Translations under genes and position numbers: made by a program
Virus record (IMG/VR): IMGVR_UViG_3300032247_001693
Location: 1 to 64,000 of that record
Length of the DNA: 64,000 bases
Source: a virus
Lineage: Duplodnaviria; Caudoviricetes
Direction: 5' to 3' (one strand)
Part shown: piece by piece, positions 1 to 64,000 of the stretch
Layout of the letters: each line of letters begins with the position of its first letter
How positions within the stretch are numbered: the first letter of the stretch is position 1
Notes under the pieces: model-generated
What the model saw: the letters and a program-made list of their open reading frames with translations, nothing else
Databases searched by the model: none
What the model was told of the DNA's origin: nothing

Positions 1-264
1 ATCCTGTAGTATTACCTGGAACAAGCTGATGATTATTCTCCTGAGCAGGATTCTTAACAAAACCCTCTGGAGCAAACTCCCCAGCGATTACCAGTAGCAA
101 ATCACCCTGCCAGATAGCATCACCCTCAACACAACCTTCCGTAAAACGCACCTCCATACCCGGCTTAACCTTTTCGTCAAGTCCGTTACGGATATTCTCA
201 GCGTGCTTTTCAATAACATCAATCTCAGTCATAGTACCACTAGTCATAATAATCTCCTTAATGA

Positions 265-1131
265 TTAAGTTCTCGCAATAACGTTAAAACTCTTAACTTT
301 CGTATTCACAAGTTCTTGTGGACCCATCCAACTTTGTGCCTTATCGCACTTGGTAATATTGTCTGGAACTCCAAGAACAAACATTCTTCCCGTAGTACAA
401 GTAACCACTAATCTTTTGCCGTGCTTAGGTGTTGCATAAAGTGCTTCCTTAGTACCCTCTACATCGTTGTCTCTAGTATCAATACACTTTGCGTTGATAA
501 CTTTGAGATATTTGGGCCAACCATAGCGATCAATCATAATAGACTGAATATCACTATTAGTTTCCCCGTCAATCTGTGAGATTGTAAGGGTTTCTGGCCT
601 CATAACAATCTGTTCGGTCACAGTATGACCATTAATACTATATAGGGAATATCCGTCCCTATAAAGAACCGCTGGCCCACTCTCATTATGAAGAACATTA
701 TTCTCCAAATGCAATTCAAGCGGACGATGCTGAAAAAATACAGCATCTTCAAAACCATGCCACCAACCACAAGTTTCCGCTAACTTCATCAACCCAGTAA
801 TTGGGCGACAAGCTTCGATATTAAGCTCATTAAGCATAAAATCGTAGTAACTAAGCCAGCAAGCCTCTTGGTTGCCGAACATGGTTGCCTCCACGATATC
901 ATTCTTATTATCGGGCTTATACCTTTCATAAATCATTTCGATAGCCTGCTTGGGACTATCTGCTAGGAAAAACTCTTCTGGACAAACCAAACCCGCATAT
1001 TCATATGCTTGTCTAGCATGAGCCTTACTCGCCTCAAAATCACAAGGATCAGTATTTAGACCAATATTGATCCACTTGTCCTTATAATAGTCAAACTTTG
1101 CAATCTGTTCTGGAGTCAAACTATCAATCAT
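265..1131 (-). CDS. Phage protein, DUF6745-like
   Basis: 288-aa ORF with AETCGWW...LHNESGPAVLYRDG...LVVTCTTGR.F pattern, resembling DUF6745-type phage proteins. It has its own upstream TTGACA-N16-TATAAT promoter (about 1196-1223, minus strand). Confidence 0.55.
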   Translation of the reverse strand: MIDSLTPEQIAKFDYYKDKWINIGLNTDPCDFEASKAHARQAYEYAGLVCPEEFFLADSPKQAIEMIYERYKPDNKNDIVEATMFGNQEACWLSYYDFMLNELNIEACRPITGLMKLAETCGWWHGFEDAVFFQHRPLELHLENNVLHNESGPAVLYRDGYSLYSINGHTVTEQIVMRPETLTISQIDGETNSDIQSIMIDRYGWPKYLKVINAKCIDTRDNDVEGTKEALYATPKHGKRLVVTCTTGRMFVLGVPDNITKCDKAQSWMGPQELVNTKVKSFNVIART

Positions 1132-1219
1132 TTTTTAAAGTCCTCTTTCAAAGTTATGTAAACCAAACCAAACATTCCGTCCCACCTGTCATTTCATTAT
1201 ACCCTAGTATCGTCCTTTG

Positions 1220-1574
1220 TCAACCCGGTTCTGAAGTTTTTTTCGTAAGAGTTAGCGATCTACCTATATCATAAACTATTTGGTACATTGCTCCTCTATA
1301 TTTTTCTTCGCCCATATAAGTTATTCGCTGTAATTGAAGCCATATGCGGCTTGCTTGTTTATCAAATTGAGTTGAACCGAGCTTTTCATTAAGTGATTTC
1401 ATTTATAATTTGCATTTTAAGTTGTGATATAAATCTGTCTATACCTCTATGACCTATACTACAACCAAAATTTATAATTTGCATTCCAACGTCATATGTT
1501 ACATGCTTATCTTTTTCAGGCGTTATTTTTTCTTTAATTAATTTGAATATAAATTCTTTATTCATACTTTTCAT
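1220..1574 (-). CDS. Two coupled MKS-start mini-ORFs (1220-1402, 1389-1574), outliers of the MKS array
   Basis: They start MKSLNEK and MKSMNKE. The upstream ORF ends INEIT* overlapping the AATGAAATC start of the next, as in the 9.7-14.5 kb array. Confidence 0.65.
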
Positions 1575-4504
1575 GATTTATAAAACAACTCCTCTTTATC
1601 AAAATCTAAAGTTTGAAATTCGCCCCTAAAAACTAGATAGTTAAAAGGTTTGGGAAGAATATCTTGTACTAGTTTAAAGTGATGGAGTCCAGAGTTTGAC
1701 CTTACCATAAAATGAGGGATTTTGCTCTGAGGTCTATATCTAAAAAGAAACTGAGGACTATTTTTCATTTCGCTAAAAAATAAAACCAACCCACAAACTA
1801 AACAATTTCCATATTTCATTTTATTATTCTGCTGAACCCACAGGCTTATCACCAATTGTTTTTCTTGATTTAACTAATTCTTTTACAGCATTATCTGTTG
1901 TTATATTATTCATTACAGATTGAATATCTATGCTATTATGTACCAATAGAATAGATTTCTCAATAAGTATTAATTGATAAACTAGTCCGAATCCTATAGT
2001 TAGGATACAAATATAATAAAACGTTTTAACAGTATTAAGGAGGTATATCATGTGTTTCTTTCTGTGTGATGATTGGCCCAATTATTATAAATTAACGACC
2101 ACCCCTAGTCAATCTTTTTATCTTGCAAAAACTCGTTAATACTATCTCGTAATAGGGCTAATTCTTCCCTACTCATTGATGTAGAAGATTGAAGAGTAAT
2201 AGAATTAATTTGACCGTCTTTTGTTACATATTGTCTCATAACATCAAAATTAAATAAATTTAATACTCTATTGGTAGTATTAAAAACGAACTTAATATTG
2301 GTCATACTTTATTTCCAAATTTTTTCTGCAATCTAAGGTATTCTTTTTCTTCAAACTTTTCTCTTTTTGTTTTTTCTCTAGCCGCTATTTTTGCTTTTCT
2401 TTCTTTTTCCTTTTTTTCTGCTTTGATTCTATCGTCATACTCTTTATCGTTTTCTAGTCTTTCAACTATTATAATAAAATAAGGAGTATCACTCCCATCA
2501 AGATCATATTTACTATAGTTTAAATCTAAGTAAATATTTTTCATTGTTGGGGATTTAGATTTTGCCCAATCACACTTATCGTTTAATTGACAAATAATAT
2601 TTTCGAAACTTGCTCCATCAAAATCATGCAAACAAATTTCACCAACTCTGTCTTTTATATATTTTTTTGTCATTTTAATTTTCCTTTATTTTAGGTAAGA
2701 ACTTTATAAAGAAGTTTTACTAAGTTCAAGCATATGAGTCATAATTTCAAAAAAAGTATCTATGTGATAACAATCATTTTTTAATTTTCTTCTAGCATCA
2801 AAAACTTCAAGTAATTCATAATAGGGGCCAGCTACAATCTTATCAACTTGTCTTTCACATTTTTCTACAATGTAGTAAACTTCAAATGTACTCATAGTTT
2901 TCCCTCATATTTCTTTTTTAGTCGTGCCAACTCTCTTTTTTCTTTTGTTGCAATGTCTAAATGATATTTTTTAAGAGTAGACTTGATATATTCGGGTTTA
3001 TCTTCCAAAGAAAAAATGCAGATTTGATCTAGGTAATTCTCGCTGTATATATCATCGTCATCATCATCATCAAATTCTTCACTCATTTCCCCATAGATTT
3101 CCTCGTAAGCACCACAAATTGCGTCCTCTAATTCTTCCGTTCCATCATGGATGTAAATTGCCCCTGACGAATAATCGAAAAGGCTCAAACCACCCCCGTC
3201 ATCTCTTAGGACTATGTATCTTCCATCTTTAGGAAGTTTCGTCTCTTTTGCTTTTGCTTTTTTAGCCATGATTATCTACCTTAGTTAGTTCCCACCAATA
3301 CCCACTCTCAATATAATAAGTATAGACTTTGCACGATGATTTAGTATATGCCCGCCCACCATCAATCATATTACCATTCTTGAACTTTTTAAAATCGTGG
3401 CGATAACTGCTATATTCTAGCTCATTATCATCGTTTATCACCATACCAAAATAAATACCTTCAACTTTGTCGGCATTGCAAATTATTAAATTACGAGAAG
3501 AAGACAAGTCACGTGTGTCATCTCTTAAGCCAAAGTATTTATTACCAAACTCTGGGTGTGGGGTGGCCCTATAATATATATCCAGTGGCTGATCATCAAC
3601 ATATAGTTCTGTTGTGCAAACATACCACACTGGAACCCCATCCTTGGCAGAATAGTGCTTTTCTATTTTATCAATTGGGAACATTGGGTGGTGTTTTATG
3701 TTCATCTTTTATCTTTCTGAATATTTGGTGTTTAAAGGATGTAGCGTCTTCTACTAAATATTGTAGTTTTGTATATATGAATGAATTTACTCTTGTTGCC
3801 CACAAAACAAACCCATTTTTAATTTTATATCTAGTGTCATACTGATGTATTGCATTTTTTAAAGATTTCATACTTTTATTGGTTTAATTCCATCATAAGA
3901 CCATTGTTCAACAATATCCATATATAATGGTGCTGTTTGTCCACAACATTTACAAACCTGAGTATAATCTAATTCTTTATTTCCCGCCCGATCAACACCA
4001 TCTTTATTATATCCGTAACTATCATATCCTTCTGGATCATAAATATTATTGTTAGAATATTTCTCAAACCAATCTTGGTTTTTATAATATGCAAAATCTA
4101 CTGTTGGACTATATTTTCCTAACATAATTATCTCTTATATACCATATTCAAAAAATAAATTCAACTTTATAATATTCTTAAATAATATACTATCTCGAAC
4201 TTTATCTGATGTAAAAATACTTATTCTATTAGACATTGCCATTAGAGATATTTCTTTTACTAATTCAGTAGCAACTTTAGTTTTAGTATTCCTCTGATCT
4301 AATGTGTTTTTTAGATTGTTCATAAAAGTTTGTTTTCTTTCAAAATAGAGTATAGATTTTCTAAATCTTTTTCTTCTATTCTAATCTCGCTTGGATCACT
4401 ACTATTATAATTAAATACTCTAATTAGATATGGTTTATTTTTTACATTAACGTTGTGATGAATTTCGATAAGATCATATTCTAATTCTAGAGTTCTAACT
4501 TTAG

Positions 4505-4921
4505 TCATAGATTTTCCCACTCTTTCTCAATAACATCAGCAATAGTTTCGAAAGATTCCCCATTATCATTCATATCTGCTAGACTTTCATATTTTTGAGT
4601 CAGACAATTTTGTAATTCTCTATCTTGATCATGTATTCCACCCCAAATTATAACAGCCTCTGGCAATCTGCTGTTATCTCCATCAAAAGAATATGCCATA
4701 GTATCTGTTAAATCAAATATGTTTGGATGGTCTTCCTCTACTTCATTTAATTGTTTCTTTTTATTCTTTTTCATTTCACTTTGGTAAAGTTCACAAAGAA
4801 CTCCCAAACAACAATGCTGTATTGTGCCGTCTTCATATTTCTTTTTTAGTAGTCCCGCCCCCTGCTTATACCTGTCAGAACGCAGTTCATTTACCCACTT
4901 TTTCATAACTGTTTTTTTCAT
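4505..4921 (-). CDS. Hypothetical phage protein, paralog of 8343-8753
   Basis: Shares MKKTVMKKWVxxLRSxx(Y/F)KQG...HCCLGVLCELY...MND.G..F.TI...IEK.WE.L with 8343-8753. Confidence 0.7.
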   Translation of the reverse strand: MKKTVMKKWVNELRSDRYKQGAGLLKKKYEDGTIQHCCLGVLCELYQSEMKKNKKKQLNEVEEDHPNIFDLTDTMAYSFDGDNSRLPEAVIIWGGIHDQDRELQNCLTQKYESLADMNDNGESFETIADVIEKEWENL

Positions 4922-5388
4922 TTTACTGTCTCTCTTTCCTCTTTACATTTATCACATAAAGTAACAATCCATCCACCCTTATTGGGTTTTCCCTTTTCTC
5001 CACAATTTTCACAAATCTTATAACTAAAAGTCTCTGCCATACTAATCAGCCCATTAATATAATCATCTCCACCACTAATATATACTCTTAAACCGCCAAA
5101 CTTTTCTTTGATTTGGTCGAATGTTACTGGATTATATTCGTAGTTTTCACAATTAGCAACTTTATAGTTTTCATTTTTCTCGTGATTGTTAATCATATAA
5201 CATAGGGAAAATAATATGTCATACCAACCAATACCACACTCTACCCCAAAACTCATGCAGCTTTCACTTGGGGATTTACTTTTATTGATAAATAGATTAG
5301 GATATTTCTCATATAGAGTATCCCATGTTTTTTCTGTTGTCATTTTATGTGTATTTTCCGTTGTTTTTCGCAAACTGGTAGTAATCAT
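4918..5388 (-). CDS. Conserved hypothetical phage protein (QIKEKFGGLR motif, C-terminal CxxC...CxxC)
   Basis: GW..I...L, QIKEKFGGLRVY and CENCG...CDKC motifs are visible in the translation. Confidence 0.6.
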   Translation of the reverse strand: MITTSLRKTTENTHKMTTEKTWDTLYEKYPNLFINKSKSPSESCMSFGVECGIGWYDILFSLCYMINNHEKNENYKVANCENYEYNPVTFDQIKEKFGGLRVYISGGDDYINGLISMAETFSYKICENCGEKGKPNKGGWIVTLCDKCKEERETVK

Positions 5389-8342
5389 TATAGCTCAAGC
5401 GGCTCAAGCTGTCAATAGCCAACTAAACATTATTGTCAACTTTCAAACTATTTTCCTCACTAAAATCTAAAAGGTCTGGATTAATAAGATCAATCATATA
5501 GTCTTGTATTAAAGCATAAACAAGGTCTGGAGTAATACTATTTTCTTCAACATCCATAATATCAGAAAGAATTCTAATAACTAGATCATTGACCTGATTA
5601 AAATTATTCCGGTCAAGATTTTTTAATTCTTCTTTAATGTTAACTTCGGACATATTGTGTCCATATTTCATAGCAGTTATCAGTTGGGAGATAAACTATT
5701 ATTTTTCCATTGACTGGTATTTTTGATCTATATAAATTAATAAAATGTCTACAAGACCAGAATACAGATTTTTTTTCATCAAGATATCTTAATGCGACAT
5801 CATGTTCCAAAGGAAACGGATTTAAAGGATCATTAGGACCATAATATGATAAATAAATTTTATGTCCCTGAATTTTTCCCAATAAAGGTCTAGTAAACGG
5901 TCTAATAAACATAAATTAATCCTCCCATGAAATATCTTTTAAAAGTCCTAGTATTCTTCGTGCCAGTGCTGCCCCGCCCACAATTCTACCATCATTATAA
6001 TCTTCGCCGTATCCACCGCTAGCTTCGTGATCTTTTTGATCTTTAATCTTTTCATTACATAATGAGATTATTGCCGCTAGTTTGTCTGAATTAAGTCCCA
6101 TGATTTATCTCCATTTTAAAACCTATTTATTCTCCCCGTTAATAATCCACTCAAATTTAGGGTCGCCGTCTGGATCATTAACCCATTTTGCAACACCAGC
6201 TTTTACAGCAGTTTTTTTAAACTCATTATCTTTGATGTTACTTCCAATAAAAATTCCCACAAGAAATGACAGCATGGCTACGGTCACTATAATGACCAGT
6301 ATAGTACCTGCTGGATCAACATTATCTCTAGAATAATACATTTTTATTATCCCCTATAAATTAAATTTTAATAGTGGTGTGTAAAACTATAACACAAAAC
6401 CAATTGAGCCACGAATACTCAACTGAACTTTTGAACAAAGTATTAACTGCCCAAATTTCAATAAAGGGACCAACCACTAATAAAAATAGTGCAACCACAA
6501 TAATTAGCAAAATTAGTAGACCATAAAATGAGTTGCTATATTTGACATCTTCTTCGTCATACTCTGGTCTGGGAGCAGTTGTAATTTTAAACATTATTTA
6601 ACGTCTTTCATAAGATTTTTTGTAGTTAAAATTGTAATTTGGATTTCAGCTTCTTCATCATTGTCTACCAAAAAAATTGAAGAGCCAGATACTCTTACTT
6701 TTCTATTCATGCCTTCGCTGAAATTCAGACAATGTTCATAACCTTTGTCATCCACCCACGAAAGAAAGAGGAATTCGTTTTCATCTTCACCAGTATAAGG
6801 GCCATATTCTGATACCATTGGGAGAGTTACAGCCAATCCATTATCAATAATTACTGCACTAGCATCCTTGAGAATCTTCCACGCTTCTTTTAGCGTAATT
6901 GTTTTCCCAGATTCCTCGTCAATAGGTAATTCATCTTCTTTGATTTTCATTTTGTTATCCATATTTTCTGTAAAATTTTTAAGTTTTCTTACTAATTCTT
7001 GTCCAACATGAATAGGTTTTTCTAAATGATCAGTGATTTCTTTGACTAGTTTAAATTTATCGATTGATCCAGAACTCTCGACTAATCCAAGTATTCTAGT
7101 TAATAACTCTCTATCTGTTAAGTTCATTTTTAAGCTCCTTGTTGATAATGCGTTTCATTTTATATATTATTTTATGACAATATGTGTAAATTAAAACTAA
7201 TTCTTTCTGTATTTTGTTTTGTACTAATTGCTCGACACAATGCGTGAATTTTTCCCCATTATGCCAATCCCAAATACCACTAGGACTATACCAAAGATTA
7301 CTATGCTTTAGTCTAGGGCGATAATCTAGTTTTTCATGTATTGATTTAAGTATAGTCATAATTCTCCCTTAATCCACGAAACATCTTGAAATCTTGGAGA
7401 AGGTAAAGAATTATTATCGCTAACAATTAGCCTCCAATATCCCCACACAATAATTACTGTACCATATGTTGGTGGCACCTCATCATCAACCCAATATATA
7501 ATTCTATCACCATGATCTAGTGTAAATTCCTGCCCCCTTGGTTCAGATTGATATAAACCAACAACTAATAGTAAAGATAAAATCAGAGATATATTTCGGC
7601 TATGAATCACTGCTCACATCCCATTTTTTCAATTCTGTTGCTTTATATTTATAGGTATTTCTTGTTTCTGGTGGTCTAGACTGTGGAGCATTAAATACTT
7701 GCACATTAATAATCTTTTCTATTCTATCTTTGAGTCTCAATAAATCATCATATTTTAAAAACTTTACTGTTTTAAGAGTAGTAAAATTAATATTATCTTT
7801 AGTTTGATCAAAATCTATATGATAACTTTGACCATTATCAGTAGTATAAATATTAGAGACTATCATTGGTTGTTGTCTTTTGATGATCTAGCTAATAGTT
7901 CTCGTAGAACATACGAGGTATTGAGTTCCATGCCATATACAGCATTAAGTTCAATAGACGCTTCCATTATAGCCTGCCGCTCACTATCTGTCAAGGCGAC
8001 CAGAGGCTGAATCTCGCCCCCAGCACATTTTTCGCGGTGAACAACTGCTTCCTTATAAGATTCAAATATTTTATAAGAATCTGGTTGATTAACTATCCAA
8101 GCAACTGTCATTATTATTTTTCCTATAAATAAATTCCCACCCAGATAAATCTATATCACTACCAATAGTTTGTTTAATTTTATTTGAGATATCTAATGCA
8201 TTATCTGTGATTTTATTCACAGCATCTTTTCCAGCTTGGGCGCAAAGTCCCATCTCTAACATACTAGCATCATTCATAACATGATAGATAATACTTTCCC
8301 ACTGTTCTTTTGTAAAAGCAATTGCTTTATTTTCATTGGTCA

Positions 8343-8753
8343 CTATAGCTTCTCCCAGTTTTTCTCGATAAAATTACCAATAGTTGTAAATCTTTTTCCA
8401 TCATCATTCATTTCTACTAAGTTTAGTGGTTCAGTAGAGTCATAAAATTTTCCATACTCATTACTTACGCCGCTCCAATTCATAACTTTTTTAGGAAGAG
8501 TATCCTGTATCCCATCAAAACTATGCGTCAAACTATGCGTCCCTTGTTTTTCATAATATTCATTTGTAGTGGTTTCTTTTAGTTTTTTCTTTTTATTCTT
8601 TATCATCTCTTCATTATACAACTCGCAAAGAACTCCTAAACAACAATGATTAACTTTTCCTTGAGGATTAGTTTTTTTAAGCTGTTCTTTTCCCTGCTTG
8701 AATTTACCGGATCGAAGTGCTTTAACCCACTTTTTCATAACTGTTTTTTTCAT
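8343..8753 (-). CDS. Hypothetical phage protein, paralog of 4505-4921
   Basis: Direct alignment with 4505-4921. Confidence 0.7.
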   Translation of the reverse strand: MKKTVMKKWVKALRSGKFKQGKEQLKKTNPQGKVNHCCLGVLCELYNEEMIKNKKKKLKETTTNEYYEKQGTHSLTHSFDGIQDTLPKKVMNWSGVSNEYGKFYDSTEPLNLVEMNDDGKRFTTIGNFIEKNWEKL

Positions 8754-9731
8754 TATTTATTGTTCCTTATACTATTTTGTTGACAAGTTCTTCCATTTTG
8801 CTCCATTCATTGACAATATTAGCTGCTTCTTTTTGCATTTCGATACTATCAATTGCTAGAATAGCATAAACCGCAATTGCAGTTTTTACTTCTTGGATTT
8901 GAATATTAGAAAGAGCAGCATTGTGTTTGCTTAAATTTTTTTGGACTTGTTTTAGTGTTTCTATCATATTAGTAATTTTTTTCATTTAATTTATTCCTTT
9001 TCATTTATAATGGCAAATGCTTCTTCACTAACATTTGAATCCATACATGCGTCGGCAGCATACTCCGCCATTACACTTTTAACTAGTTTAATTTGAGCAT
9101 TGGATAATTTTCCATATGAACCTAGTTTTTGACAATCTTCTTGTAACTTTTTAAGTAGTATTTCAATCATTTAATTTAACCTCTTATTATAATTCTTAAT
9201 AATTTTTCGCAATTTTATCACAAAATCCACATTTGGATTTTCCCCGTAAACATTAACTAGTCTGTCATATAGCCACTGTAGAAATTCTTTGTCTCTATCT
9301 GTGTCTGTGTATGTGTCTGTCATTATTTCTTCTCCAGATTTTTCCAGCAAAGGCTTAATAATATCTTTTAATCTAGTTACCATTTGGTTATGTTCATCCG
9401 CCCCACAATTACATTTCTTCTCAAATCTATCATTATAACAACCATCATCCGACATAGGACAACAATACCATGTATCTTCACAAGAATAGTGGGATCGTCG
9501 AGATAGTGTTAGCAACTGTTCTATTGCCTCTTTTTGATCTTGTGTCATTTGTCACCTAAATATTTAAGAATAAAATTAGCAAAGTCTTTAAGTTTTTCAC
9601 TATCAAATGTAAAATCTACATTACTATCTTTATCATCATTATAAATAGTGATATGATGACGATAACTATCGGTCTTATAAGTATCAATTACAAGTTCAAT
9701 ATTTCCATTGATCCAGACTTTACGATGAGTA

Positions 9732-12700
9732 TTATTTTCCATTTTTGTACTCCTCTTTCCAAACCGTTTTGAGCCAAGGTAAATCAAATCCATCATACCA
9801 CACTTCAACCAGCGTGTCAACTAGCTTATCTAGAATTGTGCGTTTTGCGTAATAGTTTTTGTGTAATTGACGTTTAATTTGATATGCATTTTTATATGTC
9901 ATAGAATAAACTCTATCATCTATAAAAGTATCAGCAATTATGTCAAATTCTTTCTCTTTTAGATAATCATATATTGATCTTTTCATAATCAAACATTTAT
10001 AATTTATTGATTTCATTGAGACTATCCACTTCAAGATAGTCAACACTATCTTTATGACAAGAAAAAAACTTCCCAGTACCAGTAAGCCTACTATATAGAT
10101 TAATATGGTCAAAGTCTTTGTCAAATTGTTCGTTTTTAACTATTTTACCTCGAAAAAAATTTCCACTTTTTAGGTAAACTGTGATAATATGCTTATCCAT
10201 AGCCACGCCGCTATCAATAGCTTTAATAAGATCAGATATATTCATATTTATTTCCTTATTTGTGGTAACAGGCCAACAACCCCATTATACAACATCGACA
10301 GCAACCTGTCAAGACTTGATCTTTTTTTGGTTTTGGGAAGTTGCCGTAAATGATTATTAATTTGAAGTCTTAGTAAAGTATATAAATTATAGTTTGCACT
10401 TATTGTTGATATTATTAGTAGTTCTGGCTCCCCCAAGGCAATATTATATAGCATCCTATCTTGCATCAAAGTATATATGCTCCACTCTGAGTATTTATAA
10501 TAAGAATCTGTTGGAAATTTATTTTTTATTGATTTCATTTTCTTTCCTAAGTTGTATCTTTACCTCTAACCAATAATCTATCAACATTATTCCTCCAAGT
10601 TTATGTTGGAAGTAACTTTTTAATCTGAATGGATAAGACGATAGTAAAGAATGTTTTAATCTAATGTCTTGGGAATTTTTCATTTACAATAAACTTTACT
10701 AAATGATCTACATCTGGCTTATAAAAATAATATCCTAGTTGGTTTTTATTAAATTGATTTAGTACGACAATATTAATTGGAATACATAATGCTAGAATTT
10801 TACGGTGTTTTGATTTCATTTTAAAATATTGCCTTGTCATAAACACTTTATGGTTCTTCATTTATTCTCAGTGGTTTGAGAATTTTGTTTATTATTTCAT
10901 GATTATAAAGAAGATCCTCAAAATTACATCTTTTATCTCTCTTAAGTTTTAATTTATATCGACCAGTATGAGGCGGATCAAAACATTTACTAATTTTATT
11001 TTTTTGTGATTTCATTTTGAATTTTCTTCTATATTTATAAGTACTTTATAGGTAATATTCTGATATATATCATATATTTTTTGTCCACTATGAAATAAAA
11101 CATAGTTTGATTTAATATATAAATTTTTTAGTAGAGAATTATCTCCATGAATATTTGTGATAGCCATTTTGCTTTTTATTGATTGCATCTGTTTCATTTT
11201 ATTATTTTTTAAATCTAACGCCAGAAATCACAATACTCCTTATAATACTCGTCATAAATTTTTTTACATACATTTTGCTTAATTAGATTATAAACTTCCA
11301 TGTTAAGACCTTTCCAAACAATATATTCATTTTCAATGATTATAATTTCGGAATAAAGAGAGTGATGTTGGGAATAAAGAAAGTGATGTACGTCGTATAA
11401 TGATTTCATTTAATTATATTTTGCCTATAATATCCATAATCATTTCTAATTTTATACTCTATTGTACCAGATATTGTAGAGATTATAAATATTTTATTTC
11501 TAATTCTTTGATCAATAAAAATGCTTATCAGATTTAATATCAAATAATTATGATTTGGACGAAGAAATAACCAAGGATTTAGGTTTTTTCTAAATATTTT
11601 ATCTAATGATTTCATTTATAACCTGCTCTTTTACTGCAATAGCTAAAGTATTACTTTCATATGATGTTGTATGTTTTCTAATAGTATCTCTAATAGTATG
11701 AACTACCCTATTAGCAATAGAAATAAATGAATTGTGTCTTACTTTGTCTAGTTTTTTATGTAACGATTTCATTACGACCCTATTACTTATACAGGAAATA
11801 TCATCATCGTTGCCAAACAAAGTTTTAATTTATTTATGTGAATAAATAGTGTTTTTCCTCTTATTTGACTATTTATAATGTCACTAATATTATAATTAAC
11901 CATACTATAAACACATACAATTCCGGGAGGAGTCCCTATTTTTTTATGTAATGATTTCATTTAAATCGGCCAACCCCCTCTGTAATTCATTAGTTATTCT
12001 ACTTTCTATAAAAAATATTGGATTTCTAATCTCCTTTATTGCTTTTATTCTAATATCTACAGAAACTTGTTTGTATATTGAATTAAGCGGCTCAACTAAC
12101 AAACTAGAAGTAGATTGATATTCATTATTTAATTTTCTATGTATTGATTTCATTTCTTATTCTTGTTATGATTAAAAGAAGATAATTTAGATAAATATTC
12201 AATACAACTATTACAAATTAATTTATATTGACCCTTTTTATTAAAACCATATTGATCAACTGGTTTAGTTATTCTACAGTGCTGACAACTCTTTTGTCCA
12301 TTAACTTCTCTTAGACATTTTTGATTAGTATTTCCGTATTTAGATTTCATTTAAATCGGCCAACCACTTTCATTTAGTATTCTTATGTTTATCCGATAAT
12401 ATATACGATTCGTTATAATCATTTCATTAGTAAGTTTGGGTATTATTAAGTTGTATCTAACGTGATATGAAACTTCTTTATTGATCTTGATAATATTTAT
12501 AAATTGATATTCATTAATACCATCATAATTCCATACCCAGCCAGTAAGATTTCTTATTCCAGTAAATCTTTTATGTATTGATTTCATTTTTGATATGTTT
12601 TAGTAGTATATATTTAATCAAGTGCGGATCATCCTTGTCTGTTAAAAATTTGGCATATATAGATTTGTAAAAATTAAATGCGGGATTAGCGAGATTAACT

Positions 12701-14538
12701 GTAATTTGTCTGCTTGTGGATTTCATATTTCTTCTAATACTTTGTGATTTCGTTGAAATATTTGAATTTTATACTTAAATAACTAGCCAAAGCGAACATA
12801 CGATCTATAAATGCTTCTTTTACGAGTCCATCTATTAAATCCCATCTAACATCACACGAAACCTCTTTACTAATCTTTTTATTAATTTTTTTTATATTAT
12901 CTAATTTAGATTCATTTATATCTCTAGGATCAAATGGTTCGTAGTTAAAATTTCTTATGTCTACAAAATTTTTATGTATTGATTTCATTCAAGCCTCTAT
13001 TTTAGTATTAATATTTATTTTATAAGGTATATTTTGTATAAAGTATACTTTGTTTTTAACATACTTAATAATATTAATATTACTCCAATAAATACCGTCT
13101 CTATTAACATAAGTAAATAGGTCGTAATAGATTTTATTTTGTATAACGCAATTTATTTTGGCAAATTTTTTATGTATTGATTTCATTTTAATAATGGAGG
13201 AGTCCCATAAAGATATGATTTAATATCAGCCCTCATTATATCAAGCTTTATATTAGTTATAAACAATATATGATCAGTAATATTTTTATCAATTTCGAAC
13301 CTAATATAATATCGATTGTCTCCCATTAACCTCATTTCTTCTCTACAAATATTTATCAATAGAGGAGAAAAATCATATGGGTCAAAAAATCTATTTATTG
13401 ATTTCATTTGCCACCGTTAAATCGGCCAACTCCATTTCCATAAAACGAGCTAGATTATATTTTAAATCATGAATAATTTGATCTTCTATAAAATATATAG
13501 AACCTCTAATCTTTTCCATTACTATTGCCGTAATATATAAAGAAACTTCATCCATTTGGACAAGATTTATTGGTTTTATAAAAAGAGATGGATGTATTTT
13601 TTCTAGATACTTAAAATTTTTATGTATTGACTTCATTTAAATCGGCCAATTCCGTTCGTTATAATCATTTCATTCATTAAATTTTGGATAATTTCATGAG
13701 GTATAAAAGATATAGGCTGTTTAATCTTCCTTGTCAATATATCTCTAGTGTGTAAAGAAATTTTTTCATTTATATTTTTATGTACTAAAGAAATACTGGC
13801 ATATGTTGGACTAGCATATGTTGGACGCTGAAAATGTCTATGTTTTGATTTCATATTAATGATTTGATATCATAAATTTTCGGCTAATCCAATTATTATT
13901 TACAAAGTATAGCTCTAATTGATTACGCACTCTATGTATTGATATAAGACTTCTCTCACCCCGGTTAAGTGTAAAAATCTTTCTTCTAATATTAATTCCA
14001 CCATCAGAGTATCGGATATTATGATATTGCTCTATAAAATTTGTATGTATTGATTTCATTAATTATTCCAATATCGCTTGACTGATATAATTTATCAGAA
14101 ACCTTCTTCTTATTTCAGTTCCATCTTTAAGATTATAATTTATTTTAATAGCCACATCAATATGTGTAAAATATACTTTATTTCTAATTAACTCTAAAGC
14201 ACCAAGGTTAATCTTATAGGTTTCAATAGATAATATTTCTTGTATTTTATAGAGTTTACTTAGTAGTATATATTTAAAGAGTTTGTGTTTTGATTTCATT
14301 TTAAATCGGCCAACTCAATAGTTAGATTATGAGTAATTCCGGTATCTATAAAAGATATAGGAGATTGAATTTTTATAGTTAATTCCGTTATGATATGTGG
14401 AGAAACTTGACTATCGATACATTTATTTATTTCCTTCATAAAATATGGAATTTTATTTAAATACAAAAATCCTAAACCATCCAAAATGGCTCCCACAAAT
14501 CTTTCACAATACTGAAAATGTCTATGTTTTGATTTCAT
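9732..14538 (-). other. Tandem array of about 20 MKS-start mini-ORFs (51-96 aa)
   Basis: ATG starts at about 10016, 10538, 10819, 11015, 11409, 11615, 11772, 11960, 12153, 12350, 12587, 12726, 12988, 13186, 13407, 13636, 13854, 14059, 14299 and 14538, all ATGAA(A/G)TC. The ORFs abut or overlap. I read 10848-11015, 11787-11960 and 12571-12726 by hand because they fall below the track cutoff. Confidence 0.85.
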
Positions 14539-15838
14539 TTCATTACTTATCCATTAGAGAAATGAACCGATTTGATTTACTATTACCATAGTCTTTATTG
14601 GAATAATTTCGGTCTTGAACGGTATTAATATGGCGAATTATTAGGTGCAAATTTTGCTTATTAGAGTCAGAAACAGAGTTTGTATTATGGGAAATATAAG
14701 AGTGGATTACATTATTTAGGAGGTCGATTTCACTTTTAGTTAAGAGAATTGACTTATACATCTTTTTTCCTTTTGGTTTATTTTGGCTAATCATTTTTTG
14801 TGGTTTTTGCCGCTTTTTAGGAGGTTTCTCATACCATCATACATCAAAAATCCAGCCTGTCAACCCCTCCCATTATACAAAATCATACCATAGATTAATT
14901 AAAAATAGTATTATTATCAATACCAATAACATAACCATAAGAGAGACTAGAAAGAAAAATAGTTATCTAATTCATTAAATCCTTTAAATCCTAGTATTAT
15001 AGCCTATTTCTACCACCGGATAGCATAATAAGTGAATATTTCTCAGATTAGCCGATTAGTTTACTAAGAAAACTCAAAAAACCCCGTAAAAAGGGCTTGA
15101 CTTACAACGGGCTTGATGTATAAATGATGTGTTGGAGGGGAGAAAAAAAGTTTGGAACGATGAAATATTGGACTAAAACCATAGAAACTATAGTTACTAG
15201 GGCCACAATTACCAGTTCCGATAAGAAAGGTCGATGAAAATCTCTCATTTTTGAATTTAGCCTTTTTTTGAGAAAGTGGGGTTTTAGCGGGAGTTAATAA
15301 CATTTTTACCATAGGGAAAACACCAAACATATTTATGGTTAGCCTAATTAACTTTGGTAAAGTTCCTGACTATAAAATACAATGATGCAGAGCTGAGGAT
15401 TAATAGGGGAATTATAATTAATAATCTGTGAAAATCATTATGAACTAACTCTTCTACTAGTGGGTGGTTTACTATTGATGATAATAATGATAATATATTC
15501 ATAGTATTTTTTTATTATGATAGTATAATACTGCCGCCCATATTAAGATGCACGGGGCCACTATAGTATGGTAGTTTGTCCAAATTAATCTAATCTTTTT
15601 AGTCCCTTAAATAACGAGTAAGCTAATACTACTACTGTAACAAATCCAATAATTTCTAATCCTTGTCTTATGTTTTCTATATATTCACTTATCATGGGAG
15701 GGAAATAAGAAGTTTTTAAGTTGTTGCCAGTTACTGAAAGTTATTGGTAACTTTTCTGGAACACTAGGAACAAAGGGCTTAACAATTTTCTTATTAGCTT
15801 TACTAAGGGGTTTCTTAGTATTTCTTGCGACATTTTTC

Positions 15839-16243
15839 TTACGGGTTTTTTTGATCATATAAATAATTATCTAGATTTGTGATAGTACCATAAGTGTTAG
15901 CCATTTTATACTTATATTCTCCATCGTCTGAAAGTAAGTCCGCATTCGACATAAATTCTTTAACACTTGGGGAAATAGTTCCAGAATGGGCTGTTCTTTT
16001 AAAATATATTGGATTAGACGGCTCCCATTTTTGATAGGGCCAAACATAGGGAGGCATAGGAATAGGTTTGCAAGGTGTGTTATTATCTTTATTAAAAGGT
16101 TCTCTAATAGATATTTTTGGGGGAACTACTGCTTTTTCCAGATGGTCTTTAATTTCTTTTGCTAACTCTTTTCCCCCGACCATATCAAACTTTTCTAACA
16201 TTCCCCAAACTTTAATTAGCATTTCCCTATCTGTTAAATTCAT
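15839..16243 (-). CDS. Hypothetical protein; N-terminus paralogous to 6594-7127 (MNLTDRE.L)
   Basis: The likely true start MNLTDREML follows a GGAG; its first about 40 aa align with 6594-7127. Confidence 0.6.
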   Translation of the reverse strand: MNLTDREMLIKVWGMLEKFDMVGGKELAKEIKDHLEKAVVPPKISIREPFNKDNNTPCKPIPMPPYVWPYQKWEPSNPIYFKRTAHSGTISPSVKEFMSNADLLSDDGEYKYKMANTYGTITNLDNYLYDQKNP

Positions 16244-16442
16244 TTTAAAAACTCCATAATTTCCCAGTACAGACTCTCTATTACAATACGACAAAAATAT
16301 CCTGTAACTTTTGAAGACCACACCAATACTAATCCTGCTAAAATTAATACCCCAATCCAGTAAACTATATTACAAGCTTTAACTAACTTTTCACTGACTG
16401 TTCCCATAAATCCAAAACCTGTTGGTTTAGATAATACAACCC

Positions 16443-16850
16443 TTATTTGATATCTCTTTGAGCATTAGCTAACTGTTGTTTGTTACCATTTTTTAAGAAT
16501 AGTACATATTTATTAAAGACAGATTCTACTACTTCTATAAATACTGATTCGCCCTTACAAATTTTATCGATAAAAGAAGGTTTAGTCTTTTCTGCTACAT
16601 ATTTAACTGTTGGATCATATAGAATCTTACTAGCATCTACTTTAACATAGTATCTATAATCTGATCGGGCGTTATTAAAATGTTTCGCGGGCTTACTCTT
16701 AATAGCTTTAGCAAAAACATTAGAGTTCTCCACCCTTAATCTAGGATTGTCATCTCCATCACTATAGTCTTTTAAATTTTCGCTAGTATAAAACTTTTCT
16801 TCTACCTCATCAGTATTCTTGATATTAAAATCATTATAATTTGTTTTCAT
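16443..16850 (-). CDS. Hypothetical phage protein
   Basis: The likely start MKTNYN lies just downstream of a 37-bp CTGACT-family element. Confidence 0.55.
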   Translation of the reverse strand: MKTNYNDFNIKNTDEVEEKFYTSENLKDYSDGDDNPRLRVENSNVFAKAIKSKPAKHFNNARSDYRYYVKVDASKILYDPTVKYVAEKTKPSFIDKICKGESVFIEVVESVFNKYVLFLKNGNKQQLANAQRDIK

Positions 16851-17339
16851 ACCATATCTCGCTGACTGTTCCCATAAAACCAAAACCTGGTGCATTAGAT
16901 GAGACAACGGGAGTCTCTCTATTATAGTAGGTTGACCAAAAAGGTTGGCAACTCTTAGTTCTTATACTCAAGCTTGGGAATTAGGTTATCATCAGTTTGA
17001 CTTATGGGTTTAATATCTAGAATTAATATCGACTCTGGTAGGTTGCCGCCACTACTCTGAAATTCATTGGTTAAGTTTTGCAGAAGTTGACAGATATAAT
17101 TACAATCTATATTCTTATCTAATTTAATAGCTTTCATAAAATCTCCTATTCTCACTGACTGTACTCATTCAGCCAAAACCTAAAGGATTAGATATAACAA
17201 TTTAAAAGGGGCCGCTATTTTTCGCTGACTATGGTCACTCTGGGCAAACCCAGTGGTTAACCTGAGACAAAAAGAAAACCCCGCCAGATTTCTCTGGCAG
17301 GGTCTTCAACAAGCCTCTTTCAAGGAACTTTCATAAATA

Positions 17340-17582
17340 TCAACGAACAATTGTCACAGACTTACTACGACATTTACCATTAGCACAATGATTAACGCCA
17401 CTATCAAAATTATTATAAGTCACAGACTTATTTACTTCAACAACTCTGCGAACGGGTCGTGTAACTGTTCGGACTACCTGCTTAGTGGTAGATCGTAGAT
17501 TACACTGACCATTAGCACAATCACCAGCAAAAGCTACTGAACCACAAGCCAAAATCATCGAACAAAAAATAAAGGTCTTCAT
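17340..17582 (-). CDS. Small secreted Cys-containing protein (signal peptide, CANGQC/CANGKC motifs)
   Basis: MKTFIFCSMILACGSVAFA is a signal-peptide-like N-terminus, followed by two CxNGxC motifs. Confidence 0.55.
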   Translation of the reverse strand: MKTFIFCSMILACGSVAFAGDCANGQCNLRSTTKQVVRTVTRPVRRVVEVNKSVTYNNFDSGVNHCANGKCRSKSVTIVR

Positions 17583-17639
17583 AAAAGTCTCCTAAAGAAA
17601 TTAAAACTAATAAATTACCACTTCCTTATGGTAGTTTAA

Positions 17640-17924
17640 TTATGCTACTACTTCGGTAGTAACAAAATCAACAGGCTTACTAGGAGCAACAGTATCCTTG
17701 CCACTAAGAACAACTACTGCTGGCTCACTAACATTACCACTCTTATCAACATCCACAAGAGTCAAAACTACATTCTCATTATCACTAACAGATACAACAT
17801 CAAAGACTGTTGTTTCTGAAACATAACTCTTTGAAGTTACCACCCCATTAACACTAACACTAACTCGTCTTTCGACAACGTCAGCGTCTACTACTGGTCC
17901 CGCACTAACGCTATAATTTGCCAT
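17640..17924 (-). CDS. Small beta-sandwich (Ig/FN3-like) protein
   Basis: Val/Ser-rich sequence with VDKSGNVSEP...DTVAPSKP, typical of Ig/FN3-like ends. The probable start is MANYSV. Confidence 0.4.
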   Translation of the reverse strand: MANYSVSAGPVVDADVVERRVSVSVNGVVTSKSYVSETTVFDVVSVSDNENVVLTLVDVDKSGNVSEPAVVVLSGKDTVAPSKPVDFVTTEVVA

Positions 17925-18540
17925 ATTATTCTCCTGAAAAATTTTTGATACAGAAAACGCCGTGGGATATATTAGTTTCATCTTGATTTTCTGTAGATTA
18001 TGTATGATATCTGAAATATCATCACTTAATCTCAAGAGCTTTTTTATAAAATTAAACATATCCTTCTCTTCTCCTACCCTATAGTAAAAACAATCGGCCA
18101 ACTAGTCAACCAGTTGACATTCTTATCCTCTCATGTTAGAATAGCCATTACAGAAACCCAAAAACAAACCAGCACAAAGGGCCATTCCAAGAAAATCCAT
18201 AGTCTGTTAATCTCCAGTTGATATCAAGTTTGGGGCGACCACCATCACCTCACTACCCCATTGTAACACATCGACATCCAGGATGCAAGGTCTTGAGGCA
18301 AAAGGACTTACGTTCACAAGCGGTGTTAGTTAAAAAATTTCCACCTTGACAGGGGTATTCGGTGGGTATAGTATTATGCAGGCCGGTTAAGTATAATACC
18401 TTCTAGTTTTAACTAAGTAATGTAATACAGAATCTTAGTATCTAGTAACATAGGGAATTTCTACACAACCCCTTGCATAATAATTTCCAACCCCTACTAT
18501 ACTTTGTAGTCTCAGCCACCACTGGGGCTACCAAAATTCT

Positions 18541-20802
18541 TTAACAATTTGGAAAAGAAGGATATAAGCCAATACTCAACTTATTATCTGCATCATAATA
18601 TTTTTCATTTTGTCTATAATTGGGAAAATCGCTAGTAATAAAACCAATGTTTTTAATAGCTTCATTAGCCCTAGTTTCAGCCTCAAAGTAGTCATTAAAA
18701 CAATGACAATATTCCACAGTATTATCTCTCACAATAATCAATACCCAGTTCATTATTTATCCTCTCTAGTTTGTTCATTTTTCTTTAATAAGTTTTTAAG
18801 GATAGTTTTTACATAATGTTCAGGAACAACACAAGAGGGACCAAGGGTGTTAGCTACAATATTTAATTGTGCTGAATCTAAGGGAAAATGTAATCTATTA
18901 AGAACAAACTCTATAGCATCTACCTCATCATTAGTTAATTTATTCATCAACCACTCTCCTTTTTTGCTAATACCTTATGAGTGTTATTGTCAAAAATCAT
19001 TACACATTCACCATTTTTCCACGGCTGAAAATGATACTCAATACCCTCGTAAGAATATATCATTGGGGTTCTGTACTTTCTAGAAGCTCCCCCGATTTTA
19101 TTAGGTGTTCCTAATAGGTAAAGAATTTCTTCTCTAGTCTTAGACAGATATTTATCTAGAGTATTCATTAATAATATCTCCAACCTCATTAGCCAACTTT
19201 TCAATCTGTTCATTATCAGACTCAGTATTAATTCTGTCCCATATCAAATCCCACAATCCATCCCTAATATAATTTAGTTCTTTTCTGCTAAAATATAAGG
19301 GTCCAATTTTATCGTTAGTTTTCATTTTTACCAGCCTTTCTTATTTTATTCTCCTTATTAATGCGATACTGACACCATCTAGCGTGATTTTTAATTTGCC
19401 CATTTATTTCTGGATCAGTTTTCTTACAAAAAGAACAACAGTAATAAGGATTTTTACCACCAGTAGGTTCTTTTGGATAGTCAGTATTATAATCCATTAT
19501 TTTGCCACTCTTTCTTGCGCAGCCTTAAAAGCATTAGTGATTACCTTTTTAAAATCATCGAATATCTGTCCAGCAACGGGCTTTTCATTAGAAGAAAGAC
19601 ATCCTAATAGTTTCTGAACTTCTTTTAGGTATCCATCTCTACATCCCAAAAACTTTACCCCTAATTCTCCAACAGCCTTCTCATTGTCGGCCAACTCAAA
19701 AGCATTAATAACCTCAATTTTACATCGGTCAATTTCTGCAATTAATTGATCTAAATAATTCATTAATTATTTCCTTTATTTAATAAGTTGCTTTTTTATT
19801 TAGCATTTATAATCTTATCCTTAGAATTATGCTGATCTATTAAGTAATTTGTTAAATCTCTAACATAATCAATACAATGGAATGGGATAGTGTGCTTAAA
19901 TTTCTTTAGCGAGGCAATAATAACTTTCAAATCCATTAGACTAAGATTAACGTCAACATTATCATTCATTTATAATTTACCTTTCTTTAGTTAAATAGTT
20001 CTTTTTTCTCTTTCAGATAATCAATCAACTGATCTATATGGCTAATGGGACCAAGTAAGTAATTTACTTTAGGAAGATTTTCTTTCCTAGCATGTAGAGC
20101 ATCAATTAGAACAAATAAATTCTCTTTAGTAACAGTAATATCAACATTAGGATCACATCCAATAGTATTATTCATTAATTATCTCCTTTTTAATAAGTTG
20201 CTTTTTTAGTTTTTCATCAAATTCTCTACGGATAACTTTTCTAAGAATATTCCCATTTGAAATATCACAAAGATGTAGATATTTAAGTAGAAGTTTAATG
20301 TAATCATTAGAGATTGTCTTAGTAGATTCAATAATAATTTGATACTGCATATCATTAATATTAACATCACAACCCTTCCATTCCTTATCCAAAGCTTCTA
20401 GTTGTGGTAAATTAATAATAGTCTCACCTGAATCTCGTTGCTCAGTTAGATAAACTATAAAATTATCTATAAGATCAAGAGGGATATAGACTGTGCCAGA
20501 AGATGAACTATTAAATAATTTACTCAGCTCAAATGGTGAAGTATTTTCCTTAAATTTATTGAGAGAATCAATAATAAAATTCAATTCCGCAGGAGTAAGC
20601 AAAGCTTTCATTATTTATCCTCTAAAAGATCGGGGGTGTAAATTTTAACAAGTTCTTCAACTGACTTAAGGTCCATACTCCACATATTATGCTCATAATT
20701 ATCAATAGCAAGAGCTACTAGAGTTTTAGTATCTAGGTCTTCTACCATGCGTTGGGCATAAGCTTTAATAATATCGTTCTTATTATCTTGTGTTACTTTC
20801 AT
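18541..20802 (-). other. Run of small hypothetical ORFs
   Basis: Abutting minus-strand ORFs downstream of a TTGACA-N17-TATACT promoter at about 20900-20928. Confidence 0.65.
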
Positions 20803-21489
20803 CTTTCCTCCAGTACCATATCAAAAGTTTCCCAAAAAATAGTATTTGGTATCCATTTAGAGTTTTATAAACATTTACCATATACCGTTTCCTAGTGTAA
20901 GTATACCATAGCGGCGTTTGATTGTCAAGACTACTACCAATAGGACTCTTAAAATGAGCAAATTTTTAACATTTATATTAGTGGTGTTCGTGGGCTTCTT
21001 TTATTATAATCTCTATTTAAACGAAAATATAAGCGTTGGACGGGGTGCTAGAACAAATTATAAGAATAGTATTGGTAACATAGTCTATACCAATATTAAA
21101 ACTAATCCTATGGGAGTTATTACCTATAAATAATTGTTCCCATAAAACTCACTGACTATAACCACTCTAACCAAATCTGGTGGATAAGCTAAAACAATTC
21201 ATCAGCCACTTTTACAATCTACCATCTTTAAAGGAACCCCTAAAGTTCGCTGACTATACCCAACTAGCCCAAACCCCGTGGGTTAGCTGGAACAATCGGA
21301 TAGATTACCTACCAGATGATCATTAAACAATTATTTTAGACTTACATCAAGCTCACTTTTCATAAGTATATTTAGAACTTGACCTAAACCCTTACCAGCA
21401 CACACCTTACGTTCTATTGTATCGGCACTTACGTCAAGTGTCTACAACCTAAGATTGAGATTGAGTCAAAGAAAAGAAAAGGCTTGACA

Positions 21490-21567
21490 TAACCCCTTGA
21501 GAAATAAGGACTTACATAAAATCGGGGCGCCCGCGTTTGAGCTAAGTCCTTTGTTTTCAAGTACTTA
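21490..21567. repeat. Double-palindrome element, copy 1
   Basis: TAACCCCTT-gagaaat-AAGGACTTA-N28-TAAGTCCTT-tgttttc-AAGTACTTA. Confidence 0.9.
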
Positions 21568-21574
21568 CGTCAAA

Positions 21575-21648
21575 CGAGAGTGACGGGACTTGAACCCGCA
21601 ACCTTTGGGTCGACAACCCAACGCTCTAACCAATTGAGCTACACCCCC
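21575..21648 (-). tRNA. tRNA-Asp(GTC)
   Basis: Cloverleaf read by hand; anticodon arm ttggg-ttGTCga-cccaa; T-loop ttcaagt; no encoded CCA. Confidence 0.9.
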
Positions 21649-21653
21649 TAAAA

Positions 21654-21725
21654 AGCAGGAGAAGGGACTTGAACCCTCAACATTCAGGTTGGAAACCTAA
21701 CGCTCTGCCATTGAGCTACTCCTGC
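21654..21725 (-). tRNA. tRNA-Gly(TCC)
   Basis: gcaggag/ctcctgc acceptor stem; anticodon loop ttTCCaa. Confidence 0.9.
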
Positions 21726-21728
21726 AAG

Positions 21729-21802
21729 TAATCCTGGAGGGACTTGAACCCCCAACCTAGTGGGTAGAAACCGCTTGCTCTATCCAGTTGAGCTACAGGA
21801 TC
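21729..21802 (-). tRNA. tRNA-Arg(TCT)
   Basis: gatcctg/caggatt acceptor stem; anticodon loop ttTCTac; one anticodon-stem mismatch. Confidence 0.85.
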
Positions 21803-21912
21803 ATATTCTATATAGTACACGAAAATTTACTTTTGTCAATCTACGCGGGACATGGTTAGTCCCACCGCACCCGGCCTAAAGCCTGTTTATACTCGCCGGG
21901 TCGAGTTGAAGA

Positions 21913-22173
21913 TCAAGCCTCCGCAGTTTCAGCAACAGCCTTTTTCTTAGGCGGATTGGCCGCATCACCAGCCTGAATCGCAGTCACACCAGTAACACGG
22001 GCACGCCACACCTTATAGCCCTGCTCACTCAGTTCCTTGATCTCTCCCTGCTTCACATTGGCATGAATGTCATTGCCAAGGTTGTCATTCAAAGCCGTAG
22101 TCAACACATCCACAATCTCACTACGATCAACATCTGAACCGACCAAATCAACCGTAAAACTAAACCTCTTCAT
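21913..22173 (-). CDS. Hypothetical protein
   Basis: 86-aa ORF with an upstream Shine-Dalgarno-like sequence and cassette promoters. Confidence 0.65.
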   Translation of the reverse strand: MKRFSFTVDLVGSDVDRSEIVDVLTTALNDNLGNDIHANVKQGEIKELSEQGYKVWRARVTGVTAIQAGDAANPPKKKAVAETAEA

Positions 22174-22381
22174 TTGTAAAAACCTTTCAAAAAGTGTAAA
22201 CTATCCAAAACTCACAACGTCATTATACAACATCAATATCACTTGTCAAGGTCGCTTAGATGATTTTTCATTTTGAGCATCCAGTGCGATCCATTCCTTG
22301 TGATGAGTGTATTGTACACTACTAGTATCGACAAGTCAAGCCCGCAGCATTAGCCTATGGTGAAAAATTTTGGGAACGTCG

Positions 22382-22459
22382 TAACCCCTTGAAAAATAAG
22401 GACTTACGTCAAAACCGGCCGCCCCGGCTCGCCGCAAGTCCTTGTGGGTAAAGGACTTA
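22382..22459. repeat. Double-palindrome element, copy 2
   Basis: TAACCCCTT-gaaaaat-AAGGACTTA-N28-CAAGTCCTT-gtgggta-AAGGACTTA. Confidence 0.9.
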
Positions 22460-22478
22460 CAGCAAGTGGGGTTTTGGG

Positions 22479-23432
22479 CTAGATGCCGCTGGCAAACTCC
22501 ATAGCTGTGGAGAGAGCCTTGGCGTTGTCGTTGGCGTTCTGGCCGAACCAGAGCGAATCCAGCCGATTGTCGCTTGTGCGGCCCTTATTGTAGTTCAGAT
22601 ATTCGTTGTAGCCGTTGTAGGCTGCCCACCAAGTACCCCGAACACCTTCGCCGCTCTGCTTCGGGCCTTCGATCAGACCCAAGATTTCATCCATGATATT
22701 GCGGGTGCGGGTTTTGATGTCCGCATCAACAGTACCCTCAATATCCATCATCTTTTTCACATACCGATTGATATCGACCTGATTGAAATTCTTAGACGCG
22801 AGGAACTTGAACTGTTCCGCCGTGGCCTCGAATTCCATATTGATATTGTCCATGATATCCCGAACGTTTTCCAAATTGATCTTGCTGGAACGGGTATGGC
22901 GAATCCGAATCAGCTTAGAACCGCTCGTCTTGCTGTGGGCCATTGCCATCGTGTTAGCACACACCACCCGGATGGGGGTATAACCAACCCGGATAGCAGT
23001 GGTGCCGTCATGGCTGTTGGAAAGCAAGATGAACTTGCTTACCTCATCTCCACGCACGATCTCGCTGTTATCCCGATTCAGCTGGGCGAGAACCCAAACC
23101 TTTTGCCCGCTGTGGAGCGAACCAGCAGTGTGCAAGGCACACTCGCCAGCATCGATAAACGGCTGGAACCAATCGAACGCTTCGCTATTTTGCAGCGGCG
23201 TATAGCGTGGGCCGACAACACCCAAAATGCTATCGTCACTCTTGCGATAGGTCGCCCGAGCCGGAACCGGCTGACCATCCGTGGTGAACAAATCCTTCAG
23301 ACCGACTTCCCAATCCAGACCGCCAGCGATGATCGCCTCCCCAATCGTGGGGGCTTCGTCGAGCTTGTTGCCCAGACCGTGCCACGGGGTTTCCTTGACG
23401 TAGAACATGTTTTCGACAGCGTGAGCCATTTT
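22479..23432 (-). CDS. DUF932 / TIGR03299-like phage-plasmid protein
   Basis: MAHAVENMFYVKETPWHGLG, GQKVWVLA, LLSNSHDGTTA, TPIRVVCANT and W.AYNGYNEY motifs are characteristic of DUF932. Confidence 0.85.
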   Translation of the reverse strand, partial: KMAHAVENMFYVKETPWHGLGNKLDEAPTIGEAIIAGGLDWEVGLKDLFTTDGQPVPARATYRKSDDSILGVVGPRYTPLQNSEAFDWFQPFIDAGECALHTAGSLHSGQKVWVLAQLNRDNSEIVRGDEVSKFILLSNSHDGTTAIRVGYTPIRVVCANTMAMAHSKTSGSKLIRIRHTRSSKINLENVRDIMDNINMEFEATAEQFKFLASKNFNQVDINRYVKKMMDIEGTVDADIKTRTRNIMDEILGLIEGPKQSGEGVRGTWWAAYNGYNEYLNYNKGRTSDNRLDSLWFGQNANDNAKALSTAMEFASGI

Positions 23433-23530
23433 CAATCTCCTTAGTGGTTTCAATCGTTCTCTTGTCTCATCATTCTACCCTAGTATCGTCCAAAGTCAAT
23501 GGCTGAGTTTAGGAATTTTTGCGATTGCTC

Positions 23531-23608
23531 TAACCCCTTGAAAAATAAGGACTTACGTCGAGCCGGGGCGGGCGCCTTCGCCCTAAGTCTTTTGCGGCAA
23601 AGGGTTTA
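23531..23608. repeat. Double-palindrome element, copy 3
   Basis: Same 9-7-9/28/9-7-9 geometry. It overlaps the 3' end of the PRTase ORF. Confidence 0.9.
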
Positions 23609-24086
23609 GGTATGATGCCTTAAATTCTTTGGCAAAGTCTATAGGGTGTGGGGCATAGACGCATTCTTCTGGGAGATAGCAGTAGACTCCAAAGCATTCA
23701 CTTCTAGCACAATTTTCTTTCATGCTAGTCAGAATATGCCTAATGGTATTTCCACTACAAATCAAATCATCCACAATTATGTACTTTCGTGGAACAACGC
23801 CCTCAATGAAAAAATTAGAATATCTTTCTTCATTTTCTTTTCGAGCCACAACAATATGTTTTTGTAGAATCTCGCTAATCTGTGGTACAACCATCAAACC
23901 ACTTACCCCACAACAAACAATGCTATCAAATTCTGTGGTAATTTTTCTTAAATCACAAACAGCTTTGATAATTACCTTGTTGCGAATTTTATGGTTTAGC
24001 ACCATACTAGTATGTGATGCTCCTTGAATGATCTTCCCGTCAGGTGTTCGCCTGAAACCATCAATTTCTTGAGAGATAGTATTCAT
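23583..24086 (-). CDS. Type I phosphoribosyltransferase-fold protein
   Basis: PRPP-binding loop YIIVDDLICSGNT; SGL...ARK upstream motifs. Confidence 0.8.
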   Translation of the reverse strand: MNTISQEIDGFRRTPDGKIIQGASHTSMVLNHKIRNKVIIKAVCDLRKITTEFDSIVCCGVSGLMVVPQISEILQKHIVVARKENEERYSNFFIEGVVPRKYIIVDDLICSGNTIRHILTSMKENCARSECFGVYCYLPEECVYAPHPIDFAKEFKASYLNPLPQKT

Positions 24087-24310
24087 GATACTTCCCTAAC
24101 TAGGTGAGTGTTCCTTATTTTAGAACGTAATTCTCTAGCCATTACGATTTCATTTTCTAACTTTTTAAGATAATCATCATTAGAATGTGAAAGACTATTA
24201 ACATAATCCCTCTTTGTCGCAAAAATAAATTGACTAAGAACATTAGCTAACAAATCTTTTTCTTCTGCTAAAATATCCAAAATCATTTCAAATTCCTTTA
24301 AAAAAATAAG

Positions 24311-24386
24311 TAGGGGAGGCGGGATTCGCACCCGCGATCTCTAGCTTATGAGGCTAGCGAGGACAACTAGACTCCTCTACTCCCCG
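24311..24386 (-). tRNA. tRNA-Met(CAT), initiator-like
   Basis: Anticodon arm ctagc-ctCATaa-gctag; C1 is unpaired with position 72, as in fMet tRNAs. Confidence 0.8.
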
Positions 24387-24407
24387 TCAGTGAAATTTTA
24401 AACTTAG

Positions 24408-24481
24408 TGGAACCTCTGGGGATCGAACCCAGAACCCTCGGATTAAAAGTCCGATGCTCTAACCAGTTGAGCTAAGGTTCC
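24408..24481 (-). tRNA. tRNA-Lys(TTT)
   Basis: ggaacct/aggttcc acceptor stem; tcgga-ctTTTaa-tccga. Confidence 0.9.
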
Positions 24482-24900
24482 TCCCTATAATTCTATCACA
24501 ATCAACACACTCTGTCAATCCTATCAGTCAACAATTTTTTGAAAATCATCAACCGTAACCGTAAAACCTTCTCTCTCCAATACAACCCCTTCAGATGGTT
24601 CTACGGTATTTCCAAAGATAATTTCAAAAACTTTATATGGTTCAGACCAATAGTTCTCGTGGCTATTGCAGTCAGTATCTGCGTAATTATCTCCGTCTTC
24701 AACAGACATAAATCCATCGTACTGTTCAATCAAACATCTCAAATCTTCCAAAAAGTTTTCTTTTGTCAACTCACTCATTCTTATCTCCTCATTCCAATCA
24801 TTCTACTACAATATTATCGACCTGTCAAGACCAAAACTTTAAGAATTCTCGCTGACTACAGCCAACTAGCCAAAACCGACAGGATTAGCAAAAACAAAAA

Positions 24901-24973
24901 TGACGCTACTGGGAATCGAACCCAGATTGACAGATTGAAAGTCTGCTTTCCTGACCATTTAGAAGATAGCGCC
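24901..24973 (-). tRNA. tRNA-Glu(TTC)
   Basis: ggcgcta/tagcgtc acceptor stem; gcaga-ctTTCaa-tctgt. Confidence 0.88.
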
Positions 24974-24981
24974 AAAAAAAG

Positions 24982-25052
24982 CAAAGGCGGAGGGAGTCGA
25001 ACCCTCATCCACGGTTTTGGAGACCGTCATTCTACCGTTGAACTACGCCAAT
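24982..25052 (-). tRNA. tRNA-Trp(CCA), acceptor stem with mismatches
   Basis: acggt-ctCCAaa-accgt; normal T arm; acceptor attggcg/cgccttt has two U-U mismatches. Confidence 0.75.
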
Positions 25053-25125
25053 AACATCAGCCTCCGAAGCACTCCTATTATACACAATCTATCGGTATTG
25101 TCAATGCCAATTCTTGAGCTAGTCC

Positions 25126-25203
25126 TAAAGTCTTGAGAAATAAGGACTTACGTCGAGCCGGGGCGCCCGGTCTAGCTCTAAGTCTTTTGTTTTCAACACT
25201 TTA
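25126..25203. repeat. Double-palindrome element, copy 4
   Basis: Same geometry; core ccggggcgcccggt. Confidence 0.9.
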
Positions 25204-25208
25204 CGTCA

Positions 25209-25281
25209 GGTGGCTAGTGGGATTTGAACCCACAACCTACAGGATCACAACCTATCGCTCTGCCAATTGAGCTATAGCCAC
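25209..25281 (-). tRNA. tRNA-His(GTG)
   Basis: gtggcta/tagccac acceptor stem, C73; atagg-ttGTGat-cctgt; the genomic -1 base is T, not G. Confidence 0.88.
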
Positions 25282-25283
25282 AG

Positions 25284-25370
25284 CGGAATATGAAAGAATC
25301 GAACTTTCACCGGTTTTACCCGGCCAATTTTAGCAAAATTGTGCAGCGAACCAGTATCTGCCTATATTCC
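25284..25370 (-). tRNA. tRNA-Ser(GCT)
   Basis: caatt-ttGCTaa-aattg with long variable arm gccgggtaaaaccggt. Confidence 0.88.
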
Positions 25371-25464
25371 AAATTTTCTATCTATAAGCTGTGAGGGTCA
25401 GAGTCGGACTGACATTGACCAAATTAACAGTTTGGGGCATTACCATTATGCTACCTCACAATAA

Positions 25465-25537
25465 ATACCCAGGTAGGATTCAAACCTACAACCTAGGGAA
25501 CCAAAATCCCTTGCTCTATCAGTTAAGCTACTGGGTA
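25465..25537 (-). tRNA. tRNA-Gln(TTG)
   Basis: tacccag/ctgggta acceptor stem (U1-A72); aggga-ttTTGgt-tccct; atypical T-loop tttgaat. Confidence 0.75.
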
Positions 25538-25765
25538 AAACTACCTATCTCTATGACTTCCACTATCTTTTTTACTTTCTCTCAAATATTTAGAAGCCTC
25601 AATCAACCAATACCCCATCATTTCTAGCTTTTCAGCCTCTTTACCAGTTAGGTAAGATGCTACATGAATAAAGGCATACTCAATTTTACCCTTAGAAACA
25701 ATCTCTAAGGTTCCAAATGTTGGATCACTAAATTTTTCTGGTTTATCCATAAAGTCTCCACCTAA

Positions 25766-25838
25766 AGCCGATGATCAGAGTCGAACTGATGACAGGCAGT
25801 TTACAAAACTGCTACTCTACCAACTGAGTTACATCGGC
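25766..25838 (-). tRNA. tRNA-Thr(TGT)
   Basis: gccgatg/catcggc acceptor stem; gcagt-ttTGTaa-actgc. Confidence 0.9.
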
Positions 25839-26410
25839 AACATACCTATTATAATCAATAACCTTGATCTCGCAAGTATTGTTGACGCTCACCGGAGCGT
25901 GTACGGGTTCGTCGTGGACGGGAATCGTGCGATCCGCTCCCGCTCAGGTGCGTATTGTGTCCCATTGGGAGTTCCCAACGCTTCTTGATCTTGATTGTAA
26001 CGTTCTCGTATTTGCGGCGGCTGGTCATACCATTTTCCATCTGTGTAATAGTACCAAATTTTGTCATTATTAGGATCATACGCTACATGGTACAGGTAAT
26101 AGCGTACTGATTTTAACTGATGATCGCTCAATTGTTCTGTGGTCATTACCACAGGATGATTTTTTCTATAATCCTTATACTCACCATACACCAACATGCC
26201 CAAACCAATCAGGCCCGCCACTAGTTGTACCACATACTGCTTCATCTGTCAAGTTCTCCTTTAAGATATTTATCGGCAGTCTGGGGTGGATTCTTGAGGA
26301 ATTGGGTAGTGAAACTCGTAAATTGGGTAGCAAATTGGGTAGTGGGGAGGGGTTTTCCCGAAAGGGCTAGTTTCCGATGACGGAAAATGTGGTTTTAAGG
26401 AAAACTGATG

Positions 26411-26488
26411 TAAGTCTATATGGGTTAAGGGTTTAGAGCGAATCCGGCCCGCCCCGCTCGCCCTAAGTCCTTATGGGACAAGGGTTTG
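26411..26488. repeat. Double-palindrome element, copy 5
   Basis: Same geometry. Confidence 0.88.
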
Positions 26489-27161
26489 CGGCAAGTCGGC
26501 TATTTCCCGCCAACAGGATAGTTATAATTGTATGTATCTAGATCAATTTCTGTATGATCATATTCCTTATAACGTTTACATCTTTGGCAGTAGCAAGATA
26601 ATGTGGTAAGGAAAGTACACTCTGTTGGTGTATGATTTGTGGTATTTTCACAATTAGCACACATAAATACATGTCTTACTGCACGATCATCAATTTGTCG
26701 CCACATATTAAACTCCTAAGAAATTGTCCATTTAGCTTGTCTTACTACTGCCTCTGTGGGCAACACGATAGTATCGGGTTGGGCTGTTGAATAATCTCGA
26801 AATCCCCGTTCGTCAAGATAGAAGTTCTCATGAAGAGTATCATCTTTATTACTTTCCCATAGTACATCCGCCGCTGCTTCTAGTGGAGGTTTATCTGTAC
26901 TATAGATTAGGTGAAGGGTGCCCGATTGAATGTAATACTTAGCCATTATTCATAATCTCCTCTAGATTGTTAATCAAAAGTTGAATATCTTTAGAAAAAG
27001 CGGGCTCTTGAGCTTGATTCAAATCTCTATACAAAGTTAGAGCATCTAGAATAATAAACATATCATGTTTTTCAATATGGTAGTTCATTTTAACCTTTCA
27101 ATGGTTGGAAAAAGTCACCCCTCTATGTCAATTTGGTGTATATAAACATAAGGAGATTACT

Positions 27162-27749
27162 ATGAAAAAAACGCCACAAGATCAGATAGATCGTAATGTC
27201 AAATGGGCCAAAAACAACTCTAATAAGGTTCGTGAATACAAAAGAAAATATAAACAAGAACAAAAAGAATTATTGAAACAATATGTTAAAGAAACTAAAG
27301 AGCATAATGGTTGTAAAATTTGTGGTTGTATAAATATTAATTGTTTAGATTTTCATCATCGTATTGACTCCAATAAAAAAGATACTATTTGTAATCTCGT
27401 TAGACATGCTTATTCTTTATCTGTAGTTAAAGAAGAAATCGAAAAATGCGATATAATCTGCTCTAACTGTCATAGGACTCAACACTATACTGGTAGATAT
27501 ATGAGAAATAAAAAGAATATTAAAATTCATAATCTTAAACAGAGAAGTAAATGTTTACACTGCGGATGTAATAAAGTTGAATGTTTAGATTTTCATCACT
27601 CATCAGACAAAACAGATGGCATAGGTTCGATGATTAGAGATAAAATGATATCTATAGAACAGTTAGAGACAGAGATAAAGAAATGTATTATACTCTGCTC
27701 TAACTGCCATAGGATACTTCATTCTAATGACAAGGGAAAAGAACATTAG
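27162..27749 (+). CDS. Tandem double HNH endonuclease (probable homing endonuclease)
   Basis: Two CxxCG...CLDFHH...C.I.CSNCHR..H modules. AAGGAG Shine-Dalgarno precedes ATG 27162. It is the only well-supported plus-strand gene in the minus-strand region. Confidence 0.8.
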   Translation: MKKTPQDQIDRNVKWAKNNSNKVREYKRKYKQEQKELLKQYVKETKEHNGCKICGCININCLDFHHRIDSNKKDTICNLVRHAYSLSVVKEEIEKCDIICSNCHRTQHYTGRYMRNKKNIKIHNLKQRSKCLHCGCNKVECLDFHHSSDKTDGIGSMIRDKMISIEQLETEIKKCIILCSNCHRILHSNDKGKEH

Positions 27750-28430
27750 GCTTATTTCCATCCAAACACATTTTACAGGCTTGTCCCTCTTTAGTACCAG
27801 TACAAGTTACAAAATCCCGACCCTTACGAATTTCTGGACATGTTACAAACTTCTCACCGTGTAATACAACCAGTTTTGGTAGTGCTTTTCTCCAGATATC
27901 AGCCTTAATCTTACTCTTAGGCCGCTTAGGAGCAATCTTTTGGTCACTATCGCACCATGCGAATTTAGTAAATCCCTTACTCTTAGCAAGATTCATATCG
28001 TGTTCATTATGAATACTAGCAAAGATAGAAAAATACTTACTAAGTGCCACCAGCCTTGAATCATACACATGAGTATAAAACCACATATCGGGTAGTTCGA
28101 TACCATCAGAAATAATACTCTCACAGGCCCATGTTACATTCTCTACAAATTCAACGTCAAGTTCCCCATTTTTGTACCAATCCCCACGTTCCATGAAACG
28201 AATACTTTTATCTTTTTTGATAGCGTCAAGTATCATGGCCCGAATACGATTCTTTTCAGTAATCATATTAACAAAACCAGCCACCCGAGCATTTTTATAC
28301 TGTCTCTCTGTTGCTTCCGCATAACAGCCATTATCTAGAAATACGCAAGATGATGGACAGGTGTCGCCAACTGGCCTACTAACTACCAGACAATTCTTAC
28401 CTAACTTATCGTTACCGTTTGCAACTTTCA
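27724..28430 (-). CDS. Cys-rich phage protein (gp88-like)
   Basis: GNDKLG...PVGDTCPSSC...GCYA, WFYTH and C-terminal C...C..C motifs resemble phage gp88-type proteins. Confidence 0.5.
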
Positions 28431-28507
28431 TGATCTTTTTCTCCCTTGTGTCCACTGATTATACAGTAGATATCGGCACTGTCAAGGGGGATTCTTTAAA
28501 AAATCTT

Positions 28508-28523
28508 TGGCATGATATTTGCT
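28508..28523 (+). promoter_or_regulatory. Sigma54 (-24/-12) consensus site
   Basis: TGGCAT-GATAT-TTGCT matches TGGCAC-N5-TTGCW. Confidence 0.6.
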
Positions 28524-28578
28524 AGTGTTAAAATGTGTAAGCTAGGGCCAACATTGTTGGTTTAGCTGGAACTTTACC

Positions 28579-28656
28579 TAAGTCTATATTCTATAAGGAC
28601 TTACAACAAACCGGGGCGCCCGCCCTTGAGCTAAGTCTTTTAGCAGCAAGGGTTTA
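28579..28656. repeat. Double-palindrome element, copy 6
   Basis: Same geometry. Confidence 0.9.
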
Positions 28657-29231
28657 GGTCATTAGGTCAACCACTAGGATAATCGGGCGGAACTGGTCGG
28701 CTAGGCTTTTTTGTTGGCCTATCCATCACTCCATCATCAATCATCCACCACGGAGCAGTCAGCCTATCAATGAAGCCCAAAGATTCATGTTTGAGGATTA
28801 CATCTAGCTCTGCTGGATCACCGGGAGAAGAGCAATACTCTCCACAACCAACTCCAATACTGTGACCATAATACCAGATACCCTGACCATCTTCGGGTTG
28901 CTTATCAAAAAAACTGATCCACTGATTTTCAATAGCAGTCATAAATATCTCCATCAATTTCGTCAATGCCTAAACTCGCCCCAACACCATAATCCCCGTC
29001 AGCTGTCCTAGCAAGCCGGGACTCAATAAAATCCTGAGCATCTGCTAAATCTTGAAATTTTAGCGGGGCGTCAGGATGAAAAGCGATCCATCCATCTTTG
29101 CCAATTCGTTCCCCATCATAAGGCCCGCCACAAACAATCACGACAAACATTTTAGTTTCTCCCTTGTTGTCTCATTCTACATTCTATATCGACAATGTCA
29201 AGGGGTAGTCTTGAAAATTTCAGGATAGGCG

Positions 29232-29309
29232 TAAAGTCTTTAAGAATAAGGACTTAGGAGAAATGGGGCCGCCCGCTCTTGACGTAAGTCTTTACGTTCT
29301 AAGGCTTTA
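29232..29309. repeat. Double-palindrome element, copy 7
   Basis: Same geometry. Confidence 0.9.
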
Positions 29310-29354
29310 GGGAAAGTCTCGCATAGGGATTCTATAATAGCTTGTTGCATTTTT

Positions 29355-29800
29355 TCAAGGCTTGTCATATGCAAAGTATCCATGTACTACAATGATATTG
29401 TCATTTTCATCGAAAAAAGTAAAACTTCCATCTGCCAAACCAACAGCATTCGCTTGATGATGTTTTTGAAACAAACAGTTACCCTCAAGTTTCATAAATA
29501 CAGTTCCACTCTCATTTTCAGTTACGAATATTTCACCGGAATTAATATCTGTGAATTTTTCAACTTCGACTGGTCTTGGTATAATTTTCATTTTTACTCC
29601 TCTACAAAGATTCCCTCTACAGGAATAACACCATGTGATTGTGTGAAACTATCTTGACTCCCATCTTCCATTCTAATAGCATTCATATTAAAATAGGTTT
29701 CACATTTTACATAAAGTCTATTGCACCATTTAAAAAGATCGCCACACTTAAGTGTATCAAAATTTACTACATGGCGGTACTGTTTATATCTGATTTTCAT
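29355..29800 (-). CDS. Two tandem paralogous small proteins (29355-29591, 29594-29800)
   Basis: Shared MKI...F..(I/L)..G(E/D).F...K...NA....DG....F...V.V.G.F pattern. Confidence 0.6.
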
Positions 29801-30099
29801 TAGTTAGTTACCTCGATTTGCCACTTGTTATTAACGGATTCCACCACGATCACATTCATATTCAGTTTAACCAGTTCTGCCACAATCTTTGCCAAACTCT
29901 CAACATCATTCATATTCAGATAGATCATTACGTCCTCATAGATATATTCATCCAAGCTTCGATCACCTCAGACACCGTTATACCATACTCCTTCGCTAAA
30001 GTCAAGACCTCATCTGTACGAGGCTTGCAAACAGCGGCCATAGGACTTTTCAAAACTTTCAAAATCTTAACTATTGCTTCGTCTTTAGTCATAAGTCAC

Positions 30100-30677
30100 C
30101 CCTATATGAAAACCAGCGAATCTTTTACGTTCCGATTCTATAGTCCACACCACCGATTTGCTTTGTTTCCCTCGGCTTTGGAATAAGTGTGGAAACCGCC
30201 CACGACATTAGCCTTAGAGAATGATCTTTTCTCCTTGCTTATGCTATTATTTAACGGTTACTGGTTGTATTATAATGGCAGAGTTTTTAGCCTATCGCTG
30301 GTTTGATGTTATCTCCCCATATCAATTAAGACAAGGATGGGAAGGGCGAACTCTTTTAATCCTAACCTATTATCTAGAAACCATTGTATTGTGGTGGCTG
30401 GGAATCAAACCCAGTAGATTGGCATTACTATCCGACGTTAGCCCCGTCAGAAGCGTGCCATCTCAATAAGGCATAGCTTGTCGTATGGGCTATCCCAATC
30501 TAATCATCAGACCCACCATTGTTGTATTGTGAAGGCGGATGGATTCGTCTTGAGCTATCATTGAACTTCCTACAGTTCTCGGCTCGCAACTTGACCATCT
30601 ACATAACTTACCTGCTTATCCGCGTAGGGGCAGATGCTATCGGTGAGTTGCTCCGTGCAACCTTGCAACCTTCATGC
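30100..30677 (-). ncRNA. Candidate structured non-coding transcript or long leader (unidentified)
   Basis: Perfect TTGACA-N17-TATAAT promoter at 30682-30710 followed by about 570 nt with no plausible sense ORF and several hairpins before the next ATG (about 30092). Confidence 0.35.
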
Positions 30678-30749
30678 TATCATTATACTCTTTTTATCGA
30701 CCATGTCAACCCCACAGCTAGAGAAAATCTAAAAATTTTGAGAATGCTC

Positions 30750-30827
30750 TAAGTGGTTATTCTGTAAGGACTTACGGCGATCCGGGGCGCCCGCCCTATC
30801 CCTAAGTTCTTTAAGGATAAGGACTTA
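30750..30827. repeat. Double-palindrome element, copy 8
   Basis: Same geometry. Confidence 0.9.
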
Positions 30828-31908
30828 CGACTAGTAGTCTTCGGCCTCAATAAACTCATCACATTCATAATTAGAGTTGGATAGAACTTCCGGGCGATAT
30901 TTGCTCAACACTTTATCAGCACATTTCCCACAAACTCTAGCAAGGGGAATTCCACGGGCATCAGTTTCCCACCAACTACTCTCACCAGACCCACAATTAC
31001 AAACTTTCATGATTTTTCCTTAGTTGTTGCTAGGATCAATAGAACACAAACCAGAAACCACATTATCTCTTCGAGCAATTTCCAAAGCACTACAGAAAAA
31101 TTCAAAAAAAATCTCCAACTCATTACGAACATCTGGTTCACTACCGGTAGATGCAGCATTGAACAAATTAACTGCAAATTCGGCCACTCTATCACGAGCA
31201 GCAGTCCGCTCTTCATGCGTCAACATAACTACTTCCTATTTGTCAAAGTTTTACGACGGCGAATCTCATCAGCACAATAGCAAATCTCATCTGCATAATA
31301 CCCATGATTGGGGGTATCGGGCCAAACGCTCAAAACCTCACCACAATCCTTGATCACAAAATTCAACTCATCTATAGTCATCTTCTTAACCTTACGACTA
31401 TACATAGCATGATCAAAGATTTTTGTCATCGACATTTTCCACTTTCTCCACATACAAGTTTGAACCGAACAATTTTTGAGCTTTAAATAAAGCCCCGGCT
31501 TCGTGCAAATGCTCCACATATCCCACAAACTTACAATTCTGCACAACTCTCCAGATATATTTACTCATCGTCTTCCTCTTCATCATCGCCACCAAACATC
31601 TTGTCCCAATATTCCTTATCGAATCCGGTAATACAAACCTCCCTATCGTCCACAGACAAATAAGGAAAGCACTCTTGAATCAGACCTCCATTCATGTAGC
31701 GGTTGAGATCAACCAGATTGACTGTCAAATTGACAGCTTTTCCGCCAAGACTCTTACCAGACAAAACCACAGAACCACCATCTTCGCTAAGAGTCCGACT
31801 GAAATTGTTCAAAGCGTACATCATAATTCTTCTCCTTGTGTTCCTCGTATTCTACACAACTCTTATCGTCCTGTCAAGAGGCTAATCTTAAGAAAAAATA
31901 GATTTCTG

Positions 31909-31986
31909 TAAACTGTTGACAAATAAGGACTTACATCAAAACGGGGCGCCCGTCCTCGTCGCAAGTCCTTATGCGACAAGGGTTTG
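31909..31986. repeat. Double-palindrome element, copy 9
   Basis: Same geometry. Confidence 0.9.
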
Positions 31987-31995
31987 GGTCAAATA

Positions 31996-32376
31996 CTAGA
32001 GCGTGTCACTCTGAATGGTCTTATCGTTGATCTTAAAATCAAATCCATGTCCATAATACCCATTGTGAATATTATACAGATGAATAAACTTTTCATTTTC
32101 TCCATTTACGATACGGAATACTACCATTCCACCACCATCAAAGAGATATTCATCATCAGAAACAATTTGCTTGAAATAGGAGGTATCAAATACCCAATCA
32201 GACAGATCTACTTCATCAATGTTTCTATCCATAGGCTTTTCACACACAGTATCAGAGATAAACCAATTAGCTTCTTCACAGCAGTCCTGAGACATATCAT
32301 ATCCAAGATAAACATTATTTTCATCAACAAAATTAACCTTTTCCACCCAAGGCTCTTCCGCATTGAAAATCTTCAT
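31996..32376 (-). CDS. Hypothetical phage protein (DCCE...NGYYGH motif)
   Basis: Single-gene cassette between elements 9 and 10, with its own promoter. Confidence 0.7.
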   Translation of the reverse strand: MKIFNAEEPWVEKVNFVDENNVYLGYDMSQDCCEEANWFISDTVCEKPMDRNIDEVDLSDWVFDTSYFKQIVSDDEYLFDGGGMVVFRIVNGENEKFIHLYNIHNGYYGHGFDFKINDKTIQSDTL

Positions 32377-32463
32377 TTTCTACTCCTCTTTGATTTTTAT
32401 CCGTTCTGTTCTATCATTATACTCTAATATCGACCAATGTCAAGCTAATTTTTATAGAAATCC

Positions 32464-32541
32464 TAAATCCTCATAGAATAAGGACTTACATCAAAACGGG
32501 GCGGCCCGGCCCACCCTAAGTCCTTATTAGATAAAGACTTA
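32464..32541. repeat. Double-palindrome element, copy 10
   Basis: Same geometry. Confidence 0.9.
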
Positions 32542-32570
32542 GAGCAGGTGGGTAGCTTGTTGATGAGAAA

Positions 32571-32975
32571 TTAAAGAATCAAGCTAGCCAATCGGGGAAC
32601 CTTGAAGAGTTGCTTCCCGAACAGGGGCCGACGAAGATTTCGAGTTCGTTCGGCATAAAAATTGCGAACCGTACCGTCCATGCTCTGGCAGGTCACCAGA
32701 TGCGAAGTACGGATAAAAGAAGGGTCATCACTACGATACCGACTTCGACGATTCAGCTTCTCAATCTGAGCATCGGTCAGCTTGCGAACATCCAGCACCT
32801 TTGCCAGATACCGCTCTGCCGTCCCCTCAAGAGGCTGTTCGTAAGTGAAATGAACAATCTCACCAACCTTGGAGCTAGACAGACTGCCATGCAGACCACC
32901 GTAGACACCAACATACAACACGCAACCAGCAACAATCAGAGACGCAGCAATAGCACAACCAATAGCAAACATCAT
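32571..32975 (-). CDS. Hypothetical protein with N-terminal hydrophobic anchor
   Basis: Single-gene cassette between elements 10 and 11. Confidence 0.65.
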   Translation of the reverse strand: MMFAIGCAIAASLIVAGCVLYVGVYGGLHGSLSSSKVGEIVHFTYEQPLEGTAERYLAKVLDVRKLTDAQIEKLNRRSRYRSDDPSFIRTSHLVTCQSMDGTVRNFYAERTRNLRRPLFGKQLFKVPRLASLIL

Positions 32976-33076
32976 TTCAAAAACCTCATTAGTGTTAGGA
33001 TCACTTGAACTTCGATCATTATACAGTGTTATCGGTAAAAGTCAAGCGGTAGCTTTAAGAATTTTTTGAGTTGACA

Positions 33077-33154
33077 CAACTCGTTGAAAAATAAAGACTT
33101 ATGTCGAGCCGGGGCAGCCTGCCTTTCTCTAAGTCTTTTAGAGATAAGGGCTTA
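33077..33154. repeat. Double-palindrome element, copy 11
   Basis: Same geometry. Confidence 0.9.
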
Positions 33155-33163
33155 TGGCTTTCT

Positions 33164-33409
33164 TTATTCGAATTCGACGAAGATCACCTGATTATAGCCA
33201 CGGGGCTTGATGGTGAAGCTGTCGCCATAATTTTCCGTATCGGCCTTAACGCCGGTCATTCCCGCCATAGCCTTAGCTTGACGAACAACGCTGTGCTGAG
33301 ATTCAGCATTCTTCGGAAGAAACTCAAACCGATTCGCCCAACCATAGTTAGCTTCGCCACCGAAAAGATCGGTATGGGTCACAACGCACTTGATAGCCTT
33401 CATTTTCAT
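33164..33409 (-). CDS. Conserved hypothetical phage protein (TDLFGGEANYGW motif)
   Basis: Single-gene cassette between elements 11 and 12. Confidence 0.7.
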   Translation of the reverse strand: MKMKAIKCVVTHTDLFGGEANYGWANRFEFLPKNAESQHSVVRQAKAMAGMTGVKADTENYGDSFTIKPRGYNQVIFVEFE

Positions 33410-33513
33410 TTTCCTGTTAAAGTTAGTTCTAATCGTTCTCATCATCATGTTGGCATTCTACTACACTAGTATCGACAAGTCAATAGCCTCTTCTTGAAAA
33501 AACCTTTTTGATG

Positions 33514-33591
33514 TAACTCGTTGAAAAATAAGGACTTACGATAAACCGGGGCGCTCGGCCTTGATCTAAGTCCTTTAGATTCAAGACCTTA
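33514..33591. repeat. Double-palindrome element, copy 12
   Basis: Same geometry; the stop of ORF 33594-33995 lies 3 nt from the element edge. Confidence 0.9.
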
Positions 33592-33593
33592 CG

Positions 33594-33995
33594 TCAAATG
33601 TTGGCGTAGACCCGTTTTCCCCTAGTGACCAGTTTATCAAAAATTTTGCAGTCGATATCTTCGTCGCTATTTTCGTAGTGCCAATACTTTTGCACCTTGG
33701 GGTCATATACTACCATTTTCATCTCTTTAATATCAGTAGCTCCACAGCTAGCAATATCGCTCAAGATAAAACCATAGCATTTAATCCACCCACAAACATC
33801 TCGTTTTTGAGACTCGAAAACTTTAGCAGCTTTCTTGGGGCGATTAATAAGCTGGCATTCGCTCATCAAAATCTCATAATGTTCGGGATTCCAATATGAT
33901 ACGGTCATAAGGTTTCCATTATGGTAACTCTTCATCTGCCAGTGCTTATAATGTTCACCTGCACCCAGATGGAATCTTACTTCGTAATGTCTCAT
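33594..33995 (-). CDS. Hypothetical phage protein (FHLGAGEHYKHWQ motif)
   Basis: 133-aa ORF ending at element 12. Confidence 0.7.
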   Translation of the reverse strand: MRHYEVRFHLGAGEHYKHWQMKSYHNGNLMTVSYWNPEHYEILMSECQLINRPKKAAKVFESQKRDVCGWIKCYGFILSDIASCGATDIKEMKMVVYDPKVQKYWHYENSDEDIDCKIFDKLVTRGKRVYANI

Positions 33996-34372
33996 TTTTG
34001 TACCACAATAAGGTTAGGTAGATAGCCCATCAACATCTCAACAAACTGAGCTTTTCCAAATAATTTATATGCTTCTCTTTGTGTCATCTGAACTGTTCGT
34101 CCAGTATCAACACTAGTAATTTCATAAACTTTCATTTCTCACCCTTTCACTCTATTCTATACCACCAATATTAGCTTGTCAAGGGGGCTACAGTTCTTGC
34201 TGACTATACCACCTAGCCGAAATCCGGAGGATTAGCAGAAACGTTCCAATCGGTAGTATAACCCGAACCCATACGAGTTGATCAGCCTCGTCGTTCACTA
34301 TGGCTGTCTGTCAAGTATACCTCTATTATCGACTTTGTCAAGTGGTCAGCTTGAGAAAATTTCATACTGACG

Positions 34373-34450
34373 TAAAGTGTTGAGAAATAAGGACTTAGGG
34401 CGAAAGCGGGCGCCCCCGTTCGCCCTAAGTGCTTACACACAAAGGGTTTA
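34373..34450. repeat. Double-palindrome element, copy 13
   Basis: Same geometry. Confidence 0.9.
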
Positions 34451-34460
34451 CGGTTAGCTC

Positions 34461-36250
34461 TTAAAGATAGTGAGCATCACACCCAATATCCCGAAGTTGA
34501 GTAGCCACACGATGCCCAATATGATAGTCAGCTATTTCCATAGAGTTAGGCTTTCCATCTTCATATCCACTATATCGATAGTCGCCACAAGATCCACCAC
34601 GAACAACATCACAGAACTTTTTAGCTTCATATAAGCTAGTTCCGGCTGTGTTACGAATAATCCTAATAGCATTAATAAATTGATCTGGAGGAATACTTTT
34701 CAAAATTAATGTTGCACACCTAGAAAAACTATCGATGGGGGGAATAGAGCATTCTGCTGGCGGTACACTAACAATAGCATCCTCCAAAGCTTTCAACAGC
34801 TTATTATACAGATCATCACAACTAGTGCTTTCAATAATAGCAACGATCTCTTTTACCGTCAAACTAACATTAACCATTTTTTCTATCTCCTAATTTTGAA
34901 TCATTCACAATAGTTTGAAAATCTTTTGCAAGAGCAGTCCAATCGTCCCGTTCGATCTCTGGGTGGTCAAAATAAAAATCGTCAAGAATTTCTGCTGCTG
35001 TTTTTGGAAACGCCCAATCAAACAACGACATAAAACCCTTTAGTAGCCAACTCACTCCCCACCTCCTAGCCTTGCAAGCATGTTGCGGAGAACGGCCACG
35101 CCCCAGCCCATTTCGTGAAGCTGTTCAATCACAGCTTCAATCGCATCCAGCTCCTCCGGTCGCAGCCGTAGCCGCTCCACCTCTGCCCTCAGAAATTCAA
35201 TTTCTTTAATAGTCTCTTGAATCAACTCATACTCAGTTTTGTCTCCATAGAGCTCCCAAACATTATTACATGTCCAAATTGATTTCAGCATGTCAACAAG
35301 ATTATTAACGTCAGTCATTCTTTCTCTTCTTTGTGTATGGGCGGGATTTTTGTTATTCTCGCTATGGCTAACCCGCATTCCCACAGATCAGTTGGGAGCT
35401 ACCCAACCACTTTGTGTCACCAATATAGCATACGTTCTTGGTTTGTCAAGCGTACAACACCGAATGAATCGGATTTTCGTTGGTGACTTTTTATTGCAAG
35501 GGACGGGTGGGTTCGTTTCAACAATGCGTTAGCATCTCCACTGACCACCTACTCTACTACCGGCTTAGTAGCTAGCAAGCATCGTGAGCCACTCAAGTGG
35601 CCTAGCAATCCCTTTTGTATTGTCAAGATAAACGGTTCACCTCATCGGAATGCGCCTGCGCCTCCTGCTCCCAATATTCAGCGGCTCGCCGCAGCCGCTC
35701 CACCTCTAACCTGAGAGATTTAATCTCTTTGATAGCCTTTTGAATCAACCTATACTCAATATGATTACCACCACATTCATAACATGAAGATAATCCAATG
35801 AAATCAAGTCTATCTACGATATCTTTAACGTCATTCATTTTTATTCCAAGCCTCCAAATTAGTTTCTTTCTCCAGAATCTTTGACAAACTATTCATCCAC
35901 TCATTTGCAGACTTCATAGCATCAGGTCCCATAGTAGTCATGATCCAATGCCATTCGCCTTCGCAATTAGCCAACACAGACCAACAATCAGCACCGTTTT
36001 TTTCTATCTTCAGCAACATTATTTTCCTTTTCCTTTTCTAACCAAACATCTCGTACTCTTCATCAGTCAACGCCACCTCATCTGGACGATAACATCCGTT
36101 ACCATGCAAATCACGATTAGTAGGACGCTTTTCCCACTCATCCATAAATCGCTTGTTTTCAATACGACGCTTTTCTTCTTCATTCTTCTCTATCATTTGT
36201 CTTCCTCTTTCTTGTTCTATCATTCTACACCTATCATCGGTAGTTGTCAA
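34461..36250 (-). other. Cassette of small hypothetical ORFs, including paralogs 35052-35330 and 35623-35838
   Basis: Both paralogs share M.DV..(I/L)VD.L...LIQ..IKEI..LR.EVERLR. Confidence 0.6.
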
Positions 36251-36280
36251 GCCCCCTCTTTAAGAAAAATGCGTTTGATG

Positions 36281-36358
36281 TAAGTTGTTGAGAAATAAAC
36301 ACTTAGGACAAATCGGCCCGCCCGCTTTCGCCCTAAGTCCTTTATGGACAAGGGTTTG
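36281..36358. repeat. Double-palindrome element, copy 14
   Basis: Same geometry. Confidence 0.88.
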
Positions 36359-36367
36359 CGGTTAGTC

Positions 36368-36664
36368 TCAAAAATCCCCATCATCTAGGTGCCAATCATC
36401 GGGTTGGTCGGCATCACACCCATAGCCCCCAAAATCGTCATCCCCGTAGCTCCCGTAGTCCTCATCAGTGCCAAAACCGGCACTTGATAGGGCGGATTCG
36501 TGGTCGCCGTCCATAGAATCATCATAATCTTCATCCTCATCATCCCAATCACAATCATCATCTTCCCAATCGTCATCTTCATCCCAATCATCATCATCAT
36601 CATCAAAATAGCCCTCAACTTCGTTTTCGTAGTCGTAGTCGTGAAGGGGGTCAGGATGGCTCAT
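36368..36664 (-). CDS. Very acidic low-complexity protein (D/E/W/Y-rich)
   Basis: DDDWDEDDDWEDDDCDW repeats and a SMDGDHESALSSAGFGTDEDY motif; possibly a DNA-mimic or decoy (inference). Confidence 0.65.
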   Translation of the reverse strand: MSHPDPLHDYDYENEVEGYFDDDDDDWDEDDDWEDDDCDWDDEDEDYDDSMDGDHESALSSAGFGTDEDYGSYGDDDFGGYGCDADQPDDWHLDDGDF

Positions 36665-37008
36665 CTTAAAAACTCCAAAGGGTTAGGACTGATGGATGTA
36701 GTATACCGGGACAAAAACAATTGTCAAGAGGTCTGATACTCGTATGGTACAAATTCTTCAACGATCCCCACAGCTTCGGCCCAATCCCAAAAATTGATTT
36801 CAAGATTAGGATCGTCGATAGGCTCGACCATCATCTCAAGGATAGAATCATCACCCAACTGATTCAGCACCAGATTCATTTCATCCAAATTGAACATAGT
36901 AGAATTCCTTGATAGGGTTATCGGCCTGATGAAATCATTCTACTAAGTATATCGACAAGGTCAAGAGCATCCCCTTAAATATTTTTCTTGCAATATCTTA
37001 AGGTAGCG

Positions 37009-37086
37009 TAAAGTCTTGAAGAATAAGGACTTACGTCAAAAGCGGGCGCCCGCCCTAGCTGCAAGTCTTTTGCAGATAAGGACTTA
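37009..37086. repeat. Double-palindrome element, copy 15
   Basis: Same geometry; the stop of ORF 37090-37461 lies 4 nt away. Confidence 0.9.
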
Positions 37087-37089
37087 CGT

Positions 37090-37461
37090 TCAGTCTTCAA
37101 TTTCGCGGAAAATTGAGATTTCCAACCCAGATGCCATAATGGCAGCATACTGTTCGACCATAGCTGCCACTCTGTCAGATGATCCCGGCTTGCCAACTGG
37201 CAGCAACATTAGGTCATCAGCGTTTTTCAGTCTCTTATTGACTTTTTCTTTCTTGCTGGTAGAAATTTTCTTCAAGGCTTTTTGATTGAACTTCAAAACT
37301 TTTTCCGTAACCAACACCCTCTTTCGGGTGGCTAGTTCACAAGAGTAGGTTTCATCCTCGATTACCAGATGGTCTGCAATCTCAACCATATCGGGAATCG
37401 CTAGACCCAGGAAACAATTGCGGGCCTGCCGCTTTGCTCTCTCAACAATCTCAAATTTCAT
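37090..37461 (-). CDS. Hypothetical protein, paralog of 39005-39322
   Basis: MKFEIVERAKRQARNCFLGLAIP versus MKFAIVENAKRQARNCFLGIAIP. Confidence 0.75.
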   Translation of the reverse strand: MKFEIVERAKRQARNCFLGLAIPDMVEIADHLVIEDETYSCELATRKRVLVTEKVLKFNQKALKKISTSKKEKVNKRLKNADDLMLLPVGKPGSSDRVAAMVEQYAAIMASGLEISIFREIED

Positions 37462-37804
37462 CGTAAAATCCCTTGTGAAGTTAGAACTTGTCTCGATATT
37501 CTACAGGAAGATTCAAGCCTTGTCAACCTTACAATACCGCAAGGTTTACGCATCTTCCCACTTATGTTCGGACTGATTATAAATCTTCACCTGCTCAACG
37601 CCGGTCTTCACCACCACCGCTTTGCGAACATCCATCCAATCCTTACCCGAAAACGGCCCAAGATACTTGCCATCGACGGTGAACACGCAGAAATTCTTGA
37701 CTTTCATATTTTTCTCACTGGGTTTGGTTTTGGTACTCATGTCATCATTATACACTCTTATCGGCATTTGTCAATAGCGATCTTGAAGAATTTTGATATT
37801 GATC

Positions 37805-37882
37805 TAAGTTGTTGAAAAATAAGGACTTACGACGATCCGGGGCGCCCGCCCTTGCCGCAAGTCCTTTGAGGCTAAGGGTTTA
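37805..37882. repeat. Double-palindrome element, copy 16
   Basis: Same geometry. Confidence 0.9.
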
Positions 37883-38847
37883 GGAGCGATGTAATTTTGG
37901 GTCGTTTTTTGAGCCACGATAGAAACGATCACGGGAAGCTTCCGCCATCGGGCAGGAAAATCCCATTTTGTTTCTCCACCGGAGCAAACTTTTGATAGCT
38001 GCCCCAGTTTCACCATTAACTACATCTTCTGTCACAACAATAGTACCGTCTTCAACTTTGACCAGAGCAACTAGCGTCTTACCCTGTTGTGGACGCACCA
38101 CAATTGTCAAGCCATTAGAGGCCCGATCTATTTCGCATTGTCGAAGTTTCATAGGCCACCATTAAATTGCCTTATTGATTTTGTGATAAAGAGCCTTCAA
38201 TCTCTCTAATTCATCCTCATAAGAAACATTTGTTTCTTTGGTACTATACTCATACGTCTTAAGAATCTCAACCTTTTTCATCCGCGACATAACAGACATA
38301 CTCAGGTCAAACAATTCAGAAGGACTAAACATTACCAACTCCTTTTTAGGTTACTTACTACTATATCGACATTTTACCCTGTAGATTCCAGTTTGTCAAG
38401 AAAAATCTTTCCTTGCAAAACCTACAGATTAACCCATCTTCAACAGACCCCCTATTCTCGCTGACTATACCACATAGCCGCAAATCCGGAGGATTAGGAA
38501 AAACAATGAAGACCCCCCCTTCAGACCCAAGCCACCGCCCAAAACCCCCAAACCTCCCAGACTACCCAACTACCACAACCACCCCAACTACCCCAGACTT
38601 CCTAGAATTCATATCCTGTATAGCCTTCACAGTATACGGGAGCATAGTTCACCTAATTGATAAGGATTGCAAAGATAATTCCGCAAATCAGACAAATCCC
38701 CAAAATCGCCCTATCTTTCCTACTCATCCTATTTCCCCTATCTTCTATTAGTTTTCCAATCTGCTTCTATTACCATATATCGTCCATTTTACCATCCAAA
38801 CTTGAACTTGTCAAACCTTAAAATTTCGTAAGGTAGATCATTCGTCG

Positions 38848-38925
38848 TAAGTGCTTGAAGAATAAAGACTTACGTCAAGGTGGGGCGGCCCGTTTTGCTC
38901 TAAGTCCTTATTTTTCAACACTTTA
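38848..38925. repeat. Double-palindrome element, copy 17
   Basis: Same geometry. Confidence 0.9.
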
Positions 38926-39004
38926 TGTCAAGTGCTAAAACTAGTGGACAAAAGACCACCACCCCCACCAGAGAGGTAGTGTACATGCTTATCCCCCGTT
39001 GGGG

Positions 39005-39322
39005 TTATGCAACCTCCCCAAAGGCGGAGAGTTCCAACCGAGCCACCACACCATATTGAGCGGCCAGCAGTTCAACACGCTCACGCGAACCGGGGAGAGT
39101 ACCACCAGCAGAAATCATGAGATCATCACCCCTACTCATGCGGGGGTCATTCTTGACCTTTGCAACCTTGCCAGCATTCTTCAAGGCTTTGCGATTGAAC
39201 TTCAAAACCTTCTCAACCACCACCATCTCTCCGTCGATGTTCTTAGCTTCGGAAGGGATAGCGATTCCCAAAAAGCAGTTACGGGCTTGACGCTTGGCAT
39301 TTTCTACGATTGCAAACTTCAT
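39005..39322 (-). CDS. Hypothetical protein, paralog of 37090-37461
   Basis: Direct alignment; the start was trimmed to MKFAIV. Confidence 0.75.
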   Translation of the reverse strand: MKFAIVENAKRQARNCFLGIAIPSEAKNIDGEMVVVEKVLKFNRKALKNAGKVAKVKNDPRMSRGDDLMISAGGTLPGSRERVELLAAQYGVVARLELSAFGEVA

Positions 39323-40182
39323 TTTCACATCCTCAAGGTTTCTCATTCTCATACCCCTATTATACAGGGGAGTTTTGGAATTGCAAGCACAAAGTTTCCT
39401 TAAATTTTCGTAAGGTAGTCGAAAGCTCTGGAAACCGCAGTATCCAAAAACCCCCGCACAATCTCCCCACCAGCCTTGAAAACTTCGTGTACGGTGTAGG
39501 TGAGGAATGCACAAAAGGTCAGTATACAGGTGATCATTACGATATCGTAGAGCATGTTTTCCTCTTAAGCTACTTTGATGAAAATTTCGACTACGCCAGA
39601 CTTCGTTGACAGTGTGACCAGAAATTTCCGACCGCTACCATCTTCAATCCTCATACCATTTACCAAACCAATGAATGGCATATCTACTGAATCATACAGC
39701 AGAATTTCATACCGACCACGCATAGCCTCTACAATATCGCTCAAAAGATAGACCTTGCGAATCGAGCGGGGTACTACAGTGTTCATTTTTCTTTTTCCTT
39801 TTTCTCTACTGGTTATATCGTCATTATACAGGGGAAACTTTAGTTGTCAAGTCCTATTCACCATCATATCCGACATACCAAATCTCACCTTTTTCATCAG
39901 CCATTTTCTTGAATCCCTTTTTTGCCATGTGACGATCTTGAATGAAATTATCTACAATTCCAAAAGCCTGAGCCATCAGCCAGAAGCCTACCGTCATGGA
40001 AAGATAGATGGTGGCAATCAGAGCGATCCAGCAGAGAGCAATTATGAGGCTTGTCATTTTCTTATTCCTGTTTTTTCTTTTCCCTACGTCTTATATCGTC
40101 ATTATACAGGCTTTTCTTTAGCCGTCAAGCATATTTTCCAGAATTTTCGGAATATAATTTCATGCCAAACATAATTTTTCTT

Positions 40183-40217
40183 TGGCATGTTATTTGCTCT
40201 TTGCAAAAGTTGTGCCA
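40183..40217. promoter_or_regulatory. Head-to-head sigma54 consensus pair
   Basis: TGGCATGTTATTTGCT (+, 40183-40198), 3-nt gap, TGGCACAACTTTTGCA (-, 40202-40217). Confidence 0.7.
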
Positions 40218-40242
40218 AACTCAAAAAAATATGGATTCGACG

Positions 40243-40320
40243 TAAGTGCTTGAAGAATAAGGACTTAGAGATAGCCGGGGCGGGCCGATTCGACGTAAGT
40301 CCTTTGGTGGTAAGGGTTTA
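40243..40320. repeat. Double-palindrome element, copy 18
   Basis: Same geometry. Confidence 0.9.
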
Positions 40321-40421
40321 CGTCAAGTGGCCTTTTCGCATCCCTCGTCCGTGGGGGTAGTTCCACCATAAGGCAGATCTTCCCCCCGGCTGGGGAGTGT
40401 ACGTTTGGTTACCCCCCAAAA

Positions 40422-40652
40422 TCAGTAGTAGATAAAATCGTTGACGATATTTCCTGCAATGTCAACCCCGATGAATTCATCCTCATCATCGCATGGGAAA
40501 AAATTCCTGATTTCCATTCCACTACCAAAAGCTTCAACCAAAAGAGCCCCACCAATACGGGCGATTCCCACCAGAGTATCGGGAGAGGAAGAATCTTCCC
40601 CATAGAGCAATTCATTCAGTTCGGCACGGGTGTTGATGGTGATCATTTTCAT
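40422..40652 (-). CDS. Hypothetical protein, paralog of 42287-42514
   Basis: MITINTRAELNELLYG...DTLVGIARIGG versus MITINNRTELNEILYG...DTLVGVARFGG; both end (N/D)D(F/C)IYY. Confidence 0.75.
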   Translation of the reverse strand: MKMITINTRAELNELLYGEDSSSPDTLVGIARIGGALLVEAFGSGMEIRNFFPCDDEDEFIGVDIAGNIVNDFIYY

Positions 40653-41040
40653 TTTTCCTTTTTCTACTGGTCTTTTCTCTTGTGTTTCAATTATACAGAG
40701 TATATCGTCCCCTGTCAAGCCCCCACCTTAGAAAAATATCGGACAAATTCCAGCCGAATATCTTCACGATTGAAAGGGAATTTTCCGTTGTAGGTATCGT
40801 TCCACATCTTCTCTACCATTGGCATAGCATCCATCCAAGTTTCGGCTGTTACGAATCCGAAACTCCACTCGCCACGGGAGGTTGCGACCAAAATCTCAAA
40901 TTGAATTTCATTTTTCATTTTCATTTCCTTCTCTTGTGTTTTCCCTGTCATGCTTTCATTATACAGAGTATATCGGCAGTGTCAAGAAAATTCTGGAATA
41001 TTTTTGAAATATAATTTCGTGCCAAATAAAATTTTTCTTG

Positions 41041-41075
41041 TGGTATGATATTTGCTAGTAGCGAATGCTGTGCCA
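41041..41075. promoter_or_regulatory. Head-to-head sigma54-like pair
   Basis: TGGTATGATATTTGCT (+), 3-nt gap, TGGCACAGCATTCGCT (-). Confidence 0.6.
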
Positions 41076-41135
41076 AAGTTTCCTTACAATTTCGTAAGGT
41101 TGGCGCAACCCCATCAGTTTAGCTAATACTAGACG

Positions 41136-41213
41136 TAAGCTCTTGAGAAATAAGGACTTAGGTCGAGCCGGGGCGCCCCGTTTTGACGCAAGTCCTTTGG
41201 TGGCAAGACTTTA
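41136..41213. repeat. Double-palindrome element, copy 19
   Basis: Same geometry. Confidence 0.9.
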
Positions 41214-41647
41214 CGTCGAATGGGTTTTGAGTAGTGAACAACCATACAGACCACCCCCCAAATAGGGTAGTGTACAGATGATCACCCCGCCTTAGATATA
41301 CTTCTTGACTCCCCACTTGTAAGCAGTGATACGCTTACCCTCAATTCTCACCTTCCCAGTCTTCTTACTAGTGATCCTCAATTCTGCCTTGCTACCATCA
41401 GCACAATCAGCACAACGGTAGTAGACATCAAATCGATCATCCTTGCTCCAATTGATCACGATCATGCTGACATCCTCATTACGCAGGATGAAATTTGTGG
41501 TAGTACGATTGATGCTGCTATTCATGGGATCGAATCCTAGTAGGTTAATGGGTCTCTCACCATTCTACATTCATTATCGTCTATCGTCAAGCCTCCCCAA
41601 TAAAAATTCTTCAAATATAATCTTGTGCCAAAAAACCTTTTTCTATT

Positions 41648-41682
41648 TGGTATACCATTTGCTCTATGCAAGTATCGTGCCA
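41648..41682. promoter_or_regulatory. Head-to-head sigma54 consensus pair
   Basis: TGGTATACCATTTGCT (+), 3-nt gap, TGGCACGATACTTGCA (-). Confidence 0.7.
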
Positions 41683-41707
41683 AACCGTGAAAAATTTTCA
41701 TTTGACG

Positions 41708-41785
41708 TAAGTGTTTGATACATAAGGACTTAGAGCTATCCGGGGCCGCCCGATTTGACGTAAGTCCTTTATTCATAAGGGTTTA
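41708..41785. repeat. Double-palindrome element, copy 20
   Basis: tttgacg-TAAGTGTTT-gatacat-AAGGACTTA-N28-TAAGTCCTT-tattcat-AAGGGTTTA-cgtcaa. Confidence 0.9.
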
Positions 41786-42286
41786 CGTCAAGCCTGTGTT
41801 CACTACTGTACATACCAACACATACGCCCCCCATTAGGGGAGTGTACGCTTGGCTACCCTGCCATGTGGGGGTTGTGTCAGCCCCCCTCATCTTCGGGCG
41901 ACCAGTCTACATCGTCAGGATCAACACCATCAAAAGCGTCAAGATCATAAACGTCCCCATCCTCAAAATTCTCAATATCCTCATCACCATCCTCAAACAC
42001 CACATCACAATGTTCCCAGCAGCAGGGACACAACTCAAGATCGGCCACATCTATCACCACCTCTACACCACAGCATTCGCTCTTCATTGTCTTATTCCTT
42101 TTCCTGAGCCTGCAATTCGATAACCAATTTCCAGCACACATCAAACGTCACATGACGGGCCACTACCTTGCCACCGTACCACACTTCATATCGGTCGCCC
42201 GTGCGATTTGAAGTATTCCAGTAGATCATTTTTTTGCTCATTGAATTATTGTAGGGAAATTTTCTAGCCCTGTCAACCCCCCAAAA

Positions 42287-42514
42287 TCAGTAGTAGATGC
42301 AATCGTCAACCACGATTCCGTTCGCGTCAACTTCAATCCATTCACCTTCATCTCCCATTGGGAAGAAACCAGTGATCTGGCGGAAATCAGTTTCCAAAGC
42401 TTCGGAGAGCAATTCTCCACCAAAACGGGCGACACCAACCAAAGTGTCATAATGTTCGGTAGTCCCACCATAAAGGATTTCGTTCAGTTCGGTGCGATTG
42501 TTGATGGTGATCAT
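42287..42514 (-). CDS. Hypothetical protein, paralog of 40422-40652
   Basis: Direct alignment. Confidence 0.75.
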   Translation of the reverse strand: MITINNRTELNEILYGGTTEHYDTLVGVARFGGELLSEALETDFRQITGFFPMGDEGEWIEVDANGIVVDDCIYY

Positions 42515-42650
42515 TTTCGTTGTCCTTTTTTCTATCGTTCTCTTCTCTTCTTCTACCATTATACAGACTCTATCGACGCTTGCAAGCAAAATCTTGAAAA
42601 TTTTCAAAATATAATTTCGTACCAAATAAAAAAATTTTTTTCTATCCGAA

Positions 42651-42719
42651 TGGCACACAATTTGCTCTATGCAAAAGTTATGCCAAACAAAATTATTCCG
42701 TTTTGGCACAAAATTTGCT
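42651..42719. promoter_or_regulatory. Sigma54 consensus cluster (pair plus a third site)
   Basis: TGGCACACAATTTGCT (+, 42651), 3-nt gap, TGGCATAACTTTTGCA (-, 42670-42685), and TGGCACAAAATTTGCT (+, 42704-42719). Confidence 0.72.
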
Positions 42720-42738
42720 AGCGCGGATCGATTTGACG

Positions 42739-42816
42739 TAAAGTGTTGATATATAAGGACTTAGAACGAGCGGGGGCGTCCGGATTTGACGTAAGTCCTT
42801 TAGATATAAGGGTTTA
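42739..42816. repeat. Double-palindrome element, copy 21 (last)
   Basis: Same geometry. Confidence 0.9.
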
Positions 42817-43016
42817 GGTCAAGTCCCCACCTAAAGGGGGGTTTTTTCATTCTAGATAAGCTGGGCAATTTAGGCAGGAAAAACGCCGGGTGGTCTACAC
42901 ATAACAAGCCCATCCCCTATAAATTAGCCAGTTTAATAGCCACTTTCTTTAAATAAAAAAAGGCAAGGCTCCTCCTAAGAACCCTGCCTCTTTTAAAACA
43001 GTACAATCTATTAACT

Positions 43017-43340
43017 TTAGTGTCCAAAAACTCCGTATCCATTAGCAACTGGATATAGTCCGCTAGGAAAAAAGGTCCACACTCCATTTATAATTAGCCA
43101 ATTTCCCCCAACCTCTTGTTTTTGAACCAAAACCGGAACCATGTTAACTACTGGTGTTACCACCGGCACATAATTAACATAGTAACTTTGAACTGGAACT
43201 AGAACAACGGGAGATGATGCTACCATAGGAACCCACGGAACAACCACAGGAGTTTGTTGATATTGATGTTTTAACCAACATGGTCCCGCCCCCATAGAAG
43301 TTATTAATATTAATCCAACACATAGAGTTTTCAGTATCAT
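43017..43340 (-). CDS. Secreted/membrane Val-Pro-rich small protein
   Basis: Signal-peptide-like N-terminus followed by VVVPWVP/VVLVPV repeats. Confidence 0.55.
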   Translation of the reverse strand: MILKTLCVGLILITSMGAGPCWLKHQYQQTPVVVPWVPMVASSPVVLVPVQSYYVNYVPVVTPVVNMVPVLVQKQEVGGNWLIINGVWTFFPSGLYPVANGYGVFGH

Positions 43341-43351
43341 AAAAGCCCCCT

Positions 43352-44461
43352 TTAATCTCCAATTCCTGCATCATAGACCTGACCATCGGCCGGGTTAACT
43401 AGATAAGGAACAATATTAGCACTAATGCCCACACTAACAGACTGAACACTACCATCTAACATTCCCATTAAACAAACCCCCGGATGTTCAGTATAGGGCT
43501 CATCATTACTACCAACATTATTAGTTGTCATAGCATATGAAGTCGCCCCAATAGTCTGAGGATTCTTAGTCTGATTATTAATCATCTGCAAAGTTCTAGA
43601 AGAAGCTGTTTCTTCAGCAGGATGACCACTCCAACCAGACGCATTATCTCCATCCGCCCAACGAGCAGGACAAGTTCCCGCTGCTGATCCACCCTGAGCG
43701 GCCGGATGAGTAGTTAGTGATCCATCGGTCCAATTAGAGTCCGCTGTTACTTGAACCATCTTACCACCCCTTAGTTTATACCAATCAGTATTTCCCGTTA
43801 GAGTAGGACTTCTTTTCCCACCATAATAAGAAACCCGGCTAGTATCTTCTGTAAAAACCGCCGTTTTACTTAAACCGTCCCTAATATTAGCTACTCTCTT
43901 AATAATATAACCACTTAAAGCCCCCTCAGCATAACTATTAGCAACAGATGCACCCGCCGCTAATGTTGCAGCATTTCGTTGACCATTAACTGGATTAATA
44001 TCAGTATAAGCAAATGGCATATAATCACTAATACCAAAAGCGGCCGAACCACTTCCCCCAACATCAGTATTGGCTAAACTACTAGCGCACCTAAACAATG
44101 GAATATTATTCATTGCTAAAGTAGCATTATTAGTTGACCAATAAGGTTGATCATTATTCCATGCTGATGCTATATTATTATTTTCCGTAAAAGGCAATAT
44201 AGCCTGAAACAGAGATTGTAAACAAAGAGCCTCCCTTCCACTAGCGAAATTCTTAAACTCCCCGCTATTAGGATAGTATCTATTAGCACTCTCAAAATTA
44301 GCAATACCAAGCGAAATTTGCTTAATATTATTTCCACAACTCATTCTCTGAGCAGCACCCCGCGCCGCTTGAACTGCTGGTAGTAACAAACCTACCAAAG
44401 TCCCGATAATAGCAATAACCACCAACAACTCTACTAGAGTAAAACCTTTTCTTTGCTGCAT
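43352..44461 (-). CDS. DUF1559 prepilin-type N-terminal cleavage/methylation protein with H-X9-DG motif (Planctomycetes-type)
   Basis: [46 protein letters not shown]-terminus; [10 protein letters not shown]-like segment; C-terminal [12 protein letters not shown] (H-X9-DG). Confidence 0.92.
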
Positions 44462-44502
44462 AAAATCTCCTTATATAAATTAAAAAGTAAAATTAAAAAC
44501 AA

Positions 44503-44760
44503 TTATAGACCACTTTCCGACACAACCGACGAACTAACATTATCACTACCAACCTCACTAGGAGCAAGAACTTTCTTAACTGGTCGCCCCCTTGGTTTAC
44601 TTAACAACAACTTTCTTCGTTGTCTTCGTACCATAGCGGTACTAATCTTTTGACCACTAATTTGGCTTAATTTAACGGCCAATTCCTCATCAGGAATCGA
44701 AACATGATTATTTCTAATATATTCTATCTCATTTTGAGACCATTTTTTGTAAACTGACAT
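44503..44760 (-). CDS. Small HTH-like DNA-binding protein
   Basis: KKWSQNEIEYIRNN...DEELA.KLS...STAMVRRQRRKL; Myb/HTH-like pattern with a basic PRGRP tail. Confidence 0.55.
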   Translation of the reverse strand: MSVYKKWSQNEIEYIRNNHVSIPDEELAVKLSQISGQKISTAMVRRQRRKLLLSKPRGRPVKKVLAPSEVGSDNVSSSVVSESGL

Positions 44761-44984
44761 TTAATTCTCCTTTTGGTGTTATAAATATTGACAAGTTATG
44801 TCCCAACTCATATTATATTATTAGTTGGCAACTTTTTCGCAAGGAGAGAAAATGTTAAAAGGTACAAATTTCAACATAGTTGGTTCAGTTTTGAGCGTTA
44901 AAGCCTCTGGTTCGGCCGATTACGACCAAAGGATAAAAGAAGAACTAAATTTACCAATAGGAAAAAGCATAGCGCAATTATTAG

Positions 44985-45653
44985 ATGAAGAAAAAACCCA
45001 AAACAGAAAATGATAATATATCTTTGCCTAATGGGGTAACCCAAGAACAATTTTTAGAAGTATTAGATAATATAAGCAAAAGATTAGGACACAAGTTCAA
45101 ATTTGCTTATCACGACTTTTCCGACATGAAACAACAAGCGGCCATTTTTGCCCTAGAGGGTTTACAAAATTATGATAATAGTCGCCCCCTAGAAAACTTC
45201 TTATGGACCCACGTTAGAAATCGCCTCTTTAATTACAAACGTAACAATTATCAAAGGCCCGACAAACCCTGCTTAACTTGTCCCCTCTTTGATAAAAACT
45301 ATAAACTTTCTAAAAACCAGTGTTCAAAATATATTGATAAAGAAGAATGCGAACTATATATTTCATGGTTTAAAAGAAATGAAAATAAAAAGAATATTAT
45401 TCAGCCCTCATCTATGGAAGCCGATACCCACACCAACAAAAAGAAAGATGTCGTTTCTTTACTCCAAGACAAAGAGATTATAGATTTTCTTGATGGTAAT
45501 ATAAAATCGGAATTTAGAGAGTCTTATTTAAAATTAAAGCACGGACTCAAAATCCCCAAACAACAGTTATTAAAACTTAAAGCCCACATCTTATTAATAA
45601 TGGAGGAGTCCCAATGGAACCAGTTAAAATTCCACGAAAACGAGGACAACTAA
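44985..45653 (+). CDS. Phage sigma70/ECF-like sigma factor (region 2)
   Basis: DMKQQAAIFALEGLQNYDNSRPLENFLWTHVRNRLFNYKR matches the sigma region-2 pattern; it is the first large gene after the strand switch. Confidence 0.7.
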   Translation: MKKKPKTENDNISLPNGVTQEQFLEVLDNISKRLGHKFKFAYHDFSDMKQQAAIFALEGLQNYDNSRPLENFLWTHVRNRLFNYKRNNYQRPDKPCLTCPLFDKNYKLSKNQCSKYIDKEECELYISWFKRNENKKNIIQPSSMEADTHTNKKKDVVSLLQDKEIIDFLDGNIKSEFRESYLKLKHGLKIPKQQLLKLKAHILLIMEESQWNQLKFHENEDN

Positions 45654-46441
45654 GTTTAGAAGAAGAAAAATATATTACGGACAATTTTGGCGCCCTAGCA
45701 ATAGAACAAATAGCCAACAACCTTAACCGTAATCCTGCACCAATCCAAAGATTTATTACCGAAAACCGTTTATATAATAATGAAGAAAAAGATGGCGACG
45801 AATTTTTAAGACAAAAACTATATAGTAAAACGTTTTGGAGCGAGGTACGTAGACAATTTGATGTTGATTCGGGCGAACTCCAATATTTCGAGGATACGTG
45901 GATTGGTCTTATTAAACAATTCCGCGAGGATGTTTTGCCCGCCGAAGAACTCCAAATCAAACAATTTATCACCATAGATATTCTTATTAATAGGAGTATG
46001 AAGGAAAGAAAGCGCCATATTAGTGAAACTGAAAAACTACAAAAAGTTGTTGACAAAGAATATGATAAGCCCGAAGATCAAAGAGATGTTGCTCGCTTAA
46101 TGAACTTAGAACAACAGTTAAGTTTTGCACGAAATAGTATTGCTAATTATACCAACGAATATACCAAACTGCTAAATGAACAACAAAAAATTAGCAAAGA
46201 CTTAAAGGCTACCAGAGAACAAAGAATCAAAAGAATAGAAGATGGCAAAAGCTCTTGGGTTGGCCTTATTCGGATGTTAGAGGACGAGACAATAAGAGAG
46301 CGAGAAGGCAAAGAGATGGAAATTATCAATATGGCAACTGGTAAATTCCGAAAACAACTTCAAGAATATCATTCTTATCAGGATAATACTATAGACATCC
46401 CCTTTTTAACCCCGGACACAATAGAGGAAAGAAATGACTAA
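45614..46441 (+). CDS. HTH plus coiled-coil protein, possible terminase small subunit
   Basis: N-terminal HTH-like LSLEEEKYI...IEQIANNLNRNP, long coiled-coil, upstream of the large terminase. The function is inferred from position. Confidence 0.4.
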   Translation: MEPVKIPRKRGQLSLEEEKYITDNFGALAIEQIANNLNRNPAPIQRFITENRLYNNEEKDGDEFLRQKLYSKTFWSEVRRQFDVDSGELQYFEDTWIGLIKQFREDVLPAEELQIKQFITIDILINRSMKERKRHISETEKLQKVVDKEYDKPEDQRDVARLMNLEQQLSFARNSIANYTNEYTKLLNEQQKISKDLKATREQRIKRIEDGKSSWVGLIRMLEDETIREREGKEMEIINMATGKFRKQLQEYHSYQDNTIDIPFLTPDTIEERND

Positions 46442-47429
46442 AAAAGCTTTAATAACGGGAATAACCGGCCAAGATGGATCCTATTTAGCAGAAAATCTAT
46501 TAGGCAAAGATTATAAGGTAGTGGGGCTACATAGAAGAAGTAGTGTTAATAATTTCGAGAGAATAAAGCATCTACTTAATAATAAGAATTTTATATTAGA
46601 GGAATTTGATCTTACTGATCCTAGCGACTGTTCTTATATTATTGAAAAATATCAACCCGATGAATTATATAATTTGGCGGCCCAAAGTCATGTTGCTACC
46701 AGTTTTAAGCAACCAACAACAACCTTTGAAATTAATACTGTGGGGGTTATTAACTTGTTGGAGGCTTTACGGGTTAGGTCACCTCATACCCGGTTTTATC
46801 AGGCATCTACTAGTGAAATGTTTGGGGAAAATTATGATGGGGCCGAAGGAGCAAAATATCAGAACGAAAATACTTCATTCTTACCTCAGAGTCCTTACGC
46901 TGTTGCTAAATTAGCTAGTCATCGCATGGTTCAAATAACACGGGAATCTTACGGGTCTTTTGCTTGTTCGGGTATTTTATTTAATCACGAGAGTCCTCGA
47001 CGGGGCGAAAATTTTGTTACTCGAAAAATTACAAAATATATTGGGGGATTAGCTAACGGAATTATTGATAAGTCTGTAAAATTAAAGTTGGGAAATATCG
47101 AGGCAACAAGAGACTGGGGTCATGCTAAAGATTATGTTGAGGCTATGTATCTTATGCTTCAACAAGATGTTGCTAGTGATTATGTAGTAGCAACGGGTCA
47201 AGCTTATACTGTTAGGGAATTTTTAGATAAAGCTTTTAGTTGTATTAATCTAGACTATAAAAATTATATAGAAATAGATCCTGAACTTTATAGGCCAGCA
47301 GAAGTAGTTTACCTTAAGGGAGATAGTTCAAAAGCCCACCAAAGACTAGGGTGGAAGCCAACTATTTCTTTAGACTCTTTGGTTGAAGATATGGTATTTA
47401 GTGATATAAGGGCCAATAAAAGTGTATAG
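46434..47429 (+). CDS. gmd: GDP-mannose 4,6-dehydratase
   Basis: ALITGITGQDGSYLAE, YNLAAQSHV, YQASTSEMFG, SPYAVAK, NHESPRRGENFVTRK and RDWGHAKDY motifs. Confidence 0.95.
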   Translation: MTKKALITGITGQDGSYLAENLLGKDYKVVGLHRRSSVNNFERIKHLLNNKNFILEEFDLTDPSDCSYIIEKYQPDELYNLAAQSHVATSFKQPTTTFEINTVGVINLLEALRVRSPHTRFYQASTSEMFGENYDGAEGAKYQNENTSFLPQSPYAVAKLASHRMVQITRESYGSFACSGILFNHESPRRGENFVTRKITKYIGGLANGIIDKSVKLKLGNIEATRDWGHAKDYVEAMYLMLQQDVASDYVVATGQAYTVREFLDKAFSCINLDYKNYIEIDPELYRPAEVVYLKGDSSKAHQRLGWKPTISLDSLVEDMVFSDIRANKSV

Positions 47430-47694
47430 AAACTTTGAAGATCCTCAATATAAAAAATGGAGAAAAGAAGTTTACAAAAGAGACAAGCATACTTGTCAGT
47501 GGCCGGGATGTTCTTGTAAGAAAAGATTAAATGCTCACCATATTAAAACTTGGGCAAATTTTCCAGGTTTAAGATTCGATATTAATAACGGGATTACTCT
47601 CTGTTATGATCATCATAAATCTATTAAAGGTATGGAAGAAATTTATTCATCAGTTTTCCTTCAAATGGCAATAAATAATGCTAAACCAAAATGA
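47422..47694 (+). CDS. Small HNH endonuclease (packaging-associated type)
   Basis: W..W...V..RD..TCQ...C...LNAHHI...NG.TLC..HH. Confidence 0.8.
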   Translation: MYRNFEDPQYKKWRKEVYKRDKHTCQWPGCSCKKRLNAHHIKTWANFPGLRFDINNGITLCYDHHKSIKGMEEIYSSVFLQMAINNAKPK

Positions 47695-48157
47695 ATTTAC
47701 AATAATAGTTGATACTAGAGAGCAACAACCGTGGACTTTTGATCATTACGCGGTAGCAAAAAGGAAATTAGATACCGGAGACTATAGCATAGAGGGCTTA
47801 GAATCAGTATTAGCTATAGAACGAAAGAAAAGTGTTAGCGAAATAGCAAATAATATCACGGAATCTAGATTTCAAGATGTTGTAGAAAGATTGAGTCAAC
47901 TTAAACATTCATTTATTTTATTTGAATTTGATCTAGAAGATGTTCTAGTTTATCCCATAGGTTCTAGCTTGCCTAAAAAAATGTGGAATAAGATTAGAGT
48001 TACTCCAGCATTTATAATGAAACATATACTAGAACTACAATTAAACCACAATATTAAAATCGTATTTTGTGGTTCTGCTAGTAATGCTGAAAAAATGGCA
48101 GAATATATTATGAAAAAAATCTATTATATAGAAAAAATTAAAGATACCAATGGATGA
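47678..48157 (+). CDS. ERCC4-domain nuclease
   Basis: IIVDTREQ, LDTGDYSI and IERKKS..E motifs. Confidence 0.85.
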   Translation: MLNQNEFTIIVDTREQQPWTFDHYAVAKRKLDTGDYSIEGLESVLAIERKKSVSEIANNITESRFQDVVERLSQLKHSFILFEFDLEDVLVYPIGSSLPKKMWNKIRVTPAFIMKHILELQLNHNIKIVFCGSASNAEKMAEYIMKKIYYIEKIKDTNG

Positions 48158-51100
48158 TCATAAAAAAATATACGAAGACGCATGGTTAGGATTAGGAGAT
48201 ATATCTCTAATTACTTTTGATCATAATCTTATGATTAATAGGTCTAGGGAAGATATAGAAAATCCAGACCTTCATCTAATGAGACTGTTACGAGATCCAA
48301 AATATTTAGGAACAACATGTAAATTATTATTCAATATTGAATTACATCCTATACAAGTAGCCATCTTACAAGAGTTTTGGGTAAGAGCATTTCCGATGTT
48401 TATTGCGAGTAGAGGATTTGGTAAAGCTTTATCTCCAGATACTCCAGTACTATCTGAACATGGATGGAAGAACATAAAAGATATATCTGCTGGAGAAAGA
48501 GTCTATGGTTCAGATGGACAACTGACTAATGTTACTGGAACTACAATAGAGCAGAAAAATTTAAAATTTTATAAAATTACACTTAGAGACAATAGGACCA
48601 TAAGATGTTGTGAAGATCATTTATGGAAAATTTGGGATAAAAATCAAAATAGAAATAATAAACAAAATAACTATACAACTATTTCTACTAAAGAAATGTT
48701 TAAAAATTATTACTGGGATCGTACAGGAGAAAAAAGTAATGGCAAAGAATTTAGATATGCTTTACCTATTAATAAACCTATATCTAATTGGCCTAAAATA
48801 ACACATATAATACATCCATACATAGTAGGAGTACTTTTGGGAGATGGTTGTTTAACTCAAAAAACAATTACAATAACTTCAAGAGACCAAGAAATTATAG
48901 ATAGAGTTAATAGTTTACTTCCTAATGGATATAAAGCAATAAAACATAAATCTTCATTATGCTCTTTTGGTATTAAAAGAACTGACAAGAAATTACCAGC
49001 ATTTTATAAACTATGTGAACAGATAGGTATATGGAAATATAATTCTAGCACTAAATTCATACCAAAAGATTATCAGTTTTGTTCTATTGAACAAAGACTA
49101 GACTTATTAAAAGGGTTAATGGATACGGATGGATATTCTGACAGGACAATAAAAGAATACTATACAATTTCTCAGCAATTATCAGACGATTTTCTAAATG
49201 TTGCTAGGTCTCTAGGATTTCATTGCAAGCATACCATTAAAGAATCTTGGATAAAAGATACTCAATATTCTGATTGTCATAGGATATCTATTTATACTAA
49301 CGAACCCATTTTCTATTTATCTCGAAAATTAGAATATTTAAACTATAGCGTTTCTAAACAAGGTCAATCTAAATACGATAAAGTATTTATTATTGATATT
49401 CAAGAAGACGGTTATGATAATGGATATTGTATATCTGTAGACAATAAAGATAAAACATATATTATAAAAGACTATATTGTAACCCATAATTCTTTTATCA
49501 TGGCGCTATATTGTATTTTAAGATGTACATTTTTCCCAGGAACAAAAATAGTAGTAGTGGGCGCTGCTTTTAGACAGAGTAAAATCATATTTGAATATAT
49601 GGAAACTATATGGAGAAATAGTCCCATATTAAGAAGTATATTTAATAGCAATAATGATGGTCCACGAAGAGACGTTGATCGTTGTACCATGAGATTAGGA
49701 GATAGCTGGACAATAGCTATTCCTATGGGTGACGGTTCCAAGATCAGAGGATTACGTGCTCATATAATTATTGCAGATGAATTTGCGTCTATATCTCCTG
49801 ATATTTACGAGACAGTAGTATCAGGATTTGCTGCCGTATCTGCTAATCCAATACAAAATGTAAAAGAATTTGCAAAAAAGAAAGCTATGACAGAAGCGGG
49901 ATTGTGGAATCCAGAATTAGAAGCTCTTAATACAAAAATGGGAAATCAAGCCATAATATCAGGAACAGCAGATTATGACTTTAAACATTTTGCAGGCTAT
50001 TGGAAAAGATATAAGGGAATTATACAAAGTAGGGGAGATAAACAAAAACTAGAAGAATTATTTAAGGGAGAAGTTCCAGATAATTTTAATTGGAAAGACT
50101 ATAGTATTATTAGAATACCCTATGAATTAATTCCAAAAGGATTTATGGATGATAAGCAGGTATCGAGAGCTAAAGCTACAATTCATACTGGCATATATAA
50201 TATGGAATATGGGGCATGTTTTATGAGTGATAGTGAAGGATTCTTTAGAAGAAGATTGATTGAGAGTTGTGTAGTTTCTGAAAATAATCCAATAATCATA
50301 GATAATAAACAAATACTATTTGAGTCAGCAGTTGTTGGAAATCCAAACTCTCAATATATTTATGGAATCGACCCCGCTAGTGAACAAGATAATTTTAGCA
50401 TAATAATATTAGAAGTTTTTCCTACTCATGCTAGAGTGGTATATTGTTGGACTACTAATAGAAATAATTTTAAAGAAAGACTAAAAACAGGACTAGTAAA
50501 AGAACATGATTTTTATGGATTCTGTGCTAGAAAAATTAGAAACTTAATGAAAGTATTTCCTTGTATTAGAATTGGTCTAGATGCTCAGGGTGGAGGAGTA
50601 GCTATTGAAGAGGCGCTACACGATCCCTCTAAGCTAGAAGAAGGAGAACATTTAATTTGGCCCGCAATAGACCCTGATAAATCTAAAGACACTGATGATC
50701 AAACAGGATTACATATTTTAGAATTAGTTCAGTTTGCCAAAGCAGAATGGACAGCTCAGGCTAATCACGGATTAAGAAAAGACTTAGAAGATAAAGTTTT
50801 ATTATTTCCAAGATTTGATAATTTAACATTAGGATTAGCTTTAGATAGTGAAGGACAAGATATATTAAACTCTGATATGAAAAATTTATATGATAATCCT
50901 AGTGAATGTATTTTAGAAATAGAAGAACTAAAGAATGAATTAACAACTATTGTTATGACTCAAACTAGTACTGGTCCTAATGCTAGAGATCGTTGGGATA
51001 CTCCAGAAATTAAAATGCCCAATGGTAAAAAGGGTAGATTAAGAAAAGATCGTTATAGTTCATTAATTATAGCAAATATGTTAGCTAGACAATTAAATAG

Positions 51101-51242
51101 AATTTTACAGCCAGTAATCTATGAAGTTGTTGGGGGAAATGCCAGAAACATGCTTAAAAATCAAGGAGCAATGTACAAGGGGCCAGATTGGTTCACCAGT
51201 GGTGGGGCTAATGATGATTCCTATGTCGGAGTTTATAGATAA
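48150..51242 (+). CDS. terL: Terminase large subunit, intein-interrupted
   Basis: Walker A ASRGFGK|S is split by an intein; RGLRAHIIIADEF Walker B; GIDPA...D RNase H-like nuclease motif; KDRYS C-terminal motif. Confidence 0.9.
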   Translation: MDDHKKIYEDAWLGLGDISLITFDHNLMINRSREDIENPDLHLMRLLRDPKYLGTTCKLLFNIELHPIQVAILQEFWVRAFPMFIASRGFGKALSPDTPVLSEHGWKNIKDISAGERVYGSDGQLTNVTGTTIEQKNLKFYKITLRDNRTIRCCEDHLWKIWDKNQNRNNKQNNYTTISTKEMFKNYYWDRTGEKSNGKEFRYALPINKPISNWPKITHIIHPYIVGVLLGDGCLTQKTITITSRDQEIIDRVNSLLPNGYKAIKHKSSLCSFGIKRTDKKLPAFYKLCEQIGIWKYNSSTKFIPKDYQFCSIEQRLDLLKGLMDTDGYSDRTIKEYYTISQQLSDDFLNVARSLGFHCKHTIKESWIKDTQYSDCHRISIYTNEPIFYLSRKLEYLNYSVSKQGQSKYDKVFIIDIQEDGYDNGYCISVDNKDKTYIIKDYIVTHNSFIMALYCILRCTFFPGTKIVVVGAAFRQSKIIFEYMETIWRNSPILRSIFNSNNDGPRRDVDRCTMRLGDSWTIAIPMGDGSKIRGLRAHIIIADEFASISPDIYETVVSGFAAVSANPIQNVKEFAKKKAMTEAGLWNPELEALNTKMGNQAIISGTADYDFKHFAGYWKRYKGIIQSRGDKQKLEELFKGEVPDNFNWKDYSIIRIPYELIPKGFMDDKQVSRAKATIHTGIYNMEYGACFMSDSEGFFRRRLIESCVVSENNPIIIDNKQILFESAVVGNPNSQYIYGIDPASEQDNFSIIILEVFPTHARVVYCWTTNRNNFKERLKTGLVKEHDFYGFCARKIRNLMKVFPCIRIGLDAQGGGVAIEEALHDPSKLEEGEHLIWPAIDPDKSKDTDDQTGLHILELVQFAKAEWTAQANHGLRKDLEDKVLLFPRFDNLTLGLALDSEGQDILNSDMKNLYDNPSECILEIEELKNELTTIVMTQTSTGPNARDRWDTPEIKMPNGKKGRLRKDRYSSLIIANMLARQLNRILQPVIYEVVGGNARNMLKNQGAMYKGPDWFTSGGANDDSYVGVYR
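48426..49490 (+). mobile_element. Intein (355 aa) with LAGLIDADG endonuclease, Ala1 class 3-type
   Basis: Begins ALSPDTPV directly after GFGK and ends YIVTHN before Ser+1. LAGLIDADG motifs YIVGVLLGDGC and LKGLMDTDG. Block B HLW, block F GYCISVD, block G VTHN. Confidence 0.88.
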
Positions 51243-51305
51243 ATTGGTGTAATACTAATATGATTCAAATGCATTTCAATCAAAAAATTTAGATAATAAA
51301 TAATT

Positions 51306-53522
51306 ATGGCTAAAAAATATCCCAAAAGTGAAATTATACAAAATGCTTCAGCAGTAGTACCTGAAGAAGCTTATGTTACTTGGGGAGATGACTTACAAAG
51401 TAAACAAGATGCCATAACAAAATCAGCAGGTTCTTTAGAAGAATTCGTAGGAATACACAAAGCAGAAGCTGCTGGAAGAAGATATAGTTTAGATTATTCA
51501 AATTTAAGTCCAAATACTTCTGGTAGGCCGGGACTAACAAGATCAGACTACTATTATTTTCGTCCGGACGAAGCTCCTCCAAAAGATCTTAAACTAATTA
51601 TTAGAAGATCAGAAGATATTTATCAAAAGGTAGGATTAGTAAAAAATGTTATTGATTTGATGGGTGATTTTGCTGCTCAGGGAGTAAGAATTGTTCATAG
51701 AAATAAAAGAATTGAAAGATTTTATAAGCAGTGGTTTAAAAAAATTAGAGGAAAAGATAGAAGCGAAAGATTTCTTAATAATTTATATAAGACTGGTAAT
51801 GTTGTTGTTAGCAAACAGACAGCTAAACTTAGCCTAAGAGTTTCCGATAAATTATATCAATCAATAGCTAGTCCAGATATACAAGTACAAGACTTAGACA
51901 TTATAAGAACGGAAAAAAGAGAAATTCCTTGGGTCTATACCTTTATTGATCCTGTTTTAGTAGAGGTTGCAGCAGGATCACTATCTTCTTTTGTTAATGA
52001 TTCTCAAAAAAGATACGAATTAACTCTTCCAGCTAATTTAAGAAGAACCATAGTAACTCCAAAAACAGAATCTGAAAAAGCTGTTGTTTCACAGCTACCT
52101 TTGGTGATTATTGAAGCAGCAAAAAACAAGACTAGATATCCTTTGGATCCAGAAAAAACATCAGTCTTCCATTATAAGAAAGATGATTGGCAAACTTGGG
52201 CCTATCCAATGGTATATGCTATTATGGATGATATTACTGTTTTAGAAAAATTAAAACTAGCAGATATGGCCGCTTTAGATGGTGCTATTTCTAATATTAG
52301 AATTTTTAAATTAGGAAGCTTAGAACATAAAATCGCTCCAACAAAAGCAGCTACCGCTAAACTAGCTAGTATTTTAGGTAATAATGTTGGAGGAGGAACA
52401 ATGGATATTGTTTGGGGGCCAGATCTTGAGCTGATCGAATCCAAAACAACAGTTCATAATTTCTTAGGTGAAAGTAAATATATTCCTCATTTAAATTCTG
52501 TTTATGCAGGATTAGGAATTCCTCCTACTCTAACTGGAACTTTCGGAGCTAGCGGAACAACAAACAATTTTATTAGCTTAAAAACTCTTACTCAAAGACT
52601 ACAGTATGGAAGAGATGTTTTAGTAAGTTTTTGGGAAAAAGAAATTGAACAAGTTCAAAAAGCAATGGGTTTTAAATATGCCGCTAAAATAGAGTTTGAT
52701 AGGATGGATCTAAGTAATGAAGATACAGAAAAAGCTCTATTAATTCAACTAGCGGATAGAAATATTGTATCTGATGAAGTTATTCAAGGTAGATTTGGTT
52801 TTGATTCAGAAATGGAAAAGACCAGACTTAATAGAGAAAATAAAGATAGAAAAACAAATAGAATGGTCAATAAAGCTGGTCCTTGGTTTGATCCTCAATT
52901 TAGCAACTCTTTGAAGAAGATAGCTCTACAAACAGGGGTAGTAGCTCCTAGCCAAGTAGGACTAGAATTAGACAAGAAGAAATCTGGGGAAAAAACGGCT
53001 ATGGAATTAAAGATTCCTCCTATGGGTGCTTCTCCTCCTACTAAGCTTGGCAACGCTCCGGTTTCGGATGCGTTGCCTAAAGAAGCTGGTGATGGTAGGC
53101 CAAAAATGGCGAAAGACACACAAAAAAGAAAAACGAAAACCTTCAAACCCCGAACTGGAGCTAAATTAACTATCTGGGCCAATGCAGCACAAGATAAAAT
53201 TAGTGACATTATTAATCCAGTATTATTAGAATTCTATAATAAGAAAAATTTAAGAAGTTTATCTAATAATGAAAGTCAAGAATTAGAGATAGTTAAAACA
53301 AATATATTGTTTAGTATACTCCCCGATTCTAAAATAAATGAAGATATAATAGTTAATGCCTTTAATAAGACGCCCCAAACACAATCATTATCTGCACAAT
53401 ATTATTCTTGGCTTAAAAATCTACAGTCTGATCTTGGTCGAGAATTATCTGTTGATGAAAATAGACAAGCTAAAGCTACTTTTTATTCTATGGTGTATGG
53501 TGATTCTATAACCGAGGAGTAA
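51306..53522 (+). CDS. Portal protein
   Basis: 738-aa ORF directly after terL and before the protease/MCP genes; portal-like helical core. Inferred mainly from synteny. Confidence 0.75.
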   Translation: MAKKYPKSEIIQNASAVVPEEAYVTWGDDLQSKQDAITKSAGSLEEFVGIHKAEAAGRRYSLDYSNLSPNTSGRPGLTRSDYYYFRPDEAPPKDLKLIIRRSEDIYQKVGLVKNVIDLMGDFAAQGVRIVHRNKRIERFYKQWFKKIRGKDRSERFLNNLYKTGNVVVSKQTAKLSLRVSDKLYQSIASPDIQVQDLDIIRTEKREIPWVYTFIDPVLVEVAAGSLSSFVNDSQKRYELTLPANLRRTIVTPKTESEKAVVSQLPLVIIEAAKNKTRYPLDPEKTSVFHYKKDDWQTWAYPMVYAIMDDITVLEKLKLADMAALDGAISNIRIFKLGSLEHKIAPTKAATAKLASILGNNVGGGTMDIVWGPDLELIESKTTVHNFLGESKYIPHLNSVYAGLGIPPTLTGTFGASGTTNNFISLKTLTQRLQYGRDVLVSFWEKEIEQVQKAMGFKYAAKIEFDRMDLSNEDTEKALLIQLADRNIVSDEVIQGRFGFDSEMEKTRLNRENKDRKTNRMVNKAGPWFDPQFSNSLKKIALQTGVVAPSQVGLELDKKKSGEKTAMELKIPPMGASPPTKLGNAPVSDALPKEAGDGRPKMAKDTQKRKTKTFKPRTGAKLTIWANAAQDKISDIINPVLLEFYNKKNLRSLSNNESQELEIVKTNILFSILPDSKINEDIIVNAFNKTPQTQSLSAQYYSWLKNLQSDLGRELSVDENRQAKATFYSMVYGDSITEE

Positions 53523-53525
53523 ATT

Positions 53526-55028
53526 ATGCCAAAAATTTTTGAACAAGAAATATTAGATGGGTTAGAAGATGCGCTTAAGGCGTCCTCATCTATTAGTTAC
53601 GCTTCTATTGCAAACTCTTGCGTCAAGCCCAAAAATACAGATGGTGTTAAATTTTATAAGAGTGTTGCTTCTATAGAGGACGCTGATCTTTATTATACTC
53701 AGTCTATTTTAGTAACATCTTCTTGGAATAAAAATGACGATATTTTTGACAAAGTAGAAGTATGGAACGCTAAAGATACTCCCGAAGATAAGCCAACCAA
53801 TTTAGAGCATGATGAGAGTGTTATTGTTGGACATATAACAAGTAATTGGCCCATTACAGAAGAGGGCGAATTAATTTCCGAAGATATTAATCCAGAAATG
53901 CTACCAGATAAATATCACATATTAACAGGCTCAGTTATTTATAAGGGATTTAGTAATGAAGATCTCAGAGAACGATCTGCTAAACTAATATCTGAAATAG
54001 ATAATGGTACAAAGTATGTTAGTATGGAGTGTTTCTTTAAGGGTTTTGATTATGGATTAATTAATAAAACAACTGGAGAGTATACTGTATTATCTAGAAA
54101 TGAAGCTACAGCATATTTAACAAAATTTTTAAGAGCATATGGCGGAATTGGAGAACATGATAATTATAAAGTTGGTAGAGTTCTTAGAAATATTACTTTT
54201 AGTGGAAAAGGTTTTGTTGATCGTCCAGCAAATGAAGATAGTATAATTTTTACAAAAAATATCTTCCCAGAAAAAAATGATGATTTTTCTTTATCAGGTG
54301 TATCTATTTCACAGTCAAATAATAAATCGGAGACTATAACTATGAGTTCAGAAAAAAAAGTTGTTGAAACAGTGGTTGCTAATGAAGCTGTAGTTGATAC
54401 CGCAACAGTTAGTACAGTTGAGACAACTCTAAAATCTCAAATTACAGAGCTAACACAAAGCAATGAACAGCTAAAAACAGAAGTATCTGAAGCTGCTAGA
54501 AAAAGCGAAGAGCAAATCAAAGCTATCAAAGAAGAAGCCGCTCAGAATATTGTTAGTGTTCAAGAAGAACTAAAGAAAATACAAAGTGAGATCGAAGCTG
54601 CAAATGAAGTTATTGCTGCTTATAAGGCAAAAGAGATGGAAATGGTTAAGAAAGATAAGAAGATGAAGAGACAAGCAGCTCTTGTTGAGCAGGGCATCGA
54701 TCTTGATGTTGCAACAAGCACAGTTGAAAAATTTGAATCTTTAGATGATGAAGCTTTTGATGCCATGACCAGTCTTTTTGCTGGCAAAATGCCTCCTTGG
54801 TTGGAAAACATAAAGAAAAAAGATTCTAAGACTGAAGATTCTAAAGACGCTAAGAAAAAGGCATCCGAAGAGAATTCAGATGTTAAAGTCCTAGAGACTG
54901 CTGAAGTTGAAGCTAGTGTTAATCTTGCTGTTGGCGAAGAGTCAACTGAAGAATCAGCAGAAGTCGAAACCACAAGAGCAGCATTAAACGAATTTGTTTG
55001 CAGTAGATTAGGTAAAAAACACAAATAA
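53526..55028 (+). CDS. Prohead protease/scaffold fusion
   Basis: N-domain WNKNDD.F...KP.NLEH...GHI...SMEC...FSGKGFVDRPAN, followed by an acidic coiled-coil C-terminal half; located between portal and MCP. Confidence 0.65.
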   Translation: MPKIFEQEILDGLEDALKASSSISYASIANSCVKPKNTDGVKFYKSVASIEDADLYYTQSILVTSSWNKNDDIFDKVEVWNAKDTPEDKPTNLEHDESVIVGHITSNWPITEEGELISEDINPEMLPDKYHILTGSVIYKGFSNEDLRERSAKLISEIDNGTKYVSMECFFKGFDYGLINKTTGEYTVLSRNEATAYLTKFLRAYGGIGEHDNYKVGRVLRNITFSGKGFVDRPANEDSIIFTKNIFPEKNDDFSLSGVSISQSNNKSETITMSSEKKVVETVVANEAVVDTATVSTVETTLKSQITELTQSNEQLKTEVSEAARKSEEQIKAIKEEAAQNIVSVQEELKKIQSEIEAANEVIAAYKAKEMEMVKKDKKMKRQAALVEQGIDLDVATSTVEKFESLDDEAFDAMTSLFAGKMPPWLENIKKKDSKTEDSKDAKKKASEENSDVKVLETAEVEASVNLAVGEESTEESAEVETTRAALNEFVCSRLGKKHK

Positions 55029-55043
55029 TAAGGGAGAATAGCA

Positions 55044-55493
55044 ATGGCTTTAAAACCAGATCGTATTGAACTTTTGACTGATATTTCATTTTTCATGAAT
55101 ACTGTCGCCGAAAGAGGCGGAGTAGCTTGTGTAACAGTTTCCGGCGCTTCCGGCGTCGCTATGGATGATTCCGCCGCTGTCGTAGCTTATGCTGCCACAG
55201 TATCTGGATCAAAACCAATCGGAGTTCTGTTGAACGATGTTGTTAATATTGATCTAACAAGACAACATATCAACTGGAACAGAGACGAAGTTCAGCTAGG
55301 CGGCAAGGTAACTCTGCTCCGTCAGGGTCAGGTATCAACAAACAAGGTAGCTGGAACTCCTGCTGCGGGCGTAGACGCTTATGTTGGTGTTAGTGGTCTA
55401 ATTGGCACTAGCTCAACTAATGCTGTTAAGATCGGCACCTTCTTGAGTCAGGTTGATGCCGACGGTTACGCTAAAGTTTCAGTAAATCTATAA
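55044..55493 (+). CDS. Capsid decoration/head protein
   Basis: 149-aa Gly/Ala/Val-rich beta protein immediately upstream of the MCP gene. Confidence 0.6.
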   Translation: MALKPDRIELLTDISFFMNTVAERGGVACVTVSGASGVAMDDSAAVVAYAATVSGSKPIGVLLNDVVNIDLTRQHINWNRDEVQLGGKVTLLRQGQVSTNKVAGTPAAGVDAYVGVSGLIGTSSTNAVKIGTFLSQVDADGYAKVSVNL

Positions 55494-55523
55494 TTTGTTT
55501 TACCAATAAAGGGAGAAAAGAAC

Positions 55524-56534
55524 ATGTCAGCTAAATCCGAAAAGTTTACAGCAAACCCAGCCTTAACCGATCTTTTGATTCGTTCTGGCTCAAACCACAA
55601 AGAGACCAGTCTAGCCGCTAATGCAGAAATTGCAAAAGCTCTAGAACTACCTTTGCGTAGAGGTCTAATGAGTGGTAATATTCTAGATGGTATTTTCGAA
55701 CCAATTCAGTTGGCTCAGAGTGCTACTCCAGAATTTCCTCTTGATTTCTTGGCTCCTGGAACAGAGAAGGACTTTGTGGCCTACACAATTCCTAATCATG
55801 GTTATATTCCAGAACGCCACGTTGAGAGCGATTACGTTATGGTTCCAACTTATGACGTTGGTTCCTCAATCGATTATCTTCTAAAGTATGCCCGCGATGC
55901 CCGTTGGGACGTTGTTGGCCGCGCTATGGAAGTTCTCGAAGGTTCTTTCGTTAAGAAACTCAATGATGACGGCTGGCACACACTAATGGCTGCTGGTGTT
56001 GATCGTAACATCGTAGTTTATGATAGTGATGCTAATACTAGTCAGTTTACCAAACGATTGGTAAGCTTGATGAAGACAGTTATGCGTAGAAACGGTGGTG
56101 GTAACTCCGCTAGTAACAACCGTGGTATGTTGACTGATCTTTATGTTTCTCCAGAAGCGATGGAAGATATTCGTAACTGGGGAATTGAGCAGGTTGACGA
56201 AACTACTCGTAGAGAGATCTATACTGCTGCTGATGGTAGCATCAACCGCATTTTCGGTATCAATCTGCATGACCTAGACGAACTAGGTGTTGGTCAAGAA
56301 TATCAGTTGTTCTACAGTAGCACATTGGGTGCTAGTATGCCAAGTGGTAAGACCGAAGTTGTTGTTGGTCTTGATCTTCGTAAGAACGATAGTTTCATTA
56401 TGCCAGTTCGCCAAGAAGTTCAGATCTTCGAAGATGATACCCTACATCGTCAGAAGAGGGCTGGTTTCTACGGCTGGGCTGAACAGGGTTTTGCAGTCTT
56501 GGATAATCGTAGAGTATTAGTCGGAGCTCTATAA
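55524..56534 (+). CDS. Major capsid protein
   Basis: 336-aa ORF with strong Shine-Dalgarno, highly biased codons and HK97-like features, followed by a terminator. Confidence 0.8.
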   Translation: MSAKSEKFTANPALTDLLIRSGSNHKETSLAANAEIAKALELPLRRGLMSGNILDGIFEPIQLAQSATPEFPLDFLAPGTEKDFVAYTIPNHGYIPERHVESDYVMVPTYDVGSSIDYLLKYARDARWDVVGRAMEVLEGSFVKKLNDDGWHTLMAAGVDRNIVVYDSDANTSQFTKRLVSLMKTVMRRNGGGNSASNNRGMLTDLYVSPEAMEDIRNWGIEQVDETTRREIYTAADGSINRIFGINLHDLDELGVGQEYQLFYSSTLGASMPSGKTEVVVGLDLRKNDSFIMPVRQEVQIFEDDTLHRQKRAGFYGWAEQGFAVLDNRRVLVGAL

Positions 56535-56559
56535 TATTGTCTATATAAAAAAACGATTA

Positions 56560-56589
56560 AGGGCTAGAGTAAAATCTAGCTCTTTTTTG
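56560..56589 (+). terminator. Rho-independent terminator after MCP
   Basis: gggctaga-gtaaaa-tctagctc stem-loop followed by a T-tract. Confidence 0.75.
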
Positions 56590-56657
56590 TGTACCTAGCT
56601 AGGACATATGGATTGACACAACTAGGATTCGCCTTATTATAATAAAAAGGAGACCAT

Positions 56658-58370
56658 ATGCTACAAAATGAAAAAACCGTAAAAGATTTCGGATACTCTA
56701 TTGATAGTTTATCTGATTTTTCAAATAAAAAAATTATAGTGAATTGTGATTATTGTGACAATATAATCATCAAATCTTATAAGTCTAGAAATATTCAAAA
56801 TTCTATATTAGATAAAGATTGTTGCAACTCTTGTAAATTCAAAAAAAGAGAAGAGCTATCCCTGTTAAAATATGGAGTAAAAAACTCTAGTCAGAGAAGT
56901 GAAATTAAGTCTAAATTATCTAATTATAATATTGAAGACTATAAAGATAGGATCATAGAACTAAATAGCCAAGGATACTCTATGCAAAATATCTCTTGTA
57001 AATTAAATATACCAAAAACTTCTTTAAATAGATATGTTAAAACTATACCTATTAATGTTTCTAAAAATGATATACAAAGCAAAAAAAATAAAACTTTAAT
57101 TGAAAAATATGGAGAAAATTGTCAACAGTTAATGTCTGAAAAAAGAAAAAAAACAAACTTGAATAAATTTGGCTATGAGAATCCATTTCAAGATCCTAAT
57201 ATTAAAACTAAAATTAAAAATAATAACTTAGAAAAATTAGGAGTAGAACATCACTCTCAAGATCCTCAAAATCAAGAGAAAAAGAAAAAAACCAACATAC
57301 AAAGATACGGTCACGATAATGTTGCAAAAATACCAGAAATTCAGGCTAAAATCAAACAAACAAATCTAGAAGTCTACGGATATGAACACGCAACACAAAA
57401 TATAGATATTAAACACAAGATAGTATCTACTATGATAAAAAATGGAAATGCAAATTACTATAATAATAAAACCAGTAAAGAATGGGCAGAGCAAACAGGA
57501 TATTGTGTTAGTAGATTTAATCAGCTGGTCAATGATTATGGTTTTGAAATTGCTAGTAAAATGGAAAGAGGAAATAAATATACTTCTTTAGAGCAAAGTC
57601 TGAAATTGTTTTTAGAAGAATTAAAAACCCCCTATGAACAACAATTTCGAATTAAATATAGTAATGATAAAACATATATATCTGATTTTAAGATAAATAA
57701 TTTATTAATAGAATGCGATGGTTTATACTGGCACAGCGATTCTGTTCAGAAAGATAATAAGTATCATTCTCAGAAAAAACAAGTCTATGACAACAATAAT
57801 TATGAATCTTTATTTTTTAGAGAAGACGAACTCAGAGATAAGTCAGACATAGTAAAATCAATCATATCAAATAAATTAAACTTATCAAATAGAATTTATG
57901 CTAGAAAATGCGAAATAGTTAAACTATCAAATTTAGAAAGCGATAAATTTTTTACAGATAATCATTTAATGGGCAAAGGCAAAGGGGATACTTTTTGTCT
58001 AAAATATGAAGACCAACCAGTTTGCTGCATAAGAATTAAAAAACTAAAAGATCAGAATTATGAAATATCTAGATTTTGCAATAAAATAAATATGTCTGTA
58101 GTTGGTGGATTTAGCAAGCTATTAAATAGTGCTATAGTTCAAATCAAACCTTCATCGGTTATAACATTTATTGATAGAAGATATGGTGGAAAAGGAGATT
58201 ATTTAACCAAATTGGGTTTTTCTTATATTCATACCTTTAATAGTTTTAAATGGACTGATGGACAAAATTCTTTCCATAGACTACAATTTCCGGGGAATTC
58301 TGGTTATGGTAAAAATCTATATAAAATTTGGGATTGTGGACAAGCTAAATGGGTACTTAATGTCTCTTAG
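56658..58370 (+). CDS. Free-standing endonuclease (EKYGV-type repeats plus PD-(D/E)xK/Vsr-like domain; probable homing endonuclease)
   Basis: Repeated K..N..K(Y/F)G(V/Y)E motifs; SDF...LLIECDGLYWHS nuclease motif; C-terminal EISRFC...GGFSKL...WDCG domain; own TTGACA promoter at 56613. Confidence 0.75.
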   Translation: MLQNEKTVKDFGYSIDSLSDFSNKKIIVNCDYCDNIIIKSYKSRNIQNSILDKDCCNSCKFKKREELSLLKYGVKNSSQRSEIKSKLSNYNIEDYKDRIIELNSQGYSMQNISCKLNIPKTSLNRYVKTIPINVSKNDIQSKKNKTLIEKYGENCQQLMSEKRKKTNLNKFGYENPFQDPNIKTKIKNNNLEKLGVEHHSQDPQNQEKKKKTNIQRYGHDNVAKIPEIQAKIKQTNLEVYGYEHATQNIDIKHKIVSTMIKNGNANYYNNKTSKEWAEQTGYCVSRFNQLVNDYGFEIASKMERGNKYTSLEQSLKLFLEELKTPYEQQFRIKYSNDKTYISDFKINNLLIECDGLYWHSDSVQKDNKYHSQKKQVYDNNNYESLFFREDELRDKSDIVKSIISNKLNLSNRIYARKCEIVKLSNLESDKFFTDNHLMGKGKGDTFCLKYEDQPVCCIRIKKLKDQNYEISRFCNKINMSVVGGFSKLLNSAIVQIKPSSVITFIDRRYGGKGDYLTKLGFSYIHTFNSFKWTDGQNSFHRLQFPGNSGYGKNLYKIWDCGQAKWVLNVS

Positions 58371-58423
58371 GTGTATAACTATCATATTACCGATAAAATA
58401 AATCAAATATTAAGGCTAATACT

Positions 58424-58828
58424 ATGGCAGCAGGCAAATACGATTTTGCTATAGAGCAGGGAACATCATTTAGATTATCTTTCATATATAAAGATAGCGA
58501 TGGAAATGTTATAAATTTGACTAATTGGTGTGCTAGATTAATATGGAAAACTAATGCTAATGCTATGCAAACCTTTACTTCTACTAATATAGACTATAGT
58601 GTTTATAAATTTACTATAGAACCCTTATTAGGAAAAGTAACCCTATTATTCCCTGCTGAAACTACCAATGATTTTGCTTTTACGAATGCTAAATATGACT
58701 TAGAATTACAGTCTCCCGATAATTTATATGTTGGAGGAGGTAAATATACTGTAAGAATTTTATATGGAATAGTAACAATTACTAAACGATATAGTCAAAG
58801 CTCTACAGCGTTGGAGTGTCAAGTATGA
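58424..58828 (+). CDS. Virion structural beta-sandwich protein
   Basis: MAAGKYDFAIEQGTSF...YDLELQ...RILYG pattern typical of head/tail accessory proteins. Confidence 0.55.
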   Translation: MAAGKYDFAIEQGTSFRLSFIYKDSDGNVINLTNWCARLIWKTNANAMQTFTSTNIDYSVYKFTIEPLLGKVTLLFPAETTNDFAFTNAKYDLELQSPDNLYVGGGKYTVRILYGIVTITKRYSQSSTALECQV

Positions 58829-59061
58829 GTAATTTTATAGTTGAAATACTAGATCAGGGCGCTAATACTATTGAAATAGAAACTAGTTTAATTACTAATG
58901 ATAATAATATAGAGATTCAAAATTATACAGCTTATATTATAGATATTATAAATGTAGATAAAGTATTGGCTTCAGATATATTAGACGATATTCCAGTTAC
59001 TAAAATAGATGGGCTAGATAATTATTTAGACTATTACGAATTTGATTGCGGAACACCATAA
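58816..59061 (+). CDS. Small hypothetical structural protein
   Basis: Lies in the late operon and ends DCGTP. Confidence 0.5.
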   Translation: MSSMSNFIVEILDQGANTIEIETSLITNDNNIEIQNYTAYIIDIINVDKVLASDILDDIPVTKIDGLDNYLDYYEFDCGTP

Positions 59062-59067
59062 AAATAT

Positions 59068-60066
59068 GTGGAGAATAAAATGCCAGTTCAAACTAGAATT
59101 CAAATAAGAAGAGGCACTAGCGCCCAGTGGACAGCATCAACCGATGCTCTTAGTTCTGGAGAAATAGGCTATGATACCACATTAAAAAAAATAAAACTGG
59201 GAGATGGTAGTACATTATTTAATAGTTTGCCTTGGTTGAGCGTTTTACCGTCCGGAGCGGGCGGTTTATCTGGTACTAGCGGAATATATTTAATTGGCGA
59301 TTCTTCTGGAGGAGTCTTAATTAGTTTAACAGGATTAAAGATTGGCTCAGATATCCAAGCTTATGACGCTGGATTAAATAGTATAGCTAATCTAAATACA
59401 GTTAGTGGAAATTATATTTATACTACTGGAACAGACGCTTATACTACAGGAACTATAACAGCTTTTGCCCGAAATCTTTTAGCAGCAGCAGATGCAGCAG
59501 CATCAAGAGTTTCTCTTGGTTTGGGAACTATAGCTACCGAACCTAGTGGTAATTACGCTTTAACTTCTCATACTCATCTATGGTCAAATATCTCTGATGC
59601 TTCCTCAAGAGCAACATTAACAGAATTAAGTTATTTATCAGGAGTTAGCCCCGGAGTTGGTTCTGGTACTAGGGCCGTTGTACTAGATTCTAATAAAGAC
59701 TTTTCCGGTATTAGAAACTTAACTATGACGGGGGATTTAACAGTTCAAAATTTGAATGTTAATGGAACCACCACTACTGTTAATAGTACAACGGTAAATA
59801 TTGGAGATAATATTATTAGGGTTAATACTAGTGGATTAACTACTGGAGGTATTGAAGTTTACACCCCATCCTCAACTGTACAATCTTTATTATGGAATAA
59901 TCCTAATAATAGATGGGAATTTACTGGTGGAAATGTTTATACTAGTGGATATTTCTTAAGTTCTATTAGTGGTGGAACCGCAGTATCATTATCTTATATA
60001 AGCGGAGTTAGTGCTGCTAGTCCAACGTATTTGTATAATTGCGCTATTGATGGAGGATCTCCTTGA
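59068..60066 (+). CDS. Tail-fibre-like protein with Mtd-like N-terminal domain
   Basis: RIQIRRGTSAQWT...GEIGY.T...KLGDG...LP motif; Ser/Gly/Thr-rich body. Confidence 0.7.
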   Translation: MENKMPVQTRIQIRRGTSAQWTASTDALSSGEIGYDTTLKKIKLGDGSTLFNSLPWLSVLPSGAGGLSGTSGIYLIGDSSGGVLISLTGLKIGSDIQAYDAGLNSIANLNTVSGNYIYTTGTDAYTTGTITAFARNLLAAADAAASRVSLGLGTIATEPSGNYALTSHTHLWSNISDASSRATLTELSYLSGVSPGVGSGTRAVVLDSNKDFSGIRNLTMTGDLTVQNLNVNGTTTTVNSTTVNIGDNIIRVNTSGLTTGGIEVYTPSSTVQSLLWNNPNNRWEFTGGNVYTSGYFLSSISGGTAVSLSYISGVSAASPTYLYNCAIDGGSP

Positions 60067-60112
60067 CATAAAAGGATAATAATTTATATCAAATATATAG
60101 GAGAGGATATTA

Positions 60113-61117
60113 ATGCCAATTAATGATTTAATTCAATTAAGAAAAGGAACTAGTTCTCAGTGGAGTTCTAGTAATCCAATATTAGCTAGTGGAGAACCAG
60201 GATATGATGTTACTGGTAAAGTTCTAAAGATAGGAGATGGAGTTACGGCTTGGAATAGTTTAAGCGGAATATCTTCTTCTGCTGGAGGATCGAATTATGA
60301 TCCTGCTAATGTTAATATTACTGGTGGATCTATCAACGCTACTAATATAGGATTATCAACAGCAGGTACTGGTAATTTTAGTAGTTTAAAAGTAAATAAT
60401 ACTGAGGTTAGTTTAAGTGGACATATTCATTCTACTGGAGATATAACGGGATTATACTCTGCTATTACCGGATCTATTTCTACATCATTATCTGGGGTTT
60501 CTGGTATTCAGTTATCCTATAATAGTAGTACTGATACATTATTTATTGGAACAACAGGATTACAGCCTAGCGGGAATTATGCAGCGTCGGTTCATACTCA
60601 CACCTCAAGCAACATTACCGACTTTAACAGCAGTGTTAGTGGACTAGTTAATGGTATTTACGCTCCGTTATCTGGGGCGTCTTTTAGCGGAGCCATTTCT
60701 TCAACTAGCGGAAACTTTAACGCTTTAACGGTTACTGGCATTCCAGTTAGTATCAGCGGACATTCACACTTGTCAACAGATATTTCCGATAGTACAACTG
60801 TTGGACGAGCATTATTAACTTCAGCAAATGCAACTGCTCAAAGAACATCTTTGGGATTAGGAACGATAGTAACATATAATAGTGGAGACTATTCTTTAAT
60901 TTCACATTCTCTATCTATAGGTAGTGGAAATAATAATATTGCTATAAGTTATCCAGCAACCGGAGTATTAAATATAGTTGGTAGCGGAGGAACTAGTTTA
61001 ATTTATGATAATATTTTAAAACTATTAACAATAGCTAGTAGTGGAACTTCTTCAGTATCTAGCGGCCCCGTTAGCTCAGTAGGATCAGATTTATTTTTAT
61101 GGTCAAATTTCAGATAA
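60113..61117 (+). CDS. Tail-fibre-like protein with Mtd-like N-terminal domain (paralog)
   Basis: LIQLRKGTSSQW...GEPGYD...KIGDG.TAWNSL, with repeated H.H...DI motifs. Confidence 0.7.
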   Translation: MPINDLIQLRKGTSSQWSSSNPILASGEPGYDVTGKVLKIGDGVTAWNSLSGISSSAGGSNYDPANVNITGGSINATNIGLSTAGTGNFSSLKVNNTEVSLSGHIHSTGDITGLYSAITGSISTSLSGVSGIQLSYNSSTDTLFIGTTGLQPSGNYAASVHTHTSSNITDFNSSVSGLVNGIYAPLSGASFSGAISSTSGNFNALTVTGIPVSISGHSHLSTDISDSTTVGRALLTSANATAQRTSLGLGTIVTYNSGDYSLISHSLSIGSGNNNIAISYPATGVLNIVGSGGTSLIYDNILKLLTIASSGTSSVSSGPVSSVGSDLFLWSNFR

Positions 61118-61135
61118 AAGATAAAGGAGAATATT

Positions 61136-61546
61136 ATGGCAAGTAGTCCAGCTTTTGCAACAGGTCCGAGAATAGGATTTGTTCAAGTTACCGGTGCTAG
61201 TGCAGGAGTTAGAGATGGAACAGGATTAACATCTAATGCTGTTACATTATTAATAGGTGGAGTTAGCGGTACAAGAATAGCTGAAATATCAGCACAGGCA
61301 GCAGTTACAACTACTGCTGGTATGGTAAGAATTTTTGTTAGTGGCGTTGATACCACAGGAGCTAGTACAGTTAGAATGTGGGATGAATTAACGATAGCGG
61401 CTGTTACTCCAGCAGCAGGAACAATAGCAGCAAGAACTACAAAACTGTATAATAATTTAGTATTACCAAATACCAACTGGAGATTAGTTGCAACAACAGA
61501 AGTTGCCAATGCTATTAACGTATTTGCAATGGGAGCAGATTTGTGA
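61136..61546 (+). CDS. Small virion protein
   Basis: 136-aa beta-rich ORF in the late operon. Confidence 0.55.
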   Translation: MASSPAFATGPRIGFVQVTGASAGVRDGTGLTSNAVTLLIGGVSGTRIAEISAQAAVTTTAGMVRIFVSGVDTTGASTVRMWDELTIAAVTPAAGTIAARTTKLYNNLVLPNTNWRLVATTEVANAINVFAMGADL

Positions 61547-64000
61547 ATAATGGGATTTTTAATATAAAAGAAGGATCTAATGCTAGTATTAATGGCGGAC
61601 TAGTTAGTATGCCTCTTGATACTAATGGTGGAGCTTCAGTTTTTCCAACTCCATATGGTTTGAGTGCTAGTAATCCTGATGAAGACTTTGTAGTAATGAT
61701 TGATACAACAATTAATGCTACAACAGCTAGTCCAACAACATTAATCCTTCCTATTACAGCGGGAGCAACTGTTGATTGTACAGTATTTTGGGGAGATGGA
61801 ACTAGCGATTACTATAATACTTCTGGAGATAAAACTCACACTTATGGTGGTCATGGGACTTATATTATTAGAATAAGGAGGACTTTATCCTCTCTTGGAG
61901 ATACAGCGGGTAGTGTCGGTTTAAACAGTTTGGGGTCTAAAACTATTAAAATCTTGAGTTTTGGAAACATAGGACTGAATAGTATTAATAATGCATTTGG
62001 TGGATATTATAGTACTGGAACAAAATCTTATATTCTTCCACTAATCGATATTCCATTATATCTGCCGTCTGGATTAACGAATTTAAATGCTCTATTTAGT
62101 TTCTGGGGTAGCGCTGCTGCTCAAAGCCCGTTAGCGATAAATACATATTTCCCACCATCTTTATACTCTTCCTCTTCTCAAAGAATAGCGGCAGCTATAA
62201 AAGGTTGGAATACCAGCAACGTAACAAATATGGGGAGTTTATTTTTTGGAAATACAGCACTATTAAATTCAATAAGTAGTATGAACGCTATTAGTAATTG
62301 GGACACTAGTAGTGTTACCGATATGAGTTATATGTTTTTTCTAAATTTTAGTTATCAAGGTCAAGGTGGGATTGCTCCCGACGTATCAAAGTGGAATGTT
62401 AGTAAAGTTACGAATTTTTTCAATATGTTTGGTTATGCTAGTTTTACAAATCAAGATTTTAGTAATTGGGATACTAGTAGTGCAATCAATATGGGTAGTA
62501 TGCTTGGACCAACAAACTTTAATAATGCTGGAAGTATTACAGGAGGTATTGCTTTATGGAATGTTGGTAATGTAACCACTATGGCTTCAATTTTTCGTAA
62601 TAATACTCATAATGCTAATCTTAGTAATTGGAATGTGGGGAAAGTTACAACATTTGATAATATGTTTTTAAGTTGCTCTTCTTGGAATAACGGCGGAAGC
62701 TCTGGTATAAATGGATGGAATACTAGCTCTGCTATTAATATGAATAATATGTTTAATGGGGCAAGTATTTTTAATCAACCTATAGGAAATTGGCAAGTTA
62801 GTGGTGTTACTAATATGAGTTCTATGTTTTCGAATACTAATAATTTTAATAATGGTAATAATCCTAATATTAGTGGATGGAATACTAGTAATGTAACTGA
62901 TATGAATAGTATGTTTGTAAATGCTAACAGTTTTAATCAACCTATAGGGTCTTGGAATGTTGGTAACGTTATTAGTATGAATAATATGTTTAATACGAGT
63001 ATTAATATAAATGCATTTAATCAAGATATAGGCTCTTGGGATGTTGGTAAAGTTCAAAATATGTTCAGGATGTTCTACGGTCTTTTTGGTGTTTTGGGTC
63101 GTAATTCATTTAATAATGGAGGATCAAGCAGTATTAGTGGATGGAATACTAGTAGCGTAACAAATATGAGTGATATGTTTAATGGAGCATATAATTTTAA
63201 TCAACCTATTGGTAGCTGGAATACTGGTAAAGTAAATACTATGAGTACTATGCTTGCTAATTGTACTGGCTTTAATCAAAATATTGGTTCTTGGAATGTT
63301 AGTGGAGTTACTACTTTTAATAGTATGTTTGCTGGTCCTACTACAGGATCTTTATTTAATAATGGAGATAGTTCTAGTATTAGTGGATGGAATACAGTTA
63401 GTGCTACTAACATGGCTAGTATGTTTAGTTTTTGTACTGGATTTAACCAACCTATCAACTCATGGAATACATCCAAAGTCACCGATATGAATAGTATGTT
63501 TAGTAATGCTAGTGGATTTAATCAAAGTGTTAGTTCTTGGAATGTTAGTGGAGTAACTAATTTTAGTAATATGTTTTTTAATGCTAGAGCTTTTAATAAT
63601 GCTGCTGATACTGGAATAGGAAATTGGAATACTGGTAGAGCAACTACTATGAGTAATATGTTTAACTATACATTATTTAATCGAAATATAGGAAATTGGA
63701 ATGTTAGTGGAGTTACTGATTTTACTTATATGTTTAATCAAACAAATTTTACCAATGGTGGATCAGCTAGTATCAGTGGCTGGAATACAAGTAGCGCTAC
63801 TGGTATGATTGGTATGTTTAGAGGACCAGGAAACGGTTTTAATCAACCAATAGGTTCTTGGAATGTTAGTAAAGTAACAGATTTTAGTCTTATGTTTAAT
63901 AGTAATGGAACATTTAATCAACCTCTTAGTGGTTGGAATACTTCTAGTGCCACCAATATGAATGCTATGTTTACTACTGCTTCAGCATTTAATCAAGATA
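61543..64000 (+). CDS. BspA-type / DUF285 repeat protein (truncated by window edge)
   Basis: The frame I read from GTG 61543 (overlapping the previous stop) appears open to the window end and was missed by the track because it has no stop. It has many W(N/D)(T/V)S.VT.M..MF...FNQ.IG repeats. Confidence 0.85.
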   Translation, partial: MNNGIFNIKEGSNASINGGLVSMPLDTNGGASVFPTPYGLSASNPDEDFVVMIDTTINATTASPTTLILPITAGATVDCTVFWGDGTSDYYNTSGDKTHTYGGHGTYIIRIRRTLSSLGDTAGSVGLNSLGSKTIKILSFGNIGLNSINNAFGGYYSTGTKSYILPLIDIPLYLPSGLTNLNALFSFWGSAAAQSPLAINTYFPPSLYSSSSQRIAAAIKGWNTSNVTNMGSLFFGNTALLNSISSMNAISNWDTSSVTDMSYMFFLNFSYQGQGGIAPDVSKWNVSKVTNFFNMFGYASFTNQDFSNWDTSSAINMGSMLGPTNFNNAGSITGGIALWNVGNVTTMASIFRNNTHNANLSNWNVGKVTTFDNMFLSCSSWNNGGSSGINGWNTSSAINMNNMFNGASIFNQPIGNWQVSGVTNMSSMFSNTNNFNNGNNPNISGWNTSNVTDMNSMFVNANSFNQPIGSWNVGNVISMNNMFNTSININAFNQDIGSWDVGKVQNMFRMFYGLFGVLGRNSFNNGGSSSISGWNTSSVTNMSDMFNGAYNFNQPIGSWNTGKVNTMSTMLANCTGFNQNIGSWNVSGVTTFNSMFAGPTTGSLFNNGDSSSISGWNTVSATNMASMFSFCTGFNQPINSWNTSKVTDMNSMFSNASGFNQSVSSWNVSGVTNFSNMFFNARAFNNAADTGIGNWNTGRATTMSNMFNYTLFNRNIGNWNVSGVTDFTYMFNQTNFTNGGSASISGWNTSSATGMIGMFRGPGNGFNQPIGSWNVSKVTDFSLMFNSNGTFNQPLSGWNTSSATNMNAMFTTASAFNQD

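Follow-up and report, generated by a model that had tools for sequence, protein, structure and literature searches.

A repeated coding start as the probable translational and recombinational junction of a small-gene array in an uncultured lake phage

The window analysed here (the whole stretch of 64,000 nt) contains a tandem array of small genes that share nearly the same coding start, and at this start it is the nucleotide sequence that is conserved. The array lies on an 88-kb fragment of an uncultured lake phage from a freshwater jumbo-phage clade. We consider it probable (at about 0.6) that the start acts as a junction coupling the translation of adjacent genes in the absence of a Shine-Dalgarno (SD) sequence, and doubles as a site of short-homology recombination, the whole forming a hyperplastic early operon of cassettes. 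If the junction drives both translation and recombination, the common Met-Lys-Ser (MKS) N-terminus of the encoded proteins would be mainly a by-product of it.

The ORF listing and pattern scans identify 20 minus-strand ORFs of 51-96 aa, starting between 10016 and 14538, that begin with ATGAA(A/G)TC, i.e. MKS. This bears out the observation of the earlier note that nearly all ORFs between 9732 and 14538 begin in this way. The sequence ATGAAATCA occurs 19 times in the window compared with an expectation of 1.8, and none of 100 shuffled sequences reached 19; 16 of the copies are within the array. An independent repeat finder returned a 26-nt start element in 13 copies. Histidine is found at residue 5 in 12 of the 20 ORFs. 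ORFs of at least 45 codons beginning with ATG cover 94% of the sense strand of the array, whereas shuffles give 3% (18% at most) and the antisense strand 13%, so the array is coding sequence. Stop-codon recoding was rejected as the cause of the short ORFs, which are not lengthened under any alternative code. The presence of stops in all three frames of the junction was set aside as trivial in DNA of 25% GC. Four outliers had also been listed, at 1220, 1389, 3671 and 7111, and all are real ORFs. Those at 1220-1402 and 3671-3871 have MKS codons identical to those of the array, while the serine codon of 1389-1574 is AGT. The fourth has a profile E-value of about 2e-4, its body by itself not being significant.

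There are 23 strict matches to a sigma70-type promoter in the window, 22 of them on the minus strand (0.31 expected), and the array lies in this promoter-rich arm, presumably the early arm. Between 14836 and 10312 there is no strict match, and a promoter function of the junction was rejected for this reason. The array appears to form one polycistronic operon running from promoter to promoter, and is presumably early. Some 30 kb separate it from the head genes, relative to which it is transcribed divergently. The coordinates of all features are collected in the table.

Table. Features of the array and its flanks. The second coordinate of each MKS gene is the position of its ATG.
Feature	Coordinates	Strand	Remarks
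Terminator-like hairpin	15079..15098	-	closes upstream transcription unit
Sigma70-type promoter, TTGACA-16-TATGAT	14836..14863	-	head of array operon
Leader gene, non-MKS	14543..14794	-	conserved in complete 201-kb relative (L094:13295-13480); true start probably internal ATG at 14761, with SD-like motif
MKS gene, 80 aa	14296..14538	-	core helical family
13-nt 3' junction element TTGGCCGATTTAA, copy 1	14301..14313	-	
MKS gene, 78 aa	14063..14299	-	core family
MKS gene, 67 aa	13856..14059	-	body at best a very divergent member
MKS gene, 73 aa	13633..13854	-	core family; 13-nt element at end, shifted frame
13-nt element, copy 2	13637..13649	-	different reading frame
MKS gene (ATGAAGTCA), 81 aa	13391..13636	-	core family; protein used for structure model
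13-nt element, copy 3	13417..13429	-	
MKS gene, 74 aa	13183..13407	-	core family
MKS gene, 65 aa	12989..13186	-	core family
MKS gene, 84 aa	12734..12988	-	core family
MKS gene, 51 aa	12571..12726	-	body unrelated to core
MKS gene, 78 aa	12351..12587	-	core family; 13-nt element at end, third frame
13-nt element, copy 4	12351..12363	-	third reading frame
MKS gene, 66 aa	12150..12350	-	four-Cys zinc ribbon, unrelated to core
MKS gene, 69 aa	11944..12153	-	core family
13-nt element, copy 5	11961..11973	-	
MKS gene, 57 aa	11787..11960	-	core family
MKS gene, 57 aa	11599..11772	-	body not detectably core
MKS gene, 69 aa	11406..11615	-	marginal core match; other cassette in its place in L010
MKS gene, 64 aa	11215..11409	-	unrelated body; 21-nt tandem duplication at 11347-11388
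Array gene, 61 aa	11012..11197	-	degenerate start MKQ; internal start-like copy three codons in
MKS gene, 55 aa	10848..11015	-	unrelated body; 5' mosaic relative to L106 ortholog
MKS gene, 52 aa	10661..10819	-	66 aa if upstream ATG at 10861 is used
Array gene, 54 aa	10519..10683	-	start MKN
MKS gene, 96 aa	10248..10538	-	unrelated body; last in operon
Sigma70-type promoter, perfect (12/12)	10284..10312	-	opens next transcription unit
MKS gene, 94 aa	9732..10016	-	belongs to next transcription unit
Possible dispersed family member	7111..7359	-	K-S-I-H, same codons, after four extra residues; own SD

The conservation of the start is evident in its codons. The serine codon of MKS is TCA in 17 of the 20 genes, compared with 17% of the serine codons in the bodies (p = 6e-11), codon 4 ends in A in all 20 although the residue encoded is K, I, L, T or Q, and isoleucine within the start is ATA in nine cases out of nine. 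Synonymous sites in the first codons are therefore conserved, a point on which the earlier note had made its interpretation of the N-terminus depend. The 13-nt element occurs in five exact copies (0.18 expected) that are read in three frames. Between paralogs the nucleotide identity is 83% in codons 1-8 compared with 45% in the bodies, where codons 1-3 served to find the genes and their invariance is thus partly circular. Between orthologs there are 0.147 differences per site in codons 4-8 and 0.140 in the bodies, i.e. equal rates, in a comparison based on 375 sites. Since codons 4-8 evolve no more slowly than the bodies, slow evolution cannot explain the similarity of the start between paralogs. 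One pair of orthologs that are 97% identical has Arg changed to Glu at position 6.

Nevertheless, the start of the core family looks to be under some constraint at the protein level. His5, the basic residue 6 and the hydrophobic residue 8 persist while their codons vary; the ratio of CAT to CAC for His5 is that of the background, residue 6 is encoded by AAA, AGA or CGT, and residue 8 by TTT, ATT, TTA or CTA. The dispersed gene at 7111-7359 keeps K-S-I-H behind its extra residues and its own SD, and therefore the motif may be an ancestral protein sequence.

At 19 of the 21 junctions the spacing from the stop codon to the next ATG is between -23 and +7 nt, the commonest overlaps being -4 and -17 nt. 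SD-like motifs precede 3 of the 20 MKS genes compared with 36 of the 64 other ORFs. The median folding energy of the start regions is -1.15 kcal/mol, compared with -2.8 kcal/mol in gene-body windows of the same array (p = 0.007), and A makes up 56% and G 3.8% of positions +4 to +24, compared with 42% and 14%, respectively. Possible hairpins at the junctions, including one of 5 bp with the AUG in its loop, have z-scores of -1.4 to +1.1, like those of shuffled sequences, so RNA structure at the junctions was rejected.

The proposed junction would comprise a start element some 26 nt long, in which AA-ATGAAATCA is followed by A-rich, G-poor codons to about +24; in a subset of cases the exact 13-nt element stands before it, where the upstream gene ends. 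Given the overlapping or abutting stops and starts, the general absence of SD sequences and the unstructured, A-rich start, ribosomes most likely move from gene to gene by termination and reinitiation. Overlap of stop and start codons (as ATGA and similar) is a feature of translationally coupled operons in bacteria and phage. The array is like these in having stop and start within a few nucleotides and no separate SD, but differs in that one and the same 26-nt start recurs some 20 times and is probably also a recombination joint.

The order of the cassettes varies among six related contigs. At L013:105 and L013:347 the flanking sequences match two non-adjacent genes of the window at 97-100% identity, and the switch points fall inside a shared 10 nt, ATGAAATCAA, corresponding to two recent crossovers. 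The zinc-ribbon gene has a relative of 80% identity (L105:2761-2973) with its own SD and seven other N-terminal residues; the two join at a native AAATC, so that only M-K-S of the array start is present in the zinc-ribbon gene, and K-S is native. The gene starting at 11015 differs from its ortholog only within the first 10 residues. While these rearrangements and their breakpoints are observed, the enzymology of the recombination is inferred. Cassettes have no long stretch of identity other than the junction, and short-homology recombination acting there would duplicate, delete, reorder and replace genes, and graft the start onto unrelated ones. It would also keep the copies of the junction alike by concerted evolution.

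Ten of the 20 bodies are full-length paralogs of one core family, with 25-40% identity, while at least five others are unrelated to it, including the zinc ribbon. The bodies had been described as highly divergent; they are indeed fast-evolving and some are non-homologous, but half of them are detectable paralogs. The loose K(I/V)xxx(I/V)xFI motif that had been noticed is present in the genes starting at 11960, 12153, 13636, 13854 and 14538. The core family is undescribed, and is predicted to be helical; an AlphaFold2 model of one member is weak (pLDDT 67, pTM 0.30), with a long helix at residues 33-80. Language-model and structural look-alikes in the ESM Atlas were all below the lead threshold, and in Pfam and PHROG no core member had a match below E = 0.01. 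For orthologs dN/dS is mostly 0.4-1.9.

A profile search of 1.84 billion proteins gave just 16 matches; 15 were inspected, all of them small MKS proteins, and the sixteenth is a protein of 1,897 aa. The core family is absent from five complete relatives of 197-244 kb. In the 201-kb relative, the one studied in detail, the syntenic locus is occupied by other small paralogs, and the shared-start array is absent from the complete relative G001. Neither megablast of the locus nor tblastn of the portal found a match among GenBank phages, and searches of IMG/VR for exact copies of the start and the junction gave no match, perhaps because the record of the window itself is withheld there. In a metagenome scan the matches L009 and L011 were due to chance, lying inside a bacterial gene, and L010 was the sole true relative. 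To judge from these searches the core family appears restricted to this phage lineage.

The earlier note had proposed that the start is a constant N-terminal targeting peptide. On such a reading an MKS-(I/K/L)-H-(K/R)-x-F tag would send diverse cargoes to one destination, with the nucleotide conservation secondary. That destination could be the prohead core with subsequent injection, as for the T4 internal proteins, or else a host partner shared by all of them or a protease. About 12-14 of the 20 genes carry the motif, some of them with unrelated bodies, and the retention of residues 5, 6 and 8 by differing codons is in its favor. There is also the T4 precedent, where IPI, IPII, IPIII and Alt carry a capsid targeting sequence that is all that diverse internal proteins have in common (PMC3012670, PMC9026906). 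Like the array, these are small, diverse and fast-evolving proteins with little in common beyond a short N-terminus, and the T-even IP locus is similarly hypervariable. However, the T4 sequence is a propeptide that the prohead protease removes by cutting on the C-terminal side of a conserved Glu, with determinants at residues 8 and 10 (PMC9026906), whereas no Glu or processing motif follows the tag; over residues 8-20 of the family alignments no column reaches 50% consensus and no Glu is conserved. The prohead protease families PF03420, PF04586 and PF00574 had no match on the 88-kb fragment, which is incomplete, in searches whose control for the gp21 type (S77) was silent. The array differs further in being a tandem polycistron with a sigma70-type promoter, remote and divergent from the head genes, and the tag is on no other protein of the 88-kb fragment, structural proteins included. 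The conservation is synonymous and independent of frame, as the 13-mer demonstrates, residue 4 is chemically unconstrained, residues 4-8 change between orthologs at the rate of the bodies, to the extent of Arg becoming Glu, and the zinc-ribbon member shares nothing of the tag beyond M-K-S, whose K-S is native. We therefore regard a targeting peptide as distinctly improbable. It is very doubtful that both functions coexist, the start being a true protein address written over the junction such that one joint captures genes and tags their products. If it were so, the array would in effect encode a library of effectors that builds itself and is delivered as a set, by packaging and injection or to a shared host machine.

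A simpler explanation would be plain paralogy, by which tandem duplication, an N-terminus that is the slowest-evolving part, and ordinary unequal crossovers generated the array, with no adaptive function of the junction. In its favor, homology extends along the entire length of ten bodies, large phages commonly have tandem families of small genes, and A-rich second and third codons are generally preferred. Yet the start is common to non-homologous bodies and has been grafted onto at least one gene whose native N-terminus was another, the 13-mer is identical in all three frames in which it is read, and codons 4-8 of orthologs are no slower than the bodies; we think this explanation unlikely. 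Lastly, the start might be the site of an RNA-binding factor, such as a RegA-like repressor or a polycistron-processing endoribonuclease, providing coordinated control. The conservation is sequence-specific beyond A-richness (TCA and CAT) and is centered on the initiation codon, as are the RegA operators of T4. Set against this is the lack of conserved structure at the junctions; the RegA family PF01818 had no match on the 88-kb fragment, in a search whose control was equally silent. An RNA operator seems to us most improbable.

A junction of coupled translation and recombination may be compared with the promoter-early stem-loop (PeSL) elements of T4-type phages. These are intergenic, consisting of a sigma70 promoter and a terminator hairpin within hyperplastic regions (Arbiol et al. 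2010, PMC2839356; Comeau et al. 2014, PMC4122927). They flank small, non-essential early genes that are mostly ORFans, and the motif also serves expression (PMC2839356, PMC4122927). Insertions, deletions and replacements between close relatives terminate in the motif (PMC2839356, PMC4122927). In the array, too, the repeats lie on either side of small ORFan genes within a hyperplastic region, and rearrangement endpoints fall in the repeat, as found at L013:105 and L013:347 and in the orders of the six contigs. By contrast, the array has no internal promoter and no significant hairpin, and its gene gaps are minimal (-23 to +7 nt). The repeat is in the coding start, and sometimes in the coding end, and would serve translation; because it sits in the coding start, a common N-terminus is imposed on the proteins. 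By analogy, the array would resemble the PeSL shuffling of T4, placed in the coding start.

We note that the repeated joints account for the breaking of assemblies of this locus into contigs of 0.5-2 kb. The array would be a gene nursery without intergenic regulatory DNA, where one coding-start sequence supplies both translation and the homology for duplication, loss, reordering and the capture of foreign genes. Mobile regulatory cassettes, an idea known for transcription from PeSL elements, would thereby be extended to translation. It is also a caution for inference from sequence, in that small proteins of diverse kinds may have an N-terminal peptide in common without its being a signal. A variable effector library, as a general picture, is consistent with a hypervariable locus of small, fast-evolving and in part non-homologous bodies, even though the targeting attached to it is not upheld. 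Position, size and evolutionary rate point to host takeover or counter-defence as the most probable role of the proteins. These approximately 20 fast-evolving early proteins are thus natural candidates for host-takeover or counter-defence screens.

The array proposed in the earlier note, a row of mini-genes sharing an MKS start, is real. Twenty minus-strand ORFs of 51-96 aa have their ATGs from 14538 to 10016, and all begin ATGAA(A/G)TC. Of the 19 occurrences of the 9-mer ATGAAATCA in the window (1.8 expected), 16 fall within the array. A repeat finder independently returned a 26-nt start element (13 copies) and a 20-nt gene-end element (5 copies). Sense-strand ORFs cover 94% of the array region, compared with 3% in shuffled sequences, and they are therefore genes; the same ORFs are annotated by gene callers in public assemblies. 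An alternative genetic code is not involved in the short ORFs of the window.

The strict promoter scan found no sigma70-type promoter between that preceding the leader gene and the next at the far end of the array (see table). The upstream stop codon lies between -23 and +7 nt from the following ATG in 19 of 21 junctions, overlaps of -4 and -17 being the most frequent. A Shine-Dalgarno (SD)-like motif is present for 3 of the 20 MKS genes, compared with 36 of 64 other ORFs. Positions +4 to +24 of the MKS genes are 56% A and 3.8% G, and the median fold energy of the start regions is -1.15 kcal/mol, against -2.8 kcal/mol for gene-body windows of the same array (p = 0.007). Folding revealed no significant hairpin at the junctions. 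From these sequence features we infer translation by termination-reinitiation from an open, A-rich start.

Features of the array and of the two genome arms
Feature	Position	Strand	Remarks
Dense small genes, 12 tRNA genes, Pistol ribozyme	1 to ~44 kb	minus	
Next strict promoter	10312-10284	minus	
Core paralogs (ATG)	14538, 14299, 13854, 13636, 13407, 13186, 12988, 12587, 12153, 11960	minus	
Four-Cys zinc ribbon gene	12150-12350	minus	
Non-MKS leader gene	14543-14794	minus	conserved in complete relative G001; array comes next
Promoter TTGACA-16-TATGAT	14863-14836	minus	precedes leader gene
Terminator-like hairpin	15098-15079	minus	upstream of array promoter
Pistol ribozyme RF02679	21839-21906	minus	54.8 bits; gathering score 34.5
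Terminase, portal, tail-fibre-like genes	from ~45 kb	plus	
Large terminase, 1030 aa	48150-51242	plus	only 583 residues align to G001, 80% identity
Homing/HNH endonuclease gene, 570 aa	56658-58370	plus	after gene at 55524-56534
ORF, 332 aa, N-terminal Mtd_N (major tropism determinant) domain	59068-60066	plus	E = 6e-15

The shared start is conserved largely as nucleotide sequence. Ser3 is encoded by TCA in 17 of the 20 genes, compared with 17% of serine codons in the bodies (p = 6e-11), and Ile4 by ATA in 9/9 (47% in bodies). All 20 genes have an NNA codon at position 4, with K, I, L, T or Q as the residue. Five gene ends carry the 13-mer TTGGCCGATTTAA without a mismatch (0.18 expected), and it is read there in three frames by the upstream genes to give three different C-termini; the orthologs of one gene likewise have three different endings around identical nucleotides. 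Between paralogs, codons 1-8 are 83% identical in nucleotide sequence and the bodies 45%. Between orthologs, codons 4-8 diverge at the same rate as the bodies (0.147 and 0.140 differences per site; 24% for both at the amino-acid level), so purifying selection on the peptide fails to explain the similarity of the paralogs. Repeated exchange at the junction does explain it. There is still some signal at the protein level: CAT and CAC encode His5 in the background ratio, and a basic residue 6 and a hydrophobic residue 8 are kept with several codons.

The earlier note had suggested that the common N-terminus is a possible targeting peptide like the capsid targeting sequence (CTS) of T4. This is not supported, as synonymous sites of the first codons are conserved, although it keeps a low probability. 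The CTS is a propeptide of 10-19 residues that is cleaved after Glu; its residues 4 and 7 determine targeting, and residues 8 and 10 processing (PMC9026906). Internal proteins that are otherwise diverse have it in common (PMC3012670). By contrast, residue 4 of the MKS motif is unconstrained, no Glu follows the motif in the alignments, and the operon is situated in the sigma70-promoter-rich arm. The tag was found on no other protein of the 88-kb fragment, and a search of this incomplete genome for a prohead protease gave no match.

Exchange at the junction can be seen in metagenome contigs. Six related short contigs, L013 among them, carry orthologous cassettes in differing orders, with insertions, deletions and replacements. 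At position 105 of contig L013 the 60 nt to the left match the end of gene 14299 at 100% identity, and the sequence to the right matches gene 14538 at 97%; at position 347 the end of gene 14538 is joined to gene 12988. Both switch points lie inside the common ATGAAATCAA. A relative of the zinc-ribbon gene on contig L105 (80% identical) has seven other N-terminal residues, its own -10 and SD, and a non-MKS context, and the two versions meet at the native AAATC. The gene at 11015 differs from its ortholog on contig L106 solely within the first 10 residues.

Ten of the MKS genes (see table) are full-length paralogs at 25-40% identity by all-against-all BLAST, alignments and a body-only profile. 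By the same methods the gene at 11615 is a marginal match, and the remaining bodies have no detectable relation to this core family. Pfam and PHROG searches gave no matches. Searching 1.84 billion representatives with a profile gave 16 hits; the 15 inspected are MKS proteins of 57-81 aa that belong to this phage or its close relatives, and the other is 1,897 aa. The core family is missing from five complete relatives. An AlphaFold2 model (24 sequences) is of low confidence and consists mostly of a single long helix. Between orthologs, dN/dS ranges from 0.24 to 1.9 and is typically 0.4-0.7 in more diverged pairs, so the proteins are fast-evolving. Judged only from position, size and evolutionary rate, they most probably function in host takeover or counter-defence. 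In the MKS gene at 11215-11409 (minus) a 21-nt tandem duplication (11347-11388, 90% identity) repeats a seven-residue peptide. Gene 7111-7359 (minus) has the exact K-S-I-H codons of the array behind four extra residues, with its own SD upstream; this gene could belong to the family while lying outside the array, or could represent an ancestral form.

The window comprises the first 64 kb of a viral contig from IMG/VR that is 87,995 bp long. The strict pattern TTGACA-N16-18-TA(T/G)(A/G)AT matches 22 times on the minus strand, within 1-41000 (0.31 expected for the whole window, both strands), and this arm is therefore presumably early. Many of these promoters have CGATA in the spacer; they divide the arm into units of ~1-2 kb, compared with 4.5 kb for the promoter-free MKS operon. 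The Pistol ribozyme lies directly upstream of a tRNA-Arg/Gly/Asp cluster (21575-21802). In IMG/VR, at least 591 sequences are related to the portal at ~70% identity. Some come from complete genomes, 197-244 kb long and bearing terminal repeats, so the phage is a member of a large jumbo-phage clade. Given these lengths, the CheckV completeness of 60% for the whole contig is probably too high, and the fragment nearer 40%. Sample names suggest a lake metagenome origin for the closest relatives. GenBank phages contained no similar sequence by megablast of the locus or tblastn of the portal. The partial alignment of the large terminase indicates that it probably contains an insert such as an intein. 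The homing/HNH endonuclease gene is missing from the syntenic site of the 201-kb relative G001, where the preceding gene is 84% identical.

PeSL (promoter-early stem-loop) cassettes mediate modular shuffling in the hyperplastic regions of T4-type phages (PMC2839356, PMC4122927), and this is the closest mechanistic relative of the MKS array. The genes and the rearrangement endpoints are of the same kind, but whereas the PeSL comprises promoter and terminator, the MKS repeat sits in the coding start and would serve translation. We favor, with a probability of about 0.6, a junction that couples translation without a Shine-Dalgarno sequence and at which the cassettes of a hyperplastic early operon also recombine; both homologous and captured small proteins would thereby receive a common N-terminus. 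Directly after the leader gene, the syntenic locus of G001 (10500-13500) lacks the shared start and contains other small paralogs of a different family. These are alike in their C-terminal region and tiled with 1-4-nt overlaps. The locus is therefore hyperplastic across the clade, with the MKS joint as a lineage-specific solution.

Follow-up and report, generated by a model that had tools for sequence, protein, structure and literature searches.

Introduction

An 88-kb IMG/VR phage record carries 21 four-box elements, all at 21.4-42.9 kb, and the locus raises the question of what a repeat of such regularity does at the boundaries of early genes. The preliminary description, made from a window of 64,000 nucleotides (the whole stretch of DNA that was analysed), had considered a dedicated cassette system of the integron or lambda-Int kind and an array of binding sites for one protein. 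In this study, the anatomy, placement, distribution and exchange of the element were investigated in the record, in related phages and in bacterial genomes. We interpret the element as a double-stranded DNA docking module of ~92 bp and not as an RNA signal, with a probability of roughly 0.55.

Anatomy of the element

The four-box unit was present at all 21 starts as had been claimed, in the form box1(9)-N7-box2(9)-N28-box3(9)-N7-box4(9) with zero indels, and constitutes a rigid 78-bp palindrome pair sited between early gene units, shortly ahead of strong promoters of host type. Each unit comprises two dyads of 25 bp (TAAnnnnTT-N7-AAnnnnTTA). The 25-bp pattern, with three mismatches at most, gave 73 matches in comparison with 0.36 expected from shuffles. 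The scan of the whole 87,995-bp record yielded no further copies of the element; the lone half-site claimed at 18286-18310 (CAAGGTCTT-N7-AAGGACTTA, no strand assigned) is a real palindrome that matches the pattern with two mismatches. The inner boxes (AAGGACTTA and TAAGTCCTT) are almost invariant and the outer boxes retain only TAA....TT; AA-N4-TTA is invariant in all four boxes, and GGAC is also conserved inside the N4 of the inner boxes. Many promoter-proximal N7 spacers are identical among copies (GAAAAAT, GAGAAAT and GAAGAAT).

Two finer claims held in part. Regarding the proposed 39-bp palindromes, the dyad centres do lie 53 bp apart, i.e. about five helical turns, but the flanks are only approximate, being of SGNCRA type and mostly a mixture of CGTCAA and GGGCGA types. 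The GC core exists; it is more correctly a G/C-only palindrome whose centre falls on the element dyad and whose sequence differs between the present phage (GGGC/GCCC) and its relatives (GGCC/GGCC).

Placement between gene units and relation to promoters

All 21 copies are oriented on the minus strand, and copy 21 (42739-42816) is the first along leftward transcription. The elements had been described as following a stop codon or tRNA 3' end and as preceding the next promoter, and both placements were borne out: in 14 of the 21 copies, 2-11 nt separate the element from the end of the preceding unit (stop codon or tRNA 3' end), and a sigma70 promoter (score of at least 10 of 12) occurs 20-45 nt beyond it in 15 copies and within 100 nt in 16. 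Copy 1 (21490-21567) stands after the tRNA-Asp 3' end and copy 4 (25126-25203) after tRNA-His. In order of distance, the promoter is located 20 nt beyond copy 10 (32464-32541; promoter 32443-32416); 21 nt beyond copy 4 (25104-25077); 30 nt beyond copies 7 (29232-29309; 29201-29174), 12 (33514-33591; 33483-33455), 14 (36281-36358; 36250-36222) and 16 (37805-37882; 37774-37747); 31 nt beyond copies 3 (23531-23608; 23499-23472), 9 (31909-31986; 31877-31849), 11 (33077-33154; 33045-33018) and 13 (34373-34450; 34341-34314); 33 nt beyond copy 17 (38848-38925; 38814-38786); 40 nt beyond copy 8 (30750-30827; 30709-30682); 42 nt beyond copy 2 (22382-22459; 22339-22311); and 44 nt beyond copy 15 (37009-37086; 36964-36937). 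Copy 6 (28579-28656) is followed by a sigma54-like motif and then, at 93 nt, by a promoter (28485-28458). Sigma54-like motifs also follow copies 18 (40243-40320), 19 (41136-41213) and 20 (41708-41785), and copy 5 (26411-26488), the most divergent, has no adjacent strong promoter. An AT-rich tract of AAAATTTTT type precedes these sigma70 promoters. Nearly every cassette possesses its own consensus promoter; six strong promoters inside cassettes lack an element, and five elements lack an adjacent sigma70 promoter.

At related loci, 149 of 210 copies had a sigma70 promoter of the same score on exactly one side, and the polarity of the element was constant relative to the downstream promoter. Distances between element and promoter in these 210 copies peaked at 20, 30-31, 41-42, 51-53 and 61-64 nt, with a Rayleigh R of 0.53-0.56 at a period of 10.5-11 bp; the P-value of this phasing is inflated, as copies of related phages are non-independent.

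Distribution among related phages

Extension of the scan to relatives detected the element in ~45 IMG/VR contigs, and five relatives (105-244 kb) carry 12-18 clustered copies each. Across 482 kb of related loci, 206 inner spacings measured 28 bp, three 27 bp and one 29 bp, and the dyad spacer was 7 bp in 374 cases and 6 bp in 11. Tolerance of spacer length in other genomes, named beforehand as an argument against a DNA-binding role, is nearly absent (28 bp in 206 of ~210). A search of 185,579 genomes returned 17 matches, and the full architecture was seen in only two of them, both short phage-like MAG contigs.

The palindrome in Planctomycetota genomes

Among 301 Planctomycetota genomes, 14 contain the palindrome TAAGTCCTT-N7-AAGGACTTA with one mismatch at most, at 15 sites as against one for the reversed control; the frequency in 201 Pseudomonadota genomes was at chance level, with one site vs five control sites. 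One dnaA-dnaN spacer holds four copies, and other host palindromes were seen upstream of dnaN, amid iteron-like repeats with DnaB-like and Prim-Pol/AAA_25 genes beside them, at the end of an IS66, and ahead of a sigma54 promoter at a distance of 28 bp. In mobile-element origins the palindrome thus lies among iterons. At the primary dnaA loci of one planctomycete order it was detected in 12 of 16 (17 sites vs 3 control), and in five of these 12 loci it is placed between inverted, DnaA-like TATTCCACA boxes 53 bp apart. The host sites have neither the CGTCAA/GGGCGA flanks nor the GC core.

A DUF1559 plus N-methyl gene was detected in this phage and the relative G002, and in none of 14 control genomes. 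The GC content of the phages (30-42%) is far lower than that of most Planctomycetota (52-72% in the loci seen). The phage host is probably a planctomycete. Conservation of the palindrome at the oriC of one planctomycete order implies that some host protein recognises it, and its enrichment in Planctomycetota, together with its occurrence in oriC and iteron-type origins, therefore makes a host protein the likely binder.

Candidate binding protein

We infer that a dimeric DNA-binding protein of the host recognises each dyad with high affinity, the likeliest candidate being its IHF-like DNABII homodimer. The planctomycete genomes tested each encode one HU-like and one IHF-like DNABII protein, and no DNABII genes were found in the phages. 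Only if IHF kinks its site at positions 28/29 and 37/38 does the dyad register agree; the invariant (C)AA-N4-TTA of the element would then correspond, at equal distances from the dyad, to the CAA-N4-TTR core of the IHF consensus. The AA is preceded by C in 50-69% of outer boxes, and 12 of 15 host sites have this C on one side or both.

In the IHF site, WATCAR falls between the kinks and TTR is flanking (10.1101/382655). Were WATCAR wholly inside the kinks, a symmetric IHF site would be 9-5-9 and not 9-7-9. The GGAC of the inner boxes occupies letters that E. coli IHF does not specify. Four sites in one oriC are many for an IHF-type protein and would also suit a cell-cycle regulator.

A more specific proposal, which we put forward only tentatively, is that TAAGTCCTT-N7-AAGGACTTA is the site of an uncharacterised origin-binding or cell-cycle protein of Planctomycetes, be it an IHF-like homodimer or some other dimer. 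An entire family of phages (100-244 kb) would have incorporated this site as 12-21 paired copies in the early promoters, either coupling early transcription and insulation to the replication-initiation machinery or titrating that machinery.

Proposed action and alternative roles

The suggestion that the repeated sites bind a single protein and serve to insulate or control fits every test: the geometry is rigid, covariation is absent and the promoters are helically phased. The phage probably borrows a DNA-bending or origin protein of its host to control or insulate early genes. A host dimer would bind both dyads flanking the G/C-only core, and the bound and bent module would be phased on the helix with the next cassette's UP element and consensus sigma70 promoter, shaping the upstream DNA around RNA polymerase and tuning the promoter. 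Located just past the previous stop codon, with no hairpin terminator, it may also form a compact nucleoprotein block that separates strong transcription units. Promoter tuning and unit separation would thus become possible through a bent module in register with the next promoter; the identity of the binder, the bending and the choice of activation vs roadblock are what we infer from these patterns.

A phage-encoded regulator could bind the same double-stranded module, for example a repressor by which the early cassettes are timed or silenced through global operators such as KorB sites or mycobacteriophage stoperators; the palindromes at host oriC would then be an extra target or a chance likeness. 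Only phage contigs carry the complete four-box unit together with its flanks and GC core, its geometry and phasing suit any DNA-binding protein, and consensus promoters need a shut-off mechanism. However, no candidate protein emerged, and the cassette proteins scanned lack Pfam domains for DNA binding; one planctomycete order retains the palindrome at its oriC, and the core sequence of the element is identical across very divergent 100-244-kb phages. We consider a phage regulator unlikely.

Lower still is the chance of a role in replication, in which the array would be a sink titrating the host origin protein and arresting or redirecting host replication, or a set of promoter-coupled phage origins or helicase-loading sites. 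Host oriC and iteron-type origins are distinguished by this palindrome, and each phage genome offers 24-42 high-affinity dyads. Yet a sink or origin needs neither fixed polarity nor helical phasing with sigma70 promoters, placement at every cassette boundary would be superfluous, and no DnaA-like boxes or iterons were noticed beside the phage copies.

Cassette shuffling

The prediction that cassette order would vary with breakpoints in the element gave a positive result. Among six genomes, whole cassettes 1, 5 and 12 were translocated between elements, and in the close relative L029 a hybrid element joins the promoter-side part of copy 18 (box1 to box3) to the distal part of copy 20 (N7b, box4 and flank). 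The exchange occurred inside an identical GACGTAAGTCCTTT stretch, and the N7 of the two partners at the crossover dyad differ (TGGTGGT vs TATTCAT). Crossovers inside boxes were observed in close relatives; in L029, the core of copy 14 is replaced and a 287-bp gene-sized indel starts 4 nt past the distal edge of copy 16. The elements are recombination hot spots, most simply via homologous exchange between identical boxes, and the shuffling fits a homologous pattern like that of the promoter-early stem-loop (PeSL) cassettes of the T4-type phages RB49 and phi1 (Arbiol et al. 2010, PMC2839356). Because the same 9-14-bp boxes stand at every boundary, general homologous recombination would move, delete and replace cassettes as a side effect of the docking module, which is partly shown by these rearrangements.

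Site-specific recombination, either as integron-like capture or through a host Xer-type tyrosine recombinase acting on 9-7-9 core sites, is very improbable as the function of the element. Its 9-7-9 geometry resembles tyrosine-recombinase core sites, and the repeated promoter-proximal N7, the whole-cassette translocations and the hybrid elements of L029 would suit such a function. However, when five genomes with the element (G000, G002, G003, G004 and G005, of which G004 and G005 are complete) were searched for a recombinase, as recommended earlier, nothing scored above cut-off for PF00589 or PF00239, and one sub-threshold 24-bit match was seen in G005. The exchange in the L029 hybrid involved partners with different N7, the host copies stand at oriC, several per origin, in place of a single dif-like site, each cassette has its own promoter, and helical phasing with promoters serves no role in recombination. 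The dedicated integron-like or lambda-Int-like system of the preliminary description is thus unsupported. An integron proper (attC/IntI) was rejected on the lack of PF00589 above cut-off and on cassettes having their own promoters and not one Pc. A Xer/dif-type site, which is single, near the terminus and has 11-6-11 arms, was likewise rejected, as the host copies lie beside dnaA/dnaN, number up to four per origin and are 9-7-9.

RNA and single-strand structure

RNAalifold gave -0.5 kcal/mol and zero compensatory pairs for the 21 copies, and in 210 copies Watson-Crick complementarity did not exceed the independence expectation for any box or flank pairing tested. The 28-nt spacer folds no better than shuffles (MFE -7.9 vs -8.3), no Rfam family matches the element, and the terminator scan placed the elements at background (13 found vs 12.2 expected). 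The T content after the GC core averages 2.4 per 8 nt, and the T-rich N7 is peculiar to the present phage. An intrinsic terminator was rejected, the G/C-rich core not being selected to fold and the U tract not being conserved, as was attC-type single-strand folding, since mirrored box positions pair no more than independence predicts. An RNA-level 3' UTR signal (an intrinsic terminator, an RNase III/RNase E processing hairpin or a stabiliser), part of which had been named as the refutation of DNA binding, is the least credible reading: most copies begin 2-11 nt past the stop codon, in the present phage the inner boxes could pair and have ATTTnTC after them, and the PeSL stem-loops with polyG/polyC are terminators (PMC2839356), but the spacer and terminator results are at background, covariation is absent in both sets of copies, box2 and box3 vary independently in relatives (e.g. 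AAGCACTTA with TAAGTCCTT), the T-rich N7 is not conserved there, and strict spacer length with free sequence and promoter phasing are DNA-level features.

Comparison with known systems

If the docking-module reading is true, a widespread rigid promoter-upstream module exists in a large group of uncultivated freshwater phages, which would be assigned to planctomycete hosts; it would be unlike the stem-loop PeSLs of T4-type phages in form and would share their evolutionary role as cassette boundary and recombination hot spot. It would also supply a testable motif in planctomycete origins, between inverted DnaA-like boxes 53 bp apart, with an IHF-like DNABII protein as the candidate binder. To our knowledge, almost no phages or regulatory proteins of planctomycetes have been characterised. 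Under the origin-protein proposal, no better consensus for that protein would be available than the phage arrays, which would give direct access to the biology of planctomycete origins. The module could act as a compact transcription-unit insulator in synthetic constructs for planctomycetes.

Integron attC sites resemble the element in being four-box inverted repeats right after cassette stops, with variable cassette order; they differ in that attC is active when folded as a single strand, IntI is encoded next to it and the cassettes are promoterless, and the element shows none of these features. The RIP/RIB-type BIMEs of E. coli consist of REP pairs flanking an IHF site. Both they and the element are ~100-bp repeated extragenic mosaics at gene 3' ends that combine inverted palindromic units with an architectural-protein site (putative in the element) and are proposed boundaries of domains or transcription units, whereas REPs are true hairpin palindromes of host chromosomes with variable spacing and the element is phage-borne, rigid and tied to promoters. 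CtrA boxes (TTAA-N7-TTAA) occur in Caulobacter oriC and in genomes of alphaproteobacterial phages. They offer a parallel as an N7-gapped motif of a host origin-binding regulator reused by phages upstream of genes; CtrA is alphaproteobacterial, however, its sites are direct or self-complementary 4-mers, and we know of no planctomycete counterpart.

In E. coli, IHF sites lie in oriC between DnaA boxes R1 and R5M and upstream of Mu Pe and lambda pL. The element would share with them the position of an architectural-protein site between DnaA boxes and ahead of strong early promoters of phages, at which helical phase is important, as well as, putatively, the half-site, (C)AA-N4-TTA against CAA-N4-TTR. 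It differs in that its sites are symmetric and suited to a homodimer, are paired 53 bp apart around a GC core, are repeated 12-21 times per genome and carry additional conserved GGAC and CGTCAA flanks, and binding here is only putative. PeSLs, like the element, are repeated intergenic modules in a plastic, ORFan-rich early region; both contain a stop codon, AT-rich upstream DNA, a consensus sigma70 promoter and G/C runs, and in both copy-copy recombination shuffles, deletes and replaces small gene units. A PeSL is a stable stem-loop of variable position that serves as a terminator, whereas the element lacks a hairpin signal, is a rigid 9-7-9-28-9-7-9 unit whose conserved part is two protein-type dyads, and belongs to a phage that is siphovirus-like and not T4-like.

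Structure and genomic setting of the element

Each of the 21 starts listed in the preliminary description was excised (copies 1 to 21, 21490–42816, numbered by ascending coordinate), and all gave box1-N7-box2-N28-box3-N7-box4 with zero indels, thereby bearing out the claim of 21 four-box copies without spacer indels; the observation is real. Each 25-bp half (9-N7-9) is termed a dyad. The TAAGTNCTT-N7-AAGGACTTA pattern had 73 matches in the window at ≤ 3 mismatches, against 0.36 expected, and no further element copies were found in the rest of the 87,995-bp record. The minus-strand sequence of the unit is (c)TTGACG-TAAACCCTT-N7-AAGGACTTA-28 nt-TAAGTCCTT-ATTTnTC-AAnnAnTTA-CGTCAA. With its flanks, the unit extends over 92 bp, as at 40236–40327 of the window. 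Among the 21 copies, the inner boxes are nearly invariant, and the outer boxes conserve TAA....TT only.

The genes of the element region, including 12 tRNA genes, are all located on the minus strand, and the GC content is 40–47% across 22–44 kb versus 26–36% on both sides. In 14 copies, 2–11 nt separate the element from the stop codon or tRNA 3′ end of the upstream gene. Directly past the element is a AAAATTTTT-type tract and then a consensus sigma70 promoter (TTGACA-n4-CGATA-...-TATAAT), which lies 20–45 nt from the element in 15 copies. A Pistol self-cleaving ribozyme (21839–21906, minus strand; Rfam 54.8 bits, gathering score 34.5) separates tRNA-Arg from the 86-aa gene of cassette 1, a cassette being the gene unit between neighbouring elements. 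Sigma54-type motifs (TGGCAC-N5-TTGCA) were observed at 40150–40220, 41020–41080, 41620–41690, 42620–42720 and about 28500 of the window; in four or five cassettes, these motifs and ATGCCAAA...TTTGGCAT inverted repeats separate the element from the sigma70 promoter. In four related loci (L009, L012, L017 and L030), the sigma54 motif adjoins the element and reads into it.

Nearly all cassette proteins are ORFans, and Pfam scans of 20 of them found no DNA-binding domain. The cassette array (40–47% GC) contrasts with the adjoining minus-strand run at 1–21000, where about 65 small genes are densely packed at 26–36% GC with zero elements and few promoters. Plus-strand genes encode the large terminase subunit (48150–51242), into which a LAGLIDADG or Hom_end-type homing-endonuclease domain is inserted, probably as an intein, and the portal protein (51306–53522), followed by tail-fibre-like proteins on the same strand. 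Past the window, the tail-gene region contains a single plus-strand ORF of 4772 aa (73670–87988 of the whole record), a candidate for a giant tape-measure-like protein. Since these late-type genes are all on the plus strand, the genome divides into an early arm read leftward and a late arm read rightward, and this is not a T4-like phage. A free-standing HNH/homing endonuclease is encoded at 56658–58370 of the window.

Conservation, rigidity and promoter phasing

An exact box2-N28-box3 scan recovered 50 stretches, spread over about 45 viral contigs 10–244 kb long, all with the four-box architecture. The five large relatives, two of which are complete with terminal repeats, carry 12–18 copies each, clustered in 15–22 kb. 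The element is conserved throughout the whole phage family. An 8-kb megablast query found no match among 50,697 phage records; literature searches returned only unrelated primers for the 9-mers, and nothing about the element under planctomycete oriC or under IHF and phage early-promoter repeats. Among 185,579 prokaryote genomes, matches to the inner pair were about as frequent as expected by chance, and the full unit was present in only two hits (metagenome-assembled genomes G007 and G008), each on a single phage-like contig. A repeat in a gammaproteobacterial metagenome-assembled genome (loci L058, L060 and L068) was rejected as a different hairpin repeat unrelated to the element. It occurs in at least three copies on the 1.67-Mb contig CAVUSA010000003.1 and reads CAAAACA-AAGGACTTA-N28-TAAGTCCTT-ATCTGTC-CGGAATTTACGTCA; its 28-nt insert is variable and in part self-complementary.

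Across 482 kb of related loci, 206 inner spacings measured 28 bp, three 27 bp and one 29 bp; of the dyad spacers, 374 were 7 bp long and 11 were 6 bp long. A DNA-binding role had been expected to fail if other genomes tolerated spacer-length variation and RNA ends marked a simple terminator or RNase III hairpin; the rigid spacing fits such a role. A sigma70 promoter scoring ≥ 10/12 was found on exactly one side in 149 of 210 copies. Measured from the edge of the element, −35 hexamers lie most often at distances of 20, 30–31, 41–42, 51–53 and 61–64 nt, with a Rayleigh R of 0.53–0.56 at periods of 10.5–11 bp (nominal P about 1e-17, inflated because the copies are related). The promoter-oriented consensus is polar: TnGnCG-TAAnnCCTT-N7-AAGGACTTA-GGGCnAG-core-TTnGnCG-TAAGTCCTT-ATnTnnC-AACnACTTA-CGnCAA, where the core is a G/C-only palindrome on the element dyad (GGCC-GGCC in most relatives and GGGC-GCCC in this phage). 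Rigid spacers of free sequence, polarity and helical phasing to the promoter are properties of protein–DNA recognition.

The palindrome in planctomycete genomes

The phage host is probably a planctomycete. This assignment is supported by a planctomycete signature, a gene for a 369-aa DUF1559 (SBP_bac_10) protein with a prepilin N-methylation motif (window 43352–44461, minus strand), which is present in the large relative G002 and missing from the close relative L029 and 14 control genomes. As L029 is 91–98% identical, the gene looks like a recent gain from the host.

Host genomes were scanned for the single dyad TAAGTCCTT-N7-AAGGACTTA at ≤ 1 mismatch, with the reversed pattern as control. The first control phylum, that of G007, consists of 0.5–2 Mb genomes and was underpowered, and Pseudomonadota was used instead. 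The dyad was present in 14 of 301 sampled Planctomycetota genomes (15 sites versus one reversed control site, about one expected) and at chance in 201 Pseudomonadota genomes (one site versus five control sites). The host sites are AT-rich intergenic islands in genomes of 52–72% GC. They include a dnaA–dnaN spacer with four dyads (L092), a site upstream of dnaN (L091), sites within groups of iteron-like direct repeats, next to a DnaB-like helicase gene in L086 and to a Prim-Pol/AAA_25 gene in L089, a site at the end of an IS66 transposase gene (L085) and a site 28 bp upstream of a sigma54 promoter (L095). General adjacency of host palindromes to sigma54 promoters was not found (one of about 25).

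In the order containing genome G191, one to three dyads were detected at 12 of 16 primary dnaA loci (17 sites versus three reversed control sites), and zero at loci of the second dnaA paralogue. In five genomes of this order, the dyad is flanked by two inverted, DnaA-box-like TATTCCACA 9-mers exactly 53 bp apart, as in the dnaA–dnaN spacers at L124:1163–1225, L119:1164–1226 and L118:1977–2039. The two dyads of the phage element are also 53 bp apart between centres. The 9-mer itself was rejected as the planctomycete DnaA box since separate TATTCCACA boxes flank it. The positions at dnaA and dnaN and between DnaA-like boxes suggest that a host protein reads the dyad at replication origins. This link to host oriC is a new addition of the present analysis.

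Candidate binding protein and alternative explanations

IHF is typically found between the DnaA boxes of oriC, at iteron origins and IS ends, and in sigma54 promoter regions. The letters invariant in all four element boxes are AA....TTA, often preceded by C, which match the CAA-N4-TTR core of the IHF consensus. If the kinks in IHF-bound DNA lie at 28/29 and 37/38, then, counted from the dyad, the C of the IHF site is at +3, the AA at +4/+5 and the TTR at +10 to +12, and the palindrome letters occupy the same positions. The IHF site has WATCAR between two kinks 9 bp apart and TTR in the flank, with T44 as the middle T of TTG (10.1101/382655). The planctomycete genomes tested each encode a single HU-like and a single IHF-like protein of the HU/IHF (DNABII) family, and no DNABII protein was found in the phages. 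Examples are the HU-like gene at L147:1495–1767 and the IHF-like gene at L150:1381–1827. A single IHF-like paralogue would form a homodimer, which would suit a symmetric site. We infer that the dyad binder may be an IHF-like DNABII protein; a dedicated origin or cell-cycle regulator would fit the host data equally well.

RNA-level readings were rejected on the basis of RNAalifold (−0.5 kcal/mol and no compensatory pairs in 21 copies), spacer folding (28-nt spacer no better than shuffles, −7.9 versus −8.3 kcal/mol), Rfam (tRNAs and the Pistol ribozyme only), a terminator scan (elements at background) and pair statistics on 210 non-redundant copies, in which Watson–Crick complementarity at mirrored positions did not exceed the independence expectation for box2:box3, box1:box2, box3:box4, box1:box4 and the central flanks. 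AAGCACTTA is often combined with TAAGTCCTT in relatives, and conservation elsewhere of the T-rich N7, a possible U tract in this phage, was not found.

Recombination at the elements

No recombinase had been recognised in the window, and a search of five element-bearing genomes (two complete) likewise revealed no tyrosine or serine recombinase above the cut-off. The proposed comparison of relatives showed that cassette order varies and that breakpoints fall in elements. Four relatives share the order 2, 3, (4), 5, 1, 12, 6, 7, 8, 10, 11, 14, 15; the order is 2, 3, 1, 12, 5,... in G002 and 1, 2,..., 15 in the window. Units 1, 5 and 12 have thus been relocated in their entirety, each as a complete element-to-element block. 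Between cassettes 6, 7 and 8, elements have been either acquired or lost. Relative to L029, four to five of seven orthologous elements contain a breakpoint: the core of copy 14 is replaced, a gene-sized indel begins 4 nt past copy 16, and a hybrid fuses the promoter-side box1–box3 of copy 18 with the distal portion of copy 20. The hybrid exchange falls within a shared GACGTAAGTCCTTT, and the adjoining N7 spacers differ. Other indels, such as that of the DUF1559 gene, lie away from elements. Such rearrangements would be expected of homologous exchange between boxes that are short and identical.

The best explanation is that the element would be a paired docking site for an origin-associated DNA-bending protein of the host, probably a planctomycete, built into the early promoter regions in helical register. 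It probably also marks the borders between cassettes and acts as a hot spot for recombination, and its exchange behaviour is the same as the recombination behaviour described for promoter-early stem-loops (PeSLs) of the T4-type phages RB49 and phi1 (PMC2839356).

Follow-up and report, generated by a model that had tools for sequence, protein, structure and literature searches.

Opposed sigma-54-like promoter cores in the early-cassette boundary modules of a tailed phage, possible docking sites for host polymerase

Related control systems

Sigma-54 serves the only bacterial transcription route known to require an ATP-driven activator. Its promoters (TGGCAC-N5-TTGCW, as in glnAp2 and pspA) are the closest described relatives of four paired elements in the stretch of DNA analysed here, a window of 64,000 nucleotides from a tailed-phage record of 88 kb (IMGVR_UViG_3300032247_001693, positions 1 to 64,000). 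The -24 GG and -12 GC cores, their spacing and the flank preferences are identical, and a dyad element, R, lies at enhancer-like distances from the left-facing halves. Unlike bacterial sigma-54 promoters, however, the cores are opposed and, since they stand face to face, each predicted start falls inside the partner. The phage setting also differs, with no activator gene, no recognisable known enhancer and a consensus sigma-70 promoter alongside.

A second comparison is offered by the PeSL (promoter-early stem-loop) elements, which Arbiol et al. are said to have described in 2010 as regulatory cassettes of T4-type phages. Shared with these are repeated intergenic modules, an early sigma-70 promoter, small uncharacterised early genes and junctions at sites of cassette shuffling. 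By contrast, the promoter-adjacent repeat here is no stem-loop but a four-arm site of protein type that lacks covariation, the modules carry pairs of sigma-54 cores, and this phage may not be T4-type.

In the sRNA gene glmY, sigma-54 and sigma-70 promoters overlap in the same direction and share a start. As in that gene, and in repression through sigma-factor competition (PMC4591121), both sigma elements occupy one control region, where one holoenzyme can affect the other, but the sigma-54 cores in the phage are opposed, and the sigma-70 start is ~100 nt downstream of them. The nearest phage precedent is Pseudomonas phage YuA, a lytic phage that uses host sigma-70 plus a sigma-54-type promoter, and in which a sigma-54-like promoter region matched an assay by promoter trap (Ceyssens et al., 2008, cited in PMC10914365). 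PMC10914365 describes nothing on pairing for the YuA site, whereas the phage considered here has, as judged from sequence, opposed pairs in a repeated boundary module. A literature search found no paper describing paired sigma-54 sites in a phage, in line with the first-pass annotation of this DNA, which knew of none.

Face-to-face cores

All four units proposed by the first-pass annotation are present (40183-40217, 41041-41075, 41648-41682 and 42651-42685) and match TGGYAY-N5-TTGCT-N3-WGCRA-N5-RTGCCA with 0 mismatches; the full 35-bp pattern has 0 matches in 100 dinucleotide-preserving shuffles. The cassette 1 pair combines a right-facing half, TGGCAT-N5-TTGCT (40183-40198, plus strand; predicted start ~40209), with a left-facing half, TGGCAC-N5-TTGCA (40217-40202, minus strand; predicted start ~40191). 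The plus- and minus-strand halves are TGGTAT-N5-TTGCT and TGGCAC-N5-TCGCT in cassette 2 (41041..41075), TGGTAT-N5-TTGCT and TGGCACG-N4-TTGCA in cassette 3 (41648..41682), and TGGCAC-N5-TTGCT and TGGCAT-N5-TTGCA in cassette 4 (42651..42685). It had been argued that such sites could not both fire, which is fair from the geometry because the predicted starts fall ~19 nt inside each other's sites; firing alternately in either direction is still allowed.

Two single sites, both on the plus strand, had also been noted and are confirmed. One has the perfect core TGGCAC-N5-TTGCT (42704..42719), and its predicted start (~42730) is the first base of an R element; the other, TGGCAT-N5-TTGCT (28508..28523), has a minus-strand sigma-70 promoter (28458-28485) on one side and an R element on the other. 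Both are among the 8 sites in the window that match TGGCAC-N5-TTGCW with at most one mismatch, compared with 1.2 expected, a count of 8 being reached by no shuffle. Across the whole 88-kb record, good sites are confined to 28.5 kb and 40.2-42.7 kb. The -24 GG and -12 GC, with 10 bases between them, are found in all eight pair halves and both single sites, and outside the core the window's own sites agree with the consensus preferences (Y and then R after TGGCA; W after TTGC). A further sigma-54-like match at 44826, upstream of a sigma-like gene, was discarded, as comparison with relatives identifies it as a variant of TTGACA within a conserved leader.

A hairpin or cruciform formed by the 35-mer is ruled out. 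Complementarity between the N4 spacers does not exceed the chance level (14-30%), which means that the pair is not a hairpin and that each half stands as a bipartite site of its own.

Boundary modules

Read on the gene strand, each module runs from a gene end through a terminator hairpin, R, the sigma-54 pair, an AT-rich box and a sigma-70 promoter to a small early gene. The placement of the pair between a sigma-70-type promoter and a double-palindrome element, as first described, is upheld, with the addition that the consensus promoters (TTGACR-N16/17-TATAAT) are all on the minus strand and drive minus-strand genes. That of cassette 1 is TTGACG-N16-TATAAT (40101..40128, minus strand), with equivalents on the same strand at 40958-40985, 41562-41590 and 42558-42585. 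Measured from the predicted sigma-70 starts, the centres of the palindromes are ~106-117 nt upstream, and the left-facing halves reach the cassette genes through ~135-nt leaders in which the sigma-70 promoter is embedded. Downstream of the right-facing halves there are only R and a terminator. In cassette 4 an intrinsic-terminator-like hairpin with a T run (42821..42850, plus strand) directly follows R. Another terminator-like hairpin, CYCCCC-N4-GGGGGG (41827..41842, minus strand), closes the upstream minus-strand unit and has equivalents near 40382-40397 and 41255-41270.

The cassette genes are small (49-88 aa), on the minus strand, and located at ~39854-40057, 40422-40652, 40715-40951, 41292-41525, 41878-42144, 42092-42241 and 42287-42514. 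No Pfam or PHROG family match was found for any of those between 39854 and 42520; those at 40422-40652 and 42287-42514 are paralogues. Pairs are present in only four or five of ~20 modules. Comparison with a near relative (L028) reveals gains and losses of whole cassettes and a chimeric module, the junctions lying inside the R/palindrome modules, where homology stops at 40327 and restarts with the flank of cassette 3.

The R element

R is a 93-bp four-arm dyad, with four half-sites (consensus TTGACGTAAGTCCTT) in alternating orientation, a (9-7-9)-28-(9-7-9) geometry and a GC-rich core. The cassette 1 copy occupies 40235..40327, further copies are at 41128-41220, 41700-41792, 42731-42823 and 28571-28662, and the stretch from 21.5 to 38.9 kb holds ~14 more. 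An sRNA or a terminator stem was rejected as the main function: paired cells and covariation do not exceed shuffles under either folding model, Rfam gives no match at either the gathering or the E-value threshold, and separate terminators exist. Arms 3 and 4 show an excess of G-U over A-C on the plus strand (111 vs. 50). As far as its sequence indicates, R behaves as a protein-binding DNA site. A similarity to integron attC sites was also considered, given the four boxes and the position at cassette ends; the R arms are without the structure-only conservation of attC, and no integrase was seen in the 88-kb record.

A candidate for a protein that binds R or the pairs is encoded at 44503..44760 (minus strand); it has 85 aa and is conserved across 10 related loci. 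Its structure model has a three-helix, HTH-like domain and a basic, AT-hook-like PRGRP tail. The structure model of another protein family (37090/39005) is weak.

Pairs in other phages

The pair type is found in more than 119 viral contigs, spanning 28-66% GC, compared with 1 contig for the reversed control, and has 0 occurrences in 401 bacterial genomes, which identifies it as a phage device. Over 118 unique pairs taken from other contigs, the free positions follow the sigma-54 consensus TGGCAYR-N4-TTGCW: TGGCA is followed by Y in 98% and next by R in 95%, and TTGC by W in 95%. The likeness to sigma-54 sites thus holds more strongly than could be known when it was first pointed out from this window. 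The 3-bp gap, by contrast, had been called invariant, and is fixed only within the clade of this phage. Among the matches listed, the unique sites have gaps of 3 bp (11), 4 (46), 5 (14), 6 (10), 7 (23) and 8 (4), a variation that argues against one rigid dimeric reader and fits two abutting promoters better.

Within each genome the sites cluster within ~3 kb. Another clade has alternating arrays of sites that take up the divergent control region separating operons, and other phages have arrays with a 43-51-bp period. Non-palindromic single sites with sigma-54 features adjoin pairs in other viral contigs; near an R element, 24 single sites face into R and 7 face away, and most single sites face away from genes. 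A gene-orientation census around the pairs, with coarse ORF calling, found them mostly intergenic, with all flank orientations and no decisive bias. No protein is common to all pair loci, and no family occurs in more than 24 of ~119 loci. For cultured relatives, no DNA or portal-protein match was found in the phage collection.

Activator genes and host

A search for a phage activator or RpoN-like gene, as suggested at the outset, found neither a sigma-54 nor an activator ATPase gene in this record and three complete relatives. None of them has a PF00158 or PF14532 protein, the weak PF00158 hits in the relatives being RuvB. A host activator may nevertheless act from solution. The host is probably a member of the Planctomycetota, because the phage carries a DUF1559/N-methyl pilin-like gene (43352-44461); the Planctomycete host assumed at the outset fits this gene. 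The predicted sigma-54 regulon of this phylum includes chaperones (PMC12316311). A scan of the genome collection did not find R in Planctomycete genomes.

Possible functions

The most likely reading, which still falls somewhat short of an even chance, is that host sigma-54 (RpoN) polymerase docks at the pairs in either direction. Several lines of evidence lead to it: the exact -24 GG/-12 GC geometry in all ten halves and single sites, the spread of the pairs over phages of very different GC content relative to the reversed control, and the retention of the consensus at the free positions. To these are added the chance-level complementarity of the spacers, the variation of the gap among phages (3-8 bp), the single sites that adjoin pairs and tend to face R, the alternating arrays in a divergent control region, and the combination of a probable host phylum with a predicted sigma-54 regulon and the YuA precedent. 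What is seen directly is the sequence match, its distribution over phages, the DNA-level character of the pairs, the layout of the modules and the missing sigma-54 and activator genes; that sigma-54 binds and fires, where transcripts would start and which activator would act are inferred.

Each pair would then be two promoter cores that accept one holoenzyme in either orientation and never two at once. The left-facing half would be aimed at the small early gene of its cassette, ~97 nt upstream of the sigma-70 start of that gene, with the two R dyads as far away as enhancers typically are (~-60 to -150). Its right-facing partner would point into R and, in cassette 4, then into the terminator. 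The pair may provide a second input for four of ~20 early cassettes, those closest to the early/late divergence. This input would need a host activator ATPase and so depend on host state; if the activator is lacking, the polymerase would stay silent, parked beside a strong sigma-70 promoter.

Several observations stand against docking. The phage and its three complete relatives have no activator gene, R is absent from the scanned Planctomycete genomes, and a consensus sigma-70 promoter already serves every cassette gene. Moreover, the single sites mostly face away from genes, the 43-51-bp arrays of other phages look like cooperative protein-binding arrays, and this clade keeps one constant gap, which a dimeric reader would need.

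A trap or insulator, in which stable closed complexes form and never fire, is unlikely, even though it readily accommodates the missing activator gene and a palindrome that needs no direction. As a trap, the replicating phage genome would titrate a scarce host sigma factor and dampen sigma-54-dependent stress or defence regulons; as an insulator, the parked polymerase would shield or repress neighbouring promoters and separate cassettes. Near-consensus cores clustered within each genome are consistent with such a role, as is the absence of the pair type from the bacterial genomes, and sigma-54 holoenzyme occupies many inactive sites and represses overlapping promoters (PMC4591121). However, there are only ~10 half-sites per genome, a pure decoy does not need single sites biased toward R, E. 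coli showed no roadblock effect (PMC4591121), and the units of this phage are already separated by terminator hairpins.

It is equally doubtful that the pair serves as operator for a regulator, dimeric or tetrameric and from phage or host, that gates the adjacent sigma-70 promoters, the site merely resembling a sigma-54 core or having evolved to overlap one. The dyad symmetry, the four T(G/T)GCW boxes placed about one helical turn apart on one DNA face and the gap constant in this clade would suit such a protein, as would the periodic arrays in other phages, the protein-site behaviour of neighbouring R and the small HTH-like protein with an AT-hook-like tail encoded nearby. Nevertheless, a phage regulator would need to hold to one 16-bp bipartite specificity, down to the degenerate Y, R and W preferences of sigma-54, in phages that range from 28 to 66% GC, no protein family extends beyond 24 of ~119 loci, complete single half-units are common, and the half-site spacing differs among clades (3-8 bp).

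That the repeats are mainly PeSL-like homology patches for shuffling early-gene cassettes, with a secondary sigma-54 look, is improbable: whole-cassette differences from L028 with junctions inside the modules agree with it, but recombination needs homology only, which leaves unexplained both the GG/GC cores and consensus flanks kept in unrelated phages and the restriction of pairs to a minority of modules.

Returning to docking by host sigma-54 polymerase, a broader proposal is possible, and held more loosely than docking itself. The pairs may be a dedicated phage-specific device, present in many unrelated lineages, that captures the host's enhancer-dependent polymerase either way round, and may serve to read host state through the host activator (two-way firing) or to sequester sigma-54; in this clade it may be coupled to the four-arm protein-binding element, forming mobile early-cassette boundary modules. 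Sigma-54 transcription has hardly been studied in phages, YuA being the only case that the literature search found. If true, phages would exploit, sense or disarm a host pathway for stress, motility and envelope responses, which in Planctomycetota and Bacteroidota also includes chaperone genes, and would do so with opposed cores that bacteria themselves do not use. In uncultured phages the pairs would also serve to mark the host phylum and the boundaries of early regions, and they would offer a simple 35-bp reagent for how one holoenzyme picks a direction on a symmetric site.

Lone -24-type boxes

Isolated -24 half-sites (TGCCA or TACCA) had been listed near 40163, 41020, 41626 and 42620, and they are indeed present, each exactly 10 nt past the start of a conserved TATAAT. 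Pairs, single sites and these half-sites at a fixed TATAAT offset are all beyond chance expectation. The conserved box is TATAAT-N4-TGCCAAA (40153..40169; also 41010-41026, 41616-41632 and 42610-42626) and is present in another locus (L078) as well. Read on the minus strand, it consists of a -24-type TGGCA followed by TATAT in place of TTGC.

Face-to-Face Sigma-54-Type Sites

Four 35-bp units, in each of which two sigma-54 promoter cores face each other, lie at 40183, 41041, 41648 and 42651 and define cassettes 1-4. All four match the pattern described in the first-pass annotation without mismatch, and none appears in shuffled sequence; the single sites that it placed at 42704 and 28508 are likewise real, and its four lone TGCCA/TACCA boxes are all present, with a conserved TATAAT beginning 10 nt before each of them. 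On the minus strand this TATAAT-TGCCAAA box reads as a -24-type TGGCA, followed by TATAT where TTGC is expected. Good cores are confined, within the whole record, to 28.5 kb and 40.2-42.7 kb. The pair feature is real and non-random.

The motif TGGCA-N6-TTGC-N5-GCAA-N6-TGCCA is present in more than 119 viral contigs among the matches listed (28-66% GC), against one viral contig for the reversed-pattern control. The unconstrained positions of 118 unique sites follow the known consensus: 55% have T immediately before TGGCA, 98% have Y directly behind it and 95% have R next, and TTGC is followed by W in 95%. Between opposed halves, the four spacer columns show complementarity at no more than the chance level (14-30% of sites), so that a hairpin is rejected and the palindrome is best read as two independent bipartite sites. 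When the gap between TTGC and GCAA was left free, face-to-face pairs with 3 to 8 intervening bases were recovered (11, 46, 14, 10, 23 and 4 unique sites, respectively, among the matches listed), and larger gaps were few; the gap is constant within the clade of this phage. Many contigs carry complete single cores with the same features beside the pairs, and the divergent control region adjoining the packaging operon of an unrelated clade is filled by an alternating array of five or six sites. Neither 401 bacterial genomes sampled from one phylum nor five other genomes yielded a pair with a gap of 3-8, and against this set the feature is phage-specific.

In the literature searched, no account of such paired sites in a phage was found, and the only phage precedent found for sigma-54 use is Pseudomonas phage YuA (PMC10914365). 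What is new here is the arrangement of putative sigma-54 promoter cores face to face within a composite boundary module, whose function is predicted only.

Architecture of the Module

The minus-strand genes are preceded by consensus sigma-70 promoters (TTGACR-N16/17-(TG)TATAAT). In all four cassettes the order on the gene strand is the end of the upstream gene, a small hairpin (CYCCCC-N4-GGGGGG), the 93-bp dyad element R, the sigma-54 pair, the TATAAT-TGCCAAA box within AT-rich DNA, the sigma-70 promoter and a small gene (49-88 aa) that matches no Pfam or PHROG family. Spacing is alike throughout: the centre of each palindrome precedes the inferred sigma-70 start by ~106-117 nt, and the predicted start of each left-facing half precedes it by ~97 nt. 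Relative to the left-facing halves, the two R dyads lie at ~-62/-115 (cassettes 1 and 3) or ~-95/-150 (cassettes 2 and 4). The right-facing halves are directed into R. Cassette 4 has an extra perfect single site at 42704 (+), whose predicted start is the first base of R, and a plus-strand terminator-like hairpin (42821-42850) directly after R. Many minus-strand sigma-70 promoters also contain a conserved GCCGATA box in their spacers (e.g., 28458-28485, 37747-37774 and 40958-40985), which is similar to the sigma-28 (FliA) -10 element.

R is built from four half-sites with the consensus TTGACGTAAGTCCTT, which alternate in orientation around a GC-rich core with fixed geometry. About 19 copies occur in the record between 21.5 and 42.8 kb, and more than 130 distinct copies in related viral contigs. 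By hand tally of the promoter map, R lies upstream of ~17 of 25 minus-strand sigma-70 promoters. Around 14 copies (21476-38950) are without sigma-54 sites, and most of these start 20-35 nt upstream of the -35 box of such a promoter, again by hand tally. Near R, 24 strict single sites are directed into the element and 7 away from it, and the distance from TTGCW to the first R arm falls into classes of 9, 14, 21, 26, 34, 39 and 44 nt.

When 56 oriented copies were aligned and folded as two local hairpins or as one long hairpin, neither model showed pairing or covariation above column shuffles (470-487 of 500 shuffles scored at least as high as observed), and the four middle positions of each arm are free to change, with no compensating substitutions. 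R therefore behaves as a set of putative protein half-sites, and a stem of RNA or DNA is rejected as its main reading. R has no Rfam match. In arms 3 and 4, on the plus strand, G-U combinations outnumber A-C (111 vs. 50). A run of TTAGGGA-like heptamer repeats was seen in an unrelated viral contig (L022:2030-2100).

Comparison with a near relative, L028, reveals whole cassettes gained or lost and one chimeric module: the match to cassette 1 stops at the final base of R (40327), and the alignment carries on in the sequence flanking cassette 3. The modules thus also act as recombination junctions, as do the promoter-early stem-loop (PeSL) cassettes of T4-type phages. Two cassette genes of ~76 aa are paralogous together with their promoters (40411-40714 and 42276-42582; 71-77% DNA identity), which indicates that whole cassettes were duplicated within the region.

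Candidate Readers and Use of the Sites

The 16-bp bipartite specificity is kept across very different phages, degenerate preferences included, while differing half-to-half gaps are tolerated, so that the best-fitting reader is a conserved host protein, of which sigma-54 would be the obvious one. Binding by sigma-54 or its holoenzyme is accordingly predicted as probable. Sigma-54 DNA-binding, core-binding and activator domains were found neither in the record nor in three complete relatives (terminal repeats, 201-244 kb) and a 91%-complete one; the only weak matches in the relatives, to the activator domain, are RuvB. These genomes contain just 2-6 strict sites each, within a few kb in three of them.

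As to the use of such binding, we tentatively favour paired, mutually exclusive promoters adding an activator-dependent input, because the left-facing halves are laid out as a normal enhancer-dependent promoter before a gene, single-site orientation is non-random, and arrays stand in divergent control regions of other phages. As the first-pass annotation had reasoned, the two polymerases could not be productive together, since the inferred starts (e.g., 40209 and 40191) fall inside the partner site. A serious rival, itself rather unlikely, is a sigma-54 trap or insulator. In its favour, the holoenzyme is known to occupy many silent sites and to repress overlapping promoters; against it, roadblocking was not observed in E. 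coli (PMC4591121). An operator for a regulator is an equally serious and equally improbable rival. In this clade, the interval separating the cassettes from the late genes encodes an 85-aa protein whose model, a three-helix HTH-like domain plus a PRGRP tail, gives weak fold matches, so that the protein is a candidate binder only; no protein family is common to more than 24 of ~119 pair-bearing loci.

Gene Layout and Host

The source IMG/VR record is linear (88 kb, ~60% complete, 35% GC), and the window comprises its first 64 kb. Small minus-strand genes, 11 tRNA genes and a Pistol ribozyme extend to ~44.8 kb, followed on the plus strand by genes for GDP-mannose dehydratase, an ERCC4 nuclease, an intein-bearing large terminase and a portal, and by an ORF with a weak sigma-70 region 2 match. 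A minus-strand pilin-like gene (43352-44461), with DUF1559 and N-terminal-methylation domains, is absent from the closest relative, L028, and is therefore read as an accessory gene acquired from the host, and one that hints at the identity of that host. Known members of this family are mostly from Planctomycetota, so the Planctomycete host assumed in the initial reading is probably correct. A 2025 study predicts sigma-54 regulons, chaperone genes included, in Planctomycetota (PMC12316311).

The self-cleaving Pistol ribozyme (21839-21906, minus strand; Rfam RF02679, 54.8 bits against a gathering score of 34.5) adjoins a cluster of tRNA genes, all on the minus strand (21575-21802 and 24311-25838). 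A conserved short ORF (44825-45013, +) follows a GGAG site and a plus-strand sigma-70 promoter and overlaps, in a different reading frame, the beginning of the ORF with the weak sigma-70 region 2 match (44985-45653, +); it could be a small leader gene, or reflect a frameshift or an incorrectly assigned start. Hint and LAGLIDADG homing-endonuclease matches in the 1030-aa large terminase ORF (48150-51242, +) suggest the intein.
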